From: Patescibacteria group bacterium
GTDB lineage: Bacteria > Patescibacteriota > Patescibacteriia > Magasanikbacterales > JBBTQS01
Assembly (NCBI GenBank): GCA_038065555.1
Contig: JBBTQS010000003.1
Coordinates: 26,266 to 90,265 of the forward strand
Reading direction: 5' to 3'
Length of the DNA stretch: 64,000 bases
The notes under the pieces are model-generated. The model made no database searches, was not told the DNA's origin, and saw nothing but the letters and a program-made list of their open reading frames with translations. Shown piece after piece: positions 1-64,000 of the stretch. Numbering within the stretch: the stretch's first letter is position 1; every line of letters begins with the position of its first letter. The translations under genes were made by a program, and so were the position numbers.

Positions 1-71
1 ACCGCCTTATCTTGCAACAAAATACTGCCCTGATGAGGCTCAATGTTGGTAATGAAATAGTGTTGGCGCAT
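1..71 (-). CDS. hypothetical protein, 5' end only (gene runs off left edge)
   Basis: Minus-strand ATG at 69-71; reading frame stays open to position 1 (MRQHYFITNIEPHQGSILLQDKA...). No recognisable domain and no clear RBS. Confidence 0.2.
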   Translation of the reverse strand, partial: MRQHYFITNIEPHQGSILLQDKA

Positions 72-387
72 AGGGGTGTGATTCGATAGACAACAGCGTA
101 CCGAACTTGACAGAATTCTGCAATTATGATCAACTAAAAATAGTAATTTCAATACTATGTGTGTTCACACCTACACAATCCAGCACAAGGATACGCCACA
201 GTTTGTTGGCTATGTTCTTGCTGCGTCACGCGGATTCCGCGTTGGCCTGGATGGTGTTCGTGAAATGACTGCATAATCGCATTTTCATTATTTCTCACGA
301 AGAACGTCTCGGCCAGGTACCGAGGCGTTTTCGTTTGTACGTCTTGGTACCAGGATTCCACCACACCAACCGCCATGGAGGCGCTGC

Positions 388-1581
388 GTGATTCATTCCA
401 CCATCAGACTCTTCCTGTTCCTCACGTTCCTCTCACAACTGGGCATCGGGATGATCGTCGCGGTGTACGTCCCATTCCTCGTACGCAATGGACTCACCAT
501 CTTCGAGATGAATCTGGTCAACAGTGTGTACTTCATGACGCAGTTGGTCTGCGAAGTCCCAACAGGAGTAATCGCAGACAAGATCGGTCGCAAGTTCTCC
601 TACGTGCTCGCATGCCTCCTCAAGGGCATCGGCATCGGACTCTACGGAGTCTCTTCGACAATTCCCATGTTCATGCTCAGCGAAGCAGTAGATGCAGTCG
701 GTGCAACCTGTGTCTCAGGTGCATACGAGGCCTGGATCACAGACCAACTTCGTGCACTGGGATACAAAGGGAACATGCGCACGATCTTCGCTCGTGAAGA
801 GTTCGTTACACGTGTCGCACAGTGCATTGGCGCGCCGCTGGGCGTCTACATCATGCTCTACGACATGCGTCTTCCGTGGATTGTGAGCGGCGGACTTCTC
901 CTGTGCACTGGACTCGTCGCAGCAGTGTTGATGCGAGAAGATCGGGCGTATGCGCAAGAACCGCAGCGCGTTGTGAACGACGACGCAACACCAATCCCCG
1001 ACTTCCCCACGTCGATGATCGGCGCAGTACTCTGGTGCCTGCGTCACCCACCTCTGCGCTACGTCATCATCGTGAGCACTGTGATGTACTTCAGCTTCAC
1101 TGCACCCAACATGCAGTGGCTGATACTGTGCACTCGAGCACTCGGTACCGATGCGTGGAGTGGTTGGATCGTTACTGGCATCCACATCTCCATCATTATC
1201 GGGCTCACACTCATGCGCCGTCTCGTACAACACACCGGGGACGAGGAGAGAGCACTACGAGTCCTCTTCGCATTCGCAGGTCTAGGCATTGTACTCACGC
1301 CACTCATGCCCAACATGCTTACGATGTTCATAGTATTCTTCGCCCATGAGGTCTTCCGTGGAGGGATCGATCCAGTGAGACGCAGCTACTGCAATCACCA
1401 CTTCCCTTCACGGTATCGGGCAACGCTCGGATCAGTGCTGTCGCTCACGCACCACGTGGGTGGCGGCATCGGACTCCTCGTGTTCGGAGCCATTGGCATG
1501 TGGTCCATTCCTGTCGCGTGGATTATTGCAGGTGGACTGCTCATCTTCGCAGCACTGCGCACTCGCACAACACAGACGTAA
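388..1581 (+). CDS. MFS-type transporter (multi-pass membrane protein)
   Basis: 397-aa ORF with about 10-12 hydrophobic helices. Has the MFS-like pattern (G-x-x-x-D-K/R-x-G-R-K) 'VIADKIGRKF' in loop 2-3. Followed by a hairpin terminator. Confidence 0.75.
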   Translation: MIHSTIRLFLFLTFLSQLGIGMIVAVYVPFLVRNGLTIFEMNLVNSVYFMTQLVCEVPTGVIADKIGRKFSYVLACLLKGIGIGLYGVSSTIPMFMLSEAVDAVGATCVSGAYEAWITDQLRALGYKGNMRTIFAREEFVTRVAQCIGAPLGVYIMLYDMRLPWIVSGGLLLCTGLVAAVLMREDRAYAQEPQRVVNDDATPIPDFPTSMIGAVLWCLRHPPLRYVIIVSTVMYFSFTAPNMQWLILCTRALGTDAWSGWIVTGIHISIIIGLTLMRRLVQHTGDEERALRVLFAFAGLGIVLTPLMPNMLTMFIVFFAHEVFRGGIDPVRRSYCNHHFPSRYRATLGSVLSLTHHVGGGIGLLVFGAIGMWSIPVAWIIAGGLLIFAALRTRTTQT

Positions 1582-1589
1582 CAACAGAA

Positions 1590-1628
1590 CCCCGACCGCT
1601 TCACGCGTGTCGGGGTTCTTCTTTGCTT
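1590..1628 (+). terminator. rho-independent terminator after the MFS gene
   Basis: Stem CCCCGAC(1590-1596)/GTCGGGG(1609-1615) followed by TTCTTCTTTGCTTG. Confidence 0.55.
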
Positions 1629-1656
1629 GCCTTATGAGATGATTCCTTTTTCCGTA

Positions 1657-2172
1657 CTATCTACCAATACCAAGGACTCCGATCTTGAGCGAGGCGAGTC
1701 TTCCTTCAGGACCCTTGTCTCCCCCATGTTGCGCTTGGAAGAACGCTGTACCATCGCGTCCGCACACTTGCGAAATTGCCTCGACGCCGCCTGGATGCTT
1801 GCTCACAAATGGCGTAACGTTGTACACCACACCATTCATCGTCGTCCAGCAATCGTTTGCCGTTGCGTGAGCACTCACTTGCGCGAGTGTATACGTTGCG
1901 ACCGTTGGTGTTACTGGCTTCTCAGGTGCAGTGACTACAGGTGAAGACGTTGCAACACTTGGAGCGGTCGTCGTGGCAGTTACTACTGGTTGTTCTGGTG
2001 TTGTTGTGGCAACAGGTTGCTCAACAGGCAGTTGTGTCTCCTCAATGAGGAGATCACTGTTGTCTGGTTGCTGAACCACCACTGGATCATCAGACCCACC
2101 ACTCACCAACACAGCCACAATGATTACGAGTGCCCCGAGGACACCTACTGCGATCCACGATTTTTGCTCCAT
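1657..2172 (-). CDS. membrane-anchored cytochrome b5-like heme-binding domain protein
   Basis: N-terminal TM helix, then a Thr/Pro/Val-rich linker. C-terminal domain carries the HPGG heme-ligand motif (...FVSKHPGGVEAISQVCGRDGTAFF...). Confidence 0.7.
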   Translation of the reverse strand: MEQKSWIAVGVLGALVIIVAVLVSGGSDDPVVVQQPDNSDLLIEETQLPVEQPVATTTPEQPVVTATTTAPSVATSSPVVTAPEKPVTPTVATYTLAQVSAHATANDCWTTMNGVVYNVTPFVSKHPGGVEAISQVCGRDGTAFFQAQHGGDKGPEGRLASLKIGVLGIGR

Positions 2173-2200
2173 AGTATACGTTGCTTATGAAATACGTCTC

Positions 2201-2722
2201 TTAGAAATGAAGTCCGCCGAACTCACCACGCAATCCCCCTTTGCGACCTTCGTCTCCCTTATGCATCTTCTTTGCCTTTTTGTCTTTTTGTCCGGCAAAA
2301 TTCTGATCCATCTTCGTCCACTGTGCTTCTACGACTTTGAGACGTGCATCTGCTTGCGCCTGGGTAATAATACCCTTGCTCACTAATGTCTGCAATTGTG
2401 TCTTGACCTGCGCACGATGTTGCTCGAGTGCGCGAGTACGGAGCTGCTCCGCTGTTACGCCCTTTTCCTTTGCGAGCTGCTGCATGGTTTTGCCCTCAGC
2501 CCACGCAGCCTTCACATCAGCAACGCTAATGCCAAGCATCTTCGCTGCAGACTCGAACCGCGCAGAGAAATCAGCTGCGGCCTGATCTGGATTTTGTGCC
2601 CACACCATCGCATGCGATCCGCCGCCCAATCCGTGCGTCATCGCTGATGCGCTTCCCGATGCAAGCAAACTCAATCCAAGCACTGCAGGAAGTGCAGCGT
2701 ACACTATCGTCTTATACTTCAT
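2201..2722 (-). CDS. secreted hypothetical protein (signal peptide)
   Basis: N-terminus MKYKTIVYAALPAVLGLSLLASGSASA is a classic signal peptide. The rest is a helical Ala/Gln/Lys-rich sequence with no motif I can name. Confidence 0.5.
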   Translation of the reverse strand: MKYKTIVYAALPAVLGLSLLASGSASAMTHGLGGGSHAMVWAQNPDQAAADFSARFESAAKMLGISVADVKAAWAEGKTMQQLAKEKGVTAEQLRTRALEQHRAQVKTQLQTLVSKGIITQAQADARLKVVEAQWTKMDQNFAGQKDKKAKKMHKGDEGRKGGLRGEFGGLHF

Positions 2723-2807
2723 AGAAATATGAACTGTGTTAAGAGTTACCTGTACTCTGGCCAGAGTCTCTATCTCCTACTACAGTCACATTTCCAACAA
2801 TATTTCA

Positions 2808-3056
2808 TTACTCTTTTTCGGCCAATTTTTGCAGCTGTACCGTGATAACGACAATCGTGCATGTAAGTACAATTGCGTATACAAATTTTGCAACCAGCGA
2901 TCCACCATTCTCTGTCGGCCACATCCACTGAATCAGTGTTTGGATCGCGTCGTTCCATGCAAGACCAGCAACGAGACTCAGTGCTGCAGTCATGAATGCA
3001 ATGGTCTGTCTTTGCACAGCCGCGCGCAGTTGCGATTTTGTTTTGTGTTCTTCCAT
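2808..3056 (-). CDS. small membrane protein, unknown function
   Basis: ATG at 3054-3056 (MEEHKTKSQLRAAV...). Two predicted TM helices. The longer ORF in the track starts with GTG at 3095. Confidence 0.45.
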   Translation of the reverse strand: MEEHKTKSQLRAAVQRQTIAFMTAALSLVAGLAWNDAIQTLIQWMWPTENGGSLVAKFVYAIVLTCTIVVITVQLQKLAEKE

Positions 3057-3154
3057 ACTCAGACGACAACATGAATTACGTATCGACCGTACCACCTCGC
3101 ATACCCCGAATGCAAGATCAGCGTATGCTATACTGAGTACATTCTCATTGATCT

Positions 3155-3415
3155 ATGCCTCCACGCCTACGCAAAAATGATAACGCCCGCATCGAACAGT
3201 ACCAGCAAAAGGTAAAACGGTTCGAGCGACGACATCACGTCTTTGCCGCGCTCCTTATCGGCAGCGCGATCGTACTTTTTTGGCGCGGCGTGTGGAACCT
3301 CGCTGATATTTATCTCTTCCCCAATCAGGACGTTGCCAGCGCTGTAGTTTGTATTGTCGTTGGATTCATCATCCTCTACCTACGCGACTTCGATCTCAAG
3401 GAATTCCTCAAATAA
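3155..3415 (+). CDS. small membrane protein, unknown function
   Basis: 86 aa: a basic N-terminus followed by two hydrophobic helices (HHVFAALLIGSAIVLFW... VVCIVVGFIILYL). Confidence 0.45.
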   Translation: MPPRLRKNDNARIEQYQQKVKRFERRHHVFAALLIGSAIVLFWRGVWNLADIYLFPNQDVASAVVCIVVGFIILYLRDFDLKEFLK

Positions 3416-3484
3416 AAAAGCACCCGCGCTCAACCGTGACGGTGAGGCGGGTACTCGCATGTTCGCGGACGTGATGCAGATCTA

Positions 3485-3886
3485 CTACGGTATCTGCACA
3501 ACGAAAACCATTCGATCGACCGCAAACCGCGTCTGGAACAGCGGTCGTTGCGGCAAATCTCCAGGAGCAAAAAGTGCAAACGGGCGCACAACAAGTCCTG
3601 CTGCACAATAGAAGATCCCAACGCCTTGCCACAGACGCGATCCAGCAATAGCAGGTCGTGGGCCAATGCATACCACAGTTCGCCTCGCGCTCGTCCAGGG
3701 CACGAGGCTCGCACTGCGTAGACGCAGAGAGGGATTCTCGACCGCAGCGAATCCCAACTCATCAAAACACGCGAACACCTCATCAACATTGATGAATCGC
3801 AGTCTGTTGCTCTCGTGTTTGTAGTCAACGATCGCAATTTGCTGCTGACCTTTCTCGATCACATGCACATGCGCGCCAGGAACCAT
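3485..3886 (-). CDS. hypothetical protein, possibly degraded
   Basis: The first ~60 codons look protein-like (MVPGAHVHVIEKGQQQIAIVDYKHESNRLRFINVDEVFACFDELGFAAV; possible D-x-K nuclease-like motif). The C-terminal half is Arg/Pro/Gly/Ala-rich like out-of-frame sequence. No clean ORF fills 3416-3928. Confidence 0.2.
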   Translation of the reverse strand: MVPGAHVHVIEKGQQQIAIVDYKHESNRLRFINVDEVFACFDELGFAAVENPSLRLRSASLVPWTSARRTVVCIGPRPAIAGSRLWQGVGIFYCAAGLVVRPFALFAPGDLPQRPLFQTRFAVDRMVFVVQIP

Positions 3887-3928
3887 GGATCACCTCCCTT
3901 GAACATTGACCGCATTGAGCCTAGCAAG

Positions 3929-4531
3929 CTACTTTTGCTCCGTCAACCATCGCTCGGCATCAGCAAATGTTGTATAAAAATGTGCTGCAAATCCAAACTG
4001 CTGCGCGCAATCAATATTTGCCTGCAGGTCATCGAAAAGCACCACCTCATCTTTTGCAATTCCCGCTGCAGCAAGTGATGTGAGCACAGCTTCGAAATAC
4101 CGCGGATCATGCTTCTTCACGCCAATTTCGCTCGACGAAAACACGCCATCCATGAGCGAGCCCAACCCAACCACATCACGCAAATACTGCGTACGATATT
4201 TCTCGTTGTTCGTCGCGAGATAACAGCGGATTCCTTGCACGCGCAACGTCTGAATCCACGCGATCAACTCAGTGTCTACGACGCTTTCCGCACGAAACCA
4301 ATATTCCAAAAGTTCATCGACACTTCCCTTCCACTCCCACGTCGACACATACGGCGCAATAATTTCCTTCAGGTCCTGCTTTCCAACCAGACACTGCGCA
4401 AACTCTGCTGTGCGAAAAAAGGGATCCAGTGTCTCCGTTGGTACGCCGTAATCGCGAGTATACTGTAGACTAAATCGTTCGCCCCGAATCACCACGCCAT
4501 CAGCATCAAAGAGGATTGCTTTGCATTTCAT
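3929..4531 (-). CDS. HAD-superfamily hydrolase
   Basis: ATG at 4529-4531 gives MKCKAILFDADGVV (HAD motif I DxDG). C-terminal 'VVLFDDLQANI' is motif IV. The longer upstream extension has no coding character. Confidence 0.8.
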   Translation of the reverse strand: MKCKAILFDADGVVIRGERFSLQYTRDYGVPTETLDPFFRTAEFAQCLVGKQDLKEIIAPYVSTWEWKGSVDELLEYWFRAESVVDTELIAWIQTLRVQGIRCYLATNNEKYRTQYLRDVVGLGSLMDGVFSSSEIGVKKHDPRYFEAVLTSLAAAGIAKDEVVLFDDLQANIDCAQQFGFAAHFYTTFADAERWLTEQK

Positions 4532-4532
4532 A

Positions 4533-4949
4533 CTATTCCAATACCTTCGTGAGATCTCCGTACACGACCGTTGGGTTCGTAGCGATGATTTCGGTTTTGT
4601 AGTACGGCATCTCTGGAATCTGGTTGAACAAGTAGATCGGTTTGCGCAAAATGTACGCAAACCCCATTTCCAGAAACACATTGCCACCGATGTAGCCAGC
4701 AATGCCGTGCTTCTCATAGTTGAGCACGAGCACACGATCAGACTTTTCGATCACGCTCCAATGCTCACGCATCGCATCATTATTATATTTGTGTTCGAGT
4801 TTGAGTACTTCCTTCTCCTCGTCCGTGAGACCGACGTACTGTGTAGAATACGTAGAAGGAAACGCCTCATGGCCCTGGCTTGCGAACCAATCCGCAACTT
4901 CAAGCGCTTTCTCCGCGTACTGCATGCTATGACAGATGGCTATTTTCAT
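4533..4949 (-). CDS. hypothetical protein (Rossmann-like; possible nucleoside 2-deoxyribosyltransferase-like fold)
   Basis: ATG at 4947-4949 (MKIAICHSMQYAEKALEVADWFASQGHEAF...). Stop abuts the HAD start (4533 vs 4531), so the two are co-transcribed. Function not secure. Confidence 0.5.
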   Translation of the reverse strand: MKIAICHSMQYAEKALEVADWFASQGHEAFPSTYSTQYVGLTDEEKEVLKLEHKYNNDAMREHWSVIEKSDRVLVLNYEKHGIAGYIGGNVFLEMGFAYILRKPIYLFNQIPEMPYYKTEIIATNPTVVYGDLTKVLE

Positions 4950-5028
4950 ATATCCATACGCTACTATACCCACCTGACAAAAACAACAACCGGTGCGACA
5001 CTACATGCGTCGTTCACCGGTTGTATTT

Positions 5029-5298
5029 TCACTTGTTCTCCAGCACCTTCCTCGCTTGCCATTCTTCTACGATGAGGACCGTGAGCGCAGTCCAGGCCCA
5101 AACCATGAGCAACAGGAAGCACATCGCCAGGCCGAACGCCTTGTATTCCAGAAAAGTAACACCGCCCGTTGCAAGCAGCGGTTGCGCTCCACAGAAGAAA
5201 CCCTGCGTCGAGCGCGGCAATCCCGGTGGCAACTTGCGCACCCAGGTGAACCACACACCAAACGACGAGGTCCACAGTACTCCAAGAACGTACCACAT
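5029..5298 (-). CDS. small membrane protein
   Basis: 89 aa with two hydrophobic helices; sits upstream of the 4533-4949 / HAD pair on the same strand. Confidence 0.4.
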   Translation of the reverse strand: MWYVLGVLWTSSFGVWFTWVRKLPPGLPRSTQGFFCGAQPLLATGGVTFLEYKAFGLAMCFLLLMVWAWTALTVLIVEEWQARKVLENK

Positions 5299-5371
5299 CA
5301 GATTTCCTCCATAAGCGAACCCGCGTCGTGAGACTGCGGGTCCGGTTGCGAACGTTGGTTGGAGCAGCAGG

Positions 5372-5740
5372 TCATGCAGCCGCGAGCTGGATGTCCCACT
5401 CGCCGGTCTCGTCTACGATCCCACCGTTACGTGATACGAAGCTGAGGCCACCGGGACCTGCCCTGAACCCATGTCCCACGCCGGCAGCGAATCGTACGCA
5501 GTAGCCGGGCGACACTGCCTGTCCATCGTCGTTCTGATCAGTGGACAGCACGATCGCATCCCCACTCACGATGTACATGTCCGCATCGCACGCGTGCGTG
5601 TGAAGCGGGATGATCCCGTCGGGTACGACAGTGACGAGTACCTCCTGCGACTGTCCCAGCCGCAATGATTTGTTGTTCATTGCGCACACTGAGACTCCAG
5701 GCAGAGCCGGATGCTGATGAGACTGCAATCTCGAGATCAT
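5372..5740 (-). CDS. cupin-domain protein
   Basis: ATG at 5738-5740 preceded by GGAGGA (spacer 5 nt). Cupin-like His/Asp-rich beta-barrel motifs (GIIPLHTHACDADMYIVSGDAIV... GVGHGFRAG). Confidence 0.65.
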   Translation of the reverse strand: MISRLQSHQHPALPGVSVCAMNNKSLRLGQSQEVLVTVVPDGIIPLHTHACDADMYIVSGDAIVLSTDQNDDGQAVSPGYCVRFAAGVGHGFRAGPGGLSFVSRNGGIVDETGEWDIQLAAA

Positions 5741-5867
5741 CTGTTCCTCCTGTCTGCCCTGTACTCGGCGTGAGCACACTCCTGCAGACACCTTTGGTAT
5801 ATCGTGCGGCTCTACTTTAGTCTATATTTTAGGCACTCTTTTATCTGTTTTCTTTACAAAACTCTTT

Positions 5868-5913
5868 ATTTACTGTAAATTTCAAGTATTCTTTTTTGTC
5901 TAAATACTAGACA
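5868..5913 (+). promoter_or_regulatory. inverted repeats upstream of a TrmB paralog (candidate operators)
   Basis: ATTTAC-T-GTAAAT (5868-5880) and TGTCTA-aatac-TAGACA (5897-5913) lie inside TTTTTTGTCT, 6-50 bp upstream of the ATG at 5919. Confidence 0.35.
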
Positions 5914-5918
5914 CTTTT

Positions 5919-6662
5919 ATGAAAATTCCTTCTGTACTTCTGCAAAGCCTTGGGCTTACTCCACTGCAAGCAGCCGTATACATCGCTGCACTCGAGCTCG
6001 GCCAATCCTCTATCCAAGACCTCTCACGCAAATCCGGCGTGAAGCGCACAAGTATCTACAACTTCATCACTGATCTGAAGACGCGAGGACTCATCACACA
6101 AACACGCAAGAAAAAACGACTCGTGTACAGCGCAGTCCACCCAGAGCAATTGCTCGAGATCGAAAAAACCCGTCTCACCGAACTCGAACGTCTGATGCCG
6201 GAGCTCACCGCGATCTACAACAAGTCCGAGTCAAAACCTCGCGTTACTTTCTATGAACGACTCGACGGCACCGAAGAAGTATACGCAGACATGCTTTCCG
6301 AGAAAAAACCGATCCTTGTCTACGAAGATCTAGAACACATGAAATCTGGCATGCGCCCTGGATTCTACAGCACGTGGCCAGGGGAACGCGCGCGACGAGG
6401 TATCCCACTCAAGTCTATCTCCCGTGATTCAGCAACGGCCCGCGAATTCACGAAGCACAACATCAAACTTCTACGCCAAACTAAATTCATGACTGCCCCT
6501 CCGCTCAAAACCGAGATCAACATCTACGGCGACAAGGTCGCGCTCATGAGTTTTCGCCAGGACGCGCCTTTTTGTGTGCTCATCGAAGATCGTGATATTG
6601 CACAGACCTTGCGCACGACATGGGAACAGCTATGGGAGCGTCTCGGACCAGTTGTTGGCTAA
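5919..6662 (+). CDS. TrmB-family transcriptional regulator (paralog 1)
   Basis: N-terminal winged HTH (LTPLQAAVYIAALELGQSSIQDLSRKSGVKRTSIYNFITDLKTRGLI) plus a TrmB-type C-terminal domain. Clear paralog of 9988-10776, 13303-14034, 25471-26229 and 62689-63423. Confidence 0.8.
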   Translation: MKIPSVLLQSLGLTPLQAAVYIAALELGQSSIQDLSRKSGVKRTSIYNFITDLKTRGLITQTRKKKRLVYSAVHPEQLLEIEKTRLTELERLMPELTAIYNKSESKPRVTFYERLDGTEEVYADMLSEKKPILVYEDLEHMKSGMRPGFYSTWPGERARRGIPLKSISRDSATAREFTKHNIKLLRQTKFMTAPPLKTEINIYGDKVALMSFRQDAPFCVLIEDRDIAQTLRTTWEQLWERLGPVVG

Positions 6663-6693
6663 GACATGAGTCTTCGGGGTACGATATCTCTCT

Positions 6694-7218
6694 ATGGTGC
6701 CCCAGCTCCCCACCCTCAACTACACCCTCTGCTTCTGCCTGCACCGTGGCGATATTCTATTGCTCCTGCGAGCAAAAGAACCGAACCTCAACCACTGGAA
6801 CGGCGTAGGCGGCAAAATTGAACCCGGTGAATCGCCGGCACAGTGCGCCACACGAGAAACCTGCGAAGAAACAGGCTTCGACCCCGCAGCCGCACAGCGC
6901 CGAGAGTTGGGCGTTGTGACCTGGCACCCCGCGGGCGCTGCACCAGAAGGCGGCATGCATGTCTTCCAATTCGCTTTTCCCGATAGTTGGCAGCGACCAT
7001 TCGACTCGCTCGATATGCGCGAAGGCAAACTTCAATGGCACCCACTTGCGTTTGCTATGGACTACAACAATCGAGCGATCGTAGAAAACATCCCGTACTT
7101 TTTCACTGCGATGCACAACGCTCCCGAACTGTTGTGGTACGACTTCGGATTTGATGCGCAGCATCGCATTGCAGAATATAGAGTAACGTCTGCTCCTCGT
7201 GCTATACTAAACACATAA
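6694..7218 (+). CDS. NUDIX hydrolase
   Basis: Nudix box GGKIEPGESPAQCATRETCEETG (Gx5Ex7REUxEExGU). Confidence 0.8.
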   Translation: MVPQLPTLNYTLCFCLHRGDILLLLRAKEPNLNHWNGVGGKIEPGESPAQCATRETCEETGFDPAAAQRRELGVVTWHPAGAAPEGGMHVFQFAFPDSWQRPFDSLDMREGKLQWHPLAFAMDYNNRAIVENIPYFFTAMHNAPELLWYDFGFDAQHRIAEYRVTSAPRAILNT

Positions 7219-7226
7219 TTTTTCCT

Positions 7227-8426
7227 ATGCACATACCATCTACGTCGATGATAGTGGTCGGTTCACTCACGGTTACGCTCATGGCCACCTCAATGGTCGC
7301 CATTGCTGCACCTGCTCCAGTCCTCAATCCTGTTCGCCCAGGCGAAGCACGCGTTCTAGACAAAGGACTCACCGTGAAGTCGTTCAAAGACGCTAACTAC
7401 AAAGGCAAATTCCCCGCACCAGAAGGTGTGGTGCTCCAAGGCACATACGGCGCAGACAAATACAAAGAGCCAACAGGATCTGGTACGTACAAGTTCCGCG
7501 TCATGACTGATGCGAAGCTCCCATTGGCATGCCTGGACAACTCGCGCATCATCATTGGCAGCAAGGGCAAGACGTATGATCGTGGTTGGTTCACCGGATA
7601 CGACATTGCGAAGTCCGATGCCGCGCAGATCATCCAAATCTACAACGACAAGCCACGCGGCGCTGGTGCAGGCAACAAATTCTTCGATGAAGGATTCCGC
7701 AAAGGATACGCGTTCAGCTTCAACGGCGGATTCGAGACTGCTGCACGCTACAACTGCCGCAAGCAGATGCAAGACGTCAAGCGTGTAGACGCAGACGGCT
7801 GGATCAAGTACGACAAAGGCAACGTAGCATTTCTCACCAAGCGCACACCGAGCATCGCATCCTTCGCACTCCCTGTGCTCCCCTATGCATCTCTTGACGA
7901 GCGCGCAAGTGGACTTCTCAAGATCCCTAACGCGTGGGTCGCAGGTCTGAGCAGCGTAACGCCAGAGTCTTCGATTGAAAAAGCAAATCCAAAGGCTGGT
8001 CGCGTCAACCTCTCACACATCGAAGCATTCGAAAGTGCTGACGCAGACGACCGGGCCATGACCACAACCCAGTTCGGCAACGACCTCTACGCAGGGATGA
8101 AGACACAATCCGAAGCAGCATTCGCAAAGTATCGCGATCGAATTTGCAACGTGAGCGAAGCCTCGATCGAGGACAAGACCTACGCTGGCCAGACCTACAC
8201 CCTCGTGACATTCTACCGATCGTGCACAGGCAAAGCAGTGAAGGAAGCTGAGTGGAAGCTCCTCGCATTTGCACTCACCAAGTCTCCATCAACGGGCAAT
8301 CTCGTAGGATTCTTCTTCTCCACTCCACATTCAATCAAGAAGGCAGGAGCAGACGAAGTTGATATGACGAAGTTCCCAAGCGTACCATTCATCGAACAGT
8401 TCCTCGGCAAAGTCGTGATCAAATAG
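7227..8426 (+). CDS. secreted hypothetical protein
   Basis: 399 aa. N-terminal hydrophobic signal (MHIPSTSMIVVGSLTVTLMATSMVAIAAPAP); no recognisable catalytic motif. Confidence 0.55.
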   Translation: MHIPSTSMIVVGSLTVTLMATSMVAIAAPAPVLNPVRPGEARVLDKGLTVKSFKDANYKGKFPAPEGVVLQGTYGADKYKEPTGSGTYKFRVMTDAKLPLACLDNSRIIIGSKGKTYDRGWFTGYDIAKSDAAQIIQIYNDKPRGAGAGNKFFDEGFRKGYAFSFNGGFETAARYNCRKQMQDVKRVDADGWIKYDKGNVAFLTKRTPSIASFALPVLPYASLDERASGLLKIPNAWVAGLSSVTPESSIEKANPKAGRVNLSHIEAFESADADDRAMTTTQFGNDLYAGMKTQSEAAFAKYRDRICNVSEASIEDKTYAGQTYTLVTFYRSCTGKAVKEAEWKLLAFALTKSPSTGNLVGFFFSTPHSIKKAGADEVDMTKFPSVPFIEQFLGKVVIK

Positions 8427-8519
8427 TCGCGACTCGAGACCAAATGCAAACGACCTGCAGTGGATATACCCTGCAGGTCGTATTGTTTGCGACGCGCTTT
8501 CACACGCCCACAGTTGCAA

Positions 8520-8903
8520 CTACTTGCAACTACTACACAACCCAGTGAGAACGAGATTGTGATCATTCACCGTGAACCCTTTCAACTTCGACACAGAGAT
8601 TTTGCATTCTACGCAGCGTGCCTCACGGCAACTGGTGCACACGGCGTGGTGATGGTGATCTTCGTGGCCGTGCAACTCATAATATTGCTCACCTTCGAAC
8701 ACGATGCTCGGGTGAATCATATCCAGCTCCTTGAGCAGTTGGAGTGTGCGATACACGGATACCGTATCAATAGGCTTGAGCGCCTTTGCAATCTGCGCAG
8801 CAGCAAAAATCCCATCGAGATTCTCGATGTACTCAATGATCTCACGACGCGGACCGGTGAGCTTTGCGCCAGACTCTCGAACATGTTCTGCGATAGATGC
8901 CAT
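8520..8903 (-). CDS. Fur-family metalloregulator (Fur/Zur/PerR-like)
   Basis: ATG at 8901-8903. HTH region, then HGHEDHHHHAVCTSC and CxxC...CSSC metal-site motifs typical of Fur proteins. The longer ORF in the track begins with GTG. Confidence 0.8.
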   Translation of the reverse strand: MASIAEHVRESGAKLTGPRREIIEYIENLDGIFAAAQIAKALKPIDTVSVYRTLQLLKELDMIHPSIVFEGEQYYELHGHEDHHHHAVCTSCREARCVECKISVSKLKGFTVNDHNLVLTGLCSSCK

Positions 8904-8919
8904 ATGGCGACAAGTATAC

Positions 8920-8945
8920 CGCGTGACGAGACTCGCGTCCACGCG
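8920..8945. promoter_or_regulatory. GC-rich inverted repeat between divergent Fur-family and VOC genes
   Basis: CGCGTGACG-agact-CGTC(C)ACGCG, sitting 17 bp upstream of the Fur start and 16 bp upstream of the VOC start. Confidence 0.3.
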
Positions 8946-8960
8946 ATATACTCATACTCT

Positions 8961-9479
8961 ATGAACACATCCTCCCCGACCTGGAGCAATACCCGCGCAG
9001 CAGCACAGATCTCGATACAAATATTCAACGACTTCGCGGATCGTCATGAGATGGCAAATCAGCTCCTCGCTGACCACATTGGATTCAAATGCGCCTCGAG
9101 TGAGGAATTCACATCGATGCGTGCGCTGCTCGAAGACGCTTCTGTCTATACATACCAATCCATCATCTCGGCTCGACGCATCGCGATTTGCAGACTACGT
9201 GAACCATTCCCAACTGCATGTGGCCCCGTACACTTCGTCGAACTCTCTGATCAGAAGCCAGACCTCAGTCAAACAAGTGGATTCGATCACATCGAAGTCT
9301 ATCCCGCAGACCACGACGTACAACGCGCAGTAACACTATTACAGTCACGAGGTGTCGAGATCGCGCAGTCGCACCGCCCACATCACAGCACATTCGACAC
9401 GCGACTCTCACCCACGTTCACTCTGCGCATCGAGCATGAGCCACTCATAGTGAAGATCAAAGACACAGAAATGCACTAG
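8961..9479 (+). CDS. VOC/glyoxalase-like family protein
   Basis: ATG at 8961. Beta-alpha-beta-beta-beta-like repeats with 'GFDHIEVYPADHD' resembling glyoxalase/dioxygenase metal-binding segments. The 5' part of the track ORF overlaps Fur on the opposite strand and is rejected. Confidence 0.4.
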   Translation: MNTSSPTWSNTRAAAQISIQIFNDFADRHEMANQLLADHIGFKCASSEEFTSMRALLEDASVYTYQSIISARRIAICRLREPFPTACGPVHFVELSDQKPDLSQTSGFDHIEVYPADHDVQRAVTLLQSRGVEIAQSHRPHHSTFDTRLSPTFTLRIEHEPLIVKIKDTEMH

Positions 9480-9541
9480 TTCCATTGACATTTTTCGCCA
9501 ATCTGCTACGCTCTGGACCACCACAGCCATTGGAGGCGTTC

Positions 9542-9922
9542 ATGAGCAAGACAGTTCAACCCAACAAGCGTTCCTACGACGAGAAAGCCGAAGGCGCACT
9601 GCACACTGCGAGAATGTGCGTAAAACGCAAAAGAGACGAGGGCCACACTGATCCAACAACAGCACTCAAGAACTTTCTGTACTACGCATGGCGCGCAGGC
9701 AGAAGCATTGAGAGCTTTGGCACAACGGACGCAGAACTGCGCGAGATCGCACGCACCTACGAAGTGAACACTGGCGACCGCATCTTGCGACGGCTCAGTG
9801 GCAAGGGCAGCTACAGTCCGAGACAACGCCACAACCTGATCGAGGACGCGCGACGGATCTTCGCCAACGCCGGACTCTCCCAAGCAGAAATCGACCAGCG
9901 ACTCCGACCGTACCCTCGATGA
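9542..9922 (+). CDS. hypothetical protein
   Basis: Second in-frame ATG (MSKTVQPNKRSYDEK...). Basic, soluble; no motif recognised. Followed by a strong terminator. Confidence 0.4.
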   Translation: MSKTVQPNKRSYDEKAEGALHTARMCVKRKRDEGHTDPTTALKNFLYYAWRAGRSIESFGTTDAELREIARTYEVNTGDRILRRLSGKGSYSPRQRHNLIEDARRIFANAGLSQAEIDQRLRPYPR

Positions 9923-9932
9923 CTGTTCGTAC

Positions 9933-9972
9933 AACACCCTACTGAGGATTTCAGTAGGGTGTTCTCATTTTG
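9933..9972. terminator. bidirectional rho-independent terminator
   Basis: 13-bp stem AACACCCTACTGA/TCAGTAGGGTGTT plus TCTCATTTTG, between the convergent genes 9542-9922 (+) and 9988-10776 (-). Confidence 0.6.
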
Positions 9973-9987
9973 TGACGCCGCACGTTG

Positions 9988-10776
9988 CTACCGCTTCTTG
10001 TAACTCACTGGCGTTGCAACATCCCACACAATCTCGAAGAGTGCACGAAGAATATTTGCTAGCACACTACTTTCGATAATAGCAGTCATGCGATTGGGGC
10101 GCTGTGGCAGCGCAATCACGACATTATTGTCATAGACCGTCAGCTCGCCACCAAATTGCATGAGCCCCTTCGCCTGATCCTTCGTCACCCATCGATACAC
10201 GGTATACGGAGACGGACGATACGTACGAATCCACTCACGTCCCTGCGGCGTGTCGAGCAGGAGGATTCGCTCTTTAATTTTTAGTTTGTTGCGATTGCGG
10301 TTGTACGAGCGCGCCCAATCCCACAACTCTGGATCTTGCCAGCACTCCACATCAGTCACAGAAATAATCTCGCCCGTGGCCTGCAATGATTCCTCGTACA
10401 GCCGCGTAACACCCTGCACACCTTCCTGATACCGAATCACTGGCTTTTCATTGTCCTTGTATAGCGCGACAAGATCTGGAAGTAATTGCTCCGCGCTCGC
10501 CACATTTCGCTCCCACTGATTTTTCTTGTTCTTCACGTACTGCAAGAAGCTGCGCGGATGTTCTGCTGTGTACTTGCGCTTCATTTCTGAACCACTAGTT
10601 CGTGTCACCAACCCCAGGAGCCCAAGACGTTCGAGAATAGAGTACCCAAGCGTGCGTGTGATCTGCGCCTTCTTTGTGATTTCAGTAACCGTAGCGGGCC
10701 CCAGTTCTAGGAGAGTGAGGTACACACATGCCTCGTTTTCTTCTAGGCCATAGGAGCGTAATGCAGTATGGAGCAT
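9988..10776 (-). CDS. TrmB-family transcriptional regulator (paralog 2)
   Basis: HTH 'ACVYLTLLELGPATVTEITKKAQITRTLGYSILERLGLLGLV' plus TrmB-like C-terminal domain. Confidence 0.8.
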   Translation of the reverse strand: MLHTALRSYGLEENEACVYLTLLELGPATVTEITKKAQITRTLGYSILERLGLLGLVTRTSGSEMKRKYTAEHPRSFLQYVKNKKNQWERNVASAEQLLPDLVALYKDNEKPVIRYQEGVQGVTRLYEESLQATGEIISVTDVECWQDPELWDWARSYNRNRNKLKIKERILLLDTPQGREWIRTYRPSPYTVYRWVTKDQAKGLMQFGGELTVYDNNVVIALPQRPNRMTAIIESSVLANILRALFEIVWDVATPVSYKKR

Positions 10777-10784
10777 AGAAATGC

Positions 10785-10813
10785 AGCATACTTCGTGGGA
10801 CTTTTTTTGTCAA
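10785..10813 (-). promoter_or_regulatory. sigma70-type promoter (TTGACA-17-TATGCT) for TrmB paralog 2, apparently leaderless
   Basis: On the minus strand: -35 TTGACA (10808-10813), 17-nt spacer, -10 TATGCT (10785-10790). The ATG at 10776 lies about 8 nt downstream of the -10. Confidence 0.4.
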
Positions 10814-10953
10814 AATGGATTTACAATTTTCATTATTTTGTTATTTTTTTGCTAAACACTGAATAGAAAAGTTATATATTTTGTCCAGCTGCATTTTCAA
10901 AAATGACGTATTTACTATGCTGGATGCGGACATGCCACAACAAGGAGAAGTGC

Positions 10954-11856
10954 ATGGGTAACTCGACATATAGCTCGATCATCGATCCCTCATTGTATTG
11001 CCGGATCATGGACGATCATTTCTGTCTCGCTGAGGCAGACGCGGCAGCGATCAGGTTCGTGGAATCATTTCGAGACAACCCGCACTGGAACGGGTACATC
11101 ATGGAGGGAGGGTCTGGCCCCGGACGATTCACGAATAAGCTACACGAGGCGGTGTCTGATGTCACCGTCATCGCAGTAGATCATGATGTCATGTACCAGG
11201 GCTACGCGCGAAATCACTGCAAGCATCGCAATCGTGTGCAGTACATTTTCGGAGATTGCACCAAGCCGCAGAGCTGGCTCTCTGTTCCACTCATCGTGCT
11301 GCAAGGTGTCTTCCACCACTTCCCCACCCAGGACGGGACGCGGGCTCGCGCGCTCCAGACGTTCCGATCCTTCTTGCCATCCGGTGGTCGACTCATCGTC
11401 AGCGACGAGTTTCTGGCTCCGTACGAAGACGAAGAGCAACGAATGTGCAACGCGATCCAGTGGTACAGCCATGTCATCGCACTCGCACAACCCGCGCTTG
11501 CCGTTGAGGAGGCCAAGACACTTCTCGACGATCTTCCGAAGCTCGCAGGACCCAAAACGCGTCACCAGATCAACCTGATCATCCAAACATCGGTCACCAT
11601 CAAGGAACTGGTGACCGATGGTCAACTCCTGGCGGCGCGTGACGCTTCCCTCCAACTCTATTCCGCGCTACTGCGCATGCGCCCCGCGCGCGCACCGCTT
11701 GATTGGACCATGTCACTCTCTCGCGGCGACGAGAAGTGCGACGTACGGCGGTTCCTAGAACTCGCCACACCGTACTTCAAGGTCGTCTCCAGCGAGTCCT
11801 TCGGACCCATGGAAACCTGCGGCGGCTTCGTGGTCTTCGAGTTCGAAGCCATTTAG
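10954..11856 (+). CDS. class I SAM-dependent methyltransferase
   Basis: Motif I-like 'IMEGGSGPGRF' and an acidic-loop 'VIAVDHD' Rossmann signature. Start taken at ATG 10954 (MGNSTY...). Confidence 0.6.
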   Translation: MGNSTYSSIIDPSLYCRIMDDHFCLAEADAAAIRFVESFRDNPHWNGYIMEGGSGPGRFTNKLHEAVSDVTVIAVDHDVMYQGYARNHCKHRNRVQYIFGDCTKPQSWLSVPLIVLQGVFHHFPTQDGTRARALQTFRSFLPSGGRLIVSDEFLAPYEDEEQRMCNAIQWYSHVIALAQPALAVEEAKTLLDDLPKLAGPKTRHQINLIIQTSVTIKELVTDGQLLAARDASLQLYSALLRMRPARAPLDWTMSLSRGDEKCDVRRFLELATPYFKVVSSESFGPMETCGGFVVFEFEAI

Positions 11857-11868
11857 CCAAAAACAACT

Positions 11869-11911
11869 CCACCCTGCACGACGTGAACATTGTGCAGGGT
11901 GGACTATTTTT
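11869..11911. terminator. rho-independent terminator (convergent genes)
   Basis: Stem CCACCCTGCAC/GTGCAGGGTGG followed by ACTATTTTTG. Confidence 0.6.
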
Positions 11912-11937
11912 GTAGGAAGTAATGTATCGAGAAGACA

Positions 11938-12744
11938 CTACACGGGTTCGAACTCCATGATCATCGGCAGATGATCAGACAATGGCAAATCTGGAACCTC
12001 GAATCTCGTCTCGCGTACACCACTGGTGACAAACGTATAATCTGCGAACTCCTGCCAACCCCACTTCCCAGAACCATACGTCGGATGGGCAATACGCATC
12101 TGCGTTCCGCGCGTCGTCGTAATTGCATATTCCTTCACAAGATCGCGATATCCTGCATCAACAAACATCTGCAACGACACCGTCCCAGGTAGCATATTGA
12201 AATCCCCCATCACAATCTTCTCCCCAGGTTGCGCCTGCATGAACGCCAATACACGACGCGATTGCTCCAACCGCTCTGGAGAATCCAACTTGTCATATGG
12301 CCCGCAGGTGCCATGGACATTTGCAATGGTGAGAAGCGTCCCGTTCACGTCGAACTGCACAGCAAACATATTACTTGGCACCGTCCCATAGTCCCCTGGA
12401 ATGAACCCGTTACGCGTACCGCAAATCAGTTGCTCTTCGGTTTTTAGCACGGTACGTGTCTTGCGAACAAATGTCGCACTGCCAGCAGTAATCGGTTCGA
12501 CAGTCGTCATTGTATGATCATAGTACTCTTGGACTGGAGCAAAATACGCATGGAAATCAGGCAGCGCTCCACACAACTCCTCGTATAGATTCGCGCGCGA
12601 CCCACTGCTCACCACTGGCCCAATCGGCGAATCCAATACTTCCTGAAAGCAAAACACATCTGTCGTTGGTGCATGCTCCCGCACAAACGCCATCAACGCA
12701 TCGAAGTAGCGACCACCCCAAATGTTGAACGAGATCATCTTCAT
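11938..12744 (-). CDS. endonuclease/exonuclease/phosphatase (EEP) family protein
   Basis: MKMISFNIWGG... N-terminus and C-terminal 'LSDHLPMIMEF' (SDH catalytic motif) are typical of the EEP fold. Confidence 0.75.
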   Translation of the reverse strand: MKMISFNIWGGRYFDALMAFVREHAPTTDVFCFQEVLDSPIGPVVSSGSRANLYEELCGALPDFHAYFAPVQEYYDHTMTTVEPITAGSATFVRKTRTVLKTEEQLICGTRNGFIPGDYGTVPSNMFAVQFDVNGTLLTIANVHGTCGPYDKLDSPERLEQSRRVLAFMQAQPGEKIVMGDFNMLPGTVSLQMFVDAGYRDLVKEYAITTTRGTQMRIAHPTYGSGKWGWQEFADYTFVTSGVRETRFEVPDLPLSDHLPMIMEFEPV

Positions 12745-12804
12745 ACACCTTGCTGTTTCAAATTTTCTTTAAGTCGATCCACTCTACCAAACACCCTGCA
12801 ACCG

Positions 12805-13275
12805 TCAACGCATCCATTGCGTGTACCACACCACCATTCGCTCACCCCAGAGAAGTGCAATACCACTTCCCACCGCCAAAAACGTTCCAAACGGCAGCGC
12901 GCTCGTGCGCTGATGTGTCCCGCGTAACAGGAGCGCGCCGCCTATGATCGCACCTACTACATACGCAACGTATGTTGCGATGACCGCCGGCCACAACCCA
13001 AGCATGGCTCCCATGAGAGCACCCATACGAATGTCGCCACCACCAATCCAACGTCCGTGAGATACCAAGAACTGTATGAAAAAAAATCCACCAACAACAC
13101 TCGCCCCAGCGACCATAGACCACAGCTGCACATGTCCGCCCACCAGATTCCACACGACCACAACAGCAATCGAAGGCAACGTGATCGCGTCCGGCAGAAT
13201 CCCGTGGCGCAGATCCCACACAAAGAGCACCGCAAGTACTAGCACAAAAAAACTGATTCGAAATATTTCTTCCAT
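12805..13275 (-). CDS. prepilin (type IV leader) peptidase-like membrane protein, A24 family
   Basis: Polytopic membrane protein with the A24 signature 'GGGDIRMGALMGAMLG' (GGGDxK/R...). Confidence 0.6.
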   Translation of the reverse strand: MEEIFRISFFVLVLAVLFVWDLRHGILPDAITLPSIAVVVVWNLVGGHVQLWSMVAGASVVGGFFFIQFLVSHGRWIGGGDIRMGALMGAMLGLWPAVIATYVAYVVGAIIGGALLLRGTHQRTSALPFGTFLAVGSGIALLWGERMVVWYTQWMR

Positions 13276-13302
13276 ACTCCAAGTATAGTCTCAAGAAAGC
13301 CG

Positions 13303-14034
13303 TCAAGCACGCTCCTGGCTCCCCCACGCGTGCTCAAACAACGCGCGTTGCATCTCCGCAATTGTCGCGCTCTCGATCACTACGACCACATAGTCGCCTG
13401 TGAATGAAATGAGGCACACCTTGGACTTCCACACGTACATCATCCCATGGAATTCCGGTCGACTCGGCACAATGCGAACCTGACGCAACTGCTGCTGACC
13501 GAGACGTTTGCGCTCCTGGGCCTTTGCAGAGTTTGGCAAGATCACACGAACAGGAATCTTCCGACGAACACGTTCTTCCACGAAATTCTCAAACTTCTCA
13601 ACTTCGCGAAAAATATCATCAGCAGCGCCAAACGACAGCAGCTCACTCGCCTCCTCAAGAATTTCCTCGAGTACCGTCGCAATTCCTGCTTTCCCTTCAT
13701 ACATGCGTACGCCTGGACGCTTGCGCGAGCGACTATGCATGGCTTCGAGTTCTGGCAATGATTCCTTGAGCAACGACACCCGTTGCTCCATGCGCGCAAG
13801 CACGCGACGCGGCTCCTCGGCACTGAAGTATCGTGCCTTCTTTTTCAAAAACGTGGTCACCATTCCCTTTGCACGCAGCGTTTCTAGTACTTCATACGCG
13901 GTTGACCGAGCCACCGCTGCCTTCTCTGCGATGCGCTGCACCGAAGCGGAACCGAGCTCTAACGCCGCCTTGTAGAGCGCCGTTTCCTTGGTGTTGAGAC
14001 CACAGGTTCTAAGTACTTCTTCAAGATTTGCCAT
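13303..14034 (-). CDS. TrmB-family transcriptional regulator (paralog 3)
   Basis: HTH 'ETALYKAALELGSASVQRIAEKAAVARSTAYEVLETLRAKGMV'; same C-terminal architecture as the other paralogs. Confidence 0.8.
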   Translation of the reverse strand: MANLEEVLRTCGLNTKETALYKAALELGSASVQRIAEKAAVARSTAYEVLETLRAKGMVTTFLKKKARYFSAEEPRRVLARMEQRVSLLKESLPELEAMHSRSRKRPGVRMYEGKAGIATVLEEILEEASELLSFGAADDIFREVEKFENFVEERVRRKIPVRVILPNSAKAQERKRLGQQQLRQVRIVPSRPEFHGMMYVWKSKVCLISFTGDYVVVVIESATIAEMQRALFEHAWGSQERA

Positions 14035-14211
14035 ATTTTGTCGGTAAAAGCGACAACGTTTTTATATCATTTTTGTCAATAAATGTAAAGTATTTTAGAT
14101 TTTCCGTCGGAAAGCCTGTCATTTATTCGCAGACCAGCTATAGTCACCGCACCTTACAAGGGCCAGACAGAGAAGTTCTGCCTGTGACACTGGTGAAAAT
14201 GGAGTCGAATC

Positions 14212-14862
14212 ATGTATGACAAACGACCAGGCTCGCTCCTCTACAACGCATTCGCAGACGAATACAGAATACTAACAGGTGGAGGCACGGACGGGTTCAA
14301 CGCGCTCTGCAGGCTAGCGCGCACTGAAACGAGACCCAAGAGCCAGCCCATCGCCATGCTCATCGATCCCTGTGCACCAATCCAGCTTGCCTGGCTGTTC
14401 GTGGGCATCGATCTGGACTGGTTCAGTGCGATGAATGTGCCCATCACGGCTTCGTTCCAATATCTCGGATCACCACCTGGCTCTACCCAGGCCACACTGA
14501 TCATTCTTCCGGGACAAGAGCTGCCCCAGGCAGGACAAGCTCGTGAGATTCACCTTCCGAAGTGGGAATCATCTTACAGTCTGCAGCGCCTGTTAGACCC
14601 AACGGAGAGTGTCGGACTCCTCCATGGCCTCGTCCCACTGACAGGTCCGGACACATCGATGAACCGCGACGCGTTCCCCAGATGCGCGCAAATTGCCGCA
14701 TCGATCGTACAGACAATCCTCCAGTCCGGGGCGGCTGAAGGATGCATGAGCATCGCACAACGACAAATCCTCACCACCGTGCATCGGTGGTGTCGCGAGA
14801 ACCTTTGGGAATGCCCGACTCTGGAAGAACTGAGGGAAGCGAAGCCCCTGCTCCCAGCGTAG
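14212..14862 (+). CDS. hypothetical protein
   Basis: 216 aa; RBS GGAG 7 nt upstream of the ATG at 14212; no recognisable domain. Confidence 0.5.
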   Translation: MYDKRPGSLLYNAFADEYRILTGGGTDGFNALCRLARTETRPKSQPIAMLIDPCAPIQLAWLFVGIDLDWFSAMNVPITASFQYLGSPPGSTQATLIILPGQELPQAGQAREIHLPKWESSYSLQRLLDPTESVGLLHGLVPLTGPDTSMNRDAFPRCAQIAASIVQTILQSGAAEGCMSIAQRQILTTVHRWCRENLWECPTLEELREAKPLLPA

Positions 14863-14926
14863 GACAACCCCCCAACCAAAAAAGAAACGATCCGCCCTGA
14901 ACACGCACGTGTTGGGGCGGATTCTT

Positions 14927-15583
14927 TTACCGCACGCGCCCAATGACAAATCCATCCCACCCTTTCTCGCCCACCGTCTGAAGCGCCGTCATATCCACGC
15001 GCAATTCAGTTGCAACATGCGCAAAGAATCGCTGCATACCGCGCACATGCTTGTCCTCGGTTGCACCATTGAGCACTTCGCCATCGCGCACCACATTGTC
15101 CACCACAATAACCGTTCCCGGTCGAGAGAGTTGTATTGCCCACTGGAAATAATCAAACGTATGTTGCTTGTCCGCGTCAACAAAAATGAAATCGAACTTC
15201 GCACCAGCCTCTGCAACCAGCTGCGGCATTGTGTCCATCGCCGAGCCGACACGAATTTCCACGCGATCGCCCAACCCCACTGCGTCGAGATTCGCACGCG
15301 CAATTGCAGCGCGCGCAGGATCAATCTCGAGTGTAATAAGCTGTCCATCATCTGGAAGTGCAGATGCAAACCACGCTGTGCTATACCCGCCGAGTGTCCC
15401 GACTTCGAGAACACGCCGTGCTCCACTGATCTGCGCGAGCATGCGCAAAAATTTGCCTTGTGTTGGGGTCACACTGAAGGGAGGCAAGCCGGCAGACTCG
15501 CATGCAGCAGCAACCTGTGCAGGAATAAGGTCGCTAGCTAGCAATTGTTGTTCGAAAAAGTGATCGACTGCTGCGTAGTTCAT
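14927..15583 (-). CDS. class I SAM-dependent O-methyltransferase (caffeoyl-CoA OMT-like)
   Basis: Family-3 OMT signatures 'VLEVGTLGGYSTAWFA' and 'FDFIFVDADKQ'. Confidence 0.8.
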   Translation of the reverse strand: MNYAAVDHFFEQQLLASDLIPAQVAAACESAGLPPFSVTPTQGKFLRMLAQISGARRVLEVGTLGGYSTAWFASALPDDGQLITLEIDPARAAIARANLDAVGLGDRVEIRVGSAMDTMPQLVAEAGAKFDFIFVDADKQHTFDYFQWAIQLSRPGTVIVVDNVVRDGEVLNGATEDKHVRGMQRFFAHVATELRVDMTALQTVGEKGWDGFVIGRVR

Positions 15584-15592
15584 ATATCAGAT

Positions 15593-16150
15593 CTATTTTG
15601 TCTTTGTAGCCTTCGCACCAAAAACCATTTTTCCCAGCAACACCACACCAACCACAGCACGCGCCGAGTACTGAGCACACAGTGCGAGCACTGGGAGCGT
15701 AATGATCACGTGAAACAGCGCTGGAGCAACAATATTGACAACATCCTGTTCAGTTTTACGGTTCTGGTAAATGCGCGCAATGTGTGTGAGACACAACAAC
15801 AATGTACTCACCGCAATAGCACGTGCATGTACCTGCACAAACGGCGCAAGCACATCCCACCACATTCCCCATCCGAGCGCCGGCGCATTCTCAACACCCA
15901 ACGGCTGCGCACTCACGCTGTCGAGGCTCACCATGAAGAATCCGAATTGAAGAAAGAGTACAACTCCGTAGAAGAGCACGAACCCAACAGCCGCACGCCA
16001 CCGCGTGCGCAACTGCGCAACGGTCACTAGGCCCAAGACCACAGCTTCGAAGAAGTACACTGCCAAAATAATAAAGACATCCCACCCAAAGAACCAGACC
16101 CCAACAAGCGGAATCGCATTGCCAATCACTGCTGCTACCGCGCGGACCAT
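15593..16150 (-). CDS. integral membrane protein, unknown function
   Basis: 185 aa with about 5 predicted TM helices; no motif recognised. Confidence 0.5.
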   Translation of the reverse strand: MVRAVAAVIGNAIPLVGVWFFGWDVFIILAVYFFEAVVLGLVTVAQLRTRWRAAVGFVLFYGVVLFLQFGFFMVSLDSVSAQPLGVENAPALGWGMWWDVLAPFVQVHARAIAVSTLLLCLTHIARIYQNRKTEQDVVNIVAPALFHVIITLPVLALCAQYSARAVVGVVLLGKMVFGAKATKTK

Positions 16151-16211
16151 AGCCTATTGATCAATGTTGTCATATGTACACCAGCGTACCATTCTTCACC
16201 CCCTGTGCCCA

Positions 16212-16245
16212 CTCAAAACAAAACAACCTCCTTGGTAGGAGGTTG
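16212..16245 (-). terminator. rho-independent terminator (minus strand) downstream of the acidic micro-ORF
   Basis: Hairpin CAACCTCCT/AGGAGGTTG (16224-16245). On the minus strand it is followed by GTTTTGTTTTG, the complement of 16212-16223. Confidence 0.5.
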
Positions 16246-16261
16246 TCTCAGGTGCAAGCGA

Positions 16262-16372
16262 TTACGCTGCTGCCTCTTCTTCCTCGGCTGGAGCTTCTTC
16301 CTCCACACCTTCTTCAGCTGGCATTTCTGCTGGAGCTTCTGTCGTCTCAACTTCTTCTACTTCTGGTTCCAT
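16262..16372 (-). CDS. 36-aa ultra-acidic micro-protein (candidate)
   Basis: Not in the track because it is shorter than 60 aa. ATG at 16370-16372 to TAA at 16262-16264 encodes MEPEVEEVETTEAPAEMPAEEGVEEEAPAEEEEAAA. Consistent GAA/GAG usage and an immediately following terminator. The plus-strand Leu-rich ORFs over the same DNA are its mirror image. Confidence 0.3.
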   Translation of the reverse strand: MEPEVEEVETTEAPAEMPAEEGVEEEAPAEEEEAAA

Positions 16373-16583
16373 ATATTTGGATTATGAATACATTTGTAGT
16401 ATGCACGGTATAGGATGATCGAGCAAGGGGCGGATCCTATTTTGCAGTTTCAATTCTTGATCGTGTTGCACTGTCCTTGACATTTCCTTATTTTTGTGCT
16501 ATATTACTACGTTTTCTAGTATTGGCCCATTTGCCATGGTGGCGTATGGGTTAAGAAAGAAATGCAGCTCGAGAGAGGCACAC

Positions 16584-17126
16584 ATGTCGCACATCAACTG
16601 GCCAACACTCTTCGCGCACGATGACGAGACACTGCGCAACGCGATTCTCGCGTCCATGAGCATCGAGGCGACGCGGGAGTGGTTCGCCACACAGTATCCG
16701 CACTTGTTCCTTCCAGATTCGGCGGACCGGGCACCCATACCGCTATCGTACCTGCTGCAACGCTTCGAGGCATATCGCAAGAAGGACGAGACGATGCGGC
16801 GCCGCAATCCCAAGCGTGAGCTCGCGACCGGTCTCGCGTGCGCCTGGGCAGGCTTTCCTGAACTGGAGCCGCCGATCGCATCTAGATACGATGCACAACT
16901 GTCGGCCAGCCACAAGGAGCTGGACAACGCATCGATCAGACTCACGGGTGTGATACACCAATGGCCCATGATCCTCTCAGACAACGGGAAGGAGTACGTG
17001 GTGGTACAACTGGACTTCGTGGGCTACGAACCGAAGCTCGGAACTCGTCTCACAGAGAATCGTCTTCTCGACCATCTCGACTTCCTCGAGCTCGTCGAGA
17101 CCAAGTACATCGACTTCAACTCCTGA
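16584..17126 (+). CDS. hypothetical protein
   Basis: ATG at 16584 preceded by GAGAGAGG (spacer 5 nt). 180 aa with no recognised domain. Followed by a strong terminator. Confidence 0.55.
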   Translation: MSHINWPTLFAHDDETLRNAILASMSIEATREWFATQYPHLFLPDSADRAPIPLSYLLQRFEAYRKKDETMRRRNPKRELATGLACAWAGFPELEPPIASRYDAQLSASHKELDNASIRLTGVIHQWPMILSDNGKEYVVVQLDFVGYEPKLGTRLTENRLLDHLDFLELVETKYIDFNS

Positions 17127-17136
17127 CCAACCTCAA

Positions 17137-17172
17137 CCCCGCGTTCACACGAGCGCGGGGTTGTTGTTTTTT
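17137..17172 (+). terminator. rho-independent terminator
   Basis: CCCCGCG-ttcacacga-CGCGGGG followed by TTGTTGTTTTTT. Confidence 0.7.
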
Positions 17173-17272
17173 ACTGCGACCACATCACTTCTAAAAACCA
17201 AGACCGCGTGCCTATTCCACTCGCCTACTAATTCACAAAGGAGGGTCTTCTCTTTTTGAGTGAGCTCCCGAT

Positions 17273-17587
17273 CTACATGCGCTCCAAGAAATCGTGAAGC
17301 ACTTTTTCCGTTGACTCAACAAGCGCCTTTTTGATCACTTCCGGTGCAATACGATTCTGTAAAAAACCTGAGAGTTCCTCCGGGGTACCCATTTGCGTTT
17401 CCTTCAAAGCAGCTTGGTCCTCTGCACTCAGTTGTGACATCAGGGTAGTCATCATGCGCATTGCAACCGCTGCGTCGATCTTCTGCAGCACAGTTGACTT
17501 CTCCTCTTCCGACAAGCCAGCCATCGTAAAAAGCTCCTGCAATGACTCGACAACTCCGCCACCTTGGTTTGCCAAAGGTTGAGTCAT
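17273..17587 (-). CDS. hypothetical helical protein
   Basis: 104 aa, acidic and helical. Start is 2 nt after the stop of the upstream gene, so translationally coupled. Confidence 0.45.
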   Translation of the reverse strand: MTQPLANQGGGVVESLQELFTMAGLSEEEKSTVLQKIDAAVAMRMMTTLMSQLSAEDQAALKETQMGTPEELSGFLQNRIAPEVIKKALVESTEKVLHDFLERM

Positions 17588-17589
17588 AT

Positions 17590-17988
17590 TTATTCATTTT
17601 CGTTAGAGGTTGGCTTCTTAAGCATGCCAAATTTTTCACGGAAGGATTCAAGTCGCAATCCCATATACCCACTAGCGCCCATTGCAAGTATAGCCGACCC
17701 CCCGATGGCCTTTGTAAACCCGACCGCGCTAGCGGTCATACCTGGATTTACAACGCCAGTTTTTTCGAGAAGAAACAGAGCACTTGTGGTAGCCAAGGCG
17801 CCCAGAACCATCACACCATTTGTTTTCATTACGTTGGTCCACCCCTTCGACCAAGATGCTAACCGTTGTTCTTCTGCCTCATACACACCTTCTGCAGCTT
17901 GCAACACCCGGCTATGAAATTGCTCCCGCGTTTCTTCTGGTGTTTGCACGAGCTCAGGGTTGTTTCCTCGTCGTTCTGGATTGTTCAT
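17590..17988 (-). CDS. hypothetical protein with a central hydrophobic segment
   Basis: Start at ATG 17988 (MNNPERRGNN...). One or two hydrophobic helices. Forms a 2-gene operon with 17273-17587. Confidence 0.45.
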   Translation of the reverse strand: MNNPERRGNNPELVQTPEETREQFHSRVLQAAEGVYEAEEQRLASWSKGWTNVMKTNGVMVLGALATTSALFLLEKTGVVNPGMTASAVGFTKAIGGSAILAMGASGYMGLRLESFREKFGMLKKPTSNENE

Positions 17989-18099
17989 ATGCAAAAAGCA
18001 TACACCACTTCTCACTCTCCCAACAAGAAATGCTTATCCACAAATTCCTTTTTGTTGTTGAAAAAAATGAGCTGCTCTACTGAATTCTACGCTTCGGGT

Positions 18100-18271
18100 G
18101 GAATGTAATTCCTCCGACAGTCAAAAAGAATTCTCCCTCGGAGACTTTCGCAGATCGATCGGCCGGCCGAATCAGCCGATAGGCGTGATGCGTTATCCGA
18201 TCGATCGAGAACGAGACGCGATACCCCGGTGAGGGGGGTCGACGTTGTGCTCCGAGGGAGAATTCTTTTTG
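18100..18271. repeat. nested inverted-repeat element adjacent to tRNA-Gly
   Basis: Perfect 22-bp IR CAAAAAGAATTCTCCCTCGGAG (18122-18143) / its complement (18250-18271) encloses 106 nt. Inside are a further perfect 10-bp IR GATCGATCGG (18153-18162) / CCGATCGATC (18197-18206), a GGCCGGCC core and a small CCCCGG-tga-GGGG hairpin. GGAAT-gta-ATTCC sits at 18100-18112. GAATTC recurs three times. Confidence 0.5.
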
Positions 18272-18275
18272 GCGG

Positions 18276-18347
18276 AGCGGGTAGCGGGAGTCGAACCCGC
18301 TTCATCAGTTTGGAAAACTGAGATAATAACCGTTATACGATACCCGC
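18276..18347 (-). tRNA. tRNA-Gly (anticodon UCC)
   Basis: Minus strand: GCGGGTA acceptor stem / TACCCGC. Anticodon stem TCAGT/ACTGA with loop TTTCCAA, anticodon TCC. T-arm GCGGG-TTCGACT-CCCGC. Discriminator T; CCA not encoded. Confidence 0.85.
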
Positions 18348-18450
18348 AAATGTAGCGTGCACTTTGTGCCGACACTGTACCCAATCTCATCGACTTCCGC
18401 AAGTACCTCTCCCATGCTAGGCTAGATACTCAGCAACTGCCACTGTACCT

Positions 18451-19770
18451 ATGCCCGCACTTGACCTCAACCCACAATTCCAACGTGCGCTCGACCTCAT
18501 GGAGAACACTGACCACCACCTCTTCATCACCGGTCGCGCCGGCACGGGCAAATCCACACTCCTCACCCATTTCCGAGAGCACACGAAGAAAAAAATCGCC
18601 GTACTCGCTCCAACCGGCGTCGCCGCACTCAATGTGCGTGGCCAAACCATCCACTCGTTCTTCCTCATTCCACCACACATCACACCACTCTCAGCAGGCA
18701 AAGAAAAACTTTCGCCCCGACTCAAACCTATTTGCAAAGCGTTAGAAACCATCATCATCGACGAAGTCTCCATGGTCCGCGCAGAGCTCCTCGATTGCAT
18801 CGATGTGCTCCTGCGTCGATACCGTGGATCACAGGAACCATTCGGCGGAGTGCAAATGATTTTCATTGGCGATCTGTACCAACTCCCGCCCGTGGTCTCA
18901 AGTAATGAGGAAGCGCAGTCGTTCACCATGCTCTACCCCAGCCCATTCTTCTTCGACGCGCATGTGCTGGGCCGAACCACATTCGAACTTGTGCAACTCG
19001 AAAAAATCTATCGCCAACGAGACACAACATTCATCGACCTGCTCAATCGTGTACGCACCAACACAACAACTCCTGCGGATCTCGAGGAGCTCAACGCACG
19101 CTGGATCGAGGATCATGGTTCGCTCTCAGAACACGAAACAACCATTGTTCTCACCGCGACCAACGCAGCTGCAGACGCCATCAACACTGCACGTCTTGCC
19201 GAAATCGACGAAGACGAGCACACATTTGGCGCCGTCGTGCAGGGCAATTTCGACCAACGTGTATACCCAACCGCTGAATCACTCACGCTCAAGAAAGGCG
19301 CGCAAGTCATGATGCTCGTCAACGATCCTGCAGGCGGATACGTGAATGGATCACTTGGTATTATCAAGCAAATCGGCCGCGAGGACGAGGATGTACCCAG
19401 CATGATCACTGTCGAACTCACCAACGGCGAAGACGCGACGGTCGCCATGCACAATTGGGAAATTCATCGCTATTCATTCGACGCGAGTATCAGCGCACTC
19501 ACGACAGAACCCGTCGGGTCGTTTCGCCAGTTCCCACTTCGTCTTGCGTGGGCTGTTACTATTCACAAGAGCCAAGGCAAGACATTTGATCGCGTTGTCA
19601 TCGACTTGGGCCGTGGTGCATTTGCACATGGCCAAGTGTATGTTGCACTGTCACGCTGTACGAGTCTCGACGGCATCGCGCTCCTGCGCCCCATCCGCAA
19701 CACTGACATCAAGATGGATGCGCGCGTCCACACATTTTTCGAGCGACTTACTTCGTCGGTTTCTTCTTGA
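18451..19770 (+). CDS. Pif1/RecD-like superfamily 1 DNA helicase
   Basis: Walker A 'GRAGTGKST', 'IIIDEVSMV' (motif II) and the C-terminal 'VYVALSRCTSLDGIALL' signature of Pif1/RecD-family helicases. Confidence 0.8.
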   Translation: MPALDLNPQFQRALDLMENTDHHLFITGRAGTGKSTLLTHFREHTKKKIAVLAPTGVAALNVRGQTIHSFFLIPPHITPLSAGKEKLSPRLKPICKALETIIIDEVSMVRAELLDCIDVLLRRYRGSQEPFGGVQMIFIGDLYQLPPVVSSNEEAQSFTMLYPSPFFFDAHVLGRTTFELVQLEKIYRQRDTTFIDLLNRVRTNTTTPADLEELNARWIEDHGSLSEHETTIVLTATNAAADAINTARLAEIDEDEHTFGAVVQGNFDQRVYPTAESLTLKKGAQVMMLVNDPAGGYVNGSLGIIKQIGREDEDVPSMITVELTNGEDATVAMHNWEIHRYSFDASISALTTEPVGSFRQFPLRLAWAVTIHKSQGKTFDRVVIDLGRGAFAHGQVYVALSRCTSLDGIALLRPIRNTDIKMDARVHTFFERLTSSVSS

Positions 19771-20419
19771 GATAGAGCCGCGCACTCGGGCACAGATCGC
19801 GCACCGGACACTCCTCGCACTTCGGCCGCGGCGCGCGACAAACTGCTCGTCCGTGGAGAATCATGTACTCATTTACTTCCAGCCAGTTCTTCCTGGGAAA
19901 GAGCGCTTCGAGATCTGCAGCAATCGCAATCGGATTCTTACTTTTCGTGAGGCCCAAGCGCGCAGCAACTCGTGTCACATGCGTATCCACGGCAACACCT
20001 GTCTGCACTCCGAATTCTTTGGCCATGATGAGATTCGCAGATTTGTACGCCACGCCCGGCAAGAGAATCAGCTCTTCGACCGTCCGGGGCACTTCGCCAC
20101 CAAATCGCTCTACAAGTACTCGTCCAATCCCTTGCAAATACCGCGACTTCGCGCGGAAGAACGTGATCGATCCGATCGCACGTTCGAGCTCAGCAACTGG
20201 CGCATTCGCGTAGTCTGCAGCGGTACGATACTTCTTGAAGAGTTCGCGCGTGACGAGATTCACGCGGACATCCGTGCACTGCGCAGACAGCATAGTAGCC
20301 ACGACGAGCTCGAGCGGCGTGGACCACAAAACGAACGCATCAGGTACGCGAGCGCGTGCATAGACTTTCTTGAGTTTGCGCAATAGACTCTGTCCTCTCT
20401 GCTGCAATATTGACTTCAT
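19748..20419 (-). CDS. nth: endonuclease III (DNA glycosylase/AP lyase)
   Basis: HhH-GPD fold (LPGVAYKSANLI...) and a C-terminal 4Fe-4S loop CRAPRPKCEECPVRDLC. Confidence 0.85.
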   Translation of the reverse strand: MKSILQQRGQSLLRKLKKVYARARVPDAFVLWSTPLELVVATMLSAQCTDVRVNLVTRELFKKYRTAADYANAPVAELERAIGSITFFRAKSRYLQGIGRVLVERFGGEVPRTVEELILLPGVAYKSANLIMAKEFGVQTGVAVDTHVTRVAARLGLTKSKNPIAIAADLEALFPRKNWLEVNEYMILHGRAVCRAPRPKCEECPVRDLCPSARLYLKKKPTK

Positions 20420-20496
20420 ACAACTCTCACTCTACCAGAACACCTTGTATTGGGAAGACGCACTGTGAGACACTACCCCTATATTCACCACATCCT

Positions 20497-21147
20497 ATGC
20501 CTCCACGCTCCCCAGAATTTGGCGGGTACCGGCCACCAGAGATCCTACCAAGCGTCGAAGCCCCACCTGACGTCTTCGCGCAATGGCAACGCAAAGCAAC
20601 CGAACTCATGAATCCTGAGAAAAAGCACGCGCCCGAACAACTCGGACCTGATCGACCATTTCCACTCATCATCGACGGCAAAGAGGTGCCAGCCTTCGAA
20701 CGTGCACAATTTGACGGGCAAAGTTTTGAGTTGCAAGTGTACATTCCAGAAATCGACACACCTATCGCGGAGGTGAGATATCGAGCAACGGGAACAGCGC
20801 TCGTCATGGGCAAGACATTCGTAACGGACGCATACCAAAAATTAGGCATCAACTCACGTCTCTTCCAAGACATGAGTAATCTCCACCCAGATTGCACATC
20901 TGTTGAAACAAAACTAGACGAAACAAATGGATTCACCTATCGCAATGCGGTACAAGACGGCATGGACCCAATCAGTGCAATACAACTGACTCCTGCAGCA
21001 AAGATCCGCGAGAAGGCCGGATGGGTATTTGACCCAAAGACGTCATCGCTTCCAGCTTGGGACGCAGAAAGACGACGTTGGCATGTGCCAGACAAGGAGC
21101 ACAACGACACCACGGTCAGGTTGACCTACCACCGTGCAAAACCGTAG
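20497..21147 (+). CDS. hypothetical protein
   Basis: Start at the internal ATG (MPPRSPEFGG...); the track ORF begins with TTG at 20410. Pro-rich N-terminus; no domain recognised. First gene of a three-gene co-directional block. Confidence 0.45.
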   Translation: MPPRSPEFGGYRPPEILPSVEAPPDVFAQWQRKATELMNPEKKHAPEQLGPDRPFPLIIDGKEVPAFERAQFDGQSFELQVYIPEIDTPIAEVRYRATGTALVMGKTFVTDAYQKLGINSRLFQDMSNLHPDCTSVETKLDETNGFTYRNAVQDGMDPISAIQLTPAAKIREKAGWVFDPKTSSLPAWDAERRRWHVPDKEHNDTTVRLTYHRAKP

Positions 21148-21183
21148 GATGCGAGGGAGGAGAGAACCTAACTACCGCACACC

Positions 21184-21852
21184 ATGAAACCTATTATTGT
21201 TGATATCGAGACAATCGGCGCACCCTGGGACTCACTCGACGAGCCACAGCGCGAGTATCTGACCAAGAATGACGAGGACGACGAGGCTCGCGACAAAACT
21301 CGCGATTCGCTCGCGCTCTGGGCGCCAACCGCGCGCATCGTGACAATCGCAATGCTCAATCCACTGTCAGACAAAGGCAAGGTGTATTTCAGTGCAGGTG
21401 ACAGTGTTATTGACTCATTCAACGAAGACAATGCTGAGTACGTCTGCGTAGACGAGAAGTCGATGCTCGAGAAATTCTGGGACGATGTGCAGCACTATGC
21501 GCCGGTAATCACATTCAACGGACGATGCTTCGACGGACCAATGCTCATGTTGCGCTCAGCAATGCTCGATGTACGCCCGAGTCTCAACCTCGTTCCCTAT
21601 CGTTACGACTACAAGTCACACTGTGATTTGCTCGATCAACTCACCTTCTACGGTGCAACTCGCAAATTCAATCTCGATATGTATGCTCGTGCATTCGGCA
21701 TCCGCAGTCCAAAGGAAGAAGGAGTGACAGGTGACCAAGTTGGCACCATGTATGCCGATGGCAAATACGTCGACATTGCGCGTTACTGCCTTCGCGATGT
21801 TCGCGCTACTGCCGAACTCTGGAAACGCTGGGACTACCTCCTGAAATTCTAA
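21184..21852 (+). CDS. DEDD-type 3'-5' exonuclease-like protein (PolB-exonuclease-like, RNase H fold)
   Basis: MKPIIVDIETIG (Exo I DxE motif) and the overall pattern of stand-alone predicted 3'-5' exonucleases related to the family-B polymerase exo domain. Confidence 0.6.
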   Translation: MKPIIVDIETIGAPWDSLDEPQREYLTKNDEDDEARDKTRDSLALWAPTARIVTIAMLNPLSDKGKVYFSAGDSVIDSFNEDNAEYVCVDEKSMLEKFWDDVQHYAPVITFNGRCFDGPMLMLRSAMLDVRPSLNLVPYRYDYKSHCDLLDQLTFYGATRKFNLDMYARAFGIRSPKEEGVTGDQVGTMYADGKYVDIARYCLRDVRATAELWKRWDYLLKF

Positions 21853-21856
21853 TGGC

Positions 21857-23284
21857 ATGACTCCACGACACCCGCTCACCGCCTCGCAGTTCCTCCACTA
21901 CGAGTTCTGCCCGAATTGGGTCTGGCTTGATGCACACGGAGATCACAGTCGTCGCGCGCCGATGAGCGGGCTCATGGAGAAATTGCTCGAACAAGGCGTT
22001 GTGCACGAACAACATGTCGTGACACAAATGCAACCAACTGAAGTCTCAACGCGTGAGACCGCAGCAGCAGCCGAAGAAACCATGCACCTCATGCATGCAG
22101 GAGCAGAGGCAATTCACGGCGGTGTGCTCACTGCTGTAATCGATGGGCGCCAGTGGATCGGCAGACCCGATCTCCTACTGCGACGTTCTGGTGATTCTGC
22201 ATTTGGTCGATACTGCTACGAGGCAGTGGAGATCAAGAGTAGCCACGAGATGAAGCCAGTGCAGCGACTGCAACTCACCTTCTACTCCATCCTTTTGCAG
22301 GAAGTACAAGGAACATTTCCACCACGCGGAGGCATCATCACCATTCAGGGCGAGCGATTGTACTTCGATCCGCATGACACGATTGATCGGTTCACCGCGC
22401 GACGTCGAGAGATCGAACGCATTCTTGATGGCAAAGAACCCGGCATTACACTCACGCGTGGATGTTTGCAATCCCCGTGGGCAGCAGTGTGCCTAGAACG
22501 CGCAACAGAGGCGCGAGATATTTCGTTGCTTTACAATATTGACCGATTAGCACTCGATCTCCTGCGACGCAACAACATCCACACCCTTGAGGATGCTGCG
22601 CTCATGGATCCAGCGCTCATTCCACATGTACCCGGTGTTACACCTACACGCCTTGCACACATTCGATTGCAGGCGGCATCATTCTTGCACAACACCGTTG
22701 AGGTTGTACGCGAGCCACACATTTCGAAGAACGGTCTTCTGATTCATTTCGATATCGAAGCAGATCCACTCGTGGATACAGAATATCTCTTTGGATTTCT
22801 TATCGAAGGTGGTACAGAAGATACGTACGTCAATTTCCTTGCGAAGCAACCAGGCGACGAGAGCGCGATGTGGCACCAATTCTTACAGTGGCTCGAGACA
22901 CTCCCCGAGCAATACACCATTTATCATTACGCGCCGTACGAGAAGCACCACGTGATGATGCTCGCAAAAAAATACGGATCTACTCCTGCGCTCGAGCGAT
23001 TCCAGCAGAACCTTGTTGACCTCTTTGAGATTGCACAACGATCAGTAATCTTCCCGCTCTCGTTCTACTCATTGAAAGACATTTGCAAATACCTCGGATT
23101 CTCATGGCGCAATAATCAAGGGAGTGGTACCCAGAGTATTTTTTGGTATGAACGCTGGCTCGAGACTGGAGATCACAGCGCTCTCGAAGAATGTATTCGC
23201 TACAACGAAGACGACGTACGCGCTAGCGCGTTTTTGCGCCGGTGGCTCGAGAACCATAGTACGCAGCAGCCAACGCAGTTGTAA
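21857..23284 (+). CDS. RecB-family nuclease (TM0106-like): Cas4-like PD-(D/E)xK domain fused to a DEDD exonuclease-like domain
   Basis: N-terminus CPNWVWL, 'GRPDLLL' and 'YEAVEIKSS' (D...EXK nuclease motifs) plus a CxxxxxxxxC pair. C-terminal 'IHFDIEADPLVDTEYLFGF' is the exonuclease DxE motif. Confidence 0.65.
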   Translation: MTPRHPLTASQFLHYEFCPNWVWLDAHGDHSRRAPMSGLMEKLLEQGVVHEQHVVTQMQPTEVSTRETAAAAEETMHLMHAGAEAIHGGVLTAVIDGRQWIGRPDLLLRRSGDSAFGRYCYEAVEIKSSHEMKPVQRLQLTFYSILLQEVQGTFPPRGGIITIQGERLYFDPHDTIDRFTARRREIERILDGKEPGITLTRGCLQSPWAAVCLERATEARDISLLYNIDRLALDLLRRNNIHTLEDAALMDPALIPHVPGVTPTRLAHIRLQAASFLHNTVEVVREPHISKNGLLIHFDIEADPLVDTEYLFGFLIEGGTEDTYVNFLAKQPGDESAMWHQFLQWLETLPEQYTIYHYAPYEKHHVMMLAKKYGSTPALERFQQNLVDLFEIAQRSVIFPLSFYSLKDICKYLGFSWRNNQGSGTQSIFWYERWLETGDHSALEECIRYNEDDVRASAFLRRWLENHSTQQPTQL

Positions 23285-24407
23285 TTGGCACTGCCAACAC
23301 AAGTGCACACGAGCCAACGAGTGTGCGGACAATTTCTTCGGAAATCCCTTCACTATTTATTGCAGCCCAGACTGGCTGGTACTCATTGGTAGCAGTGAGG
23401 AGAATGAGCGGGAACGACGCACCAGCGTATGCAAGAGCAAGTGTGTTAACCAGAGATGCGATATGCTCACGTCCTACAGATAACCCGCGATGGTAAAGAT
23501 CCGCACGCGTCAGTGCGGGATTTGCATGGTGCAACTCTTCCACAACAGCCACTTGGGCCGTTGTAATGTCGTCCAGAATTCCCAATGCACCAATCAGAAT
23601 ACTCCCGAGCAGCAATCCACGCAGATCTAACGTCGCAAGAATGCCTGTTTTGAGGAAGTATGCTTCCTCACTGCCGTAGCCATACAGGCGCGCTACCCAC
23701 ACAAATCCATAGGAGAGCACTGCGGCGAGGCAGCAAGCGATCACCGTGCTCACCCAGGCAATGGACGTGCGGCGTGTGAATCCGTGAGCGACAAACAATG
23801 CAACTGTCGCAATAACAATCGATCCTACAATGCACGCGAGCAATGGATCACCACCGCGGATAATCCAAGGGATCACTCCTTTTACTAACACGAGCAGACT
23901 GATCCCAAGACCCACAACTGATCCCAGTCCTTTCCAGCGACCGAGCAACAACACGGCAGCAAGGAAAATCAGCCCAGCAACAAGAAGCGCTGGCAATCGA
24001 TACGGTTCGTAGATGTGGTACACCTCACCGAGTTTGGATCCGTCGTATGTCTCGGACTTGATAAGCACAACCCAATCACCTTTTTCTACAACAAGACCTT
24101 CACGCAGTGCGAAGTCCATGCCGTGATTAATCTGTTGTTCGCGTCCTTCCTCATCCCCGCTTTTGATTTGGACAGTAACGCGCTGCATGATGCGCTCTGT
24201 ACCATCTTCTTCATTTTCTACTGCAGAATTCTCGACAGCGGTGACCTCAGCGCGATACCAGACATCGTTCTTTGGTACATACGTCGCTGGATCGACGCTA
24301 CCTGGCGTACTGGTCGATTGTGCCTGTACCCCCTGAGTCGTGGCAACCACCAATAACACTGCACACACAGCAACACTCATGATTCGCATCCATTGATTCC
24401 AACGCAT
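23223..24407 (-). CDS. YibE/F-family integral membrane protein
   Basis: N-terminal signal/TM, a large exposed domain, then 7-8 TM helices. Start taken at ATG 24405-24407 (MRWNQWMRIMSVAV...). The upstream 85 codons of the track ORF lack an RBS or membrane character. Confidence 0.6.
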   Translation of the reverse strand: MRWNQWMRIMSVAVCAVLLVVATTQGVQAQSTSTPGSVDPATYVPKNDVWYRAEVTAVENSAVENEEDGTERIMQRVTVQIKSGDEEGREQQINHGMDFALREGLVVEKGDWVVLIKSETYDGSKLGEVYHIYEPYRLPALLVAGLIFLAAVLLLGRWKGLGSVVGLGISLLVLVKGVIPWIIRGGDPLLACIVGSIVIATVALFVAHGFTRRTSIAWVSTVIACCLAAVLSYGFVWVARLYGYGSEEAYFLKTGILATLDLRGLLLGSILIGALGILDDITTAQVAVVEELHHANPALTRADLYHRGLSVGREHIASLVNTLALAYAGASFPLILLTATNEYQPVWAAINSEGISEEIVRTLVGSCALVLAVPITTALAAAYYGSRATGAKTR

Positions 24408-24470
24408 AGTACACCCATGGTACCACTCGCTCCTCTTTACACAAACACATCCATTGCGTACAACTAGGAC

Positions 24471-24935
24471 ATGCAACCACACCCAGACATCGTCGTCATC
24501 CTTCCGAATATTCGTTCTGCCCACAATGTAGGTGCATTCTTTCGTACCGCAGACGCGATTGGCGTGCGCAAGATCTACCTCACAGGGTACACTCCAACTC
24601 CTGGCCACCCACGAGTGGACAAGGTTTCGCTCGGCGCTGAGAAAACGATTCCCTGGGAACACCGCAAAACCACCCCTTCACTCCTTCGCGAGCTGCGAGC
24701 CAACGGCTACAGCATTGTGGCACTCGAGAAGACCAAGAAAAGTATTGACTACCGCGAATGGACACCTGTATTCCCACTCGCCATCATTGTTGGCAACGAA
24801 GTAACGGGCATCACTCCAGCACAACTCGCCATCGCAGACACCGTCGTACATCTCCCCATGCTCGGGACCAAGGAATCACTCAACGTCTCTGTTGCCTTTG
24901 GCGGCCTCGCCTACGCAATTGCACGTTTTTTCTAA
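24471..24935 (+). CDS. SpoU/TrmH-family RNA 2'-O-methyltransferase (small TrmL-like form)
   Basis: SPOUT motifs 'LPNIRSAHNVGAFFRTADA', 'IVGNEVTGI' and 'LNVSVAFGGLAY'. Confidence 0.75.
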   Translation: MQPHPDIVVILPNIRSAHNVGAFFRTADAIGVRKIYLTGYTPTPGHPRVDKVSLGAEKTIPWEHRKTTPSLLRELRANGYSIVALEKTKKSIDYREWTPVFPLAIIVGNEVTGITPAQLAIADTVVHLPMLGTKESLNVSVAFGGLAYAIARFF

Positions 24936-25190
24936 CAAAAACAAACGCCGACTGCTTGCGCATCGGCGTGTGTAGAGCGTTTTGTCGTGTGAGCATCCGA
25001 CCACGTAACCACCACGAAACATGGTACGAATGCTCGCGCGACAATCCCTACGAATTATCACGTCTCCCCGTTCTTTTCGATCTCTCAAGGCACTACTTTA
25101 GCACATCTACACTTTTTGTCAAGTAACAAGTTGACAAAATACGCCCATGCAACGGCTCGTATTTTTCATCTGTTTTTGCGCAAAACATCC

Positions 25191-25219
25191 TTGACGCACC
25201 CCCTGGCCCATGCTAGGCT
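25191..25219 (+). promoter_or_regulatory. sigma70-like promoter TTGACG-17-(TGc)TAGGCT with no downstream protein gene
   Basis: -35 at 25191-25196; extended -10 TGCTAGGCT at 25211-25219. The transcript would start near 25226 inside a 535-bp ORF-poor convergent spacer. Confidence 0.3.
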
Positions 25220-25225
25220 GAAATT

Positions 25226-25472
25226 GCCCGCTACATGGACCTTGGGCAAGACCAGATTTTGCTCCTCCAGAGCAGAATGTCTCGCGTAGCAAGAGGGAGA
25301 TGCATTGCAATGGGGAACGCATAGCAATTTTCCCTGTCCACGTTGTACCACAACCCAACCGGCAAAGCCGCGCGGAGTGAAGTGACCGAGCACTCGTGCC
25401 CAGTACCTTCACTTCCGCGCGGCTAACCGACTTCCAGAATGCTGTCACCTACGTGATGGTTTTTCTTATTTT
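25226..25472 (+). ncRNA. candidate small RNA of unknown class
   Basis: Promoter above; a 15-bp bulged hairpin at 25368-25423; terminal small hairpin GUCAC-cuac-GUGAU plus GGUUUUUCUUAUUUU at 25444-25472. I found no match to tmRNA, RNase P or SRP signature motifs. Confidence 0.25.
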
Positions 25473-26229
25473 AACTCTTTCGACCTGATTCTTTGCGCTG
25501 CGCCTTTGCTCCGACAAATGCGAAATGAAAGAGCGTGCGCAATGTTTGTGCGAGTCGCTTGCTCTCAATAATTGCCGAATACATTTTGCCCTCGAATGTA
25601 ACCAAATTGATTTTGTCTCCGTACACACCGATGTGTGCCTTGAACTCGCCGTCTTTGCCCGCCACATAGTAGCGCTCTCCACTATCACTACTCCCACTTG
25701 TACCACCATAGAGTCCACGCATCCGCACGGAACGCTTGCGTAGGATGTTACGCAGCGGCTGCAAATCTTGTGGTGTGAGCACGGTGAAGAGTGCGTCGGC
25801 ATCAGCGATCTCGTCCATTTCCTTGAAGTCCGTGTTCGCCCAATCTTCCATGATTGCACGTACACCTTCCTTGCCTTCGAAGAGGCGAACAATAGGCTTG
25901 TCCCCGCCAGCCTGCAGTGTCAGCTCTGGGAGCATCTGTTCGAGATCAGCAATCTTGCCAGCAACGTCACTATGGTACCGATGCGCGTACGCAATGAGCT
26001 TGTTAGGTTGTTCTGCTGCAAAATAGCGCTTCTTGCCACGCATCACATTGGTGAACAACCCGCGCTCTGTGAGCGCGTCCACTGCGGTATACACTGCCTG
26101 GCGCGACAGATGCGTTGCCTTCGTGAAATCCAGAATAGTGCCAGCTCCACGAGTGAGGCCAGCCACATAGACTTTGATTTCACTGTCCAATAGGCCCAGT
26201 GAGCGCAAAAGCGGAGCAAGATCTTTCAT
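25471..26229 (-). CDS. TrmB-family transcriptional regulator (paralog 4)
   Basis: Start ATG 26227-26229 (MKDLAPLLRSLGLLDSEIKVYVAGLTRGAGTILDFTKATHLSRQAVYTAVDALTERGLF). TrmB C-terminal domain. Confidence 0.8.
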   Translation of the reverse strand: MKDLAPLLRSLGLLDSEIKVYVAGLTRGAGTILDFTKATHLSRQAVYTAVDALTERGLFTNVMRGKKRYFAAEQPNKLIAYAHRYHSDVAGKIADLEQMLPELTLQAGGDKPIVRLFEGKEGVRAIMEDWANTDFKEMDEIADADALFTVLTPQDLQPLRNILRKRSVRMRGLYGGTSGSSDSGERYYVAGKDGEFKAHIGVYGDKINLVTFEGKMYSAIIESKRLAQTLRTLFHFAFVGAKAQRKESGRKS

Positions 26230-26340
26230 ATTTAGTACGTTTTTACAAGTGTAGCACATGGGGATAAAAACGCCAGAATAACAAAAAGACCCACCCGGAT
26301 GGTGAGGTCGCCAAATAATTCAAAGCGATCTCGCACTCAA

Positions 26341-26649
26341 TCACACTTCGTGATTGTTCAACATCTTTGCGATGTCATGGCGATGATCATCGGTGATCTG
26401 CATATGACGCAATAGCTGCTGGTTGATACCAGTTACTTTGGCTTCCAGACTTTCCAATCCATCACTCAAACGATCCTCGAGCTTGCTCAACCGAGTATTG
26501 GTCTCACAAAATCGATCCTCAACACGCTCAGCATATGCGTGGACGAATATAGACAATTCTGAAATTTGTTCAGTTATCTTATCAAATTTTTGATCAATGG
26601 TGAGTCGGACAGTGGATTGCATACTATAAATGATGGTGGTTAGTCCCAT
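26341..26649 (-). CDS. hypothetical coiled-coil protein
   Basis: ATG 26647-26649 (MGLTTIIYSMQSTVRL...), heptad-like, last gene of the fba operon. The longer track ORF overlaps fba and is rejected. Confidence 0.35.
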   Translation of the reverse strand: MGLTTIIYSMQSTVRLTIDQKFDKITEQISELSIFVHAYAERVEDRFCETNTRLSKLEDRLSDGLESLEAKVTGINQQLLRHMQITDDHRHDIAKMLNNHEV

Positions 26650-26704
26650 TGCACTCGGGAGTACACCACCGTACCGCCCAAGTTTTGTCACTGTCAATTG
26701 TGGA

Positions 26705-27613
26705 CTACTTCCCAGCGCTTCCGAACATGCGCAACTTCTTCTCGACAACTGCTTGCACTGCATCGCGAGCTGCACTCGTGTACACGCGTGGATCGAACTC
26801 GCGTGCGTTCTTCGCAAGCGCTGTGCGTAGCGCACTCGTATATGCCAATCGCAAATCAGTATCAATATTAATTTTGGTAATTCCCGTCTTGATTGCCTTC
26901 TTGATGTCTGCGTCGCTCATGCCTTCTGCTTTGGACAAGCCCATCTTCTTTGCGAGCTTTGGATCCACACTGCTTGCGCCGTGCAACACGAGAGGCACAT
27001 TCACTGCAGACGCGATTGCTGCGAGCCGCTTCACATCCAACTTCCCTGCAATTCCTGTGTGTTTGAATGCACCATGTGCTGTTCCCACAGACACAGCGAG
27101 TGCATCACACCCAGTCTTGTCCACGAATTCTGCGGCTTGCGCAGGATCGGTGTAGAACGCGTCGCGATTCTTCACACTAATCTTGTCCTCACGACCAGGG
27201 ATCGGTCCGAGTTCTGCTTCAACAGAGATCCCCGCGGCGTGCGCCTCGTCCACAATCTTCTTCACAGTCTTGATATTGTCCTTGAATGCGAGATGCGACG
27301 CGTCGATCATCACACTGGTGTAATACCCCGATGCAATCGCAGCACGCACGAGACGCACATCGTGACCATGATCGAGATGCACTACCACTGGCACCTTCAC
27401 CGACTGCGATGCAACCCACGAAATCACACCGAGATACACCATGCCTGCGTATTCGATCGCGCCACCACTTGTCTGCAATACCACAGGCGACTTCGCTCGC
27501 TCAGCCGCTGCAACAATTGCCTGCGCTGTCTCCATGGAACTGAAATTAAATGCACCAACTGCATACTTGTGCAGTTGGGCATGGGGCAAAATATCAGTGA
27601 GGGTTGCGCGCAT
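26705..27613 (-). CDS. fba: class II fructose-1,6-bisphosphate aldolase
   Basis: Characteristic HLDHG, 'GFTSVMIDASH'-like and C-terminal 'LVLHGASSV' motifs. Confidence 0.9.
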   Translation of the reverse strand: MRATLTDILPHAQLHKYAVGAFNFSSMETAQAIVAAAERAKSPVVLQTSGGAIEYAGMVYLGVISWVASQSVKVPVVVHLDHGHDVRLVRAAIASGYYTSVMIDASHLAFKDNIKTVKKIVDEAHAAGISVEAELGPIPGREDKISVKNRDAFYTDPAQAAEFVDKTGCDALAVSVGTAHGAFKHTGIAGKLDVKRLAAIASAVNVPLVLHGASSVDPKLAKKMGLSKAEGMSDADIKKAIKTGITKINIDTDLRLAYTSALRTALAKNAREFDPRVYTSAARDAVQAVVEKKLRMFGSAGK

Positions 27614-27624
27614 ACATGCTCCAA

Positions 27625-28602
27625 TTATGAAATTTTTTTCGGCGTAATCCCTTTGCCGTACGTGCGATAGAACGTCTCGATCTCACGACGATGCAAGAGA
27701 CCATCTTGCGGGCCAATATGCAGTATAACACTACTACTGTTAGCTGCGCCCCAAGTCAGCGCCGTCGGAAGGTCCTTACCCTCATTGAGCGCGGCAATGA
27801 CACCAACAGCAAACGAATCTCCCGCACCAGTTCGCTCAACTACTTTTGTGCGCAGAATCGGCATGAAGAACATGTCCTCGCCGTCATACGCAGTGGCACC
27901 GTTAGGACCATCCGTGATGAAGACCATTGCTGCACCGAGCTTGTAGAGCGCGCGCAAACTTTCTTTGATCGATTTCTTCCCCACAATACGAGCGGCCTCT
28001 TCGACGTTCACAAAGAGTGCGTGTGTGACTGCGATAACTTTCTTCACCTCGGTCACGCCTTCGAGAAATTGATACGTTCCAGGATTGTACGCAAGACGAG
28101 TGCCTGTGCGTTCCACATGCGCAATGACTTGTTTGTTGTACGCCATATGCCCCGCGGCGAGACTCGTGAAATACACCCACTTCGACCGTGGCAACTTGGG
28201 TAGTCGATACGTGCGTGGTGCGTGATACACGAGAATGGTGCGATCTCCCTGGAAGCGAATCACAGTCGACGCGTTCGTCGCATTCTTTCGATCACGCTCT
28301 ACGAACTCGCGCGAGACTTTGTTCTCAACCAGCGCTTGCACAATTGCATCTCCGCTCTGATCTACTCCGAGAATCGTATGAATCGCAGTGCGCAACCCGA
28401 GTCGCGCGCAGCCAATCGCGTTGTTCGCGGCGTTGCCGGCTACTTTTTGTACCATGTTCGAGACAGGCAGCTTGTCGCCGTAGCGCAACTGGAGCAAACA
28501 GTTCGTACGATCGATGGAGCATGCAAGTGATGCGTCTCCAATCTCAATGAGAGTGTCGATCGTAGCATCGCCCAATGAAATAATATCCAACATACACAAC
28601 AA
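27625..28602 (-). CDS. PfkB-family carbohydrate kinase
   Basis: Ribokinase-like motifs: 'GGNAANNA'-like (AGNAANNAIGCARLG) and C-terminal 'TGAGDSFAVGVIAAL'. Confidence 0.8.
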   Translation of the reverse strand: MLCMLDIISLGDATIDTLIEIGDASLACSIDRTNCLLQLRYGDKLPVSNMVQKVAGNAANNAIGCARLGLRTAIHTILGVDQSGDAIVQALVENKVSREFVERDRKNATNASTVIRFQGDRTILVYHAPRTYRLPKLPRSKWVYFTSLAAGHMAYNKQVIAHVERTGTRLAYNPGTYQFLEGVTEVKKVIAVTHALFVNVEEAARIVGKKSIKESLRALYKLGAAMVFITDGPNGATAYDGEDMFFMPILRTKVVERTGAGDSFAVGVIAALNEGKDLPTALTWGAANSSSVILHIGPQDGLLHRREIETFYRTYGKGITPKKIS

Positions 28603-28604
28603 AA

Positions 28605-29588
28605 CTATTTTTTTCGGACTACGGCGCGTGCTGCAGCAACAATATTCTTTGCTTGCATGCCGTAGAGCTCCAACAACTCATCCGGTGTTCCTGACTGACC
28701 AAACGTATCATGCATTCCAACAGGAATAATCGGTACAGGCATTGTCTGTGCAAGTGTTTCTGCCACTGCCCCAAAGAGACCTCCAGTAATTTGATGCTCC
28801 TCCACAGTCACAACACATCCTGTTTTTTTCACCGACGCGAGGAGTGTCTTCTCATCAAATGGCTTGAGACTAGGCATGTTGATGACTTCTGCACGAACCC
28901 CCGACTTGAGAAGTACCTGTGCCGCATGGAGTGTTTCGTACAACAGCGGACCACATGCAACAAGTGTGACATCCTCCCCCTGCGAAAATACTTCTGCCTT
29001 GCCAATAGCAAAGGGTGATTTCGCCGTGGTGATGACTGCAGTCTTCTCACGTGCAAATCGTACGTACACCGGGCCATCATACAACGCTGCTGCATGTATC
29101 GCCTTGCGTGTCTCTTCCATATCGCATGGTGCGAGCACCACCATGTTCGGCAGCACTCGCATAATCGCCATATCTTCAAGCGCCTGATGCGTTGCGCCAT
29201 CAGGCCCCACCGAAATCCCCGCATGCGCACCCATGATCTTCACATTCGTGTTGGAATAACACACAGAGACACGAATCTGATCCCAATTGCGTCCAGGCGA
29301 GAACACCGCATAACTAGAAATGAACGGGACAAACCCTTCTGCAGCCATCCCCGCTGCAATCCCTGCCATATTTTGTTCCGCAACACCTACTTCAATAAAT
29401 CGTTCTGGAAATTTCTCTCGAAACCAGTGCGAACGTGTGGACTCAGTGAGATCGCAACACAATACTGCGATATTTGGATTCAACTCCCCCGCCTCAACGA
29501 CACCATGGCCATAGCCATCACGCGTCAACCCATACTCAGGTTTGCTGAGGAGGTTTGGTGCCAAATGTTTTACCAGAGGAATGATCAT
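28605..29588 (-). CDS. tkt: transketolase, C-terminal (pyrimidine-binding) subunit
   Basis: Start ATG 29586-29588 overlaps the N-subunit stop (ATGA). Matches the Pyr and C-terminal domains of split transketolase. Confidence 0.85.
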   Translation of the reverse strand: MIIPLVKHLAPNLLSKPEYGLTRDGYGHGVVEAGELNPNIAVLCCDLTESTRSHWFREKFPERFIEVGVAEQNMAGIAAGMAAEGFVPFISSYAVFSPGRNWDQIRVSVCYSNTNVKIMGAHAGISVGPDGATHQALEDMAIMRVLPNMVVLAPCDMEETRKAIHAAALYDGPVYVRFAREKTAVITTAKSPFAIGKAEVFSQGEDVTLVACGPLLYETLHAAQVLLKSGVRAEVINMPSLKPFDEKTLLASVKKTGCVVTVEEHQITGGLFGAVAETLAQTMPVPIIPVGMHDTFGQSGTPDELLELYGMQAKNIVAAARAVVRKK

Positions 29589-29589
29589 A

Positions 29590-30447
29590 TTATTCGTGTT
29601 CGCTCCGAACTTTGCCACCGAGGGTTCGCAATTGATGCAACGCGCGCTTTGCTTCGTCCTTCGCAGGAGTTTTGCCATGCCAATTGTAATCGAACTCCAT
29701 GAAATCTACCCCCTTACCTGGAATCGTGTGCGCAATAATTGCTACCGGACGTTCATAGATAGCGCGTGCTTCATCACAGGCATCAACAATTTGGCGAATA
29801 TTGTGCCCATCAATCTCAATCACGTGGAAGTTGAACGCCGCGAACTTCGCAGCGAGCGGCTCAATAGGCGCCACAATCTCTGTGTTACCGTCGATTTGAA
29901 TATTATTGCGATCAACAATGACCGTGAGACGATGCAGCGGCTTGTTGCCAGCGAGCATCATTGCTTCCCAGTATTGTCCCTCCTGAATTTCACCATCTGA
30001 TGTGAGCAAAAATGTCTCATACGTTCGTTTGCGCATTTGTCCCGCAAGCGCCACACCCACAGCAACCGACGTACCTTGTCCCAACGGACCGCCAGTATTC
30101 TCAATACCAGGCAACGCACCGCGGTGTGGATGTCCTTGCAATCGCGTATGCAATTTGCGCAGTGTCTTCAACTCCTTCTTTGTAAAATACCCCGCATGCG
30201 CAAGTGTTGCGTACCACACCGGACAAATATGACCATTGCTGAGGATTACACGATCACGATCTTCCCAATCAGGCTTCTTCGCATCGTGATGCAAAATATG
30301 AAAGTAAAGCGCTGTAAAAATATCCGCCATCCCAAGTGGCCCAGCCGTGTGCCCTGATCCTGCAGCAACCAACATCTCGATAACATCTTTGCGAATCGCA
30401 GTTGCAATTCGCTCGAGCTGTTGCACTTTGGAATCGTGAATGGGCAT
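29590..30447 (-). CDS. tkt: transketolase, N-terminal (TPP-binding) subunit
   Basis: Start at internal ATG (MPIHDSKVQQLE...). TPP motif 'GSGHTAGPLGM... GDGE(I)QEG' and 'HxxGKTP'. Confidence 0.85.
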   Translation of the reverse strand: MPIHDSKVQQLERIATAIRKDVIEMLVAAGSGHTAGPLGMADIFTALYFHILHHDAKKPDWEDRDRVILSNGHICPVWYATLAHAGYFTKKELKTLRKLHTRLQGHPHRGALPGIENTGGPLGQGTSVAVGVALAGQMRKRTYETFLLTSDGEIQEGQYWEAMMLAGNKPLHRLTVIVDRNNIQIDGNTEIVAPIEPLAAKFAAFNFHVIEIDGHNIRQIVDACDEARAIYERPVAIIAHTIPGKGVDFMEFDYNWHGKTPAKDEAKRALHQLRTLGGKVRSEHE

Positions 30448-30548
30448 AGCCCCGCAATTATAACACAAGAGCGCCGATGGATGTTGAATTCCACTGGCGC
30501 TCCCGAGGTTGTATTGCGTCTCATTCGTTACAGACGCAACGTGTGGTG

Positions 30549-31163
30549 TCAGGCAGCGACGATGCTCGTGCACAAGTCACGAACAAAGTCCTCCCACACG
30601 ACGCCGGCATGCAGTCGGATCGTACGCGTTCCATAGACCATCTTGATGGCACAGTCCGGCGGAACGTAGAGAATCTCGACATCCGACGGGATGCTCCCGT
30701 TGGTGGACACGAGTCGGTGTACGTAACCACCTTCTCGTCCGAGATCCGCATGTGGATGCACCACCATGATCTCGCGAGCGAAGGAGTTGCGCATCATGAG
30801 AAGGAGTACGAGCGCCTTCTTCGCCGTTGCGGTCACGCTTCGGTAGTCGACGTTGAGTGGAACTGGACTGAACCAGCTCTCCACTTCCACGCGCGCTCTC
30901 AGCACCCTGTCAGGTTCGCCAGTCCTGATGGGCATCGGTTGTCCCGACGTAAGCAGTCCCTCGAGCTCGAACTGGCTCACGGGACCGAGGTTCTCCGCCT
31001 TGACCAGCCGACCTTCATGCAGGCGAACGATGCGGAACCCCGGTTCACCAGACTCCGGAGTGAGCGTCACCCGAATCTTCCCCACAGGTGCTGGCGCCCC
31101 ACCTCTCACACAACCGTACGTGAAATGAAGCACCGCGCTCCACGACTCTTCAGCACATGACAT
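30549..31163 (-). CDS. hypothetical protein B of a GC-elevated gene pair
   Basis: ATG 31161-31163 preceded by AAGGAG (spacer 6 nt). 204 aa with HPH...H cluster 'VVHPHADLGREGGYVH'. No family recognised. Confidence 0.5.
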   Translation of the reverse strand: MSCAEESWSAVLHFTYGCVRGGAPAPVGKIRVTLTPESGEPGFRIVRLHEGRLVKAENLGPVSQFELEGLLTSGQPMPIRTGEPDRVLRARVEVESWFSPVPLNVDYRSVTATAKKALVLLLMMRNSFAREIMVVHPHADLGREGGYVHRLVSTNGSIPSDVEILYVPPDCAIKMVYGTRTIRLHAGVVWEDFVRDLCTSIVAA

Positions 31164-31232
31164 GTCTCTCTCCTTGTGTGAACCATCGAATACACGCTGC
31201 ACCATGCAGACGCATACATCTTGCTTTCAGCT

Positions 31233-31994
31233 CTACAGCTTTCGGCGTTGTCGCAGAACACTGAGCACTGCGAACACTTGCGTCAGATGCTCATTGGCTT
31301 CGCTGCGGGCGCGGCCTCCATGACCCACCCCCGGATCTCCGTCTACGATGATCTCCATGAGTTCGTGATACGTCACCACGAATTCGCGCGGACCCAGATT
31401 TGCCACAAGCTTTGCCCACGTGTCGTCATCGAGTACGAGTACTTGTTCTCCGTTGCGCTTGAAGCAGAATCGGTTCTCATCCTGAATGATCTCAGGCCCC
31501 TCCAGCAACCCCGCTTCGATTGCTTCCCGAACGAGATCCCCGTTGCGCACCGACTGCACTCCCGCCTTGAGATTGGATGCACTTGCCTCGAACGACGGAG
31601 CCACGAGCACCCCCTTCTTGATCTCCCGTGCAGGATCAGTGAGTGACGCTCCTGGATTTCCTCCACCGAACTTCGCCTGAACCACGATGTGCTCCATGCG
31701 CCGATCTGTGAAGAGCACGATGTACCCCGGCTCCTGCGCACGGTAGTCGAGCACTGGATGGCAGTACGTGACCCACGTCTTTGTGCTTGCTACCCAGACT
31801 CGGAACGAGAACGCTCGAACACCGAAGAACGCTTCGCGTTCGTTGACGATGTTACCTGCGTCATCCTGGTACCAGCGAGTCTGTTGGTTCATGCTGCCCA
31901 CCAACAGACCAATGTCAGTAACCTCTGCGGAATCTTGGCACGCTGCGCGGCACCGCGCCAGCTTCGATCTCCACGACTCATGCGTCATACTCAT
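31233..31994 (-). CDS. hypothetical protein A of a GC-elevated gene pair
   Basis: ATG 31992-31994 preceded by a perfect GGAGG (spacer 7 nt). 253 aa; no family recognised. The upstream part of the track ORF lacks an RBS. Confidence 0.5.
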   Translation of the reverse strand: MSMTHESWRSKLARCRAACQDSAEVTDIGLLVGSMNQQTRWYQDDAGNIVNEREAFFGVRAFSFRVWVASTKTWVTYCHPVLDYRAQEPGYIVLFTDRRMEHIVVQAKFGGGNPGASLTDPAREIKKGVLVAPSFEASASNLKAGVQSVRNGDLVREAIEAGLLEGPEIIQDENRFCFKRNGEQVLVLDDDTWAKLVANLGPREFVVTYHELMEIIVDGDPGVGHGGRARSEANEHLTQVFAVLSVLRQRRKL

Positions 31995-32070
31995 CCAATT
32001 GCCTCCATAGCAATCACCTCCGCTCGAAACTGAACGGAGGTGAGCAGAGTACCAATTATGAGCTACTACG

Positions 32071-32997
32071 TCAAGCTGCGCGCGTATTGAGATAACTGAT
32101 AGCAGAGAGTGCTGCAGTAATGCCCATTCCCGTTGCAATACCAATCTGGTAATACGGGATATCCGTAACATCACCTGCTGCAAAAATCCCCGGCACCGAA
32201 GTCCGTCCCAACTTGTCCACTACAATATGTCCCGAAGGCAACTTCTCGACACAGGTGATGAAATCAGACTGTGGAATCAGTCCAATGTGGACAAATACTC
32301 CTTGCACTTCGAGCCGCTTCTCTTCCCCTGATTTGTCCTTGTATACAATGGCTTCTACTTTGTTCTCTCCCTCGATGCGTTGCGTCATGGCCTCGGAGAG
32401 AATCTCGATATTCGGATGCGCAAGAACCTTGTCGATAAGAATTGTCTCACCCTTGAAGGATGGGTACTTGGTGAGCACATAATGCTTCTTCGCGATCTCT
32501 GCCATCATGAGCGCGGATTCGAGTGCAGAGTTGCCTGTGCCGATTGTTGCGGTGATGCGGTTGCGAAAGAGCGGGCCGTCGCACACCGTGCAGTATGTCA
32601 CGCCGCGATGATTGAGTTGCTCTTCGCCTGGCACACCCAAGTACCGAGGATGTGATCCAGTCGCAAGAATAACGCTGAGTGCTTCGTACACTTCTACTTC
32701 GTCTTGTTCGTTCTTTGCGGTGATGCGGAACGTTCCGCCGTCTTGCAATTCAACTGCAGTTACTACTCGTCCAACGCGCGTAGGAACTTCGTTCGCCTTT
32801 TGCTGTTCCTGGAACTTTTGTGACAACTCGATTCCCGTTGTATGAACAATGGCTGGGAAGTTGTCCACGTCCCCCGACACCGCAACTTCGCCCGAGAGAT
32901 CCTTTGCGATCACGAGGAAATTGAGTTTGCGACGGGATGCGTATACTGATGCTGCGGTTCCTGCTGCTGAGCCACCAATGATAATGAGGTCGTACAT
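32071..32997 (-). CDS. trxB: thioredoxin-disulfide reductase
   Basis: FAD motif 'DLIIIGGSAAGTAA', redox-active 'CTVCDG' and NADPH motif 'IGTGNSALE'. Confidence 0.9.
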   Translation of the reverse strand: MYDLIIIGGSAAGTAASVYASRRKLNFLVIAKDLSGEVAVSGDVDNFPAIVHTTGIELSQKFQEQQKANEVPTRVGRVVTAVELQDGGTFRITAKNEQDEVEVYEALSVILATGSHPRYLGVPGEEQLNHRGVTYCTVCDGPLFRNRITATIGTGNSALESALMMAEIAKKHYVLTKYPSFKGETILIDKVLAHPNIEILSEAMTQRIEGENKVEAIVYKDKSGEEKRLEVQGVFVHIGLIPQSDFITCVEKLPSGHIVVDKLGRTSVPGIFAAGDVTDIPYYQIGIATGMGITAALSAISYLNTRAA

Positions 32998-33064
32998 ATG
33001 TCGTATTGTGCTACACCACCATACCAGTCTTGCGCTGTAGCCTCAAGTCCGTCACAATTGCGGC

Positions 33065-33772
33065 ATGTACGACTACGCTATTATCATTCCCTGCTTCAAC
33101 GAGGCCCAGGGCATTCAGAATACACACGCGCAACTGTGTGAGTTCTTCGCGCAACCAGAATGGCGCGGTTGTAGCGTAGCGTTGGTGTACGTTAATGACG
33201 GGAGTACAGACACCACAGATGCCACGCTCACCGAACTTTCTGGAGCGAGTGAGCACGCAGCAGTCGCTGTGTTCACACACAGCTATCCGGTCAACCGCGG
33301 CAAAGGCGCTGCGATTCGCGAAGGAGTACAACAAGTGGATGCGTCTCACTACGCGTTCATAGATGCGGATCTCGCATTCCCACTCAGTACATTTGCGCAG
33401 ATGTATGCACTGCGCGACAGTGCAGACTTGATCGCAGGTCAGCGTACTGAGTTACGTTCTGCTCGCCGCATGCGCTGGGCGATTTCTCGCGTAATCCAAT
33501 CACTCACCTCGTGGCTTCTCCATCTCCCCGTGCGTGACACACAGTGCGGCATCAAACAATTCTCTCGCCGCGTTGTCACCACACTCTTCCCACAACTTAC
33601 TGAGGAACGATTTGCGTTCGACGTAGAACTCATTGCACGCGTGCGACAACAGGAATGGCCCATTGCAACACTTCCCGTTCCATTTCGGTACCACTCACAC
33701 TCGTCTGTGCGGTTTGTGGACGGTTTGCGGTTCCTGGTTTCGCTCTTACGCCTTTCGCGCCATTCCCATTGA
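33065..33772 (+). CDS. family-2 glycosyltransferase (DPM1/GtrB-like)
   Basis: 'YAIIIPCFNEAQGI', 'VYVNDGSTD' and 'FIDADL' (DxD) motifs. Confidence 0.75.
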   Translation: MYDYAIIIPCFNEAQGIQNTHAQLCEFFAQPEWRGCSVALVYVNDGSTDTTDATLTELSGASEHAAVAVFTHSYPVNRGKGAAIREGVQQVDASHYAFIDADLAFPLSTFAQMYALRDSADLIAGQRTELRSARRMRWAISRVIQSLTSWLLHLPVRDTQCGIKQFSRRVVTTLFPQLTEERFAFDVELIARVRQQEWPIATLPVPFRYHSHSSVRFVDGLRFLVSLLRLSRHSH

Positions 33773-33823
33773 CAAACAACACAAAAGTGCTACACTCCGG
33801 ACGCCATTATGGAGGCAAATCAG

Positions 33824-34447
33824 ATGAAAATCGTTCATTACGCGTTCGTTCTCAGCACCAAAGCACAACTCCCTGCGATCGCGATTTCAAAAGCCGCCGC
33901 TACAGAAGTCCAAGCAAACTTCACGCTCACACTGCGTCTTCCGGACATCACACGCTGTCTGCCACACATCAGTATTCTCAGCGTATTAGTCGAGGATGAA
34001 GTAGCAGAGGATCAACTCAGACTTCGATTCATGGAGGAAGTACGAACCGCAAAGCTCGACGGCAAGTGGCTCAGCGAAATCAACATCGAGATGACGCGTG
34101 CCAGATACGTCGAAGACCTCGGCTATCTCCAAATCATCACCGATCACCCACACTTCGTTCAGATCCACGAGCTCGCCATCGCAGCGACCAGATCTGTGCA
34201 GATGAAGTCCCCATCTGTGAGGATCGTGTCTGACTGCGGCGACAAATACCGACCGCACCTCACGCTCAGTCACAGCGACGACGTGCAAGGGATCCAACGC
34301 CTGGCGGCAAAGTACACGGAGGAACAGCACTGGGGTGATGAAGTACTGCGACTCCGAACTGTCGAGGTGACAAGATACGAGGTAAGACTGGATCATCGCG
34401 GGACATTCCCCGGTGGACGCGAAATCATCAGTAACCCGTACTCGTAG
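33824..34447 (+). CDS. 2H phosphoesterase superfamily protein (LigT-like)
   Basis: Two H-x-T/S-x motifs, 'PHISIL' and 'PHLTLSH'. Start taken at MKIVHYAFVL. Confidence 0.6.
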   Translation: MKIVHYAFVLSTKAQLPAIAISKAAATEVQANFTLTLRLPDITRCLPHISILSVLVEDEVAEDQLRLRFMEEVRTAKLDGKWLSEINIEMTRARYVEDLGYLQIITDHPHFVQIHELAIAATRSVQMKSPSVRIVSDCGDKYRPHLTLSHSDDVQGIQRLAAKYTEEQHWGDEVLRLRTVEVTRYEVRLDHRGTFPGGREIISNPYS

Positions 34448-34541
34448 GACGTCCGAGCGGTTGCACACAGCCGCCCAAACGAGTACCGTTGGTAGTGTGG
34501 CGCCCTTGGCCGCACTAACCACATCATCTATGGAGGACTCC

Positions 34542-35237
34542 ATGCAAAAAATCGCGCTCGTCACTGGCGCAAGCAGTGGCATTGGCGAAGCAGTCGCAAA
34601 AAGGCTTGCGCGTGAAGTCGCTCATGTCATTCTCGTAGGCCGAGACATGGCGCGACTCGACGCTGTTCGTGAAGCCATCGTAGCTGCAGGTGGTTCTGCC
34701 TCGCAGTACTCAGTGGATCTCACCGACAACAATGCTGTGCTGGAATTTAGCACCAAGCTCGCTGCCGCGCACACGCACTTGGACATACTCGTGCAGTGCG
34801 CTGGTGGACTCACGTTCGATACTGATCCGAAGTTCACAGGGAATCCGTTCGCGTCTATCGCAGCGCACATCCAGATGAACTTCACGTCCAAGGTCCTGAT
34901 GCTCAACGCCTGTATCGAGCTCCTCGAGAAGGCGGCGCGTCCAGTGATCCTCGACGTCTCATCGCAAGCATCGAGCTTCCCCGAGGTGACGGACGCGGCT
35001 CATCCATTCGCAGCGCGCACGCATCACGAGCGCGGCTACGTCTGGTCCATGCGAGCTGTCGACGGCATGAATGCAATGATGCAGCGAGACTTCCCGACGT
35101 TCCATGTAGCACTCGTGAACCCGGGACTCATCGCAACACCATTGCAGGCACAACATTTTGCAGATGTTCCGAAGGAGGCAGTCCGAACTCCCGAGAACCT
35201 CGCCGAAGAGATCATCCGCAAGATCAAAGGAGTGTAG
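34542..35237 (+). CDS. SDR-family oxidoreductase
   Basis: ATG 34542 with GGAGG at -10. 'TGASSGIG' cofactor motif, NAG-like 'CAGG' and a catalytic S...YxxxK-like region. Confidence 0.8.
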   Translation: MQKIALVTGASSGIGEAVAKRLAREVAHVILVGRDMARLDAVREAIVAAGGSASQYSVDLTDNNAVLEFSTKLAAAHTHLDILVQCAGGLTFDTDPKFTGNPFASIAAHIQMNFTSKVLMLNACIELLEKAARPVILDVSSQASSFPEVTDAAHPFAARTHHERGYVWSMRAVDGMNAMMQRDFPTFHVALVNPGLIATPLQAQHFADVPKEAVRTPENLAEEIIRKIKGV

Positions 35238-35292
35238 ACTCAACAACAACGCAAGCGCCGCCATCCTTCAGGACTGGCGGCGCTGTTGTTTT

Positions 35293-35790
35293 TTATACAC
35301 GAGATAGGAATCCGCACAGCGCTACAGCAATCGCATCTGCCGCGTCATCCGACTTCGGCATTTCCTTGAGCCGCAGCAACACCTGCACCATGCGCTGCAT
35401 CTGATCCTTCTTCGCACCTCCGTAGCCCGTGATAATTTGCTTGATCTGCAGTGGATTGAACTCACGAATCGCAATTCCAGCACGCGCTGCGGTGAGCATA
35501 ATTACCCCACGCGCATGGCTCACTTGAATTCCTGTTGTGACATTCTTGCCGAAGAAAAGCTGTTCGATCGCCATCGATTCTGGCTGGAACTCTGCAAGCA
35601 ACTTCTCACACGCATCAGCAATTTCTACAAGACGCTGCGAAAATAGCTGTTCCTTCTTCGTCTCCACACATCCATACGCACGAATCGTGAACTGCTCACG
35701 TCCAACTTCCTCAAGTACTGCATACCCCATGCGACCAAATCCCGGGTCAATACCGAGAATACGTCTTCCTACTTCAGATGTACTGCCCAT
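35293..35790 (-). CDS. ruvC: crossover junction endodeoxyribonuclease RuvC
   Basis: 'RILGIDPGFGRMGYAV' N-terminus and a C-terminal 'DAADAIAVALC' catalytic Asp region. Confidence 0.85.
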   Translation of the reverse strand: MGSTSEVGRRILGIDPGFGRMGYAVLEEVGREQFTIRAYGCVETKKEQLFSQRLVEIADACEKLLAEFQPESMAIEQLFFGKNVTTGIQVSHARGVIMLTAARAGIAIREFNPLQIKQIITGYGGAKKDQMQRMVQVLLRLKEMPKSDDAADAIAVALCGFLSRV

Positions 35791-36188
35791 ATTTTTGGTC
35801 GAATACCCATTGCACGTGCAACGAGTAGGCGCGTATTCCCACCAATAAGGTACGGGGGCTCCCCTTCACGAAAAAGAACAACGGGGGCGGGGATACCTGC
35901 ACCTGTTTGGAATCCTTCAATAATTTTGTCCACATCACGCTTAGAACCGATATGCGTGATTACTTCCTGCAGTTGCCACGTAGTGTCACGGGAATCAGTG
36001 TTCATCATTACTTCCCAGTCACTATCACTCAGTGGTTCCAATGCACCCTGTTCGCATGCAACCAAAAGCTCTCCCGCATTCACGTGCAACTCCTCAGCAG
36101 TACGAAAAAATTCACCCTGTTCAAACTCGCCGGATGGTGCAATCCACTGTGGCTCACGAGGTCCTTTTTCTCCTCCTTCTTCCAACAT
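35769..36188 (-). CDS. hypothetical protein inserted between yebC and ruvC
   Basis: ATG 36186-36188 is 1 nt after the yebC stop. Stop overlaps the ruvC start by 22 nt. 139 aa, acidic N-terminus. Confidence 0.45.
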   Translation of the reverse strand: MLEEGGEKGPREPQWIAPSGEFEQGEFFRTAEELHVNAGELLVACEQGALEPLSDSDWEVMMNTDSRDTTWQLQEVITHIGSKRDVDKIIEGFQTGAGIPAPVVLFREGEPPYLIGGNTRLLVARAMGIRPKIWAVHLK

Positions 36189-36189
36189 A

Positions 36190-36921
36190 TTATTGCGCGT
36201 TAGTGTACCACTCCTGCACGTCGTCGTACTCATCGAGTGCTTCGAAGAAATTCGCCACCGATTCACTCGATTCTTCCGGAACAGCAACATGCTCCTTCGG
36301 ACGCCACTCAATACCAACGCTATCTGGCGAAACCCCAAGCGCGCGCACTGCCTCCGTCATGCGGTGTAAGGATTCGATTGGACCAAGGACGGTGAGCCCG
36401 TCTTCGCCCCACACAATATCCTCTGCACCCGCATCAATGAGTGCAAGCTCTGCTGATTCTCGGTCAGATATTTTTGTAGCAGTTGCAGCGCCAACACGTA
36501 CCACAGCAAGATGCAAAAATTGCCACGAAACACTTCCCTGCGCACCAACCGCACCACCAGCTTTGTTGAAAATCGATTTGATGTCAGCTGCAGTTCGATT
36601 GCGATTATCTGTAAGCGCTTCAACAATCACCGAAACTTTTGCTGGTCCAAATCCTTCGTATGTAATTGACTCAAGTGCAACTCCATCTTTGTCTTCTCCA
36701 GTTCCCTTGCGAATGGCGCGCTCAATATTATCCTTGGGCATGTTGACCTCGCGTCCCTGCTCTACAGCAAGTCGCAGCGCAAAATTGGTATCAATAGATC
36801 CTCCGCCTTGTCGCGCAGCAAGTGTAATTGCACGTGCAACACGCGTGAATGCTGCAGCCTTGCGGCTATCCTGCGCGCCTTTGCGTCCCTGAATATTGTG
36901 CCACTTCGAATGTCCGGACAT
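36190..36921 (-). CDS. yebC: YebC/PmpR-family DNA-binding regulator
   Basis: MSGHSKWHNIQ... N-terminus is diagnostic of the YebC family. Confidence 0.85.
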   Translation of the reverse strand: MSGHSKWHNIQGRKGAQDSRKAAAFTRVARAITLAARQGGGSIDTNFALRLAVEQGREVNMPKDNIERAIRKGTGEDKDGVALESITYEGFGPAKVSVIVEALTDNRNRTAADIKSIFNKAGGAVGAQGSVSWQFLHLAVVRVGAATATKISDRESAELALIDAGAEDIVWGEDGLTVLGPIESLHRMTEAVRALGVSPDSVGIEWRPKEHVAVPEESSESVANFFEALDEYDDVQEWYTNAQ

Positions 36922-37019
36922 AGTTGTATTGTTCACCCACACCTTAGCAATTCCCCACCAAAACGCCAACACCCACCGAGCGGTGGGTGTTGGATTCTAG
37001 CTGAACTCTTTGTGCTGCT

Positions 37020-40000
37020 TTACGCTGTCGGCTCAGTTGCAGCCGGTGCAGACTCTTGGTTGTACGCTGCAGTTGCTGACTTGAACCCTCGAGCTGCAGC
37101 TGCAAGTTCCATAGCGCTGACTGCGCCTGTGAACCCAGTACCTGCTGGGATCTTGCGTCCGATGATAACGTTCTCCTTGAGACCTTCGAGGTAATCAACC
37201 TTGCCAGTAACAGCTGCGTTGATAAGTACCTTTGCAGTTTCTTGGAACGAAGCAGACGAGAGGAAGCTCTGCGTCGAGAGGGACACGCGCGAGATACCGA
37301 GGAACAATTCCTTCACGGCTGCGTGCTTGCCACCCTTTTCTACTTCTGCGTTGGACGCACTCCACTGCGCCTTTTCGATCACTTCACCAGGGATGAGATC
37401 GGTGTCACCTGCGTCTTCTACAAGTACGCGGGAGAACATCGAGCGAATGATGATCTCAATGTGTTTGTCATTGAGCTTCTGACCCTGCGAAGCGTAGATA
37501 TCCTGAATTTCCTTGAGGATATAGCGCTGTACTGCTTCCTTGCCCTTGAGTTCGAAGAGCTGCTGGAGATCCATGTGACCTTCGGTAAGCGCATCTCCAA
37601 CATTGACGAGATCACCATCTGCAACGAGAATCTTGAAGCCCAGTGGGATAATGTACTCCTTGCTCGTAGAACCCGTACCAGAAAGCGTAACTGCCTTCTT
37701 CTGTACGCGAACCGATCCAGCAATCGGAGCCATGATCTTGGTGCCATCAGCCTTCTCGATGAGGAGATCGCCTACTGCAACACTCTTGCCATCAATTGCA
37801 TGCACTGTGTCCTTGTCTGCGAGTGGGAATACATCTTCGCGTACGCCATCGTATGCAACGTTGACGATCTTCTGACCGCGGCGGCCTTCGAAGATACGCT
37901 TGCCGTTGTGTTCGATAACTTTGCCTTCTGCTGATTCAATGTGTGCGATACCACCTACTTCTGCAACATACGCCTTCTTCTTCGGCGAACGAGCTTCGAA
38001 GAGTTCGTCTACGCGTGGAAGACCCTGCGTAATATCCTGTCCTGCAACACCACCAGTATGGAAGGTACGCATGGTGAGCTGTGTACCTGGCTCACCGATA
38101 GACTGTGCTGCAATGATACCAACTGCTGTACCCATTTGTACTGGCTTGTTGTGCGCCATATCCACGCCGTAGCAGCGTCCACAAACACCCTTCGGAAGGA
38201 GACACTTGAATACGGTGCGAACATGCACTTCTTGTACACCGGAGGTCTCAAGTTCGCGAGCATGTGGCTCGAGAATCATGCTACCAGCAGTGACGATGAT
38301 CTGCTTGGTTTCTGGATTGATAACATCAGCCATTGTGTAGCGACCTTGTACACGCTCAGAGAGCGTCTCGCCCATTTCGCGCTCAGACTCTTCGCGGGTC
38401 ACGATAACGCCGTCGAGTGTGCCACAGTCCTCTGCCAACACCACAACATCTTGTGCAACGTCTACAAGACGTCGCGTGAGATATCCTGCGTTAGCGGTAC
38501 GAAGTGCGGTGTCAGTAAGACCCTTACGTACACCGTGAGACGAGATAAAGAATTCAAGTACAGAGAAGCCTTCTTTGAAGTTACCCTTTACTGGAAGTTC
38601 GATAATGTCACCGGCTGGGTTACTTACGAGACCCTTCATACCAATCACCTGACCGAGCTGTCCCCATGAACCACGAGCACCAGATTCAATCATGGCGAAC
38701 ACTGGACCAAATGGGTGGAGCGAGTTGCGGTTGTGCTTGAGTACGCGATCTTTGATGTCAGTCCACACACCAATAATCTTGGTGTAGCGCTCGTTCTGTG
38801 TGAGGAGACCGTCCTGGTATTGTTCTTCGATCTCTGCCACAGAATCATCACCCTCATCAAGAAGCGCTTGCTTCTCAGGAACGCGTGGGAAGTCGTCCAT
38901 ACCGAGCGAGTATCCAGACTTGGTAACGTACTTGAATCCAAGATCCTTGATACCATCGAGCATGTGCGCTGTGTTCTCAACGCCTTCTTTTTCGAGTACG
39001 AGACGAACAATGTTACCGAGCTTCTTTGCAGTTACTACTTCGTTGTACCAAGGGAGCGATGCTGGCAACACGTCGTTGAATGCGATGCGACCAATGGTCG
39101 TCACCATACGTGTTGGAACACCTTCGCCAATACGCGTGCAATCTGTGCCGTCGAAGTAGACTTCGATAGGCTGCTGCAAGAGAATGATGCGCATCTTGTA
39201 CGCAAGACGAGCTTCCTGAACCGACGAGAAACGCTTCATCTTCTCCTTCGGCACATCTGCTTCTACTGGGCGCATGGTCGTCATGTAGAACGCACCCAAT
39301 ACAATATCCTGCTTTGGTGTTGCAATTGGCTGACCTGTAGCTGGCTTCAAGATGTTGCGCTCTGCAGCCATGAGATGCTCTGCTTCCCACTTTGCCTGTT
39401 CGGTAAGTGGTACGTGCACAGCCATTTGGTCACCGTCGAAGTCGGCGTTGAACGCGGTACATACGAGCGGATGAATGCGGATTGCCTTACCTTCGATAAG
39501 TCGAGGCTTGAATGCCTGAATACCGAGACGGTGAAGGGTTGGAGCACGGTTGAGAAGTACGCGCGTATTTGCTGTCACTTCTTCGAGAATGTCCCACACC
39601 TCGTCATGATCTGCTTCGATGTAGCGAGATGCAGAGCGAACGTTGTGCGCATGTCCACGCTTGATGATTTCACTCATCACAAACGGCTTGAAGAGTTCCA
39701 ATGCCATGCGCTTTGGAATACCACATTCGTTCATCTGCATGTTCGGCCCTACAACGATTACCGAACGACCGGAGTAGTCAGTACGCTTACCGAGCAAGTT
39801 CTGGCGGAAACGTCCTTGCTTACCCTTGAGAAGATCCGCGATGGAGCGCAATTTGCGGCGCTGACCAGTCGATGCAGTTACGGTCTTGCTGCGACGTGCA
39901 TCGTTGTCGATGAGCGCGTCGATAGCTTCCTGCAACATGCGCTTCTCGTTGCGTACGATAACTTCAGGCGCGTTCAATTCGAGGAGGCGCTTGAGGCGGT

Positions 40001-41003
40001 TGTTGCGGTTGATCACGCGGCGATAGAGATCGTTGAGGTCAGAAGTAGCAAAACGGCCACCATCAAGAGCTACCATCGGACGCAAATCTGGTGGAATCAC
40101 CGGAATCACGTTGAGAATCATCCACCAAGGAGAGATCTCGTTGATGTTGAGTGACTTGAGGAGCTTGAGACGGCGAATCAACTTGTCGCGCTTCGCAGTC
40201 TTGTTGTCCTTCACTTCTTCTTCAAGTGCTTCGATCGTCTTCGGAATATCGAGACGCTTCAAGAGATACTGAATTGCGTCAGCTCCGATTTGTGCGTCGA
40301 AGATATGTCCATAGCGCATGGACAATTCCTGGTAGTCGTTCTCCGAGAGAATGCGCATTGGCGCAAGCTCCTTGATTTCGCGCTCAGTGAGTACGTAGTC
40401 TTCTTCGAGTGCTGCAAGCGCTTCTTCGCCTTCTTTTTCTACTGCAGTTGCGTCAGCCTTCTTCTCTGTTGCTGCTTCGGCTTTTTGCTTGTACTCATTG
40501 GTGATCTGTTTGCGCTTGCTCTTGTACTCTTCCTTGAGCATTTCGAGTGTCTCTTCCTGCAACTTGGTGTCTACATCGGTAACAATGAAGTTCGCAAAGT
40601 AAATCACCTTCTCCAATGTCTGGATCGAGAGGTCGAGAATCGTACCGATCTTGGAAGGGATCGAGCGAAGGAACCAAATGTGGGCAACAGGTGCAGCAAG
40701 TTCGATGTGACCCATGCGCTCGCGGCGAACCAACGAGTGCGTCACTTCTACTCCACACTTGTCACACACGATTCCTTTGTAGCGAATCTTCTTGTACTTA
40801 CCACAGTAACATTCCCAGTCCTTCGTAGGTCCGAAGATTTCTTCGGCGAAGAGTCCACCTTTTTCTGGCTTCTGTGTGCGGTAGTTGATGGTTTCTGGCT
40901 TTGCAACCTCACCACTACTCCAACCGCGGATAACTTCTGGAGATGCGACGCGCAATCGAATCGCGTCGAATTCCATGGTGTGCATTGTATCGTTATGCAT
41001 CAT
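37020..41003 (-). CDS. rpoC: DNA-directed RNA polymerase subunit beta'
   Basis: 1327 aa. Conserved 'NADFDGDQMAVHVP' Mg-binding motif and zinc finger CxxC...CxxC near the N-terminus. Confidence 0.95.
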   Translation of the reverse strand: MMHNDTMHTMEFDAIRLRVASPEVIRGWSSGEVAKPETINYRTQKPEKGGLFAEEIFGPTKDWECYCGKYKKIRYKGIVCDKCGVEVTHSLVRRERMGHIELAAPVAHIWFLRSIPSKIGTILDLSIQTLEKVIYFANFIVTDVDTKLQEETLEMLKEEYKSKRKQITNEYKQKAEAATEKKADATAVEKEGEEALAALEEDYVLTEREIKELAPMRILSENDYQELSMRYGHIFDAQIGADAIQYLLKRLDIPKTIEALEEEVKDNKTAKRDKLIRRLKLLKSLNINEISPWWMILNVIPVIPPDLRPMVALDGGRFATSDLNDLYRRVINRNNRLKRLLELNAPEVIVRNEKRMLQEAIDALIDNDARRSKTVTASTGQRRKLRSIADLLKGKQGRFRQNLLGKRTDYSGRSVIVVGPNMQMNECGIPKRMALELFKPFVMSEIIKRGHAHNVRSASRYIEADHDEVWDILEEVTANTRVLLNRAPTLHRLGIQAFKPRLIEGKAIRIHPLVCTAFNADFDGDQMAVHVPLTEQAKWEAEHLMAAERNILKPATGQPIATPKQDIVLGAFYMTTMRPVEADVPKEKMKRFSSVQEARLAYKMRIILLQQPIEVYFDGTDCTRIGEGVPTRMVTTIGRIAFNDVLPASLPWYNEVVTAKKLGNIVRLVLEKEGVENTAHMLDGIKDLGFKYVTKSGYSLGMDDFPRVPEKQALLDEGDDSVAEIEEQYQDGLLTQNERYTKIIGVWTDIKDRVLKHNRNSLHPFGPVFAMIESGARGSWGQLGQVIGMKGLVSNPAGDIIELPVKGNFKEGFSVLEFFISSHGVRKGLTDTALRTANAGYLTRRLVDVAQDVVVLAEDCGTLDGVIVTREESEREMGETLSERVQGRYTMADVINPETKQIIVTAGSMILEPHARELETSGVQEVHVRTVFKCLLPKGVCGRCYGVDMAHNKPVQMGTAVGIIAAQSIGEPGTQLTMRTFHTGGVAGQDITQGLPRVDELFEARSPKKKAYVAEVGGIAHIESAEGKVIEHNGKRIFEGRRGQKIVNVAYDGVREDVFPLADKDTVHAIDGKSVAVGDLLIEKADGTKIMAPIAGSVRVQKKAVTLSGTGSTSKEYIIPLGFKILVADGDLVNVGDALTEGHMDLQQLFELKGKEAVQRYILKEIQDIYASQGQKLNDKHIEIIIRSMFSRVLVEDAGDTDLIPGEVIEKAQWSASNAEVEKGGKHAAVKELFLGISRVSLSTQSFLSSASFQETAKVLINAAVTGKVDYLEGLKENVIIGRKIPAGTGFTGAVSAMELAAAARGFKSATAAYNQESAPAATEPTA

Positions 41004-41014
41004 AGTGGTGAGCG

Positions 41015-44000
41015 TTAGCGTGAACGATCTTCATCGTATGCCCCCATCTCCTCCTCTTCGGTGAGTGCGGTATACGTGTCGCCATCGCGCTTGAGCAATT
41101 CAACATCGAGGCACAGACCCTTCAATTCACGTGTAAGTACGTGGAAGGATTCTGGGATGTTGATACGCGTGATGGATTCGCCCTTAATAATTGATTCATA
41201 CGCCTTGCTGCGTCCTGGAACATCGTCTGACTTGATCGTGAGGATTTCCTGCAAGGTATTTGCAGCACCGTACGCTTCGAGCGCCCATACTTCCATTTCT
41301 CCGAAACGCTGACCACCGAACTGCGCCTTACCACCAAGTGGCTGCTGCGATACGAGTGAGTATGGTCCGATAGAACGCTGGTGAATCTTGTCTTCAACCA
41401 TGTGGTTGAGCTTGAGCACGTAGGTGTAACCAACCGTCGTCTTGTGGTCAAACGGTTCACCAGTACGGCCGTCGAGCAACTGCGCCTGTCCATCTACTGG
41501 AAGTCCTGCGCTAGCAAGCAACTCCTTGATCTGTTCTTCCGTAAGTCCATTGAGTGGTGGCGTTGCTACGCGGTGACCGTGTGCATTTGCTGCGAGACCT
41601 GCGTGGTTCTCGAGAATCTGACCGAGGTTCATACGCGAGATAACACCCAGTGGCGAAAGAATGATGTCCACTGGCGTACCGTCTGGCAAAAATGGCATGT
41701 CCTCTACTGGAACAACGCGTGAGATAACACCCTTGTTACCGTGACGACCTGCAACCTTGTCACCTACCTGCACCTTGCGCATGTCTGCAACAGTGACTTG
41801 GAGCTGCTTGATAACACCTGGCTGCAACTTGTCGCCGTCGTCTGCGCTGAACGTCTTGATCTCAATAACTTTGCCGTGCTCACCGTGCTCGAGATACTTC
41901 GAAGAGTCGCGCACGTCGCGTGCCTTCTCACCGAAGATTGCGCGGAGCAATTTTTCTTCTGCTGAGAGTTCGGTTTCGCCCTTTGGTGTGATCTTACCAA
42001 CAAGGATGTCACCAGACTTCACCTCAGCACCGATGCGAACTACACCTTCGGAATCGAGGTTGTGCAACTTTTCTTCCGAAACGTTTGGAATGTCGGATGT
42101 GACCATTTCAGGTCCGAGCTTGGTTTCGCGAACATCAACCATGTAGTCCTCAATGTGGATCGAGGTAAATCGGTCGTTGTGTACGAGACGCTCAGAAATG
42201 ATGACAGCATCTTCATAGTTGTATCCATCCCATACCATGTATGCGACGAGTACGTTCTGTCCGAGTGCGAGTTCACCGTTCTCTGTCGAAGGTCCGTCTA
42301 CAAGCGCGTCACCAGCCTTCACCTTTTGACCAGGGCGCACAATTGGGCGCTGGTTGATCGCAGTGGAGTGGTTGCTGCGCAAATATTTGTTGAGCGAGAT
42401 TTTCTTTTCGCCGCCCTTCTTGTACTTCATGGTTACTTGCGTACCGTCTACCGACGCAACTTCACCATCTTCGGTCGCAAAGAGTACGTGGCCGGAATAT
42501 CGTGCCGCAGTCTTCTCCACACCTGTTCCAACAAATGGAGCGTCTGGAGTGATACATGGTACTGCCTGACGTTGCATGTTCGTTCCCATGAGCGCACGTG
42601 TAGCGTCATCGTGCTCGAGGAATGGAATCATCGAAGTAGCAATCGAGATAATCTGGTTGCTCGAGACATCCATGTAGTCGATGTTGGTGACGTCTTCGAA
42701 TCCTGGCTCACCGTGGCGGCGAACTGGAGCTTTTTCGTCCACGAAGAATCCCTTCTCATCAACAGGTGTCGTTGCAATGGTTGTAACCGACTTCTCTTCT
42801 TGGAACGCGTTGAGATACACGATCTCATCCGTCACGCGTGCACGGCCCTTCTCCTGTACTACCTTGCGGTATGGAGTCTCGATAAATCCGTAGTCGTTCA
42901 CAATTGCGTAGGACGCAAGGTGACCTACGAGACCAATGTTCGGTCCTTCAGGAGTTGCAATAGGACAAATACGTCCGTAGTGCGTAGGATGCACGTCACG
43001 AACATCGAATCCTGCGCGATCGCGCGAAAGTCCACCAGGTCCAAGAGCCGAGAGACGACGCTTGTGCTCCAACTCAGCAAGTGGGTTGGTCTGGTCCATG
43101 AACTGCGAGAGCTGCGAGCTCATGAAGAATTCGCGAACGGCACCAATCACTGGGCGCGCGTTGATGAGCTTGCTCGGCGTGAGTCCTTCGATCTCATACG
43201 TGCTCATGCGATCCTTCACGATGCGCTCCATGCGAGAGAGACCGATGCGGAAACGATTCTGAACCAATTCTCCAATCGCGCGGATACGGCGGTTGCCAAG
43301 GTGGTCAATATCGTCTGCCTCTTCCTGAGAGACGTTGAGACGGATCACTTCGCGAATAATGCGGAGGATGTCTTCCTTGGTGAGAATACGTGTGGTGCGT
43401 GCTGCCTTGCCCTCGAGATCTGCCTCTACTGTTGGCATGGAAAAACGCTCATTCATCTTGTAGCGACCTACACGACCCAAGTCGTATCGATCGAAGTTGA
43501 AGAACATCGCGTGGATGAGCGAGCGAGCGTTGTCTACGGTTGCAAGATCACCTGGGCGAATACGCTTGTACACTTCCTGGAGACCTTCGTCTTCGTTGCT
43601 TGCAGAGTCCTTCTTGAGGGTTGCTTCTACGTAGTCAATCTGTGGGTGCGTGTTGACATCCTTCAAGAGCTGACGGATTTCCTCAGATTCAGAGTAGCCA
43701 AACGAACGCAACAATGTTGTTGCTGCTACTTTGCGCTTGCGATCTACCTTGACCCAGAGCACGTTGTTGCTATCTGTCTCGATTTCGATCCAGGCACCGC
43801 GGTTCGGGATAATCTTTGCACCGTAGAACTTGCGGCCACGAACGTTCTCCGAAGTGAAGAACGCTCCTGGAGAACGAATAAGCTGCGAAACAATGACACG
43901 CTCGATACCATTCACAATGAATGTACCGCGGTCTGTCATGATAGGTACGTCGCCAAGATATACTTCCTGTACCTTCTCGTCCTTTGTGCGATTGTTCACG

Positions 44001-44293
44001 AGACGTGTCTTGACGCGAAGTGGTGCCTCGAACGTAATGTTTTTCTTGCGGCACTGCATTTCGTCGAACTTCGGCTCATCGAGGTAGTAATCCTCGAACG
44101 AAAGCGCCAAATCACGACCAGTGAAGTCCTTGATCGGGGAAATTTCCTCGAACAATTCGCGGATCCCCTTGTCGAAGAACCACTTGTACGACGTGTTTTG
44201 GATCTGAATAAGATCCGGAGTCTCCATAGCTGGGAGAATTGAAGTGAAATACTTCCGTTCTGCCGCCATGTTGCGGTTGCGCTTGTACTGCAT
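41015..44293 (-). CDS. rpoB: DNA-directed RNA polymerase subunit beta
   Basis: About 1092 aa; start taken at ATG 44291-44293 (MQYKRNRN..., which aligns with Bacillus RpoB N-terminus QYGRHRQRRSY). The track ORF begins 2 codons earlier at TTG. Confidence 0.95.
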
Positions 44294-44518
44294 AGGCAAG
44301 GGAATAAATACAAAAAGTCACCCGAAGACTAATCGGGATCTTTCTAAAATTCTCGCAAATTTTGGACAAATTTCTGCAAGGTTGACATGGAGATTTCCTT
44401 GCACGCAGAGGGTCCAGATGGTCCTCCGCGAGTCCGCACTACTATACGGCACCAATCTGTCTATGTCAAATGAACGAATGACACAGTTTATCCACAGGTA
44501 GAGATGCCTAGCGGGTAC

Positions 44519-44547
44519 TTGACAAACTTGAGGGTGGGTGGTATAGT
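44519..44547 (+). promoter_or_regulatory. near-consensus sigma70 promoter P1: TTGACA-17-(TGg)TATAGT
   Basis: -35 at 44519-44524 and extended -10 at 44539-44547, on the strand opposite to rpoB, pointing toward ftsK 550 bp away. Confidence 0.45.
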
Positions 44548-44850
44548 CCTTCGTTCATTTCATCCCATAGGGAAAGCTGCGGGGAGAGGGGCGCACGGAC
44601 CGCGAAACGGAACGTGTGTAGCAACTGACGTAGGAATACGAGGCTCCGGCTTTGGATCACCTGCTGAGGGCGCTGATGCGACAGGGAGTAGCTCTGCTAT
44701 TCACCATCGCTTCCTCTCCGCACTTTTCCCGATGGACAAATCACCACACCTGTGCCGCTAGGGCGCAGGGCACCTTCGGGCATCTGTCTTGGTCTTTACA
44801 TCCTCCATTCAATGCCCTACTGCCTTGCGCTCTGGCGGTGTTTTGTTTTC

Positions 44851-44878
44851 TTGACAGCGTATTCCTATGCGCTACACT
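44851..44878 (+). promoter_or_regulatory. sigma70-like promoter P2: TTGACA-16-TACACT
   Basis: -35 at 44851-44856 and -10 at 44873-44878, preceded by a U-rich tract (GGTGTTTTGTTTTC) that could end a P1 transcript. Confidence 0.35.
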
Positions 44879-45077
44879 AGACGTGTGACACTGCTCCTTC
44901 GACATCTTCTTTTTTGGGCTGCGATTCTCTATACACTGCATCACGTAAGAGCAGAAAGTACAACTCTCTCCTCGCCACAGACCCTCACGGGTATGTGGTC
45001 ACTTTCTCCTTTTGTGCGATACAAACTAGTGTGGTAGCGACTCGCAGCCCAAAGAAGGAGATTTTTTTATTGTTTTT

Positions 45078-45086
45078 TGCTATACT
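45078..45086 (+). promoter_or_regulatory. extended -10 element TGCTATACT proximal to ftsK (P3)
   Basis: AT-rich upstream tract; ATG of ftsK at 45105, giving a leader of about 10 nt with no SD. Confidence 0.3.
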
Positions 45087-45104
45087 AGGCGTGCATTTTC
45101 GCCT

Positions 45105-47480
45105 ATGGCACATCGTCGATCTTCTTCCGGATGGAACATCACGCTCAATCCGGAAATTAAGCGAGGTATTCTCGCGGTTTTTCTCTTTTTGATTGCTATC
45201 CTTGCAGCGCTGAGCTTCTTCGGCCGCGCTGGCATGCTCGGCACCTTCGTTGATTCATTCTTCTCACTCTTCTTCGGCATTGCGAAATACGTCATGCCGA
45301 TATTGCTCGTGGTGTGGGCAGTACTCATCGAGCGCGAGGACGCGAACGGATATCGCGCGACACACATTATCGGAGTTGCGCTCATGACACTTTCGCTCTC
45401 TGGGCTGATTCACTTGTTCCTCGCAGATCCTGACATGCTCGCAGCCGCACTTCGTGGTGAGGGCGGTGGATTGGTCGGACTCGTGCTCAGCTATCCGCTC
45501 ATGCGCGCATTTGATTTTTGGGTCTCACTCATCGTACTGATTATTTTGCCGCTTGTTTCGTTGTTATTCCTTTTCAATACGACACTCTCCGAGATTGCAC
45601 ATTTTTTCTACGGCGTTTTCAGATTCTTCACCGCACCATTTCGCTTTTTCGGTTCGGCGTTGCAACCTGCGAAGGTTGAGCGCGTGCGCGTAATCGGCGC
45701 GTACGAAGGAGACGAAGTACCAAATGCTCCAGAATTCCAGAACAAAAAACTCGCTGACGCAGCGATCAAGAAGGCTGCTGCCGAGGAGACAGAAGATGAG
45801 GACGAGGATGAAGAAGAGGAAGAGGTCGACGAGCCAGTTCGCATGGCTCCAGCTACAGCGAAGACTGGCACGTTGCGCGCCAATCCATATCCAGTAGTCA
45901 GCACCAAGGGACTCCCCCCACTATCCATTCTCACTACTAATTCGAGCAAGCCAACTGCAGGCGACATCAAGAAAAACGCGCAAGCAATCAAGGATACGCT
46001 CGCACAATTTGGCGTTGATGTGGAGCTCGGAGATGTTCGTGTAGGCCCGACAATTACACAGTACGCTGTCAAACCAATGCGTGGTATCAAACTCTCCCGC
46101 ATTACCGCACTCTCCAACGACTTAGCACTCGAACTCGCTGCACACCCAATTCGTATCGAAGCGCCAATTCCTGGCGAATCGTATGTTGGTATCGAGGTTC
46201 CTAACCAACGCATTGCGATGGTTACACTGAAGGAGCTTTTTGAATCTGACGCATACAAGTTGCGTGAGAACAACATGATGGTTGCACTGGGCAAAGACGT
46301 AGGAGGCAACGTGTGGTTCGCAGATCTCACGAAGATGCCCCACATGCTCGTTGCAGGTGCTACAGGTTCGGGAAAAACCGTCTGTATCAACTCAATCATT
46401 CTCAGTCTCATCTATCAGAACACTCCTGAGACATTGCGATTCATTTTCGTGGATCCAAAGCGCGTTGAGCTCACGTTGTACAACGGCATTCCTCACTTGC
46501 TGACGCCTGTTATCACGGACGTGAAGAAGACAATCAACGCACTGCGCTGGGCCATTGCCGAAATGGAACGACGATTTGATGTACTCGCTGCTGCTCGCAA
46601 GCGCGACATCGGCTCGTACAATGCTGATGCGAAGGAAAAGCTTCCATACATTGTCTTCGTGATCGACGAGCTTGCTGATCTCATGACAACGTCACCAAAA
46701 GAAGTGGAAGCAGGCATTGTCCGTCTCGCACAAATGGCACGCGCCGTCGGTATCCACCTCATTCTCGCAACACAGCGACCAAGTGTCGACGTTATCACAG
46801 GGCTCATCAAAGCCAACATTCCAGGACGCGTTGCATTCTCCGTAGCGTCACTGGTTGATTCGCGCACGATCCTCGATATGTCTGGCGCAGAGAAATTGCT
46901 CGGTCGTGGTGACATGTTGTTCCTCAGCCCCAACCTCGGCAAACCAAAGCGTCTCCAAGGTGCCTACATCAGTGACAACGAACTCAAAGCAGTTGCAAAC
47001 TACATCAAGGAAGACGAACCACCACAATACGACCTGAGCATCGCAGAAAAAGGTCCAAGCAGCAGCAACGGATCAACAATTTTTGGTGCACCTGATAATG
47101 ATCGCGATCCACTCTTCGACGAAGCAAGAGAGATCGTGGTGCGCGAGGGCAAGGCTTCGGCTTCCCTTCTCCAGCGCAGGCTCAAACTCGGATATGCGCG
47201 CGCAGCACGCGTACTCGATGAACTCCAAGATGCCAACATCATTGGTCCAGGCGACGGAGCAAAACCGCGTGAAATTTTGATCAGTGCGAAGGAACTTGCT
47301 ACAATGGACGCTACTGATGCTTCACTTGATTCGATTCCGACGTCTGGCATGCACACACCACTTGCACAAGAGCCAGATGCATTCGAAGCAATGGACGACG
47401 AAGTTGAGGAAGACGACGCATCAGACCCAGACGACGAACCACCGTATGACGACGCTTCAAAAGAAGCAACTTCCGCGTGA
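45105..47480 (+). CDS. ftsK: DNA translocase FtsK/SpoIIIE
   Basis: N-terminal 4-5 TM helices; acidic linker (EDEDEDEEEEEVDE); motor domain with Walker A 'GATGSGKTV'; C-terminal gamma (winged-helix) domain 'LQRRLKLGYARAARVLDEL'. Confidence 0.9.
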   Translation: MAHRRSSSGWNITLNPEIKRGILAVFLFLIAILAALSFFGRAGMLGTFVDSFFSLFFGIAKYVMPILLVVWAVLIEREDANGYRATHIIGVALMTLSLSGLIHLFLADPDMLAAALRGEGGGLVGLVLSYPLMRAFDFWVSLIVLIILPLVSLLFLFNTTLSEIAHFFYGVFRFFTAPFRFFGSALQPAKVERVRVIGAYEGDEVPNAPEFQNKKLADAAIKKAAAEETEDEDEDEEEEEVDEPVRMAPATAKTGTLRANPYPVVSTKGLPPLSILTTNSSKPTAGDIKKNAQAIKDTLAQFGVDVELGDVRVGPTITQYAVKPMRGIKLSRITALSNDLALELAAHPIRIEAPIPGESYVGIEVPNQRIAMVTLKELFESDAYKLRENNMMVALGKDVGGNVWFADLTKMPHMLVAGATGSGKTVCINSIILSLIYQNTPETLRFIFVDPKRVELTLYNGIPHLLTPVITDVKKTINALRWAIAEMERRFDVLAAARKRDIGSYNADAKEKLPYIVFVIDELADLMTTSPKEVEAGIVRLAQMARAVGIHLILATQRPSVDVITGLIKANIPGRVAFSVASLVDSRTILDMSGAEKLLGRGDMLFLSPNLGKPKRLQGAYISDNELKAVANYIKEDEPPQYDLSIAEKGPSSSNGSTIFGAPDNDRDPLFDEAREIVVREGKASASLLQRRLKLGYARAARVLDELQDANIIGPGDGAKPREILISAKELATMDATDASLDSIPTSGMHTPLAQEPDAFEAMDDEVEEDDASDPDDEPPYDDASKEATSA

Positions 47481-48159
47481 GGGCGCCTTGTGCATCCGCA
47501 TTCAGGCACTTCGCAAGGAATCTCGATTTACATTAGAAGAATTGGCGCGGGCAACACACGTTCCGCTCCATCATTTGCGCGCGCTTGAGGCGTGTGAATA
47601 CGATCGCCTTCCCGAAGGAATGTATCGACGCGCCATTGTCCAAAAAGTTCTCGCAGTATTGCACGCAGATCCAAGCGAGTACGACACCGATATTGATTTG
47701 ATCATTGATACGACTCCTGGTTCGCAGTGGAAGGAACGCGCAACAGGGCACAAGGCCCCTGGATTCTCATTGCGCTTCGCTTCGTTGATTACTTGCAGCG
47801 TACTCATCGTTGGATACCTTGGATTTCAATTGTACGCATTGGTTCGCCCACCATCACTTACGATCCTCTCTCCAGAATCAGGATCTACTGTGGAGGAATC
47901 ACGCGTGACAATTTCTGGACTCACAGACAAAATGGCTACGATCGAGATTAATGGCATCACTGTTCTTGCTGGATCGCGCGGTGATTTCCGCCAGGAAGTC
48001 CCTCTGCGAACCGGTATGAACACGCTCATCATTCAGGCAAAAAAGAAGTTCGGTGGCTCAACTACCGAGCGTATGACAGTGTTCCTTCCTCAACCAGATA
48101 GTGAAGCGCAACCTTCCGCAGCTACATCCACACCCATCGTGCTTGCACCTGCGCAGTGA
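47446..48159 (+). CDS. HTH (XRE-like) plus single-TM protein, RodZ-like
   Basis: HTH 'IRIQALRKESRFTLEELARATHVPLHHLRALE', one TM helix, then a periplasmic Ser/Thr/Pro tail. The start is uncertain: ATG 47446 overlaps the ftsK end; an alternative TTG lies at 47490. Confidence 0.5.
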   Translation: MTTLQKKQLPREGALCIRIQALRKESRFTLEELARATHVPLHHLRALEACEYDRLPEGMYRRAIVQKVLAVLHADPSEYDTDIDLIIDTTPGSQWKERATGHKAPGFSLRFASLITCSVLIVGYLGFQLYALVRPPSLTILSPESGSTVEESRVTISGLTDKMATIEINGITVLAGSRGDFRQEVPLRTGMNTLIIQAKKKFGGSTTERMTVFLPQPDSEAQPSAATSTPIVLAPAQ

Positions 48160-48231
48160 CTGGGACTACAATGAAAGGAGCGCCGAAGTGTAAGGGGGAT
48201 TTTGGCGCCCTCATTATTAGTTTCCAGCTGT

Positions 48232-49302
48232 ATGGCAAAGAATGAAGTGAATGAAAAGAACAAAGCAGCCGAACTCGCAATCGAACAGATCAAAGAACGA
48301 TTTGGCGACGGTGCAATTATGCGATTTGGCGAGGCAAAGCATTCGGAAGTTGAATCAGTTTCGACAGGATGCCTTTCGCTCGACATCGCACTGGGAGTCG
48401 GTGGCGTCCCACGCGGTCGTATTGTCGAAATCTACGGGCCAGAAGCCTCGGGTAAGACAACGCTCGCGCAACACATCGTTGCAGAAGTGCAAAAGCTCGG
48501 CGGTATTGCAGCATTTGTAGACGCAGAACACGCACTCGACCCCGACTACGCTCGTCGGATCGGTGTGAATGTAGATCAGTTGCTCATTTCGCAGCCTGAC
48601 ACCGGTGAACAAGCACTTGATATCGTAGAGACACTTGTACGTTCTAACGCCGTAGACGTCATTGTGGTGGACTCAGTGGCTGCTCTGGTTCCGAAGGCCG
48701 AGATCGAAGGAGACATGGGTGACCAACACGTGGGTCTCCAAGCGCGTCTCATGTCACAAGCACTTCGCAAACTCGCCGGCATTGTGAACAAAAGCAAGAC
48801 AATCTGCGTCTTCATCAACCAGACTCGTCTCAAGATCGGCGTATTCTACGGCAACCCTGAGACCACTACTGGTGGTACAGCGCTCAAGTTCTACGCTTCC
48901 CAGCGTATCGAAGTCCGCCGCAGCGCTCAGATCAAGCAGGGTGAGAAGATCATCGGTAACCGAGTGAAGGCAAAAATCGTGAAGAACAAAGTTGCTGCGC
49001 CATTTCGCACAACTGAGTTCGACATCATGTACAACGAAGGTATCTCTATCTCTGGTGACTTGCTCGACACAGGTACTGCATACAAGGTGATCACCAAGCT
49101 CGGCAACGGCTATGCCTATGGCGAAACCAAGCTCGGCATTGGACGCGAAAAGGCAAAGCAATTCCTCAATGAGAACCCATTGATCATCCAAGAAATCCGC
49201 GAAAAGATTCTCGACAAGGTCAAAGGCGACGAAACCGACAGCGTTAATCGGTTTGCAGCCGCACCTGAAGACGACGAAGTTCCAGCAGAGGACGAGATCT
49301 AA
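48232..49302 (+). CDS. recA: recombinase RecA
   Basis: Walker A 'GPEASGKTT'; L1/L2 loop regions; acidic C-terminus. ATG 48232 gives the canonical N-terminus MAKNE...[19 protein letters not shown]. Confidence 0.95.
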
Positions 49303-49322
49303 GATCTCTCCTCAACCAAAAC

Positions 49323-49355
49323 AAAACACCGCGTTAGACGCGGTGTTTTGTTTTA
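49323..49355. terminator. bidirectional rho-independent terminator between recA and rpsR
   Basis: AAAACACCGCG-ttaga-CGCGGTGTTTT, flanked by an A-tract and a T-tract. Confidence 0.7.
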
Positions 49356-49380
49356 TGTATTCGAGAGGAGCGTCCGCTTC

Positions 49381-49605
49381 TTATTGCGGCATGTAAGGCA
49401 AAATCGACATCTGACGAGCTTGCTTTACTGCGGTTGCAACTTTGCGCTGGTGAAGTGCACAGAGACCAGAACGGCGACGTGGGGCGATCTTCATGTATGA
49501 AGAAAGAAACCGACGAAGTGTGTTGGTCGCAGTGTAATCAACTGCGGTGTTGTTGTTCACGCAGAAGTAGCACATCTTTTGTTTTGTCGTCTTTTGCTTT
49601 GGCAT
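49381..49605 (-). CDS. rpsR: 30S ribosomal protein S18
   Basis: 'CYFC' and 'RLCALHQRKVATAVKQARQMSILPY' are typical of S18. Confidence 0.9.
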   Translation of the reverse strand: MPKQKTTKQKMCYFCVNNNTAVDYTATNTLRRFLSSYMKIAPRRRSGLCALHQRKVATAVKQARQMSILPYMPQ

Positions 49606-49613
49606 AGCGGCTT

Positions 49614-50081
49614 TTAGAATGGGATATCTTCAACGCGAATTTCTTCTTCGTCTACGGGAGCGGCGGCTGCAGCGCTAGTCGGACGTGGTGGTTGACCTGC
49701 TGCTCGTGGCGCGCCGGAATTCCCTGCTGCGCTATATCCTGCCTCATTTCCCTTAGGTCCGTCAAGCATGATCAAGTTCTCTGCCACGACTTCTGTCTTG
49801 AACTTGCGCACACCATCGGTTCCGGTCCAGTCTCGTGTCTGCAATCTGCCTTCCACGAACACTCGGCGCCCCTTGGACAGGAATTGCTGTGCAATTTCAG
49901 CCAATTTGCTCCAGACTACGATGTCGTGGTACTCGACTTTCTCGGTCTTTTGTCCTGCACTATCCTTATAGAACGAGTTGGTAGCAATCGCGAGATTGGC
50001 AACCATTGTTCCTCCGGTGGTCGTCCGCACCTCAGGGTCGCGGGTAAGGCGTCCGAGGAGCATGACCTTGTTGAGATCCAT
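49614..50081 (-). CDS. ssb: single-stranded DNA-binding protein
   Basis: OB-fold 'MDLNKVMLLGRLTRDPEVR', a Gly/Pro/Ala-rich linker and the acidic tail ending DIPF. Confidence 0.9.
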   Translation of the reverse strand: MDLNKVMLLGRLTRDPEVRTTTGGTMVANLAIATNSFYKDSAGQKTEKVEYHDIVVWSKLAEIAQQFLSKGRRVFVEGRLQTRDWTGTDGVRKFKTEVVAENLIMLDGPKGNEAGYSAAGNSGAPRAAGQPPRPTSAAAAAPVDEEEIRVEDIPF

Positions 50082-50092
50082 ATGAATCGAAA

Positions 50093-50569
50093 TTAAAGTT
50101 TTTCGTTCACCGTCTCGCCTTTGATGATATCTTCAAGTTTCTTGTCCAATTCTTCCATGTTCACCGGTGCTGGAGCTGCTTCTACCTTCTGTGTGAAGGT
50201 TGTGGTCGTTCCTGGTGCTGCGGTGCGCTTGTCTCCAGTCTCGGAGAACAATCCAGTAAAGAACGAGAACTCGCGCTTGGTCTCTGGCGCAACCGAGCGA
50301 ATTGCGAAGCGCAACAAGCCCGAAGAGCGCTGCAATACCATCTGTACTTCCTTCACATGCGTTTTCTCCAGCTGCAACACAATATGTGTGAACCAACCGA
50401 AGCGCGCCTTCTGAATTTCGTACGCGAGGCGGTGCTTGCCCATGTCATTGACATGAACATGCTCAGCCCCGTGTTCGGTGCAAAGCTTTGTGATTTCGTT
50501 CTGCTTGGTCTGTACTTCTTCCGCTGTAAGTGTTCCAGGAAGCACTACCAAAACTTCGTATGTCTGCAT
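50093..50569 (-). CDS. rpsF: 30S ribosomal protein S6
   Basis: ATG 50567-50569 (MQTYEVLVVLPG...). The longer track ORF is an unsupported 5' extension. Classic rpsF-ssb-rpsR order. Confidence 0.85.
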   Translation of the reverse strand: MQTYEVLVVLPGTLTAEEVQTKQNEITKLCTEHGAEHVHVNDMGKHRLAYEIQKARFGWFTHIVLQLEKTHVKEVQMVLQRSSGLLRFAIRSVAPETKREFSFFTGLFSETGDKRTAAPGTTTTFTQKVEAAPAPVNMEELDKKLEDIIKGETVNEKL

Positions 50570-50644
50570 ATATGTATAGCCAAAATCCTTACTGTTGCTG
50601 TACACTACCACACTATTTTTAAGGGCGCAAGAGCCCACCCACCT

Positions 50645-52102
50645 ATGATATCTCGAACCACCACCGTAGCACACACAGGTCTCGTTGTCACTAAAATTAC
50701 AGTCGAAACCGACCTCCGAGGAGGATTTCCAGGCTTCATGATTGTCGGACTTCCAGACACTGGCGTCCAGGAGGCCAAAGAACGCATCAAATCTGCATGC
50801 AAAAACGCCGATCTCCCCTTCCCATCAACCTATCGAATCACTGTGAACCTGGCGCCAGCTGCCATTCGCAAGGAAGGACCACTCTACGATCTACCAATTG
50901 CCGTCAGCATACTGCTCCCTGCGATGGGAATTGCGTACGCCAACCACGAAGACGCGATTTTTCTAGGCGAACTAGCGCTCGACGGATCAACGCGGTACAC
51001 CGAAGGACTCTTGCCCGCGCTTCTTGGTGCAAGATCGCAAGGAATACGGACTGCGTATATCCCCGCGGCCAATCGTGTTGAAGCTGCGCTTGTTCCAGAT
51101 ATGTGCGTTATTCCCGTAACAGGACTCGCGCAACTCATGAGCCATCTCGCTGGCACACGCGCAATCACACCAGTGACCCCGACACCATTCACCCCACCCA
51201 ATCCGGCGATTATCGTCGATTTCGCTGCCATCCACGGTCAGCACACATGCAAACGCGCACTCGAAATCGCCGCAGCAGGACATCACAATATTTTTATGAG
51301 TGGCCCACCAGGCACTGGCAAGACCACACTTGCTCATGCAACTGCAGGAATTCTCCCACCACTCACGCACGAGGAGATGCTCGAGGTCACACAGCTCCAT
51401 GCACTTGCTGGGCGCACGTCGCAAGAGACTCCGCTTGTTACCTCCCGACCGTTTCGCGCACCACATCACAGCGCATCAGCTTCAGCACTCCTGGGCGGCG
51501 GTCGTCGCATGATCCCTGGAGAACTCTCACTCGCACATCGCGGTATCCTCTTCCTCGACGAGCTTCCCGAGTTCGACCGAGACGTGCTCGAAGTATTACG
51601 CCAACCAATGGAAGAAGGAACCATCACCATTGCACGTGCACACGCAGCACACACATACCCAACAGCATGTATGGTCATCGCTGCACAGAATCCATGTCCG
51701 TGCGGCAACGCCGATGATCCGTCCAACTCGTGTTCTTGCTCAGCCGCAGCCATCGATCGCTACCAGAAAAAAATCTCCGGCCCATTACTAGACCGGTTCG
51801 ATATGCATATTCGTGTCGCGCGCGTGTCGACAGCAGATCGTGCAGTGGCGACAGAATCAACTGCAGTCATTCGCGAACGCGTTTGTGCCGCACGTGCATT
51901 TCGCGTCGCACGAGCACACGACGCGTCAACAACGACAGCAGAAGCGCAATCACTCCTCGATCGTGCAACCGACACATTCCATCTTTCACTACGCACGCAC
52001 TATCGCATTATGCGCGTCGCGCGAACCATCGCAGATCTCGCAGCCTCTGAGCACATCACCGCTGATCACATGCTCGAAGCCATCAGGCTACGAATGCCCT
52101 AG
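50645..52102 (+). CDS. YifB/ComM-family Mg-chelatase-like AAA+ ATPase
   Basis: ATG 50645. Lon-like N-domain, Walker A 'GPPGTGKTT', 'ILFLDELPEF' Walker B and a C-terminal ChlI-like helix bundle. Confidence 0.85.
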   Translation: MISRTTTVAHTGLVVTKITVETDLRGGFPGFMIVGLPDTGVQEAKERIKSACKNADLPFPSTYRITVNLAPAAIRKEGPLYDLPIAVSILLPAMGIAYANHEDAIFLGELALDGSTRYTEGLLPALLGARSQGIRTAYIPAANRVEAALVPDMCVIPVTGLAQLMSHLAGTRAITPVTPTPFTPPNPAIIVDFAAIHGQHTCKRALEIAAAGHHNIFMSGPPGTGKTTLAHATAGILPPLTHEEMLEVTQLHALAGRTSQETPLVTSRPFRAPHHSASASALLGGGRRMIPGELSLAHRGILFLDELPEFDRDVLEVLRQPMEEGTITIARAHAAHTYPTACMVIAAQNPCPCGNADDPSNSCSCSAAAIDRYQKKISGPLLDRFDMHIRVARVSTADRAVATESTAVIRERVCAARAFRVARAHDASTTTAEAQSLLDRATDTFHLSLRTHYRIMRVARTIADLAASEHITADHMLEAIRLRMP

Positions 52103-53565
52103 CGAGTGTACGTGAACGGGTTCACCTTCTGTCCGCGAACAATAACTTCGAAGTGCAAGTGCGGACCTGTTGAGCGACCTGTTGTTCCGATGAATCCAAT
52201 AACATCACCCTTCTTCACGCGTTGACCAATGTGCACGAAGAGTCGGCTCGCGTGACCGTATCGCGTCACAATACCGTTCTCATGATCAATGTCAGCGCCA
52301 AATCCATATCCATTCGTTCGCCAGTTAGCAATCTTCACCACACCATCGTCTGATGCGTAGAGTGGGCTGTCGTAATATCCATGCACATCAAGACCAGTGT
52401 GACGACCACTGTAATACTGGTTGATGCGTTTGCTTGTGGTTGGCCAAATCATCCCAGCAGCATTGGCATTTGGACTTGGTGCAGGCTTTGCCTGATTGCG
52501 GAATTTCGCTGGACCATAATATTCATCCGTGTGGTCTTCACCGGAATTCTTTGGAACATATGTTCCTGTTGCAGCAGGAGGCAACTTTGTTGCTGATCCA
52601 CTTGTTGACCCCGTGGACGCAGGTGGCTTTGCAACCGCAACAGTACGCACCCCTCCCGGAACGACCAACGTCTGACCGATAGAGAGTGTGCTTCTGCTAT
52701 TGAGTTGGTTCACGCGCTGCAACTCATCCGTTGCCTTGAGGCCGTACTGACGCGCAATGGCTGCAAGTGTATCGCCACGCTTCACCGTGTGCACCACACC
52801 GTCCACTGGCAAAATAGTGAGTACTTGTCCGACGCGCAACGTAGAACGCGATGTCAGCGAATTCTCCGACAGAATTGTCTGCTGACTCACGCCGAACTTC
52901 TTTGCGATGGTCGAAATAGTATCGCCACTTTGCACCGAGTACTTCTTGATCTCGTATGCGTTTGTTGATGTGGTTGGTGACGTTGCAACAGGCCCACTTG
53001 GAATGGTGATACTACCTCCTGGGGCTACGATCGGCGCATACACACTCGCGCTGTCGTATCCAAGATCATAGTCGATACCATTCTCATCGGATGGGAGATG
53101 CGCGTCGTCTGGCTGCGCTCCATATCCATACTCAACCGGCTGCGTGTTGCCATACGCATCTGCGGTTTCTTCTTCGTACTCAGATTCTTCGTCACTTGGC
53201 CCGACAATCGCGAGCAAGAGACTCGTGGACCCTGCACCATACGCAGGTGGCGCAATGAACCGCATATGCGGAAGACCAATGAGCAACACGCCCACAGTCG
53301 CCAGTCCCATGATAAAAAGTTTGTGGCTCGTTACGAGATAGACACGCTCTTGCGTGGTCTCCAAATTATTCTCCAGACGCATGCGCCAAGAGACGTAGGA
53401 TTTGTACACACCAAAAAGCAACACACGAGCTATTGCTCGGGTGTACTCCCGCACCCTTCCCCAGCTCCAGCGCCCCACTGCTACAGAAAAACGCTTTGTT
53501 TGAACCAGTAGTTTGAGGAACTCTAGATGGAGCTTGTATATGAATCTCTTCATATAAAGCTCCAC
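52099..53565 (-). CDS. LysM-domain M23-family metallopeptidase
   Basis: Two LysM repeats (YSVQSGDTISTIAKKFGV..., HTVKRGDTLAAIARQYGL...) and a C-terminal M23 motif 'GYGFGADIDHENGIVTRYGHASRLFVHIGQRVKKGDVIGFIGTTGRSTGPHLHFE'. Confidence 0.8.
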   Translation of the reverse strand: MELYMKRFIYKLHLEFLKLLVQTKRFSVAVGRWSWGRVREYTRAIARVLLFGVYKSYVSWRMRLENNLETTQERVYLVTSHKLFIMGLATVGVLLIGLPHMRFIAPPAYGAGSTSLLLAIVGPSDEESEYEEETADAYGNTQPVEYGYGAQPDDAHLPSDENGIDYDLGYDSASVYAPIVAPGGSITIPSGPVATSPTTSTNAYEIKKYSVQSGDTISTIAKKFGVSQQTILSENSLTSRSTLRVGQVLTILPVDGVVHTVKRGDTLAAIARQYGLKATDELQRVNQLNSRSTLSIGQTLVVPGGVRTVAVAKPPASTGSTSGSATKLPPAATGTYVPKNSGEDHTDEYYGPAKFRNQAKPAPSPNANAAGMIWPTTSKRINQYYSGRHTGLDVHGYYDSPLYASDDGVVKIANWRTNGYGFGADIDHENGIVTRYGHASRLFVHIGQRVKKGDVIGFIGTTGRSTGPHLHFEVIVRGQKVNPFTYTR

Positions 53566-53721
53566 CCACTATAGCGCAAAGCAGCCCATGTGACCAGTCA
53601 CAACTTGACATTTGTGGTACACTATGGGATATTGTGGCGTCTGTTGGTCCATCCCGAAGCCGTATAAGGAGCGGTTCCGGGGCGGATCAAACAACCACCG
53701 CGCCCACAACAAGAGGTAGAC

Positions 53722-54363
53722 GTGCATTACCCCGAAATGCGTCAGCACCATAGTCGCCGTGAATTCCAGTCCCCGTCGGCGGGATTGACCATCGGCCTCG
53801 CGATCTTTGGCATCTTTCTGGCGTACTGCGTGGCGAAGTGGAGCGAGATGGGAGAGATCGCTGCGCCCAAGAGCCAGCCAGTCAAGGTTCCCAAGGCCCG
53901 CACTACACCCGCTGTCGACACTGGTTCGCAATGGCAGGACGCTCCTGCCGGCGCTGGTCCGGTGGTACTCTGGTTGGATCCGTGTGACCAACGGCCCAAC
54001 GACACCAATTGGTCATTCGTGGAGGACACGGATTCGTGCGAGTTCGCACTTTCGTTGCTTCTGCACGAGCCACGTGCGCTAGGCGTGTACGAAACCATGC
54101 TGCAATTCGGCCAGCGGGACACCGCACCGATTGCAACCATGAGCGGACACTGCCGCCGATTCTACGTTCCTCTCTTGCGAGACGTGAGCTACCTCGAGAA
54201 CTTCGGGTACGCCAACGCGATGAGCAGGCAACTCATTGGGTTAGCCTTGAGATGCAAGGCCAACCTCGATCGCAAGTTCGCTCTCCGCATCGAGCCCGAC
54301 CGCGACGACGCATCCATGATGCTCGTCGAGGCAGATATCAAGAGCATTAGCTCGCCCTACTGA
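53722..54363 (+). CDS. hypothetical membrane-anchored protein
   Basis: One N-terminal TM helix ([17 protein letters not shown]); no domain recognised. Confidence 0.4.
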
Positions 54364-54550
54364 CGAGCTACCCCGCTCTTCCCCACCACGGCCCGGCAAC
54401 AAGCCGTCAGCCGTAGAGATATGCTGTAATGCTACCAACGAACAGAGCCCCGCAACGAGTAATCGAAGCGGGGTTCGTCATTTATTGACGTTTCCTCCGA
54501 TTTGCCTTACAGTAACGCTAGTTTTTAATGTGTTTACTCAGTCCTATATT

Positions 54551-56548
54551 ATGCAAGACGTCTCGATGTATCTGTGGGCAGCGCTCGTCGCTTCCCTTGT
54601 CGCTATTGCGTATGGCCTCTGGCTCGCTCGCTGGGTCATGCAGCGCCCCGCTGGTAGCGAAAAAATGATGGCGATCGCACGTGCGATCCAAGAAGGCGCT
54701 AACGCCTACATGGTTCGCCAATACAAGACAGTCGCATGGATTGGTCTTGTTATTTTTATTCTTGTTGGAATCAGCTCTCTCGGCTGGGGAGTAGCGATCG
54801 GTTTCCTCGTCGGTGCAGTCCTCTCTGCTATTGCAGGTGTGATTGGCATGATCGTTTCGGTACGCGCCAACGTCCGCACCACCGAAGCAGCGAAGTCCGG
54901 CATGCAGCAGGCACTTGATGTCGCGATCAAAGGCGGCTCAGTGACTGGTTTGCTTGTAGTAGGTCTCGCACTTCTTGGTGTGACGGTCTTCTACTGGATC
55001 ACACGTGACACAACCGCACTTATCGGTCTTGGATTCGGAGGATCACTCATCTCCGTGTTCGCACGTTTGGGTGGTGGTATCTACACCAAGGCAGCAGACG
55101 TAGGTGCAGACCTCGTAGGCAAAGTCGAAAAAGGGATTCCTGAAGATGATCCACGCAACCCAGCAGTAATTGCTGACAACGTTGGAGACAACGTGGGCGA
55201 TTGCGCAGGTATGGCAGCAGATTTGTTCGAGACGTACGCAGTGACCTGTGTGTCTGCAATGCTTCTCGCTTCGATTGTGTTCAAGGCAGGTGGCGAAGCA
55301 GCAATTGTCTTCCCATTGTTCCTCGGCGCTATCTCGATTCTCACATCCATTGTTGGAACGTTCTTCTTCAAGCTCGGCGCTACGAAGAACATTATGAATG
55401 CGCTTTACAAGGGTCTTGCTGTGTCTGGTCTCCTTGCAGCGATTCTCTTCTACCCAGCAACACAGCACTTCTTCCCAAATAGCACCAACACCATGTATGG
55501 TGCTGCGTTCATCGGATTGATCGTGACTGCACTCATGGTAGTGATTACTGAGTACTACACCTCTACAAAGTACGAACCAGTACGCTCGATTGCCAAGGCA
55601 AGTGAAACTGGCCACGGTACGAACGTAATCACCGGTCTCGCAGTTTCGATGAAAGCAACAGCACTCCCTGTAATCGTTATCGCAGCCGGCATTCTCGGCG
55701 CATACGAGCTCGAAGGGATTTACGGTGTAGCAATTGCTGCAATGTCGATGCTCTCCATGGCAGGTATCGTCATCGCCATCGACGCGTACGGTCCTATCAC
55801 AGACAACGCAGGTGGTATTGCTGAAATGGCAGAACTCGATGAATCAGTTCGCGCTGTTACTGATCCACTCGACGCAGTTGGTAACACGACCAAGGCTGTG
55901 ACCAAGGGATACGCAATCGCTTCTGCTGGTCTTGCTTCGATCGTACTCTTCGCAGCTTACACACAGGAGTTCGCTAACCTCGGTCATGAATTGTTCTTCG
56001 AGCTCGGCAACCCATACGTACTCGTTGGTCTCTTCCTCGGTGGTCTTCTCCCATACCTCTTCGCAGCATACGCAATGCAGGCAGTGGGCAAGGTTGCAGG
56101 TAAGGTAGTAGAGGAAGTTCGCCGCCAGTTCCGCGAAATCGCAGGAATCATGGAAGGCAAAACCAAGCCAGACTACGCACGCACTGTAGACATCGTTACC
56201 AAGGGTGCAATCTCTGAAATGGTTGTGCCAGCACTTATCCCAGTAGTAGTTCCAATTCTCGTTGGCTTCTTGCTCGGACCTGAAGCACTCGGTGGATTGC
56301 TCGTTGGCTCGATCGTGACTGGCCTCTTCGTCGCAATCTCCATGACCTCTGGTGGTGGTGCTTGGGACAATGCCAAGAAGTTCATCGAACAGGGCAACTA
56401 CGGCGGCAAGGGTTCTATTGCTCACCAAGCAGCAGTTACCGGTGACACTGTTGGTGACCCATACAAGGACACTGCAGGTCCTGCGATCAACCCAATGATC
56501 AAGATTCTCAACATCGTTGCACTCCTCATTGTAGGGATGCTGGTGTAA
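54551..56548 (+). CDS. hppA: membrane-bound proton/sodium-translocating pyrophosphatase
   Basis: ATG 54551. Signature motifs 'DNAGGIAEM', '[18 protein letters not shown]' and 'DNVGDNVGD'; about 16 TM helices. Confidence 0.9.
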
Positions 56549-56566
56549 GATCAGATACTTGTACAC

Positions 56567-56600
56567 AAAAAGCGACGTGCCTCATGGCACGTCGCTTTTT
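56567..56600. terminator. bidirectional rho-independent terminator after hppA
   Basis: AAAAGCGACGTGCC-tcat-GGCACGTCGCTTTTT. Confidence 0.7.
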
Positions 56601-56609
56601 AATTATGCA

Positions 56610-57806
56610 TTACTTACCAAAAAGATCCCGAGCTGCCTTTGCTACTGAACCTTGCGCCACCTCTTCCATAGACTCTGCATCCTCGAGCTCTTCATGGGCT
56701 GGCAAAACACTGAGCGCTGCTTTTTGTGCACCATGATGCGCCACAGCTTCTCCTACGGACACTGACGTTGAGATCGATTCCCGTGTCTCAACCAACGTCT
56801 GAAGAAATACAATTTTTTGATTGAACGACTCATGCAGAGGAGCGTCCGCTGGAATTTGATACTCACGTTGTGTCTCAAACAACGAACGCAACACCATCAA
56901 ACCCTCAAGTTGCCAATGCAAATACTGTGCGTCCACATTAATATCATGCATTTTTGTCTCCCAATCTTCATCCATTACTGTGTTCATGAAACTCGCAAAT
57001 AACTCCACTTGATTCTCCCACGCATGCCCACCAACGGCTGTGAATGGCCAATAGTGATTACCTTCATTCACATTGGGTTCACCCATGTCTCCCTCATGTC
57101 TCCCAAACACATTTATCTCAGCGTGTGAAAATCGCTCATGCCCTCTATGACTACTTTGCTCCCAAAACCTCTGCCACTCGGGAGATTGATCAACCTTACC
57201 AAAAAACTCTCCCGCCTTGTGCAATGCCTCATGACGCCCTGTCACAATATTATCAAGTGCGGTGTGTTTTGGATCATACGCATTAGCAATGGAAAAATAG
57301 ACAAACCCAACATCAACTCCAGCCATATTCACCCATGCGTTTTCGTCTGCTGATGGCACCGCGCACAACCCCTTCACCATGTCTCCAGGCTTAACCCCAA
57401 AATAGATTTCAACATCCCGAACACCCTCAGCCATTTCCGATGCAGTTTCAGATACTGTCTCACGTTCTGGTGAATCATCTGACCCTTCGGTTGTCCAGAC
57501 GCTGTACGTGCCATCAAGCACACCACCATCGATTGACTTGACAGCCCCCGCTGCTACTACTGGCGCCTGATCTACACTGTCCGTCTTGAACCAAAGCAAA
57601 GAGCCAACATACGCAATACTGAATACCGCAGTGGCAAAAATCATCCGCACTTCTGTGTTCGGGTGCCATTCTCGCTCTCGACGAACGACAAACTCTTTCA
57701 GACTTTGCGCCCAGCTCTGTTGCTCTGCTAAGAGATGCTTTATTTGCTCAGCCGCAGACTCGCGATCTATACGAGGGAGGTGGGCTGATTCAGGGTGCTG
57801 TCTCAT
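56610..57806 (-). CDS. membrane-anchored putative zinc metalloprotease-like protein (HExxH)
   Basis: Cytoplasmic N-terminus of about 55 aa, one TM helix, then an extracytoplasmic domain containing 'HEALH'. No further family assignment. Confidence 0.5.
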   Translation of the reverse strand: MRQHPESAHLPRIDRESAAEQIKHLLAEQQSWAQSLKEFVVRREREWHPNTEVRMIFATAVFSIAYVGSLLWFKTDSVDQAPVVAAGAVKSIDGGVLDGTYSVWTTEGSDDSPERETVSETASEMAEGVRDVEIYFGVKPGDMVKGLCAVPSADENAWVNMAGVDVGFVYFSIANAYDPKHTALDNIVTGRHEALHKAGEFFGKVDQSPEWQRFWEQSSHRGHERFSHAEINVFGRHEGDMGEPNVNEGNHYWPFTAVGGHAWENQVELFASFMNTVMDEDWETKMHDINVDAQYLHWQLEGLMVLRSLFETQREYQIPADAPLHESFNQKIVFLQTLVETRESISTSVSVGEAVAHHGAQKAALSVLPAHEELEDAESMEEVAQGSVAKAARDLFGK

Positions 57807-57807
57807 A

Positions 57808-58041
57808 CTATTTTTGCATTAGCGAAGTAACAATATCTCGTTCTTCTTGCAAGATTTTCTGCACCTCTTCGACATCATTTGATTCGATTGCCGTGAACCT
57901 TCTCACGAAGAAGTCAACAAGTACTTTTGCAGCCGCAGGATCTTTGGTCATCATTTCAACAAACTGTCGTTTTTCTTCACCTTGAAAAACGCTCATACAA
58001 TGTCCAATGACCTGATTTGCTATCAGCGTTGATTGTTGCAT
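57808..58041 (-). CDS. small hypothetical protein (77 aa)
   Basis: Stop is 1 nt before the start of the HExxH membrane-protein gene, so translationally coupled. Confidence 0.4.
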   Translation of the reverse strand: MQQSTLIANQVIGHCMSVFQGEEKRQFVEMMTKDPAAAKVLVDFFVRRFTAIESNDVEEVQKILQEERDIVTSLMQK

Positions 58042-58165
58042 ATTTCTTGTTTCGGCATTTTGTAGGAAAAGTATAATACAGAAGCGAAGGAAAACGCGAA
58101 TTTAACTAATCAAAAATGTTCTAGGTTCCTCACTGCGCACGCACTCCAATGAGCCCCTGCGGGCG

Positions 58166-58194
58166 TTGACACATCTCCCCATTTTCTCTACACT
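58166..58194 (+). promoter_or_regulatory. sigma70 promoter for tig: TTGACA-17-TACACT
   Basis: -35 at 58166-58171 and -10 at 58189-58194; tig ATG at 58222. Confidence 0.5.
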
Positions 58195-58221
58195 AACCGC
58201 GTTATCTATTCACGGAAAGCT

Positions 58222-59502
58222 ATGCAAATTGAGGTCAAAAATCTCCAAAAGTCGCAAATTGAAATCACCGTCGTGCTCTCTGACGCTGAAATGCGCCCAC
58301 ACGTTGAGCGCGCTGCGCGTCACATTTCTGAGCACCGCGATATCAAGGGCTTCCGCCGCGGTCACGCGCCGTACGAGAAGGTAAAGGCCGAGGTAGGCGA
58401 AATGGCAATCTACGAAGCTGCCCTCGAGCGCGCAGTACAAAGCAGCTACTACGCTGCTGTGAAGGAGAAGAGTCTCAACACCATTGGCATGCCACAAGTG
58501 AATGTGAAGAAGCTAGCCCCAGGCAATGACTGCGAATTCACTGCAACAGTCTCCGTGCTCCCAAAGGTAGAACTCCCTGACTTCTCGAAGATCAGTGTTG
58601 CGAAGAAAGATGTAACCGTTGAAGACAAACAAGTCGACGAAACCATGGAGTCGCTGCGCAAAATGCGCGGCAACGAAGTAGCGAAGTCCGGTCCAGCAGG
58701 CAAAGAAGACAAGGTTGTTGTAGACATGGATCTCTCTGTAGACAATGTTCCAGTCGAAGGCGGCCAGACCAAGGATCACGGCGTATACTTGAGCGAAGAT
58801 TATTACGTACCAGGACTCCCAGCAGAATTGCTCGGTCTCAAGAAGGATGACGAGAAGAAATTCACACTCACCTTCCCCAAGGAACACTACCAGAAGCATC
58901 TCGCAGGCAAGGACGTGCAGTTCTCCGTGAAAGTGAAGGATGTATTTGAGCGCCAGTTCCCTGAATTGAACGAAGAATTCGCTAAGGGATTTGGTCAGGA
59001 GTCGATGGAGAAATTGCTCGAGCTTCTCAAGACCAACTTGCAAAACGAAGCAACGCAGAAAGAAGAAGAGCGCCAGGAAGCAGAACTTCTCGAGCAGATC
59101 ATCTCGAAGTCAACATTTGAAGACATCCCAGAAGTACTTCTCGACGCAGAGAAGCGCCGCATCTACGGCGAGCTCACTCAGCGTGTAGAATCACAAGGAC
59201 TCACGATGGAGGACTACCTCGCATCTGTAGGCAAGACACCAGAAGAATTCGGCGCAGGCTACGCAGAGCAAGCAGAGAAGCGCGTGAAGTCTACGCTCGC
59301 ACTTCGGGCATATATCGAACGCGAAAAGATCGAGGTCTCCCCAGAAGAAGTGCAGAAGGAAATTGATTCAATGAAGGAGCACTACAAGAAGGATCCAGAA
59401 GTCTTGCGCCAACTCGACACCATCGACACGCGCGAGTCACTCGCTGGCATGCTGCGCAACCGCAAGGCATTGCGCGAGCTCAAAGAGAAGCTCATCAAGT
59501 AA
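58222..59502 (+). CDS. tig: trigger factor
   Basis: Ribosome-binding 'GFRRGHAP' signature near the N-terminus; a central PPIase-like domain; C-terminal helical arms. Confidence 0.9.
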   Translation: MQIEVKNLQKSQIEITVVLSDAEMRPHVERAARHISEHRDIKGFRRGHAPYEKVKAEVGEMAIYEAALERAVQSSYYAAVKEKSLNTIGMPQVNVKKLAPGNDCEFTATVSVLPKVELPDFSKISVAKKDVTVEDKQVDETMESLRKMRGNEVAKSGPAGKEDKVVVDMDLSVDNVPVEGGQTKDHGVYLSEDYYVPGLPAELLGLKKDDEKKFTLTFPKEHYQKHLAGKDVQFSVKVKDVFERQFPELNEEFAKGFGQESMEKLLELLKTNLQNEATQKEEERQEAELLEQIISKSTFEDIPEVLLDAEKRRIYGELTQRVESQGLTMEDYLASVGKTPEEFGAGYAEQAEKRVKSTLALRAYIEREKIEVSPEEVQKEIDSMKEHYKKDPEVLRQLDTIDTRESLAGMLRNRKALRELKEKLIK

Positions 59503-59512
59503 GCTCAATAAC

Positions 59513-59544
59513 AAAATCAGCCCGCTGTGGCTGATTTTGTTATT
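59513..59544 (+). terminator. rho-independent terminator after tig
   Basis: AATCAGCC-cgctgt-GGCTGATT followed by TTGTTATTG. Confidence 0.65.
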
Positions 59545-59546
59545 GT

Positions 59547-60296
59547 CTACGCGTTGTCTAGAGCAAGAGTAACCGAACGTTCGAGTGCGAAGAACACATC
59601 AGATTGCTTGAGCGCATGCCGACGCGGACGTGCAAATGGTACATCAAATCGCGCCGCGATTTTTGCTGGCTGCGGACTCAATACGAGTACTTCATCTGCG
59701 AGGAACACTGCCTCGCCGACATCATGCGTTACGAAGACAATAGTCATGCGCAGATCATCGCACAGCTCCGCAAGGAACTCCTGCATCTGGGAACGCGTTT
59801 GACTATCGAGTGCACCAAACGGTTCATCCATAAGCAGCACGCGTGGCTCAGTCACAAGTGCACGAGCTAACGCAACACGCTGTTGCATCCCTCCAGAAAG
59901 TGCATTCGGATAATACGATGCAAAAGCCGTGAGATGCGTGCGCTCGAGATATGTCGCCACACGCTCGGCAATCACTGCGTCGTCCATGTTCTGCAACCGC
60001 AAACCAAATGCAATGTTCTCGTACACTGTGAGCCACGGGAACAATGTATTCTCCTGGAACACCATGCCCCGCGATACATCTGGGCCGGTGACGGACTCTC
60101 CTCCAACCACCACAGTACCTGTGTATTCCTGATCAAGCCCTGCGATGATTCGCAAGAGCGTTGATTTGCCGCAACCGCTTGGCCCGACAATCGCTACGAA
60201 CTTTCCCTCAGCAATGGTGAGCGAAAAATCATGGATTACGTCGACACGTTTGCCACCGTGCAATTGGGTTTTTGTAATTGATGTGAGACTAAGCAT
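59547..60296 (-). CDS. ABC transporter ATP-binding protein (NitT/TauT-type)
   Basis: ATG 60294-60296. Walker A 'GPSGCGKST', signature 'LSGGMQQRV' and Walker B 'LLMDEPFGALD'. Confidence 0.85.
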   Translation of the reverse strand: MLSLTSITKTQLHGGKRVDVIHDFSLTIAEGKFVAIVGPSGCGKSTLLRIIAGLDQEYTGTVVVGGESVTGPDVSRGMVFQENTLFPWLTVYENIAFGLRLQNMDDAVIAERVATYLERTHLTAFASYYPNALSGGMQQRVALARALVTEPRVLLMDEPFGALDSQTRSQMQEFLAELCDDLRMTIVFVTHDVGEAVFLADEVLVLSPQPAKIAARFDVPFARPRRHALKQSDVFFALERSVTLALDNA

Positions 60297-61044
60297 GTGA
60301 TTTCTCTGACCAAGGGAAAAGCGCGCGATACGACCAACGAAACGCAGCATCAGTGAACAACCCGAGAACACCAATCACAATAATGACCGCGAAGATTTGA
60401 TCCGTGCGCAGGAATCGCTGTGATGCAATGATCACAGAACCAAGTCCTACCGACGCACCAACCATTTCTGCCGCTGTCACGAAGGTCCATGATGAACCGA
60501 TCATGATGCGACTCGCATCCCAAATTGCTGGTAGTGCTCCAGGCAATGCGACGCGCGAAATGACCTGTATCCGACTCGCACCCAACGTGCGCGCAACACT
60601 AGACAACACACGACGCTGATTACCGATCGTATCTGCAATGAGCACGGTGAGATATGGCGCAGTGGCAATGAAAATAATTACGATCTTTTCGAGCTCACCA
60701 ACACCGAACCACACGATCGCAAGTGGAATGAACACCACAGGTGGAACATACCGCAAGCCAGACAACAATGGTTCGATGAGTGCAGCGCATGTGCGCGATG
60801 CACCCAGCGCCACACCAACCGGAAGCGCGATGACCACAGACAATACAAACCCCAACGCCACACGTCCCACACTCGCCGCAATATCCATGAGCAATGCGTC
60901 GTTCATGAACAAAGATACGAGTGCCTGAGCGACAAGCATTGGCCCAGGCAGGAAGAGCGGCGATACCACAGAGCTCCACGATACAATCGCCCACGTCGCA
61001 ACAAAAAGGAGCAGCGCGGTGGTGGTTAAGATTTTTGTACGCAT
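60289..61044 (-). CDS. ABC transporter permease (SsuC/TauC-type)
   Basis: Six TM helices with an EAA-like loop 'ASRTCAALIEPLLSGLRYVP'. Confidence 0.8.
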   Translation of the reverse strand: MRTKILTTTALLLFVATWAIVSWSSVVSPLFLPGPMLVAQALVSLFMNDALLMDIAASVGRVALGFVLSVVIALPVGVALGASRTCAALIEPLLSGLRYVPPVVFIPLAIVWFGVGELEKIVIIFIATAPYLTVLIADTIGNQRRVLSSVARTLGASRIQVISRVALPGALPAIWDASRIMIGSSWTFVTAAEMVGASVGLGSVIIASQRFLRTDQIFAVIIVIGVLGLFTDAAFRWSYRALFPWSEKSHA

Positions 61045-61065
61045 ACTGCTCCTTTCGTCGATGAT

Positions 61066-62037
61066 TTAGAGAAGTTCTTCGATAATGGAGGTGTCAACAA
61101 TAGACTTCGCGTCGAGTCTCGTCTTCGTGAGACCGAGATCGAACCAGAGCGTACTCGCCTTGTCCAAGAGATTCACTGCTGAGTATTCACCTTTGGTAAG
61201 CACTTCGGCATTGTCCTGCAATGACATCCAACGGAACGTTGGAATTTGATCGCGAACATCCTGTTCCGAGATTGCGAGACCTTTTGCGATGACAGCATAG
61301 CTCTCATCTGGATTAGTAATGATGTATTCACGTGTTGCAAAAATCGAACGCATCAACGCGACAATCTCTGCACGACGCTCCTGGAGCACTTCTTCGCGGA
61401 CAATCACGATGTCGAGAATCGGTGATGTCTTCGTACTCGCAATAACATGACCACCCTTGCGCTCACTCGCCTTCGAAAGCCATGGCTCCCACGTCACAGC
61501 AGCGTCCACTTTTCCAGCAACAAATGCAGCACCAGCATCAGACGCAATCATATTCACCGTCTGCACGTCCTTCGTACTCATTCCCTGCTTCTCGAGCATC
61601 AGTGCAAGGAAAAAATGTGACGGAGAACCTTCTTCATACGCAACCTTTTTCCCGCGCAAATCCGCGAGTGAGTTGATTCCTTCTGCAGCAATGATGCCAT
61701 CAGCACCGAGGCTCGCATCATATGAACCAACAACTTTTACTTTCACACCCGCATCATGCAAAGTCGCAACTGTCTCAGACGTGAGCACAAGCACATCAAT
61801 CTTGCCGCTCGCGAACAATTGCTTGCCCACTGCGCCGTCATCGTAGTTAGTGTGCACGACCTTGAGGCCGTTTGCCTCGTAGATTCCTTTTTCCTGCGCA
61901 ACGTTAAAGATACCGTTGCCGATCCAAGGATTGAGACCGATGCGTAACGGTTGTGCTGCGGTGTTGTCTTTCGCAAACCACACACCCAAGCCGACAACGA
62001 CCACGAGAGCCGCAATAATCACAGCAATTTTTTTCAT
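61066..62037 (-). CDS. ABC transporter substrate-binding protein (NMT1/SsuA-like)
   Basis: Signal/anchor 'MKKIAVIIAALVVVVGLGVWF' then a periplasmic-binding fold. First gene of the three-gene transporter operon. Confidence 0.75.
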   Translation of the reverse strand: MKKIAVIIAALVVVVGLGVWFAKDNTAAQPLRIGLNPWIGNGIFNVAQEKGIYEANGLKVVHTNYDDGAVGKQLFASGKIDVLVLTSETVATLHDAGVKVKVVGSYDASLGADGIIAAEGINSLADLRGKKVAYEEGSPSHFFLALMLEKQGMSTKDVQTVNMIASDAGAAFVAGKVDAAVTWEPWLSKASERKGGHVIASTKTSPILDIVIVREEVLQERRAEIVALMRSIFATREYIITNPDESYAVIAKGLAISEQDVRDQIPTFRWMSLQDNAEVLTKGEYSAVNLLDKASTLWFDLGLTKTRLDAKSIVDTSIIEELL

Positions 62038-62144
62038 ACACTCATTATAGGATTTATTTTCGACGAACCATCTTGGTTCTCCAAAAACATACCCCGTAAG
62101 AAGGTTTGAACAGCGCCGTCCGTTATGGTCAGCGCTGTCCGTGT

Positions 62145-62504
62145 TTATCCTCTTTTGTAGCCACGAGCAACCATGTCAGTCTCGTTGAGGTACTCCTCCA
62201 ATTCATCAAGCAGCACGTTGATCCCACCACACGGACCAGCGAACTCCCCGTCGCGCCTAATGAACTCCCTGAGCGCGGTCGGCCTGGACTCATCATTCAC
62301 ACCGAGGAATTTGCGATAGTAGAGATGCGCCCCGATTTGTCCAACGGCGTAGGCGAGCCTCACCACGAGATAGTGAGGCACACGACCTCCACGATGCTCC
62401 GGGCAGTTCTCGTTCAGACACAGACCGAGATCCTCCATCTCCGGGCCGCCGTCATCAATTAGCAACCTGCTGATCAACTCTTTACGCGTCCTGCTCATGC
62501 TCAT
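62145..62504 (-). CDS. hypothetical protein
   Basis: ATG 62502-62504 preceded by AAGGAGAA (spacer 4 nt). 119 aa, Cys-containing (CLNENCPEH... CGG). Confidence 0.45.
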   Translation of the reverse strand: MSMSRTRKELISRLLIDDGGPEMEDLGLCLNENCPEHRGGRVPHYLVVRLAYAVGQIGAHLYYRKFLGVNDESRPTALREFIRRDGEFAGPCGGINVLLDELEEYLNETDMVARGYKRG

Positions 62505-62636
62505 GTTGTTCTCCTTGTCGTTTGGTTGTCGTTCCGTTGCACAGTATGACATAATCACACTTTTTAACAACGGAAATATAGTCCAAAAAATCACAAATAT
62601 CTATATTTAGACAAAGGTAAGCAATTCAAAGTGCTA

Positions 62637-62680
62637 TTTTTGTCAGAATCATTGACAAAAATAGTCCAATGTCGTATACT
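62637..62680 (+). promoter_or_regulatory. promoter with operator-like palindrome for TrmB paralog 5
   Basis: Perfect IR TTTTTGTCA-gaatcat-TGACAAAAA (62637-62661) overlapping -35 TTGACA (62652-62657). 17-nt spacer, then -10 TATACT (62675-62680). ATG at 62689, so effectively leaderless. Confidence 0.5.
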
Positions 62681-62688
62681 TTGTTGGT

Positions 62689-63423
62689 ATGCAAACCCCA
62701 GACCTCTCTCCTATCGGTGTTGGTGACAAAGCCACATCCATCTACCTCACCGCCTTGTCTCTGGGCACTGCCAGCGTCCAACAAATCGCTACTAAAGCTG
62801 GGATCAAGCGTCCGACCGCCTATCTCCACATTGAAGAACTACTTCGAGAAAATCTTCTCGAGCGCATCCGCATTGGCAAAAAGGATTTTTATCGTGCGTG
62901 CGATCCGCAGCAACTCAAAAAACGCGCCGAGACTGCGCTTACGCACATCAACACGATTCTCCCCGAACTCCAGCAACTCCACGCAACTGGTGGCGCACGT
63001 CCAACTGTTCGAATTTTTGAAGGCGAAGTTGGACTCAAGGAAATCTATGCACAACTACAACACGCCAACAGCATTCGCTTCATCTCCGACCTCGCTGCAA
63101 CAGAATCACTCTTTCCCAAATCTGTTAACGACATTGCAGCTGGCATTGCGGAACAGCAAATTCGTACACGTGAGCTGATTGCGAATACTCCAGAAACCAA
63201 ACGCGCATCAAAACGATTCGCAGCCATTGCAGGCAAAACCTACACCTCGCGAGTTTTCGCACATGGAGTAATCAAAAATGACTCCGCAATCTTCGGCAAC
63301 ACGGTCGCGTTCTTCCGCATCAACGAACACAATCTTTTTGTAATCGTCATCGAAGATGCAACAATCGCTGAGACAATGAAAACACTTTTCGATCACGCCT
63401 GGGAACAAGCAACAACGTTCTAA
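62689..63423 (+). CDS. TrmB-family transcriptional regulator (paralog 5)
   Basis: HTH 'ATSIYLTALSLGTASVQQIATKAGIKRPTAYLHIEELLRENLL'; TrmB C-terminal domain. Confidence 0.8.
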   Translation: MQTPDLSPIGVGDKATSIYLTALSLGTASVQQIATKAGIKRPTAYLHIEELLRENLLERIRIGKKDFYRACDPQQLKKRAETALTHINTILPELQQLHATGGARPTVRIFEGEVGLKEIYAQLQHANSIRFISDLAATESLFPKSVNDIAAGIAEQQIRTRELIANTPETKRASKRFAAIAGKTYTSRVFAHGVIKNDSAIFGNTVAFFRINEHNLFVIVIEDATIAETMKTLFDHAWEQATTF

Positions 63424-64000
63424 ATCCGAGCCTTCGGATCCTGCGCCAAATACTTCCACAGCTGACCAAAAATAACACGCTGACACTGCGCAAGTTCGCG
63501 CGACACTATGCGAATCGCATACTGCTCGCGCCACGATACAATGAGCACAGTATCATTATAAATAATGATTTCAGGCGTGAATTGATCTGCAACGTCTGGC
63601 AACACCATCGCCTCGCGCATCTCCTGCTTGTTGTGCGAAAATTGTTTCAAGTTCTCAGCATTGCGCGGAAAAATACCACGACCCAGAATCCCCGCCTTCA
63701 CGCGCCGCGCATAATATTCTGGAAAAAAATTCGGCAACGCCTCGTGCATCGTCTCGAAATTCGCATACGCGTGATATACATCCTTCGCGTTGAGCGTATC
63801 CTCATACGCCTCACGCATTCCCTTCTCACCTTCAAAAAATTCCATCTTCGGTTTTTCTGGTCGACGCAGCTGCAATAGCGACGCCAATTCAGGCAGCATC
63901 TCGCGCACCTTCTCCTCCTGCCGTGCAATCTTGTTCTGCACCTCACGCTTTTCATTTTCCAAATACGACAACAGCGACCGTGGATCAGACGCATGGAAAA
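63420..64000 (-). CDS. TrmB-family regulator (paralog 6), C-terminal part; N-terminus beyond the window edge
   Basis: Aligns with the post-HTH region of the other paralogs (...FEGEKGMREAYEDTL...; ...IIYNDTVLIVSWREQYAIRIVSRELAQ...). Convergent with paralog 5 and overlaps it by 4 nt. Confidence 0.6.
   Translation of the reverse strand, partial: FHASDPRSLLSYLENEKREVQNKIARQEEKVREMLPELASLLQLRRPEKPKMEFFEGEKGMREAYEDTLNAKDVYHAYANFETMHEALPNFFPEYYARRVKAGILGRGIFPRNAENLKQFSHNKQEMREAMVLPDVADQFTPEIIIYNDTVLIVSWREQYAIRIVSRELAQCQRVIFGQLWKYLAQDPKARI

Follow-up and report, generated by a model that had tools for sequence, protein, structure and literature searches.

A 64-kb stretch of a Patescibacteria MAG from Hainich groundwater (host genome, 881 kb; this stretch is hereafter called the window) encodes six diverged paralogs of the TrmB family, three of which have a candidate operator on their own predicted promoter. 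The six are ancient paralogs of a bacterial, Patescibacteria-wide TrmB branch and probably act as short, TrmBL2-type, dimeric, autoregulated, sequence-specific repressors. Patescibacteria account for a substantial fraction of the bacteria in groundwater, with genomes of <1 Mb and few members in culture; to our knowledge, next to nothing is established about their gene regulation. The locus shows many old copies, in Patescibacteria, of a family otherwise known chiefly from archaea, and the specific 17-bp palindromes assigned to three of the proteins amount to a prediction that can be checked without culturing the host.

Six TrmB-family paralogs in a 64-kb window

The six open reading frames (ORFs) listed in the earlier note, five of them complete and one cut off at the window edge, were all recovered by ORF translation and by a six-frame scan of the window with a hidden Markov model (HMM) built from the six proteins (Table 1). 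The scan returned exactly six matches, with E values from 1e-103 to 2e-69; no seventh copy was found in the window, where the next best fragment had an E value of 1.6. The paralogs are 243 to 262 amino acids (aa) long and share 22 to 31% pairwise identity. The portion of copy 6 inside the window lacks the N terminus and has no Pfam match of its own; it can be aligned with the last 190 residues of the other five. The full gene encodes 260 aa and extends ~200 bp beyond the window edge, and a complete gene of that length with a PF01978 match is present in a matching contig (L006, positions 10732 to 11514). Copies 5 and 6 are convergent, with a 4-bp overlap at the stop codons. An alternative start of copy 4 at position 26259 would yield 262 aa, compared to 252 aa from the NCBI start.

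A set of six such paralogs is beyond chance. They account for 6/60 consecutive proteins of the NCBI record and for six of the ~70 genes in the window, in which the only remaining regulator-like genes encode a YebC/TACO1 homolog and an HTH_25 protein.

Table 1. TrmB-family paralogs, predicted promoters, and operator-like palindromes in the window
Feature	Coordinates	Strand	Details
Copy 1 distal degenerate site, AGTCTATATTTTAGGCA	5819..5835		2 mismatches; 78 bp upstream of proximal site
Copy 1 predicted sigma-70-type promoter, TTTACA-17-TAAATT	5853..5881	+	Consensus scan, 9/12 matches
Copy 1 proximal operator-like palindrome, TGTCTA-aatac-TAGACA	5897..5913		Starts 22 nt before ATG
Copy 1 (MEK7648066), 247 aa	5919..6662	+	PF01978, 54.4 bits
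Copy 2 (MEK7648072), 262 aa, same architecture	9988..10776	-	PF01978, 54.7 bits
Copy 2 predicted promoter, TTGACA-17-TATGCT	10813-10785	-	Consensus scan
Copy 3 (MEK7648076), 243 aa	13303..14034	-	PF01978, 45.1 bits
Copy 3 operator-like palindrome, TTGTCG-N7-CGACAA, core TGTC-N9-GACA	14038..14056		Starts 22 nt before ATG
Copy 4 (MEK7648090), 252 aa	25471..26229	-	PF01978, 31.7 bits
Copy 5 operator-like palindrome, CTATTTTTGTCA-gaatcat-TGACAAAAATAG	62634..62664		12-bp perfect arms
Copy 5 (MEK7648124), 244 aa	62689..63423	+	PF01978, 33.5 bits
Copy 6 (MEK7648125), C-terminal 192 residues in window	63420..64000	-	HMM, 229 bits

The paralogs have a short, TrmBL2-type architecture

A Pfam search placed all five complete copies in the TrmB HTH family, with PF01978 scores above the gathering cutoff of 25.6 bits (Table 1). 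The C-terminal sensor domain with which the proteins had been credited was not recovered: no copy matched PF11495 (TrmB_C/Regulator_TrmB) in the Pfam search, even at an E value of ≤0.1, and only the PLD-like first half of the TrmB effector domain is present. The sugar-binding half is absent, and the proteins stop directly after the PLD-like domain. The NCBIfam equivalog models of TrmB and TrmBL1 score at 16 to 44 bits, compared to cutoffs of 500 to 650, and are matched only over positions ~7 to 183 of 338 to 341. A profile of the six copies, by comparison, aligns end to end with the TrmBL2 structures (positions 11 to 248 to positions 16 to 263; E value, 3e-6). The AF2 model of copy 1 (pLDDT, 92.7) comprises a winged HTH (wHTH), a long helix, and one PLD-like domain; its best Foldseek matches are TrmBL2 (E value, 1e-13) and TrmB (E value, 1e-11), with an identity to TrmBL2 of just 16 to 17%. 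The architecture is of the short TrmBL2 type, and the TrmB sugar-binding subdomain is missing.

In TrmB and TrmBL2, the long helix forms the coiled coil of the dimer. The corresponding helix is predicted at residues 75 to 101 of copy 1, straight after the wing, and is aligned with the matching region of TrmBL2. In the profile alignment, all six copies have a tyrosine at the position of TrmB Y50 (within the motifs RTSIY, RTLGY, RSTAY, RQAVY, RPTAY, and RTSCY), a recognition-helix residue with a DNA recognition role in P. furiosus TrmB (PMC4158304).

The paralogs share a length of about 250 to 264 aa, the order of wHTH, long helix, and single PLD-like domain, and the lack of a sugar-binding subdomain with TrmBL2 of the Thermococcales (TK0471/PF0496; PDB 5bpd, 5box, and 5bqt). 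However, TrmBL2 is an archaeal protein with a single conserved copy, whereas six diverged bacterial paralogs are encoded within 64 kb here. TrmBL2 was described with PF11495 by Maruyama et al., using Pfam 24 (PMC3031468), in contrast to the lack of a match in the present set, and its binding extends broadly over both coding and intergenic DNA (PMC4158304), whereas the putative sites of the paralogs are palindromes at their own promoters. The sugar sensors TrmB and TrmBL1/Tgr of Pyrococcus and Thermococcus (PDB 3qph and 2f5t) also have a PF01978 wHTH, the recognition tyrosine, and a paralog divergence of 22 to 30% within one genome (PMC4158304), but they are ~340 aa long and include the sugar-binding subdomain of ~70 to 90 residues; the six paralogs lack it and are ~80 to 90 residues shorter. 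MreA of Methanosarcina and OxsR of Haloferax likewise possess a PF01978 domain and no sugar sensor (PMC3419521, PMC9426492); these proteins consist of the wHTH only, whereas the six paralogs retain the putative coiled-coil helix and the PLD-like domain.

A 17-bp inverted repeat is located at the promoters of three paralogs

Copies 1, 3, and 5 each have the 17-bp inverted repeat TGWC-N9-GWCA on their promoter, in palindromes with perfect arms of 6, 6, and 12 bp, respectively. Judged by sequence, a palindromic site on the promoter or immediately after it is confined to these three copies, and a search for inverted repeats upstream of copies 2, 4, and 6 yielded none of the family type. The geometry of the repeat equals that of the archaeal TGM operator (TATCAC-N5-GTGATA, 17 bp), which follows the promoter where it mediates repression (PMC4158304). 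The palindromic operators of TrmB and TrmBL1 have the same 17-bp span and a like placement after the promoter; the TGM reads TATC(AC)-N5-(GT)GATA, compared to a TGTC-N9-GACA core here. The window contains nine matches to TGWC-N9-GWCA, compared to ~7 expected by chance; three of the nine fall within the 100 nt preceding one of the six genes (binomial P = 7e-5). On a larger set, the motif was present ≤100 nt upstream of 34/61 distinct family genes and 7/462 control ORFs (Fisher P = 8e-30), a statistic that is phylogenetically non-independent because orthologs of one copy (copy 1) dominate it.

Copy 1 leads a same-strand run that continues with a NUDIX gene, a 392-aa unknown, a YecM-like gene, and a 126-aa unknown, and its proximal palindrome is downstream of the predicted promoter. 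The TGWC-N9-GWCA site is also present at −18 to −34 in 28 distinct copy-1 orthologs, with the consensus TGWCTAAAAWWAMGTCA; the central bases are non-complementary in 12/28 of these sites, which fits recognition by a protein and not a hairpin. The proximal site occupies the usual place of the ribosome-binding site, so that a role at the RNA level is conceivable. The distal site, the only further sequence in the window that matches with ≤2 mismatches, is within the divergent intergenic region common to copy 1 and a cupin-like 122-aa gene, and a second site is found at about −96 to −100 in several orthologs. Orthologs of copy 1 occur at 50 to 75% identity in many Patescibacteria contigs; no conserved neighbors of these orthologs were found, and copy 1 is missing from one closely related strain.

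Copy 3 heads a same-strand run with a prepilin-peptidase-like gene (Peptidase_A24) and an Exo_endo_phos gene, and its palindrome is immediately downstream of an extended −10 element (TGATATAAA). The palindrome of copy 5 overlaps the −35 box of the predicted promoter TTGACA-17-TATACT; the −35 hexamer itself is half of the palindrome, which counts against an operator reading. In a copy-5 ortholog with 62% identity (L074), TTTTGTCA-N7-TGACAAAA is located over the ortholog's own −35 box, with the arms kept and the spacer and flanks changed.

Proposed regulation and alternative explanations

With a palindrome on the own promoter of at least three copies, the paralogs look like ordinary, self-controlled repressors and not like sugar sensors. 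In the proposed mechanism, each protein would bind a 17-bp inverted repeat as a homodimer, and the sites of copies 1, 3, and 5 would combine the TGTC-N9-GACA core with paralog-specific flanking bases. From these positions on the promoter or immediately after it, the proteins would be expected to repress transcription of the regulator gene and the genes co-transcribed with it, namely, the NUDIX/YecM run downstream of copy 1 and the peptidase/phosphatase run of copy 3. The PLD-like domain may be the oligomerization or ligand-responsive part, and copies 2, 4, and 6, which have other recognition helices, would presumably bind other sites. A point against specific autoregulation is that the DNA binding of TrmBL2, to which the paralogs are structurally closest, is largely independent of sequence.

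One alternative is that the paralogs are nucleoid-associated, chromatin-like proteins resembling TrmBL2 of the Thermococcales, which would cover DNA almost regardless of its sequence and act as global silencers of transcription, perhaps replacing bacterial nucleoid proteins missing from a reduced genome. TrmBL2 has been described as a chromosomal protein and global repressor (PMC3031468), it is the closest match in both structure and end-to-end sequence, with the same length and domain order, and all six copies are basic (pI 8.9 to 9.5). We nevertheless regard a chromatin role as unlikely. The identity to TrmBL2 is low, the recognition helices have diverged between the six copies, compared to one highly conserved TrmBL2 in the Thermococcales (PMC4158304), and the apparently specific, conserved palindromes at the paralogs' own promoters would argue against non-specific, filament-forming binding by an abundant protein. 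The absence of copy 1 from a closely related strain would also be unexpected for a core chromatin protein.

Sugar-sensing TrmB regulators of sugar uptake and central carbon metabolism are a distinctly improbable explanation. The earlier note had described sugar or central-metabolism genes as neighbors, which is accurate only for copy 4, the last gene after a split transketolase, a PfkB kinase, a class II FBP aldolase, and a 102-aa unknown; the four copy-4 orthologs examined lack this neighborhood or any conserved context, unlike the conserved sugar-gene link of TrmB and TrmBL1. The JGI automatic annotation of many orthologs reads "sugar-specific transcriptional regulator TrmB," but the C-terminal subdomain and a PF11495 match are absent, as described above. 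One TGM-like palindrome, AATCAC-N5-GTGATT, is located 127 nt upstream of copy 4, but it is single and at chance level (two matches compared to three expected, at ≤1 mismatch). The C-terminal domain has a PLD fold, and we consider it very improbable that it is an active HKD nuclease or phosphodiesterase, which would make the proteins HTH-guided enzymes, for example, of defense or mobile elements, rather than regulators. Neither the six paralogs nor an alignment of 47 members has a conserved His or Lys at an invariant or near-invariant position of this domain, so that the catalytic HxK(x)4D motif is missing, and the same non-catalytic fold is found in TrmB and TrmBL2. PADLOC reported weak, wHTH-level similarity to Csa3/CasR and no defense-system model, and the neighboring genes are housekeeping or metabolic.

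Age and spread of the family

Relatives of each copy in other Patescibacteria metagenomes are 40 to 75% identical to it. Because each copy is closer to these outside relatives than to its paralogs in the window, the expansion is old, in agreement with the earlier proposal that it is not a recent duplication, and the six represent separate conserved lineages. The comparison with related genomes that had been suggested, sampled as 57 related loci, revealed extra copies there too (15 in 509 kb, or ~0.3 per 10 kb), frequently as adjacent pairs. Thus, the dense paralogy that had been thought unusual stands as a high local density, but carrying several copies is a general trait of related Patescibacteria and not peculiar to the host genome. 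No paper in the literature searched mentions both TrmB and either Patescibacteria or the candidate phyla radiation; within that literature, the family is undescribed in Patescibacteria, where it is widespread.

It is conceivable, although we hold this only tentatively, that the short, archaeal-type TrmBL2-like family is the dominant transcription factor family of Patescibacteria, with a shared operator grammar and a number of diverged copies per <1-Mb genome between roughly ten and a few tens. If so, the TGWC-N9-GWCA grammar, related to the archaeal TGM, would be the regulatory backbone of ultra-small episymbionts, and, with the family as the main regulator class, regulons could be read straight off the sequences of thousands of uncultured genomes. 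Otherwise, the proteins would be ordinary autoregulated repressors, for which the "sugar-specific" label of some pipelines is slightly too specific. In total, the family comprises 18,482 clusters at 50% identity. It also includes unusual proteins in which one HTH precedes as many as seven PLD-like domains in tandem.

Six TrmB-family genes in the window

The earlier note had proposed six TrmB-like regulators, each with a C-terminal sensor domain, and all six open reading frames were present at those locations. In the NCBI annotation, they fall within a stretch of 60 consecutive proteins, and all six carry the product name "helix-turn-helix domain-containing protein." In a full-length alignment, the paralogs are 22 to 31% identical to one another. 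A six-frame scan of the window with a hidden Markov model of the six paralogs recovered these genes alone (E values of 1e-103 to 2e-69); there was no seventh copy, the next best fragment having an E value of 1.6. The likeness among the six copies is far above chance. No further copies were found in the flanks, which extended ~9.6 kb upstream and ~9.4 kb downstream of the window.

The Pfam model of the TrmB helix-turn-helix (HTH), PF01978, matched all five complete copies with 31.7 to 54.7 bits (cutoff, 25.6), but the TrmB C-terminal model, PF11495, matched none of the six, even at E ≤ 0.1. Copy 6, which is cut at the window edge, lacks a Pfam match of its own as seen in the window; in contigs matching the window, it is complete (260 aa) and matches PF01978. 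The earlier note was right in both the family assignment and the location of the genes. For copy 4, the start codon is uncertain: NCBI and the earlier note place it at 26229 (252 aa), and other gene callers place it at 26259 (262 aa). Groundwater from Hainich (well H41, 0.2-µm filter) yielded a 359,651-bp contig encoding the same proteins, which also occur on an 881,481-bp NCBI contig labeled "Patescibacteria group bacterium."

The other genes of the window belong to the ordinary core genome (rpoB, rpoC, ftsK, recA, ssb, rpsF, ruvC, yebC, trigger factor, and H+-pyrophosphatase), and the only regulator-like genes besides the six encode a YebC/TACO1 homolog and an HTH_25 protein. Rfam identified a tRNA-Gly alone. 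The rnpA-rpmH-dnaA-dnaN cluster lies past the window end, at a distance of ~4 kb (rnpA) to 6.5 kb (dnaN) (positions 14011 to 17562 of L006, the Hainich contig), and the GC skew is negative in all 4-kb bins of the window. The negative skew and the nearby dnaA and dnaN are consistent with a location on one replication arm by the origin.

TrmB-family genes and associated sites, with accessions and surroundings
Feature	Position (strand)	NCBI accession	Description
Copy 1	5919–6662 (+)	MEK7648066	Same-strand run: copy 1, NUDIX, 392-aa unknown, YecM-like, 126-aa unknown
Copy 2	9988–10776 (−)	MEK7648072	
Copy 3	13303–14034 (−)	MEK7648076	Run: copy 3, prepilin-peptidase-like gene, Exo_endo_phos gene
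Copy 4	25471–26229 (−)	MEK7648090	Preceded by transketolase, PfkB kinase, FBP aldolase
Copy 5	62689–63423 (+)	MEK7648124	Convergent with copy 6 (4-bp overlap); pair adjoins ABC transporter
Copy 6	63420–64000 (−), partial	MEK7648125	Convergent with copy 5
Copy 1 palindrome	5897–5913		TGTCTA-N5-TAGACA; begins 22 nt before ATG, downstream of predicted promoter 5853–5881
Copy 1 second site, degenerate	5819–5835		78 bp upstream of first site
Copy 3 palindrome	14038–14056		TTGTCG-N7-CGACAA; begins 22 nt before ATG, directly after extended −10 element
Copy 5 palindrome	62634–62664		Perfect 12-bp arms; overlaps −35 box
Gap after copy 4	24936–25470		535 bp without called gene, copy 4 to SpoU methylase
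Palindrome in gap	25114–25139		TTTTGTCAA-N8-TTGACAAAA, perfect 9-bp arms; overlaps predicted TTGACA-16-TAAAGT promoter, minus strand
TGM-like palindrome	26338–26356		CAATCAC-gaagt-GTGATTG; 3′ end of 102-aa gene, 127 nt upstream of copy 4

Protein architecture

A profile of the six copies aligned end to end with solved TrmBL2 structures (positions 11 to 248 versus residues 16 to 263; E = 3e-6), whereas against full-length TrmB, the HTH alone aligned. The NCBIfam TrmB and TrmBL1 equivalogs were matched over the first half of the models only, with 16 to 44 bits versus cutoffs of 500 to 650. An AlphaFold2 model of copy 1, computed from 47 sequences (mean pLDDT, 92.7), consists of a winged HTH, a single long helix (residues 75 to 101), and an alpha/beta domain. 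The best Foldseek matches of this model in the PDB were TrmBL2 (E = 1e-13) and TrmB (E = 1e-11), and the C-terminal domain by itself matched PLD-fold proteins. Neither the six-paralog nor the 47-sequence alignment has a conserved His or Lys column in this domain; thus, the HKD catalytic motif is absent. Given the TrmBL2 alignment, the fold, and the missing HKD motif and PF11495 match, the six are TrmB-family regulators with the architecture of TrmBL2, which has the same build (winged HTH, long helix, PLD-like domain). The "C-terminal sensor domain" of the earlier note stands in part: the proteins have the fold of the first effector subdomain but lack the sugar-binding part. This architecture was already known in bacteria, as reported by Maruyama et al. 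(PMC3031468).

A candidate operator upstream of three copies

Comparison of the DNA upstream of copy-1 orthologs revealed a conserved 17-bp inverted repeat shortly before the start codon, with the core TGWC-N9-GWCA. Nine matches to this core occur in the window, versus ~7 expected by chance, and three of these fall immediately upstream of copies 1, 3, and 5 (binomial P = 7e-5). The degenerate second site upstream of copy 1 is the sole other window match to the copy-1 site at ≤2 mismatches, and a second site recurs at approximately −96 to −100 in several copy-1 orthologs. Across the window and related loci, the motif was found within 100 nt upstream of 34/61 distinct family genes versus 7/462 control ORFs (Fisher P = 8e-30), a test that is not phylogenetically independent because most of these genes are copy-1 orthologs. 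The half-sites remain constant while the adjoining intergenic sequence diverges, mainly as seen in copy-1 orthologs. The 28 proximal sites yield the consensus TGWCTAAAAWWAMGTCA, in which the two W positions are noncomplementary in 12/28 sites; recognition by a protein dimer therefore fits better than a hairpin. For a further check of the prediction, an unrelated sample supplied a 62%-identical copy-5 ortholog, which keeps TTTTGTCA-N7-TGACAAAA over its −35 box with a different spacer.

The Thermococcales glycolytic motif (TGM; TATCAC-N5-GTGATA), read by the archaeal regulators TrmBL1/Tgr, is 17 bp long and is located downstream of the promoter when repressing (PMC4158304). The candidate operator shares this span and placement, and its outer tetranucleotide is one base apart (TGTC versus TATC).

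No palindrome of this type was found upstream of copies 2, 4, and 6. The recognition-helix tyrosine (Y50 of TrmB) is kept in all six copies, and the recognition helices of these three differ (RTLGY, RQAVY, and RTSCY, respectively). The motif was seen only where Ser or Thr occupies the residue two before this tyrosine (34/54, versus 0/7 for other residues), a pattern drawn from too few independent lineages to serve as evidence. When extended paralog-specific motifs were searched in the window, they matched only the promoters of the regulators themselves or, at chance level, sites within coding regions. As an outcome of the analysis, the predicted operator is concrete and open to testing.

Gene context and predicted function

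Copy 1 is divergent from genes for a cupin-like 122-aa protein and an 89-aa membrane protein. The NUDIX neighbor of copy 1 hints at nucleotide-derived ligands. Apart from more family members and unrelated membrane proteins of small size, copy-1 orthologs share no neighbors. What appears to stay together across orthologs is the gene and its own candidate operator. In the favored explanation, the six are probably sequence-specific, autoregulated dimeric repressors of TrmBL2 build.

The shared build also raises a chromatin role like that of TrmBL2, a rather unlikely reading, against which the diversity of the paralogs and the specific candidate operators both speak. Sugar sensing would accord with the metabolic genes preceding copy 4, but no sugar-gene context is conserved around copy-4 orthologs and the sensor subdomain is missing; the "sugar sensor" slant of the earlier note was wrong, and we regard this function as very unlikely. 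That the C-terminal domain resembles PLD-fold proteins could suggest an active nuclease, which is scarcely credible, as the HKD motif is lacking and the PADLOC matches lie at the HTH level only. Membership in a defense system was likewise rejected, the PADLOC similarity to Csa3/CasR being confined to the HTH.

Distribution, density, and age of the family

The best identities to metagenome relatives are 75% (copy 1), 54% (copy 2), 45% (copy 3), 50 to 59% (copy 4), 62% (copy 5), and 48% (copy 6), so every copy is nearer to outside relatives than to its paralogs in the window, which bears out the old expansion proposed earlier. Because their closer relatives are in other metagenomes, the six are old lineages, each conserved separately.

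When the six-paralog profile was run in an exhaustive HMMER search, 18,482 clusters (50% identity) were returned at E ≤ 1e-3 and 3,201 at E ≤ 1e-30. The named relatives are nearly all Patescibacteria (Kaiserbacteria, Uhrbacteria, Magasanikbacteria, Doudnabacteria, Berkelbacteria, and "Saccharibacteria" metagenome-assembled genomes [MAGs]). In the literature library searched, no paper linked TrmB to Patescibacteria or to the candidate phyla radiation. Regulators of TrmBL2 architecture are abundant in Patescibacteria yet undescribed there.

The earlier note also considered the density of the family unusual. This genome has six copies in ~83 kb (window plus both flank extensions). The 57 loci around copy-1 orthologs in other genomes and metagenomes span 509 kb and contribute 15 family genes besides the anchors (~0.29 per 10 kb). 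Several copies are thus normal for the phylum. The window is ~2 to 3 times denser than the average neighborhood. The related loci are biased toward copy 1, having been gathered with a copy-1 ortholog alignment, and the anchored density is pushed upward by clustering of family genes. Extrapolated at face value, this density implies on the order of 10 to 25 copies per 0.9-Mb genome.

Family genes are often found in adjacent pairs 40 to 600 bp apart, frequently convergent (related loci L018, L023, L031/L032, and L057, and copies 5/6). Such pairs may have arisen by plain tandem duplication, or the paired genes may be functionally coupled (for example, as heterodimers or through mutual regulation). 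Four family genes lie within 13.8 kb in L016. The MAG records of this locus, of L015 and L019, and of the family proteins P0110 and P0350, all with close orthologs (50 to 59% identity), name Gammaproteobacteria, Bdellovibrionales, Micavibrio, or Methylomirabilis; such labels probably stem from misbinning of Patescibacteria contigs.

Among the top 150 family representatives, 27 are 412 to 1,079 aa long (e.g., P0121, P0125, P0128, P0130, and P0134); none is in the window. They possess one N-terminal winged HTH-helix-PLD-like module followed by 2 to 6 more tandem PLD-like domains of ~135 aa, with seven such domains in the 1,061 aa of P0121. Since the HTH is single, these proteins are not read-through of adjoining genes. 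To our knowledge, such an arrangement has not been described.

Strain variation and intergenic sites

The 535-bp gap after copy 4 has a long GC-rich hairpin directly after the copy-4 stop and a terminator-like hairpin ~150 nt beyond the palindrome and promoter; Rfam yielded nothing credible there. One possibility is a target operator accompanied by a small RNA or ORF; another is simply two back-to-back −35 boxes. Copy-4 orthologs are likewise followed by 0.3 to 1.8 kb without a called gene, and in the related locus L070, TTGTCAAG-N6-CTTGACAA occurs ~300 bp downstream of the ortholog. The TGM-like palindrome upstream of copy 4, a single occurrence adjoining glycolysis/pentose-phosphate genes, was rejected as being at chance level (two found versus three expected at ≤1 mismatch).

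Copy 1 and the two small genes divergent from it are missing as a 1.6-kb block from a closely related strain (L002, ERZ27247837 contig k141_1240671; window 5029 to 6662 versus L002 14087 to 14229); the regulator and the two genes therefore behave as a strain-variable cassette. The same contig has an inserted FUR-family gene at the point where the YecM-like gene is cut short. Between copy 5 and the gene for the ABC-transporter binding protein, the window and contig L005 have 397 bp that the Hainich contig is missing (L006 9747 to 10000 versus window 62038 to 62688); these include a 119-aa ORF called in L005 and L007 only. The copy-5 palindrome is present in both versions, with and without the 397 bp.

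Follow-up and report, generated by a model that had tools for sequence, protein, structure and literature searches.

The question raised by this locus is what kind of element occupies the DNA directly 3′ of a tRNA-Gly gene in an uncultured groundwater bacterium, where a long perfect inverted repeat encloses a second one and several smaller hairpins. A preliminary description, made from the letters of the DNA alone, left the choice between an unusually elaborate tRNA terminator, a structured small RNA and a MITE. We examined the element in a window of 64 kb, the whole stretch of DNA that was analyzed, which is Patescibacteria DNA on a 359,651-bp contig from Hainich groundwater (ENA ERZ1292633). 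The homologues of the helicase encoded at the locus are found mostly in Candidatus Peregrinibacteria.

Architecture and setting of the element

The gene for a bacterial-type tRNA-Gly(UCC) was located by ARAGORN at positions 18274–18347 on the minus strand and scored 58.9 bits with the Rfam tRNA model. The gene encodes the CCA end only in part, with U-C-C-G after the acceptor stem (3′ end ...ACCCGC-U-CC-G). A putative promoter on the same strand (18374–18402) consists of TTGCGG (18397–18402), a 17-nt spacer and TACAGT (18374–18379), which implies a leader of about 20 nt. Its score in the promoter scan is subthreshold; the sister species (L010), at 75% nucleotide identity, has kept the two hexamers and their 17-nt distance. 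In another lineage (L058 and L059, 45–115) an insertion of about 70 nt lies between this promoter and the tRNA 5′ end and holds the hairpin GGGCCGAGCTCGCTCGGGCC and a repeat of ATACCCGCA. Eight independent Logan contigs (L003–L005, L056–L060) stop within the tRNA gene, at about 18302–18311 of the window and not at the element, which fits the tRNA rather than the element being repeated or shared sequence in those samples.

The element begins 3 nt downstream of the tRNA on the same, minus strand. Its outer inverted repeat (18122–18143 and 18250–18271) has 100% complementary arms of 22 nt, which enclose 106 nt. The number of perfect 22-nt pairs, at most 300 nt apart, that chance would produce in 64 kb is about 1e-6, and the repeat is thus far above chance. 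No further occurrence of an arm was found in the 64-kb window with up to three mismatches, nor in shuffled sequences. The inner features that had been described before were recovered as well: a perfect 10-nt inverted repeat (18153–18162 and 18197–18206), the palindrome GGCCGGCC (18161–18168), which occurs nowhere else in the window, and the small hairpin CCCC-GGTGA-GGGG (18224–18236). Two details had to be corrected. A GGAAT-gta-ATTCC hairpin is indeed present at 18100–18112, but it sits in a 942-bp strain-specific segment (17171–18112) and is not part of the element, because other strains that lack this segment keep the element. The UUUUUG that was taken for a tail following the outer stem is the last 6 nt of the 3′ arm itself and is paired with CAAAAA of the 5′ arm; the sequence that follows the stem on the tRNA strand is ACUGUCGG.

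Folding gave z-scores of −8.2 for the tRNA strand and −6.8 for the other strand, with none of 200 shuffles equally stable, and single-stranded DNA of the element also folds well (z = −7.9). On either strand a Y-shaped three-way junction is predicted, made up of a long closing stem, P1, and two hairpins, the small P2 and the long P3. The 5′ arm of P1 on the minus strand (18250–18271) is CAAAAAGAAUUCUCCCUCGGAG and is invariant in all five sequence variants; as the repeat is perfect, the plus strand at these positions reads as the minus-strand 3′ arm. The latter (18122–18143, minus strand) is CUCCGAGGGAGAAUUCUUUUUG, in which a G+C-rich part is followed by AAUUCUUUUU with a U-run at 18123–18127. 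In three of the related loci (L061–L063) P1 gains 2 bp by taking in 18272–18273 as a result of a T-to-C change at 18121, which makes a 24-nt inverted repeat. In the predicted folds P2 (18216–18245, minus strand) pairs ACG-UCGA-CCCC with GGGG-UCG-CGU around the loop CUCAC. A weak junction helix of 4 bp is predicted between UCGU (18211–18214), within the conserved junction UCUCGUUCUC, and GCGA (18148–18151), within UGCGAAAGU, both on the minus strand; it is the same in five of six sequences and is lost in a partial copy, L072b. P3 (18153–18206, minus strand) has a 10-bp stem whose arms, GAUCGAUCGG and CCGAUCGAUC, are each palindromic, an internal loop AYAA/GSYGG, a distal stem of 7–9 bp with a migrating bulge, and a variable tetraloop at 18178–18181. 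In the predicted primary transcript the cloverleaf and the Y-shaped element fold as two separate domains.

The DNA on the far side of the element varies between strains. The 942-bp segment carries two small minus-strand ORFs of 104 and 132 aa without a Pfam or PHROG family, and it is absent in L055 and L061–L063. We considered it as a mobile two-gene unit and dropped the idea, as it occurs in a single genomic context only. In the same four loci the element lies 8 nt past the T-tract of the ordinary terminator of a convergent gene. This gene, a 180-aa ORFan (16584–17126 on the plus strand of the window; 5001–5540 in L061), is a mosaic: the L061 allele has a protein identity of only 48%, and its last ca. 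50 nt, the terminator, the element and the tRNA are 96–98% identical at the DNA level. Only two protein clusters represent the ORFan among 5.8 billion sequences.

No Rfam family matches the element. At the gathering threshold Rfam 15 found only tRNA in the window, and with E values up to 10 nothing was found over the interior of the element in 17900–18500, nor in positions 4900–5329 of contig L072, which carries the divergent copies described below. Models of 5S rRNA, SRP RNA, 6S RNA and Y-RNA-like RNAs gave no match at E up to 10. We rejected the known ribozymes (hammerhead, twister) and riboswitches (glycine, purine), since they had no Rfam match and their core motifs are absent from the sequence. 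Archaeal readings, namely a split or permuted tRNA, a bulge-helix-bulge stem or 5S rRNA, had been prompted by nearby TrmB genes and a split transketolase; they were dropped because the tRNA is of the bacterial type, the helicase homologues are from Patescibacteria and Peregrinibacteria, and no 5S match was found at E up to 10. A viral, plasmid or phage origin was likewise dropped: three 16–18-mer scans of viral contigs gave chance seeds only, two scans of viral contigs with patterns of the element's family returned nothing real, and blastn against phages and plasmids gave no match. As to coding capacity, a 14-aa ORF on the plus strand loses its ATG in the divergent copy L072a, and the open minus-strand frame has no clear coding signature and no clear third-position excess. 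Restriction-site avoidance, or a GATC cluster acting as an origin signal, was not retained as an explanation either; the excess of GATC is genome-wide, and the GC skew shows no turn at this locus. In the window as a whole, GGCC and CCGG occur 110 and 109 times where 287 are expected, a deficit of about 2.6-fold, and GATC and TCGA are 1.6–1.8-fold over-represented, a tetranucleotide bias that may reflect restriction-modification pressure.

Strain conservation and a small family of related elements

Related loci were collected via the neighboring Pif1-type helicase gene and the 180-aa ORFan gene. In two loci of the same species (L055, L063), about 97% identical to the window, the element is present and almost unchanged. 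In a second lineage (L061, L062), whose flanking genes are 86–88% identical, it is present with four substitutions in its 150 nt. The probability of only four changes in 150 nt is 4e-5 at 12% divergence and 0.018 at 7%. In all strain variants both arms and the 10-bp P3 stem are unchanged, and the substitutions fall in the P3 tetraloop (GAUA, GGUA, GUAA or GUUA on the plus strand) or amount to bulge shifts or wobble pairs. The preliminary description had named a single-copy element without conservation in relatives as the outcome that would speak against it; what we found is a conserved one. Recent recombination may explain part of this high conservation, since the adjacent 180-aa gene in L062 is also less diverged (93% identity) than the background of 88%.

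The element is absent from a sister species (L009, L010; about 75% nucleotide identity, helicase 86% identical at the amino acid level), where some 45 nt separate the tRNA from a conserved small gene downstream. In this species the tRNA-Gly(TCC) gene with about 25 nt of its leader is duplicated (1693–1766 and 3836–3910) around a 2.1-kb insert, which encodes a 487-aa protein without a Pfam family. Because the tRNA is duplicated around an insert, the 3′ flank of tRNA-Gly suggests itself as an insertion hotspot.

More distant homologues proved difficult to find with the nucleotide sequence. A scan of 185,579 species-representative genomes with the arms gave 38 unrelated single chance matches of 17-mers, none in Patescibacteria, and a metagenome scan demanding both arms gave no match. 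With a degenerate P3 pattern, which was too loose, at least 120 chance matches in G+C-rich coding DNA were returned from metagenomes; among the matches listed, none scored above 27 bits with the covariance model R1 introduced below. We also translated the reading frame that runs uninterrupted through the element and compared it with 1.8 billion representative proteins. No homologous protein was found with this translation, though the exhaustive representative search matched a spurious ORF of 55 aa (P0137) and thereby led to contig L072 (Logan ERR3094302).

Contig L072 carries a divergent homologue of the element, L072a, at an unrelated locus: it lies 13 nt after the stop codon of miaA, and the flanking genes differ from those of the window. 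Its interior is about 80% identical to that of the window version over 106 aligned columns without gaps, it adopts the same Y fold (z = −10.8), and it terminates in the T-tract CUCUUUGUUUUUGG. The closing stem is unrelated in sequence and is still 22–29 bp long. Counted from the junction, 13 of 22 positions differ on both sides with pairing kept, and the arms of the window (CAAAAAGAATTCTCCC...) and of L072a (AAAGAGTGTGTAGTGCG...) are identical at only 8–9 of 22 positions. Homology between the family members ends inside P1, of which the inner 5–6 bp are conserved and the outer 16–19 bp are unrelated. A second copy, L072b, lies inverted 140 nt from L072a, a layout expected between convergent genes, and is cut by the contig end. 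Across the copies the loop measures 106–108 nt and the identity is 73–80%.

In the folding and covariation comparison with relatives that had been proposed for this element, the same Y fold recurs, and five inner pairs show double compensatory changes in an alignment of six sequences, which represent three loci from two or three organisms and of which four are near-identical. The five compensated pairs were equaled in none of 500 shuffles, and sliding the partners gave only 0–1. In P2, C-G pairs are replaced by U-A and A-U in L072a, and among the strains one C·A is changed to U-A. In the P3 stem of L072b, A-U is replaced by G-C and U-A by C-G, and in distal P3 of L072a a C-G pair becomes U-A. 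The P3 arms of L072b moreover stay palindromic, with GATCGATC changed to GGTCGACC in both arms. This palindromy is beyond what RNA pairing alone requires, which leaves room for a function at the DNA level.

A covariance model, R1, was built from the six-sequence alignment. With filters off it found no second copy in the 64-kb window, and no further copy beyond those already known in 173 kb of related loci, so that the counts are one copy in the window and two on the 5.3-kb locus L072. An intergenic region of the window upstream of a YecM-like gene (8442–8561, minus strand) can fold into three hairpins (z = −4.5), and its 10-mer TCTCGTTCTC recurs in the junction of the element; it reaches only 16 bits with R1 and is probably unrelated. 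The second long inverted repeat of the window (44904–45062) was also considered as a relative and shows no sequence relation to the element. Its surroundings (44851–45075, plus strand) are part of the 800 nt that separate rpoB from ftsK; here a sigma-70-like promoter TTGACA-17-TACACT (44852–44880) is followed by an imperfect rod-like hairpin (arms 44904–44931 and 45035–45062, 103 nt between them, z = −9.0) and a T-run. By its layout this region is a candidate small RNA of about 180 nt with a 6S-like shape; Rfam gave no match to the hairpin at E up to 5.

The element is a genuine folded structure under selection. Together with its few relatives it forms an unnamed family of Y-shaped elements, located at gene ends of uncultured groundwater bacteria; as judged from the aligned copies, the members lie at the 3′ ends of different genes and enclose a conserved core (inner P1, P2 and P3) in an outer stem that covaries freely.

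Terminator, structured RNA or mobile repeat

The proposal that the element is a terminator fits its position and its stem, but not its loop. It lies at the end of a transcription unit in both settings, 3 nt after tRNA-Gly and 13 nt after the miaA stop codon; two family members immediately follow a gene and share their orientation with respect to it, and two of these loci lie between convergent genes. A G+C-rich stem leads into a U-tract in the window (CUCCCUCGGAG...CUCCGAGGGAG followed by AAUUCUUUUU, on both strands) and in L072a (...GCACUACACAC followed by UCUUUGUUUUUGG). The ordinary terminators of the window are palindromes of A-tract, stem and T-tract with 15–17 bp and loops of 3–6 nt, and the outer stem has the same layout. 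The loop of 106–108 nt with two hairpins is outside the short loop that characterizes intrinsic terminators, and a terminator scan with loops of 3–8 nt misses the outer stem; it lists a hairpin internal to the arm (18144–18132, minus strand) followed by ATTCTTTTTG. The proposal of a structured small RNA is in turn supported by conservation above the local background and by the compensatory changes, while the strand preference differs between the versions. The gene-sense strand of L072a is more stable by 10.7 kcal/mol, and its closing stem contains G·U pairs. In the window version the plus, anti-tRNA strand is the more stable one (−88.3 against −81.3 kcal/mol), with 5 G·U pairs against 1, and the substitutions within the species suit both strands about equally.

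We consider it the best reading, with a probability of roughly 0.45, that the element is a conserved, lineage-restricted structured RNA module held in a bidirectional intrinsic terminator, which would form the 3′ trailer of the tRNA-Gly transcript. The terminator part is suggested by the gene-end position, the G+C-rich stem leading into a U-tract and the upstream A-tract, and the RNA part by the combination of a conserved core with a freely covarying outer stem, which is what structured RNAs show. As the layout of the sequence suggests, transcription would start at the conserved putative promoter about 20 nt upstream of the tRNA, pass through the tRNA and reach the element 3 nt later. The two inner hairpins would fold first and bring the arms together, after which the closing stem of 22–24 bp could zip. 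Its G+C-rich inner half (CUCCCUCGGAG/CUCCGAGGGAG, plus GAAUUC), directly before UUUUU, would then act as an intrinsic terminator, and the transcript presumably ends at the U-run 18123–18127 in the 3′ arm of P1. Because the repeat is perfect and flanked by A5/T5, it would also halt read-through transcription that arrives on the opposite strand from the convergent gene. Maturation of the tRNA 3′ end would free an RNA of about 150 nt with both ends in a long duplex, expected to be stable unless it is cut by a double-strand-specific RNase. Since the interior is conserved far beyond the need of a terminator loop, it probably has a further role, for example as a protein- or RNA-binding site or as a processing signal.

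Several observations sit uneasily with this model. A branched loop of 106 nt is far outside the usual 3–8 nt, the window version favors the anti-tRNA strand by 7 kcal/mol, the palindromy of the P3 arms in L072b is kept without being required by RNA pairing, the family comprises only three loci from two or three organisms, and the sister species does without the element. A more far-reaching version, which we regard as possible but doubtful, is that the family represents an undescribed RNA class of Patescibacteria, with a three-way-junction core of about 118 nt that always lies inside a freely covarying duplex, which doubles as a bidirectional terminator, and is released from the 3′ ends of tRNAs or mRNAs as a stable functional RNA. 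Functions such as protein sequestration, a processing signal or RNA dimerization via the palindromic arms could then be considered, and the core might colonize new terminators.

The MITE reading is not supported by the comparison of family members. With 150 nt, a strong fold (z = −8.2) and no conserved ORF the element has MITE-like traits. The terminal inverted repeats of MITEs are recognition sites of a transposase and are conserved among copies; here the interior is the conserved part and the arms differ between members, with a covarying outer stem, which is the reverse of the pattern in MITEs. Neither a target-site duplication at the flanks (CCGACAGT | element | GCGGAGCG) nor another direct repeat was found in any strain examined, and there is only one copy in 64 kb. 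A related and still rather unlikely possibility is a mobile or proliferating terminator-like repeat (cf. SPRITE, Correia, ERIC), in which the core of about 118 nt would be the repeat, spreading to gene 3′ ends, for example into terminator loops, and the outer stem would be host sequence. In its favor, L072 carries no fewer than two paralogous copies, spaced by 140 nt, the species of the window has a third at an unrelated locus, and homology stops within the closing stem. Compared with the sister species the element lies in inserted DNA beside a tRNA, and tRNA neighborhoods are classic insertion hotspots; furthermore, both Logan contigs with P0137 seem to end inside L072b, as contigs do at repeats. 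Yet the window holds a single copy with filters off and the 173 kb of related loci hold no new one, no target-site duplication is visible, no transposase or related IS occurs in the gene list around the locus, and no empty site was found. Moreover, the copies are diverged (73–80%) rather than near-identical, and with the core removed the outer arms of the window would leave only an A+T-rich 12-bp stem, a poor terminator to serve as target.

The palindromic boxes (GATCGATC twice, GGCCGGCC and the 22-bp arms) could also act at the DNA level, as binding or recombination sites, as the ends of an invertible 106-bp segment or as an attachment site for variable DNA, which we judge improbable. The palindromy that both P3 arms retain when GATCGATC changes to GGTCGACC in L072b points in this direction, as do the stable single-stranded DNA fold, the size and geometry of a 22-bp repeat around 106 bp, which resemble those of known invertible switches, and the two strain-variable segments that the element adjoins, the 942-bp indel and the mosaic 180-aa gene. 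Against inversion, one orientation was seen in six of six assemblies or strains, although consensus assemblies hide minority orientations; no recombinase Pfam family occurs among the 28 genes around the locus (21-kb gene list), and there is no promoter-like site in 18144–18249. The 942-bp cassette was seen in one context only, and the compensatory changes extend to non-palindromic P2, distal P3 and P1, where a double-stranded binding site would have no need of them. Integron attC sites have an imperfect stem with extrahelical bases; their core sites (RYYYAAC/GTTRRRY) were not found in the element, whose perfect stem of 22–24 bp ends in CAAAAAG/CTTTTTG. The strand preference of the window version, with its 5 G·U pairs, would instead suit an independent plus-strand small RNA, antisense to the tRNA trailer, arising by read-through of the upstream 180-aa gene or from a start near it. 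On that strand three variants (GUAA, GCAA, GCAA) have a GNRA sequence as P3 tetraloop, and two changes within the species (18121, 18238) are G·U-compatible only there; two other substitutions are G·U-compatible only on the minus strand, and L072a clearly favors the gene-sense strand. The 8 nt that separate the element from the T-tract of the upstream gene's terminator in L055 and L061–L063 leave no room for a promoter, no promoter-like site was found, and we think this origin quite improbable. Very improbable indeed is an ordinary long terminator hairpin in which the large loop is baggage conserved through recent descent or recombination. The hallmarks of a terminator, the reduced local divergence in L062 and the sister species that lacks the element would agree with it, but an unrelated locus, whose closing stem is different, has kept about 80% of the interior and shows compensatory changes in it, and within the species complex substitutions avoid the helices.

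Relation to known systems and significance

Bidirectional Rho-independent terminators share with the element a G+C-rich stem followed by a U-run, a complementary A-run upstream, and a location where transcription units end and convergent genes meet. They differ in the loop, which is 3–8 nt in such terminators and 106 nt with two conserved hairpins here, and the element further stands apart by its stem of 22–29 bp and by an interior that is conserved between unrelated loci. Terminator-like or palindromic, MITE-like bacterial repeats include SPRITE, Correia, ERIC, REP/BIME and RUP (PMC10969869). The element is like these in its length of some 100–160 bp, its non-coding, intergenic nature, its strong fold, a putative capacity to terminate and the presence of more than one copy on L072. 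The repeat families, in contrast, keep their terminal repeats, reach tens to hundreds of copies and often have target duplications, whereas the arms of the present family differ completely between members, no duplication is seen and the 64-kb window has one copy.

Stable RNAs are also derived from tRNA transcripts, among them the E. coli 3′ETS-leuZ trailer RNA, the rtT RNA of the tyrT operon and the species 1 and 2 RNAs from the tRNA cluster of phage T4. By analogy, the element would be a structured RNA that is co-transcribed directly after a tRNA and freed by 3′ processing. It has no sequence or Rfam relation to those RNAs, and one family member follows miaA, which means that the linkage to a tRNA is not general. 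In rRNA-type processing stems a long duplex of the flanks is cut by RNase III, and a similar arrangement may be seen here in a perfect duplex of at least two helical turns that brackets a conserved RNA and covaries freely. Unlike in rRNA, the duplex encloses only 106 nt of RNA, for which no known stable RNA gave a match. The unnamed family thus joins features of intrinsic terminators and of tRNA-trailer RNAs.

To our knowledge, almost no non-coding RNAs have been characterized in bacteria of the candidate phyla radiation, which have tiny genomes. A conserved, covarying structure of 150 nt that is joined to a tRNA gene and has no Rfam match is a concrete candidate RNA for this group, and the covariance model R1 is ready for use on complete genomes. 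If the family were a proliferating repeat instead, it would be among the few repeat families described in such reduced genomes. If the preferred reading is true, the element is an unusual intrinsic terminator in which a conserved branched module replaces the simple loop, and it bears on the limits of terminator architecture and on how 3′ trailers may become functional RNAs.

Follow-up and report, generated by a model that had tools for sequence, protein, structure and literature searches.

The genes at positions 18451–23284 of a Patescibacteria (CPR) chromosome probably represent a neighbourhood of housekeeping nucleic-acid-maintenance genes that was built stepwise beside a tRNA-Gly gene, rather than a dedicated multi-component system. 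Positions refer to the window, the whole 64-kb stretch analysed from contig JBBTQS010000003.1. Two of the genes, exo2 and the gene for a TM0106 protein, encode new members of known, uncharacterised nuclease families, and exo2 followed by TM0106 was the only unit likely to be both co-transcribed and conserved, with the pairing confined to the narrow clade to which the chromosome belongs.

Organization of the locus

All five open reading frames were located exactly where the original prediction had placed them. They encode a compact bacterial Pif1-family SF1B helicase of 439 aa (18451–19770, + strand), endonuclease III (Nth), a bifunctional HhH-GPD glycosylase of 223 aa (19748–20419, - strand), a divergent GNAT-fold protein of 216 aa (20497–21147, + strand), exo2, a stand-alone PolB-exo-like DEDDy 3'-5' exonuclease of 222 aa (21184–21852, + strand), and the TM0106 protein of 475 aa (21857–23284, + strand). 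A tRNA-Gly(UCC) gene (18274–18347, - strand) was detected by ARAGORN and by Rfam (RF00005, 58.9 bits). Pif1 and nth are convergent, with ends overlapping by 23 nt, and nth diverges from the + strand genes. The latter form the predicted three-gene co-directional block and are tightly packed, since gaps of 36 nt separate the GNAT-fold gene from exo2 and 4 nt exo2 from TM0106; because of the 4-nt gap exo2 and TM0106 are probably co-transcribed. Scanning for promoters and terminators gave no signal above the shuffled expectation.

A YibE/F-family membrane protein gene (23223–24662, - strand; PF07907, 226 bits) is convergent with TM0106, whose end it overlaps. The true start of this gene is probably near 24380, as the homologue at one related locus (L001) is called at 385 aa, and 10 of the 79 distant TM0106 loci show the same convergent arrangement. 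Beyond it lies a gene for a small SpoU/SPOUT RNA 2'-O-methyltransferase (24471–24935, + strand; PF00588, 109.6 bits). The window also holds rpoB, rpoC, ftsK, recA and an H+-PPase gene, a housekeeping setting, and the GC content of all genes of the locus (0.52–0.55) matches that of the genome.

The two nucleases

HMM searches matched all three assigned families (TIGR03491, PF10108 and PF05970). The TM0106 protein scored 328.3 bits with TIGR03491 (cutoff 97.45), aligning to model positions 2–462 of 462, and the proposed fusion of a Cas4/RecB-like PD-(D/E)xK domain to a DEDD exonuclease domain was borne out. The N-terminal Cas4/RecB/Dna2-like PD-(D/E)xK nuclease domain (aa 1–215; 21857–22501, + strand) has the catalytic D, E/D-x-K and QxxxY residues, with the motif GRPDLL...EAVEIK and the Cys pair GCLQSPWAAVC readable in the protein, while the C-terminal DEDDy-type 3'-5' exonuclease domain (22727–23284, + strand) carries FDIEAD, matches the RNase H-like family PF13482 (116.9 bits) and retains the acidic catalytic residues. 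Matches to PDDEXK_1 and to Cas4 models were sub-threshold, the latter scoring 19.8 against a cutoff of 65 (TIGR00372) and 17.5 against 22.7 (PF01930). In the family alignment D105, K127, Q139, D299, E301, E362, D388, Y449 and D453 were invariant. Only three Cys are conserved (C18, C203, C212), and members of the Legionella and Simkania type have lost all three. The domains are joined by a short helical linker (aa about 216–290; 22502–22726, + strand) with modelled helices at 209–218, 230–238, 244–248 and 263–278 and conserved residues L224, L236, Q272 and A273; from its sequence pattern only, this linker may be helix-hairpin-helix-like. Searching the PDB by sequence with the TM0106 protein returned no match. 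The family, described as a "RecB-like putative nuclease", constitutes RNase H-like family F.13 (Majorek et al., 2014; PMC3985635) and has been grouped with DUF83/Cas4 (Steczkiewicz et al., 2012; PMC3424549). The protein joins a Cas4/Dna2-like fold with an MrfB-like fold.

Exo2 scored 73.9 bits against PF10108 (gathering cutoff 24), and its catalytic residues D7, E9, D117, Y201 and D205, the full ExoI/II/III DEDDy set, were invariant across 30 aligned homologues, which confirms a stand-alone DEDD exonuclease of PolB type. Its profile matches archaeal PolB exonuclease domains in the PDB (E about 1e-5). PF10108/COG3298 is annotated as a [quoted passage not shown] and forms family F.12 (PMC3985635). 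The two exonuclease domains of the locus had been regarded as tandem paralogues; close paralogy of exo2 and the TM0106 exonuclease domain was rejected, as profile–profile comparison (hhalign) gave a probability of 9.6% with the ExoIII motif alone aligning. We infer the substrate (DNA or RNA) and polarity of exo2 and TM0106 from superfamily membership only, because sequence searches of solved structures gave no PF10108 or TIGR03491 member and the literature searched contained no experimentally shown function for PF10108/COG3298 or TIGR03491/COG2251.

Pif1, Nth and the GNAT-fold protein

The predicted Pif1-type SF1 helicase was confirmed by matches to PF05970 (109.5 bits) and to the Pif1_2B domain (26.9 bits) and by full-length similarity to solved Pif1 helicases (8bns_A, 450.9 bits; 6s3e, 303.8 bits; 5fhd, about 300 bits). 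Nth scored 72.1 bits against PF00730 and 207.9 bits against TIGR01083, marginally below the equivalog cutoff of 211.7, and its translation shows YKSANL, VDTH and CRAPRPKCEECPVRDLC motifs, with catalytic Lys and Asp readable, together with the Fe-S motif C-x6-C-x2-C-x5-C. Both are canonical enzymes that are transcribed separately from the nuclease pair and probably just lie nearby.

The gene at 20497–21147, for which an alternative upstream start is possible (TTG 20410), had been taken as a hypothetical component of the nuclease block. Its product gave no Pfam or NCBIfam match and found only itself in a word-index homology search; homologues were obtained by exhaustive HMMER. The fold proved to be that of a GNAT acetyltransferase, in which the acetyl-CoA motif Q/R-x-x-G-x-G/A reads Q-K-L-G-I-N; only distant homologues have G or A at the final position. 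A Pfam search of giant proteins carrying the GNAT-like domain was uninformative. By homology and synteny comparison the gene was found in no relative outside its own species; it is a recently inserted strain-specific gene with no evident nuclease link and not a nuclease partner.

Gene order in relatives

Exo2 and TM0106 are adjacent at L001-3, L010, L090, L004-9 and L172, all within the narrow Patescibacteria clade of the window. More distantly the adjacency is not retained: TM0106 lay within 6 kb of exo2 at none of 79 exo2 loci (47–56% identity), and exo2 lay next to TM0106 at none of 79 TM0106 loci (33–45% identity). Co-occurrence of the three + strand genes, on which the original prediction could be judged, largely failed because this adjacency is limited to the immediate clade and the GNAT-fold gene to its own species.

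The tRNA-Gly gene is also upstream of exo2 at L007, L004, L010 and L090 and thus serves as a syntenic anchor, between which and exo2 the genes vary. At L007 exo2 follows tRNA-Gly; at L004 an HTH gene and nth stand between them; at L010 and L090 Pif1 and nth do, to which the window adds the GNAT-fold gene. Pif1 adjoins nth only at L001-3, L010 and L090, relatives whose nucleotide identity is about 75% or higher, and is missing at L004, L007 and L172. That repair genes (nth, Pif1) have come to one spot more than once may be non-random. The idea that the block as a whole belongs to an integrated mobile element was rejected, as GC is uniform, core genes are syntenic in relatives and neither an integrase nor flanking repeats turned up around the block.

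In relatives the exo2-TM0106 unit runs on into the small SpoU methyltransferase gene, a recurrent co-directional neighbour of both nuclease genes whose start is overlapped by TM0106 at L004, L007 and L172. Among the 79 distant exo2 loci, 45 (in Ignavibacteria-type genomes) have a colinear ligT-recA-recX-exo2 order, in which Pfam matches confirmed RecX and LigT. This position right after recA-recX supports a recombination or repair role for exo2. At 18 of the 79, exo2 has a co-directional SpoU-family gene within about 3 kb, on either side and abutting in 7.

Interpretation of the locus

As a neighbourhood of housekeeping genes, the locus would encode separate activities. TM0106 would be a self-contained enzyme that trims DNA ends or flaps, cutting or degrading single-stranded 5' tails with its Cas4/Dna2-like PD-(D/E)xK domain and removing 3' tails with its PolB/MrfB-like DEDDy domain. 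Exo2 would be a separate 3'-5' exonuclease for recombination or repair. Pif1 would act as a 5'-3' helicase and Nth in base excision repair, each transcribed on its own. The analysis shows the identities of the genes, their intact active-site motifs, the folds and how they are conserved; any joint action of the proteins is, like substrate and polarity, inferred, and exo2 and TM0106 may cooperate even when encoded apart.

A general DNA-repair character is plausible for the neighbourhood. The originally proposed dedicated module of four or three components is not demonstrated. We consider it rather unlikely that these genes constitute a dedicated DNA-end resection module, in which Pif1 would unwind DNA and TM0106 (5' and 3' nucleases) and exo2 would degrade the strands, replacing RecBCD/AddAB/RecJ in a reduced CPR genome in the manner of eukaryotic Pif1-Dna2. 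Catalytic motifs are intact in all components, the nuclease genes are probably co-transcribed and the exo2 family is tied to recA-recX elsewhere, but Pif1 sits in a separate transcription unit converging on nth, accompanies the pair in the closest relatives only, and near the 79 distant TM0106 loci gave one partial match (L118). A bolder version, in which exo2 and bifunctional TM0106, possibly fed by Pif1, form a minimal helicase-uncoupled end-resection or flap pathway replacing RecBCD/AddAB/RecJ in this clade, with TM0106 a free-living relative of the Cas4 and DEDD trimming pair of CRISPR adaptation, is quite speculative and improbable. It is also unlikely that exo2, and possibly TM0106, acts on RNA as a 3'-5' exoribonuclease working with SpoU in tRNA/rRNA maturation or RNA repair. 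RNase T, RNase D and oligoribonuclease all belong to the DEDD superfamily, and the SpoU neighbour, as well as LigT/ThpR (RNA 2',3'-cyclic phosphodiesterase family) in the recA operons shared with exo2, could equally indicate RNA substrates; against this, the nearest relatives, in sequence and in structure, are the proofreading domains of DNA polymerase B and MrfB, an exonuclease of DNA repair, exo2 follows recA-recX directly at 45 of the 79 distant loci, and compact CPR genomes mix unrelated housekeeping genes in one operon.

An anti-phage defence module, with a Cas4-like nuclease, exonucleases and a helicase and the GNAT-fold gene as effector or modifier, is very improbable. The locus adjoins a tRNA gene and shows strain-level insertions, and PADLOC returned weak Cas4 matches for TM0106 and RecD-like candidate-system matches for Pif1, but these are generic fold-level matches, exo2 and the GNAT-fold protein gave none, and PADLOC-DB and PHROG scans yielded no system-level assignment. 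The search of the 64-kb window for CRISPR-like repeat arrays gave none, and no cas genes stood among the neighbours checked, in agreement with the original prediction. IMG/VR viral contigs contained no TM0106 relative and 4 weak exo2 relatives only, while in genomes and metagenome contigs, hundreds in all, both families are surrounded by housekeeping genes, and the GC content and core-chromosome surroundings likewise argue against defence.

The nuclease families TM0106/COG2251 and PF10108/COG3298 occur widely and entered the catalogues over ten years ago; the window adds little beyond one more example of each. CPR repair repertoires are stripped-down, and the function of the two families would help to explain genome maintenance there. 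Leads toward it are the position of exo2 after recA-recX, the recurrence of SpoU beside exo2 and the combination of Cas4/Dna2-like and MrfB-like folds in TM0106.

Comparison with known systems

The TM0106 protein is an ordinary member of TIGR03491/COG2251, which it matches over its full length with an identical Cas4-like plus PF13482 architecture, no structural difference and no CRISPR association. Exo2 resembles PF10108/COG3298 members in its above-threshold HMM match, complete DEDDy motifs and stand-alone size of about 220 aa, and differs in being followed by TM0106, in this clade only; elsewhere exo2 follows recA-recX or lies beside SpoU. The helicase shares with bacterial Pif1 enzymes (PDB 8bns, 6s3e, 5fhd) a full-length match of 300–450 bits, compact size and a 2B/SH3 domain, with no difference noted.

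Cas4 proteins have a four-Cys Fe-S cluster with the Cys pattern C...C-x2-C-x5-C. TM0106 differs from CRISPR Cas4 (PDB 8d3l, 7mi4, 4ic1) in having only three conserved Cys, with C-x8-C on the C-terminal side, and in being fused to an exonuclease with neither cas genes nor an array nearby. MrfB of B. subtilis (YprB; PDB 8un9) is described as a DEDDh exonuclease of mitomycin-C repair that works with the helicase MrfA (PMC11194089); TM0106 and exo2 instead carry a Y-x3-D (DEDDy) ExoIII motif, and no MrfA-like helicase accompanies them. Unlike eukaryotic Pif1-Dna2 and bacterial AddAB/AdnAB, the nuclease here is unfused to a helicase, and its adjacency to Pif1 is not conserved.

Gene layout and domain content

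The ORF map placed all five genes exactly where the original prediction had them: a Pif1-like helicase gene (18451-19770, plus strand), nth (19748-20419, minus strand) convergent on it with a 23-nt overlap, and a tightly packed plus strand trio of a hypothetical gene (20497-21147), the stand-alone exonuclease gene exo2 (21184-21852) and a TM0106-type gene (21857-23284), separated by 36 and 4 nt. rpoB, rpoC, ftsK, recA, comM and the H+-pyrophosphatase gene share the same 64-kb window, which places it in a CPR bacterium's core chromosome. The genes have an even GC content (0.52-0.55). Within 17 kb around the locus there are also three TrmB-family (PF01978) transcription-regulator genes (9988-10776, 13303-14034, 25471-26259), as annotated on L001, a near-identical contig.

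HMM scores, invariant catalytic residues and structure matches agreed, confirming the predicted domain content. The Pif1 protein matched PF05970 (109.5 bits) with a Pif1 2B domain, and solved bacterial Pif1-type helicases matched it full-length (8bns_A, 450.9 bits; 6s3e, ~304 bits; 5fhd, ~287 bits). Nth scored 207.9 bits against TIGR01083, slightly below the 211.7 cutoff, and the catalytic Lys and Asp are present in its translation, together with the C-x6-C-x2-C-x5-C Fe-S motif. Exo2 matched PF10108 (73.9 bits; cutoff 24), with DEDDy residues D7, E9, D117, Y201 and D205 invariant among 30 homologues, and a PDB search with its family profile returned only archaeal PolB proofreading domains (E ~1e-5). 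TM0106, identical in sequence to an NCBI-named protein, matched TIGR03491 end-to-end (328.3 bits; cutoff 97.45) and gave an AlphaFold2 model with a pLDDT of 92.8. Across 28 homologues its PD-(D/E)xK plus QxxxY residues (D105, K127, Q139) and DEDDy-type residues (D299, E301, E362, D388, Y449, D453) were invariant, and Cys18, Cys203 and Cys212 were conserved in most, with joint loss in a few members. PDB sequence and profile searches found no close solved structure for either family. The two exonuclease domains had been taken for tandem paralogues; the hhalign probability was 9.6%, and they are remote superfamily relatives only, not recent paralogues.

Lineage-specific synteny of exo2 and TM0106

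Exo2 is followed directly by TM0106 in the immediate clade, comprising L001-3 and L010/L090 (the latter with exo2 89%, TM0106 79% identity), and in L007-9 (61%, 47%), and with a 79-aa ORF between them in L004-6 (58%, 51%). In L172 (TM0106 ~52%) exo2 lies ~850 nt upstream of TM0106 and was missed by the collection's gene call: the public call at 3199-4149 is a 240-aa minus-strand ORF without a Pfam match, and a clear homologue of exo2 (324 bits) is encoded there on the plus strand. The minus-strand call is a gene-calling error, of a kind that would conceal exo2-TM0106 synteny from annotation-based surveys. Farther out, TM0106 was within 6 kb of exo2 in none of 79 GTDB-species loci (exo2 47-56% identity) and exo2 adjoined TM0106 in none of 79 metagenome loci (TM0106 33-45% identity), one duplicated contig among the latter (L094/L120) having a 33-bit exo2-profile match 5 kb off. 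Because adjacency is limited to close relatives, the pair is a lineage-specific synteny. The dedicated module originally proposed was thus right in its domains and not upheld as a conserved unit, and the larger cluster of four components arose by accretion, with Pif1 adjacency limited to L001-3, L010 and L090.

L010 (CAZVGV010000001.1) is titled 'uncultured Gammaproteobacteria bacterium' though ~75% nucleotide-identical and syntenic to the window, and several more CPR-like loci are labelled Bdellovibrionales or Gammaproteobacteria; these are probably taxonomic mislabels of MAGs.

A recently inserted GNAT-fold gene

The protein of 20497-21147 had no match in Pfam, NCBIfam, PADLOC or PHROGs and only a self-match in a word-indexed search. 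Exhaustive HMMER against 1.84 billion representatives recovered 27 relatives, and a structure model built with 16 homologues was confident (pLDDT 89.9); as modelled, the protein is a member of a rare, unannotated GNAT-fold family. Some relatives are a domain in giant proteins (2875-4460 aa) without Pfam annotation. Others (among P0242-P0267) are small proteins with signal-peptide-like N-termini, and together these contexts suggest an acyltransferase module of a secreted or toxin-like kind. Only members of the same species carry the gene (L001-L003, at 95-97% nucleotide identity). The next relatives, L010 and L090 (~75%), have 88 nt in place of window 20375-21144, and the gene is missing from L004 and L007 as well. 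This marks it as inserted recently between nth and exo2, and its proposed place in a conserved three-gene operon does not hold in the relatives checked outside the species.

Strain variation at the tRNA-Gly anchor

The locus is anchored by a tRNA-Gly(UCC) gene (18274-18347), followed by exo2 in L007, by an HTH gene, nth and exo2 in L004, and by a 2.1-kb insert, a second tRNA-Gly copy, Pif1, nth and exo2 in L010 and L090. Compared with the latter two, the window has one tRNA-Gly, no 2.1-kb insert and the added GNAT gene. The anchor is strain-variable (window 17170-18347; L010 1649-3868; L090 976-3195). The insert of L010/L090 holds a 487-aa ORF without a Pfam match, and window 17170-18113, with two small ORFs without a family match, is missing from the 96%-identical L001. 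Directly beside the tRNA-Gly gene, at the edge of this strain-specific indel, lies a perfect 22-nt inverted repeat (18122-18143 / 18250-18271; CAAAAAGAATTCTCCCTCGGAG and its complement, 106 nt between arms) with a terminator-like hairpin within each arm. The L001 alignment ends after 26287, at a further breakpoint of strain-level rearrangement; past it the window carries a fructose-bisphosphate aldolase gene and a sugar kinase-like ORF.

Wider neighbourhoods and possible roles

Of the 79 distant exo2 loci, 45 (from MAGs carrying Ignavibacteria or Bacteroidota labels) have the gene order ligT-recA-recX-exo2, in which exo2 comes last and the stop codon of one gene often overlaps the start codon of the next (L015-L089, e.g., L054 3266-6660 and L059); Pfam confirmed RecX and LigT. 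No paper describing the PF10108 exonuclease as a recA-operon member was found in the literature searched. At the level of gene order, this linkage is the best available evidence for a recombination or repair role of PF10108, and exo2 would be a separate 3'-5' exonuclease tied to the RecA pathway. It is possible that exo2 acts on RNA instead, as its LigT neighbours and a small SpoU/SPOUT methyltransferase (~155 aa; window 24471-24935) could suggest, but conservation lends this no support. A similar SpoU gene is co-directional within ~3 kb of exo2, on either side, in 18/79 loci (L018, L040, L045, L048, L052, L075, L089 and others), abutting it in seven, and TM0106 overlaps the SpoU start in L004, L007 and L172. 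Exo2 and SpoU may recur together because they are functionally linked or because they derive from an ancestral exo2-SpoU pair; in a simple history, TM0106 would have been placed into that ancestral pair, and YibE/F would have arrived with it in the window, L010 and L090.

No consistent repair partner of TM0106 was present among its 79 distant loci, where neighbours include cyclophilin, SecD, YibE/F, an HD protein and a 243-aa PDDEXK_1 nuclease. The YibE/F membrane protein is convergent on TM0106 in 10/79, as in the window. The Cys-rich, Cas4-like PDDEXK_1 gene lies upstream on the same strand in a different 10/79 (L141, L143, L147, L153, L155, L156, L158, L161, L164, L169), directly adjoining TM0106 in six. 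In the most likely mechanism, TM0106, with two nucleases on one polypeptide, would trim DNA ends or flaps, the Cas4/Dna2-like nuclease acting from the 5' side and the DEDDy domain as a 3'-5' exonuclease; Pif1 and Nth would keep their canonical roles. Cooperation of Pif1, TM0106 and exo2 in one resection pathway is possible, but again conservation does not support it.

A phage-defence role, also raised in the original prediction, is unlikely. PADLOC gave no match for exo2 or the GNAT protein and only generic Cas4 or RecD-like fold matches for TM0106 and Pif1, IMG/VR yielded only four relatives of exo2, all weak, and none of TM0106, and exo2 and TM0106 have housekeeping genes as neighbours across hundreds of contigs. 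The 64-kb window contains no CRISPR array; the original prediction had noted none nearby.

Comparison with catalogued nuclease families

No experimental paper on PF10108/COG3298 or TM0106/COG2251 was found in the literature searched. Both already appear in published classifications as predicted nucleases that are uncharacterised, and the window proteins are ordinary members of these families: PF10108/COG3298 is family F.12 and COG2251/PF13482 plus DUF83 is family F.13 (Majorek et al., 2014; PMC3985635), and COG2251 has been grouped with DUF83/Cas4 (Steczkiewicz et al., 2012; PMC3424549).

Follow-up and report, generated by a model that had tools for sequence, protein, structure and literature searches.

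Putative back-to-back small RNA genes and a conserved four-codon reading frame convergent to a TrmB-family regulator gene in Patescibacteria

What is encoded by a long spacer between two convergent genes that holds a promoter and a terminator and no evident ORF? The question is raised by a contig of a Patescibacteria group bacterium, analysed here over a window of 64,000 nucleotides (the whole stretch studied), in which a SpoU-type methyltransferase gene (24471-24935, plus strand) faces a gene for a TrmB-family HTH regulator (25471-26259, minus strand). An earlier note on this DNA had called the spacer unusually long for the genome and had proposed a candidate small RNA in it. The length of 535 bp was confirmed by the gene coordinates, and in the identical contig L001, whose gene calls leave about 26 gaps between genes, no other gap was as long. 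The analysis described below indicates that it probably contains two small RNA genes placed back to back, the rightward one corresponding to the region flagged in the earlier note.

The regulator belongs to the TrmB family by its N-terminal winged-helix domain (Pfam PF01978, E = 1.5e-7, residues 18-82), which is also present in its homologues, and a Pfam search of its C-terminal ~180 residues at E<=1 returned no match. About 120 clusters of homologues were found, with source names mostly referring to Uhrbacteria or Patescibacteria. SpoU homologues at 76% identity and below were accompanied neither by the spacer nor by the TrmB gene.

The plus-strand promoter is present exactly as it had been read before, with TTGACG, a spacing of 17 nt and TAGGCT preceded by an extended –10 (TGc), at 25191-25219, and it places the predicted start at ~25226. 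Within the window alone, neither this promoter nor the terminators could be told from chance, since a generic promoter scan left the former unscored and a single-sequence scan found as many terminator-like sites as expected from shuffles. The signals exceed chance in view of two other observations. First, a genome-specific consensus, TTGACn-N13-15-TGnTAnnnT, was matched 9 times in the 64-kb window versus 0.3 times in shuffles (~30-fold), and, apart from the two promoters of the spacer, 6 of the 7 sites preceded ORFs. Second, the positions of promoter and terminator were steady in 5-6 related lineages while the sequence in between diverged. The promoter was kept as CTTGAC(G/C)-N17/18-TGnTA(G/C)nnT in the relatives L018, L024, L026, L011 and L025, and the stretch between the –35 and –10 hexamers varied among them, as it did in the minus-strand promoter described below.

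At the other end, the intrinsic terminator (25441-25472, plus strand) consists of a hairpin at 25441-25460 with UUUUUCUUAUUUU (25461-25473) directly after it, a tract that takes in the TrmB stop codon (25471-25473); the terminal hairpin with its U-tract (TTTTCTTATT) had thus been correctly recognized, and the minimum free energy (MFE) fold lengthens its helix to 25436-25466. Most relatives readable at this position carry a hairpin with a U-run, clearly so in L018, L024, L026, L011, L012-L016 and L031, the exceptions being L017 and L030, without a clear U-run, and L029, whose hairpin would serve the TrmB strand instead. Read on the TrmB strand, the window's hairpin lacks a U-run, so that termination would be unidirectional.

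The predicted transcript of ~247 nt, from ~25226 to 25472, is likely to be structured: the 251 nt from 25225 folded better than 200 of 200 shuffles (z = –5.1). A 5′ domain (25230-25290) is closed in the MFE fold by a 5-bp stem, GCUAC (25230-25234) with GUAGC (25286-25290), which appears in other lineages as GUUGC/GCAAC or GCUGC/GCAGC, with two positions altered on both sides, around an interior that varies between 38 and 51 nt. The conserved promoter with its variable internal spacing, the unidirectional terminator and this covarying stem make an independent, lineage-specific small transcription unit the best reading of the plus strand, as had been suspected. The conservation in relatives that the earlier note had named as a check was found in part: promoter, terminator, 5′ stem, Shine-Dalgarno (SD) sequence and a four-codon ORF were kept, and most of the transcript, including its big hairpin, was not, even in L011, where the flanking TrmB and SpoU proteins are both 85% identical.

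The big hairpin itself was recovered as a long bulged structure of 23 predicted pairs at 25366-25424. It was kept in L018 with an altered stem sequence, a change that looks compensatory by eye; L024 and L026 carry unrelated long hairpins at this position, L011 has nothing comparable, and in L025 it is missing or replaced. On the minus strand it may once have terminated the TrmB-family mRNA. The suggestion that it terminates the TrmB gene is partly supported by the L018 homologue, whose apical part is followed on the TrmB strand by UUUUUUAUUU, but in the window this run has decayed, and L011, L026 and L025 lack the hairpin or have another in its place.

No known RNA family accounted for the transcript. 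The exclusion of tmRNA, RNase P and SRP RNA was borne out, since ARAGORN found only a tRNA-Gly (18274-18347) in the window and Rfam at the gathering score recovered that tRNA alone; the Rfam scan proposed earlier gave no known family in the spacer, where matches at E<=10 were all at chance level, and at the gathering score eleven related loci yielded nothing but tRNAs. A 6S-like RNA, the other option raised, did not hold: the 6S covariance models gave no match in the window at the gathering score or in 24800-25700 at E<=10, and the MFE fold shows five or six separate hairpins plus the terminator, in place of the 6S rod with its large central bubble, closed by pairing of the 5′ and 3′ ends.

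The spacer had been described as free of plausible ORFs, a claim that was not upheld, as the sole conserved island within the transcript is an SD sequence, GAGGGAG (25293-25299), placed 10 nt upstream of the four-codon ORF ATG GGG AAC GCA TAG (M-G-N-A-stop, 25310-25324). The AGG of the SD is invariant in alignment A3; its predicted strength in the window is moderate (–7.1 kcal/mol), and the MFE fold sequesters it in a hairpin. Among relatives the peptides read MGNA, MGDA, MGNG, MGCG and MGEG; the ATG is invariant, all four bases occur at the wobble position of the glycine codon, and the stop is TAG, TAA or TGA. Longer frames were considered and rejected. A 29-codon frame running from the ATG at 25235 into the mini-ORF (window, L002 and L018) differs at about one third of its residues between the window and L018 and has no equivalent start in L024, L011, L026 and L025. 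The conserved UUGCAGCAC block upstream lies in different reading frames in L011 and L026, and frames from other upstream ATGs (ATGCAT..., ATGTCATGG...) were discarded, by reasoning from the relatives' alignment, as unconserved.

The same element recurs far beyond the close clade, beside this regulator gene in many related groundwater bacteria of ultra-small size. On the strand convergent to genes for TrmB homologues, 15 SD-led ORFs of 3-6 codons were counted in 13 lineages, versus 0.47 expected from shuffles (maximum 3), about a 30-fold enrichment, and none was found on the opposite strand of the same loci; L015 and L024 fell under the SD threshold used for this count. Across the whole window, SD-led mini-ORFs numbered 11 versus 22 in shuffles, so the element is no genome-wide habit. 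The 20 mini-ORFs compared have SD-like purine runs 5-10 nt ahead of the ATG, among which GGA-containing runs recur, and 15 of them have exactly four codons. They also show a G-G-N periodicity, with G at positions 1-2 in 11-16 of the 20 and at the wobble position in just 1-4. In the 15 counted ORFs, glycine makes up 24 of the 45 residues (53%). In several lineages the frame is closed by a stop 1-9 codons ahead of the ATG, which indicates that the ORFs are truly tiny.

In the recurring layout, a promoter is followed by one ORF or two with a strong SD, 3-6 codons long and in most cases four, and by a terminator that overlaps the regulator's stop codon. The layout faces TrmB-family genes in convergent orientation at identities as low as 44%, and beside homologues in the range of 44-59% it persists even when no other neighbour is the same. 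It was seen in nine distant loci, the number examined out of about 120 protein clusters, while the close clade represents only 5-6 independent lineages. Many lineages carry two mini-ORFs, the first being far from the terminator, and in five distant lineages the ATG of the nearest one lies 80-112 nt from the end of the TrmB stop codon. Judged from sequence comparison, the convergent module, with its predicted promoter, one or more glycine-rich mini-ORFs behind a strong SD, and terminator, is conserved next to the regulator gene across the protein family in Uhrbacteria-like Patescibacteria, and the remaining RNA evolves freely.

A second putative small RNA gene, missed by the earlier note, was recognized on the minus strand (25088 to 24937, ~150 nt), and it is better conserved than the plus unit. 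Its promoter (25095-25122) has TTGACA at 25122-25117, a spacing of 16 nt and TGcTAAAGT ending at 25095, with a predicted start at ~25088; the –35 is invariant and the –10 reads TAnnnT in all relatives. It is followed by a long conserved hairpin (24982-25050, minus strand) whose ~60-nt core, 24989-25047, is almost invariant: as far as ~25037 the relatives show two variable positions, a 1-nt indel and a single substitution, and L025 diverges in the last ~10 nt. RNAalifold identified four compensatory pairs in the lower stem, due to L025, and two invariant U.G pairs would be A.C if read on the plus strand, a signal of strand; the folding z was –4.4 and the invariant loop is UUUCGUGGUGGUUACG. The unit would end in a terminator (24936-24969), a hairpin at 24947-24968 whose U-run (GUUUGUUUUUG) reaches up to the SpoU stop codon, and in L011, L024 and L026 hairpins of other sequence take the terminator's place, each with a U-run on the minus strand. 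Both units thus present the conserved promoter and Rho-independent terminator on one strand that define a stand-alone small RNA gene. On this evidence, the predicted minus unit is a separate small RNA limited to the closest relatives, at roughly genus level: a 20-mer scan with its core found no match in viral contigs and one in metagenome contigs, from the same lineage as L011, and when a covariance model was made from 7 sequences, neither 13 other loci nor the rest of the window yielded a copy. Pairing of its invariant loop with the plus RNA was rejected, since duplex energies were no better than those of shuffles in 4 of 5 lineages.

Between the two promoters lies the palindrome TTTTTGTCAAGT-AAC-AAGTTGACAAAA (25113-25139), a candidate operator, whose half-sites are invariant in 7 of 7 close sequences. 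The window holds no second copy, and similar TTGTCAAG..CTTGACAA palindromes were read from the sequences of L031, L017, L015 and L029.

Several explanations of the plus-strand RNA compete with the reading preferred below. The strongest of these rivals, though improbable, is a leader-peptide attenuator, in which translation of the glycine-rich mini-ORF, or stalling at scarce Gly-tRNA, would decide whether the terminator forms, and read-through would produce an RNA antisense to the trmB-like gene; AspocR of Listeria, an antisense RNA under riboswitch control, would be a comparable case. The arrangement is as expected, with one or two hairpins and then a terminator following a short ORF that has its own SD; the 80-112 nt between ATG and stop end are akin to classical attenuators, enrichment of a single amino acid is a hallmark of leader peptides and is found here, and the terminator, oriented in one direction only, reaches up to the regulator's stop codon. 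In L016, moreover, the 5′ arm of the terminator begins right after the mini-ORF stop, and the terminator was lost when a ribosome footprint was modelled. However, L016 is the only lineage that switches, the predicted terminator being unaffected by a ribosome-sized footprint on the mini-ORF in the other 9 of 10. An ORF of four codons leaves almost no positional difference between a stalled and a terminating ribosome, the first of two mini-ORFs lies far from the terminator in many lineages, no conserved antiterminator pairing was found, and downstream there is no structural gene on the same strand, the next gene being the convergent trmB-like gene.

Slightly less credible is a purely non-coding, trans-acting small RNA, in which SD-AUG-GGN would be an RNA motif, for example a decoy that mimics mRNA for a CsrA-type RNA-binding protein, or an internal partner for a C-rich tract, and the latter would serve as an anti-SD seed for the ribosome-binding sites of targets, as in the C-rich small RNAs of Gram-positive bacteria. 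The recurrent GGA-containing purine runs would fit, as would the presence of two modules in some lineages, as a sponge would have, and the predicted pairing of the SD with downstream UUUUCCCU. The C-rich, G-poor tract itself (25325-25365, plus strand), with a count of 18 C to 6 G over the 45 nt past the mini-ORF stop, was seen in the window clade (window, L018, L011), L014 and L016, but other lineages lack it, and a universal C-rich tract, rut-like or anti-SD, was rejected on this distribution. CsrB/RsmZ-type sponges display many GGA motifs in hairpin loops and go with a CsrA-family protein; each RNA here has only one or two purine-rich modules. A non-coding motif leaves unexplained the invariant ATG at optimal SD spacing, the in-frame stop that switches among TAG, TAA and TGA, the four-codon length in 15 of 20 cases and the G-depleted wobble position.

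It is very improbable that there is no independent RNA at all and that, as the earlier note had allowed for the big hairpin, the structures belong to the two convergent genes as 3′ UTRs and terminators, the promoter-like sites being fortuitous. The terminators abut both stop codons, the L018 big hairpin has its U-run on the TrmB strand, the L029 hairpin nearest TrmB is oriented for that gene, and terminator-like sites occur at chance frequency in the single-sequence scan. Against this, both promoters match a consensus ~30x above chance at conserved positions with variable spacers, the U-runs belong to the strands from which the small RNAs, and not the flanking genes, would be read, and the SD-led mini-ORFs are strand-specific, 15 versus 0. 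Least likely of all is a gene for a functional tetrapeptide, secreted or modified, for which the strong, conserved translation signals and the constrained length of four codons would speak, microcin C having in mccA a gene of 7 codons, but the peptides vary beyond their glycine richness (MGNA, MGCG, MIGA, MVGC, MCH and others) and no modification or export genes are consistently adjacent.

The reading preferred here is a TrmB-partnered regulatory RNA with a ribosome-loading mini-ORF, a function that we infer from sequence, as we do the transcription and translation of the plus and minus units. A σ70-type promoter with an extended –10 would start the ~247-nt RNA near 25226, and the transcript would present, in order, the stem-closed 5′ domain, the SD, the MGNA ORF, the C-rich tract, the variable long hairpin and the intrinsic terminator. 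Ribosomes would load on the mini-ORF, and it is their occupancy rather than the peptide that would matter, since the peptide sequence is unconserved. The RNA may be a regulatory partner of the TrmB-like regulator: the conserved palindrome in its promoter region would suit a dimeric HTH protein, and its 3′ part would be antisense to the unterminated 3′ end of the regulator mRNA, which suggests a possible action in cis on that mRNA. In its broadest form the proposal is tentative, and we give it well under even odds: these RNAs would form an undescribed class of riboregulators in Uhrbacteria-like Patescibacteria, orphan RNAs always convergent to a TrmB-family gene, with one or two strongly initiated four-codon oligo-glycine ORFs as their only conserved content, which would sense ribosome occupancy of the mini-ORF or Gly-tRNA status and act back on the regulator both by convergent, antisense transcription and by way of a shared palindromic operator. 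A search of the available literature library found no paper linking TrmB to Patescibacteria or describing this RNA or mini-ORF element.

How the ultra-small, uncultivated Patescibacteria regulate their genes after transcription is almost unknown. The locus would offer a conserved, testable module in which a candidate palindromic operator and a small RNA bearing a four-codon ORF go with a single family of regulators, and few reading frames that visibly evolve under purifying selection would be shorter than this ORF. The locus also suggests that apparently ORF-free spacers in such genomes can hide paired small RNA genes undetected by Rfam models, and the analysis provides a usable promoter consensus for these organisms.

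Among known systems, 6S RNA shares the size range and the independent promoter, and differs in its Rfam-recognizable sequence, its rod-with-bubble fold and a body that, in the plus RNA, is unconserved at 85% identity of the flanking proteins. Minigenes, ORFs of 2-8 codons such as lambda bar and the axe-txe minigene, act through translation itself and early peptidyl-tRNA release and not through their peptides, and they are sited in phage or toxin-antitoxin operons (PMC8708949; PMC2490762). The mini-ORF resembles them in being very short, within that range at the sequence level, and in having its own SD, whereas it is chromosomal, glycine-rich, spread over many lineages, placed on an orphan small RNA and tied to one regulator family. 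In SgrR/SgrS-SgrT, a dual-function small RNA adjoins its regulator (reviewed in PMC12310071). There, as here, a small RNA gene lies beside a sugar-type transcription regulator and carries an ORF, whose translation is in our case predicted, but the arrangement is divergent there and convergent here, and dual-function small RNAs encode roughly 26-50 residues in known cases versus four codons and no conserved peptide in this one. A further parallel is trpL (rnTrpL) of Sinorhizobium meliloti, a ribosome-dependent attenuator RNA with a leader peptide that persists as a small RNA (PMC7968998, PMC7298713). Unlike trpL, the plus RNA has no downstream sense gene, the next gene being convergent, its ORF has 4 codons instead of 14 or more, and no ribosome-dependent alternative structure is predicted in 9 of 10 lineages. 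Both are small terminator-ended transcripts with an SD-led short ORF rich in one amino acid, and in the known system the terminated product is a stable small RNA; if translation of the mini-ORF is the functional signal, the idea of the leader peptide would extend from the 5′ leaders of operons to stand-alone RNAs.

The host of this sequence is a Patescibacteria (CPR) genome with identical contigs from well H41 of the Hainich aquifer, and the proteins flanking the spacer had their nearest named homologues in Uhrbacteria, Magasanikbacteria and 'Patescibacteria group' genomes. The spacer separates a SpoU-type methyltransferase gene (24471-24935, plus strand, 154 aa) from a TrmB-type HTH domain gene (25471-26259, minus strand, 262 aa) and, with 535 bp, was the longest among the ~26 gaps between called genes in an identical 20-kb locus (L001). 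Since both genes are convergent, the spacer cannot be the 5′ leader of either one. It was unusually structured over its whole length on both strands (folding z = -6.9 and -5.7). In L002, a strain locus 97.5% identical to L001 across the spacer, the DNA directly upstream of the TrmB gene was wholly unlike, with hypothetical-fba-pfkB-tkt genes in one strain and unrelated genes in the other (L002 11760-13100, L001 11760-13150); therefore, a rearrangement breakpoint borders the SpoU-spacer-TrmB block. On the SpoU side, the longest-ORF calls for a YibE/F-like gene (23223-24662, minus strand) and an RNase_H-superfamily gene (21857-23284, plus strand) had convergent 3′ ends that overlapped by ~60 nt, and the public gene call gave the YibE/F gene a later start (385 aa vs 479 aa).

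The earlier note had described in this spacer a promoter, a long hairpin and a terminator without a plausible ORF. The three elements were indeed present on the plus strand: TTGACG-17-TGcTAGGCT at 25191-25219, a long bulged hairpin at 25366-25424, and a terminator-like hairpin at 25441-25460 followed by a U-run reaching the TrmB stop codon, and the 251 nt starting at 25225 had a folding z of -5.1. Matches of a generic promoter/terminator scan were no commoner than in shuffles and the plus promoter was left unscored, so that the single sequence proves little. The pattern TTGACn-N13-15-TGn-TAnnnT, however, occurred nine times in the 64-kb window vs 0.3 in shuffles (~30-fold enrichment), at 3946, 12808, 25122 and 32074 on the minus strand and at 9485, 16477, 25191, 33769 and 44519 on the plus strand, with the extended –10 consensus TTGAC(A/G)-N13-15-TG(C/G/T)-TAnnnT. 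Two of these sites fell within the SpoU-TrmB spacer, five of the remaining seven preceded called gene starts by 28-79 nt, and another preceded a 126-codon ORF by 30 nt; the site at 3946-3918 (minus strand) had the same –10 element, TGCTAGGCT, as the plus promoter. This enrichment, together with the sites before genes, makes the plus promoter credible. The second spacer promoter, on the minus strand (25122-25095; TTGACA at 25122-25117, 16 nt, and TGcTAAAGT ending at 25095), is credible as well, the transcription starts from both being predictions within a few nt. With the extended –10 consensus, the transcription units of these uncultivated bacteria could be annotated. Elsewhere, the strong consensus promoter TTGACAAACTTGAGGGTGGGTGGTATAGT inside an ~800-bp gene-free spacer preceded ~300 nt without obvious ORF that ended in a terminator-like hairpin and GTTTTGTTTT; this stretch (44519-44856, plus strand), with no Rfam match at E<=1, forms another orphan unit with promoter and terminator and is a candidate for a structured RNA.

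No known RNA family was recognized in the SpoU-TrmB spacer. ARAGORN found no tmRNA, in agreement with the lack of matching core motifs in the earlier note, the predicted fold was a chain of hairpins and not the rod expected of the 6S-like RNA suggested there as one possibility, and Rfam gave no meaningful match in 24800-25700 at E<=10, tRNA being its sole match over the window and over 11 related loci. Homologous spacers gathered via the flanking proteins provided six further sequences, namely L002/L007, L018, L024, L026, L011 (= L028) and L025, which represent 5-6 lineages; their SpoU proteins were 81-100% identical to that of the window (100% in the L002/L007 strains, with 97.5% DNA identity across 1.9 kb). 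Where the SpoU homologue was at most 76% identical, both the spacer and the TrmB gene were missing. The comparison, by multiple alignment A3 and pairwise alignment with L011 (flanking proteins 85% identical), revealed that the promoter was preserved as CTTGAC(G/C)-N17/18-TGnTA(G/C)nnT with a variable spacer, and the terminator as a hairpin and U-run of differing sequence. The transcript between them, including the big hairpin, was mostly unalignable, also against L011, its sole conserved island being GCAGCA(A/C)GAGGG, ~10 nt, and then ATGGGnnnnGnnT(A/G)(G/A). Immediately upstream of the Shine-Dalgarno (SD) sequence, a 5-bp stem closed a variable 38-51-nt domain and existed in three compensating versions (GCUAC/GUAGC, GUUGC/GCAAC and GCUGC/GCAGC); L026, L011 and L025 had nested inner stems in common, with sequences that seemed compensating by eye.

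Contrary to the claim that no ORF was present, the conserved island could be read as an SD followed by ATG GGN NNN G(C/G)N and a stop, encoding MGNA (window, L002), MGDA (L018), MGNG (L024), MGCG (L026, L011) and MGEG (L025). All four bases were found at the Gly codon wobble, the codon 4 wobble varied, codon 3 was free and the stop was TAG, TAA or TGA depending on lineage, which is the signature of a translated frame and not of an RNA helix. The SD of the window copy was only moderate and predicted to be paired. Longer readings were rejected: the in-frame extension to the ATG at 25235 was confined to the window, L002 and L018, with about one third of the residues differing between window and L018, and a frame through the conserved block that precedes the SD failed as L011 and L026 read this block in different frames.

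Moreover, nine distant loci (L012-L017, L029-L031), with TrmB-family homologues 44-54% identical and entirely different neighbours, all had a long gene-free stretch past the regulator stop codon, extending the whole comparison to ~14 lineages. Most carried a same-consensus promoter aimed back at the regulator, and L013, L014, L016, L017, L029 and L031 a second, back-to-back promoter aimed away from it. Their convergent strands encoded short ORFs with a strong SD, one or two per locus and 3-6 codons long, in most cases four (MFGGG + MQGGG, MDGG + MGGG, MTGA + MGW, MGSG, MIGGNC + MIGA, MVGC, MGSC, MCH, and MEGG + MNGG), followed by hairpins. A terminator with a U-run overlapped the regulator stop codon in L012-L016 and L031; in L029 the hairpin was instead oriented for the TrmB strand, and no clear U-run was seen near the TrmB stop in L017 and L030. 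When SD-led ORFs with an ATG and 2-5 more codons were counted in 13 lineages, within the 420 nt that directly precede the TrmB stop, 15 were found on the convergent strand and none on the TrmB strand, vs 0.47 expected from shuffles (maximum seen 3), and Gly made up 24/45 of the non-Met residues. Among 20 mini-ORFs compared, 15 had exactly four codons, GGAGG-type SD cores lay 5-7 nt before the ATG, and G occupied codon positions 1-2 in 11-16 and wobble positions in 1-4. Such ORFs were not common elsewhere (11 over the whole window vs 22 in shuffles).

Some other arrangements were also observed. In L012, the promoter aimed away from TrmB occurred twice in identical sequence, at ~5297 and ~5452 (locus plus strand), 155 nt apart with a run of N between the copies, reflecting either a tandem duplication of the unit or an assembly artefact. 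The window carried a TrmB-family paralogue (9988-10776, minus strand; 26% identical, E = 3e-19), whose convergent unit had the same promoter type (9485-9512, plus strand), its own terminator and a 126-codon ORF (9542-9922, SD TGGAGG) without Pfam match. The promoter at 32074-32046 (minus strand) preceded a five-codon upstream ORF, MEAIG (ATG at 32008), with the very strong SD GGAGGTGA; its TGA stop overlapped the ATG of a downstream 253-aa gene (ATGA, 31994-31991, minus strand), an arrangement that suggests termination-reinitiation coupling.

The most conserved sequence in the neighbourhood was found in the left part of the spacer, in a unit absent from the earlier note. A 59-nt core (24989-25047), predicted to form a 30-bp hairpin, was nearly invariant in all close relatives, vs ~79% DNA identity of the flanking genes: down to ~25037 its differences were limited to two variable bases, a single 1-nt indel and a single substitution, and L025 departed in the last ~10 nt by compensatory changes, four compensatory pairs being detected there by RNAalifold. 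RNAalifold also gave two invariant U.G pairs in this hairpin, which would turn into A.C mismatches if read on the plus strand, and the RNA strand is therefore the minus one. On this strand the conserved promoter at 25122-25095 lay before the core, and a hairpin and U-run (24969 to 24936), of different sequence in L011, L024 and L026, came after it, so the predicted unit is an sRNA of ~150 nt (25088 to 24937, z = -4.4). It was limited to the closest relatives, roughly at genus level: its covariance model matched neither the rest of the window nor any of 13 other loci, and a 20-mer from its loop had no match in viral contigs and, in the metagenome collection, matched the L011 lineage alone. Between both promoters, the palindrome TTTTTGTCAAGT-N3-AAGTTGACAAAA (25113-25139) was unique within the window, with half-sites invariant in all close sequences, and similar TTGTCAAG...CTTGACAA palindromes occupied the same place in L031, L017, L015 and L029; it is a plausible candidate operator for the dimeric HTH regulator.

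The comparison thus shows a conserved, predicted transcription unit with a physical link to a TrmB-family regulator gene; a structured 5′ clamp, an SD and a tiny Gly-rich ORF make up all the conserved content of this unit. Since the frame was conserved and the peptide was not, the act of translation, by ribosome loading or dwell, is what likely matters. The U-run of the terminator at the regulator stop was present solely on the small RNA strand, and the regulator mRNA therefore probably continues within the spacer, where it would be antisense to the small RNA. The suggestion that the big hairpin terminates the TrmB gene held in part: the L018 homologue contains a TrmB-strand hairpin with UUUUUUAUUU, ~95 nt in; in the window this run has decayed. 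Classical attenuation was not supported as a general mechanism, because when a ribosome-sized footprint was blocked over the mini-ORF before predicting the terminator fold, the terminator was lost only in L016 and persisted in the other nine lineages. Pairing between the two spacer RNAs did not exceed shuffles in four of five lineages, and a C-rich, G-poor tract after the mini-ORF occurred in the window clade, L014 and L016, not everywhere.

No description of the spacer element was found in the searchable literature, and no Rfam family matched it. Conceptually closest to it are leader-peptide attenuator RNAs persisting as sRNAs, such as rnTrpL/peTrpL (PMC7968998, PMC7298713), minigenes of 2-8 codons (PMC2490762, PMC8708949) and dual-function sRNAs adjoining their regulators (PMC12310071). 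The spacer element shares features with each of them; however, it departs from the attenuators and dual-function sRNAs in defining features, having neither a downstream sense gene, nor a ribosome-dependent switch, nor a conserved peptide.
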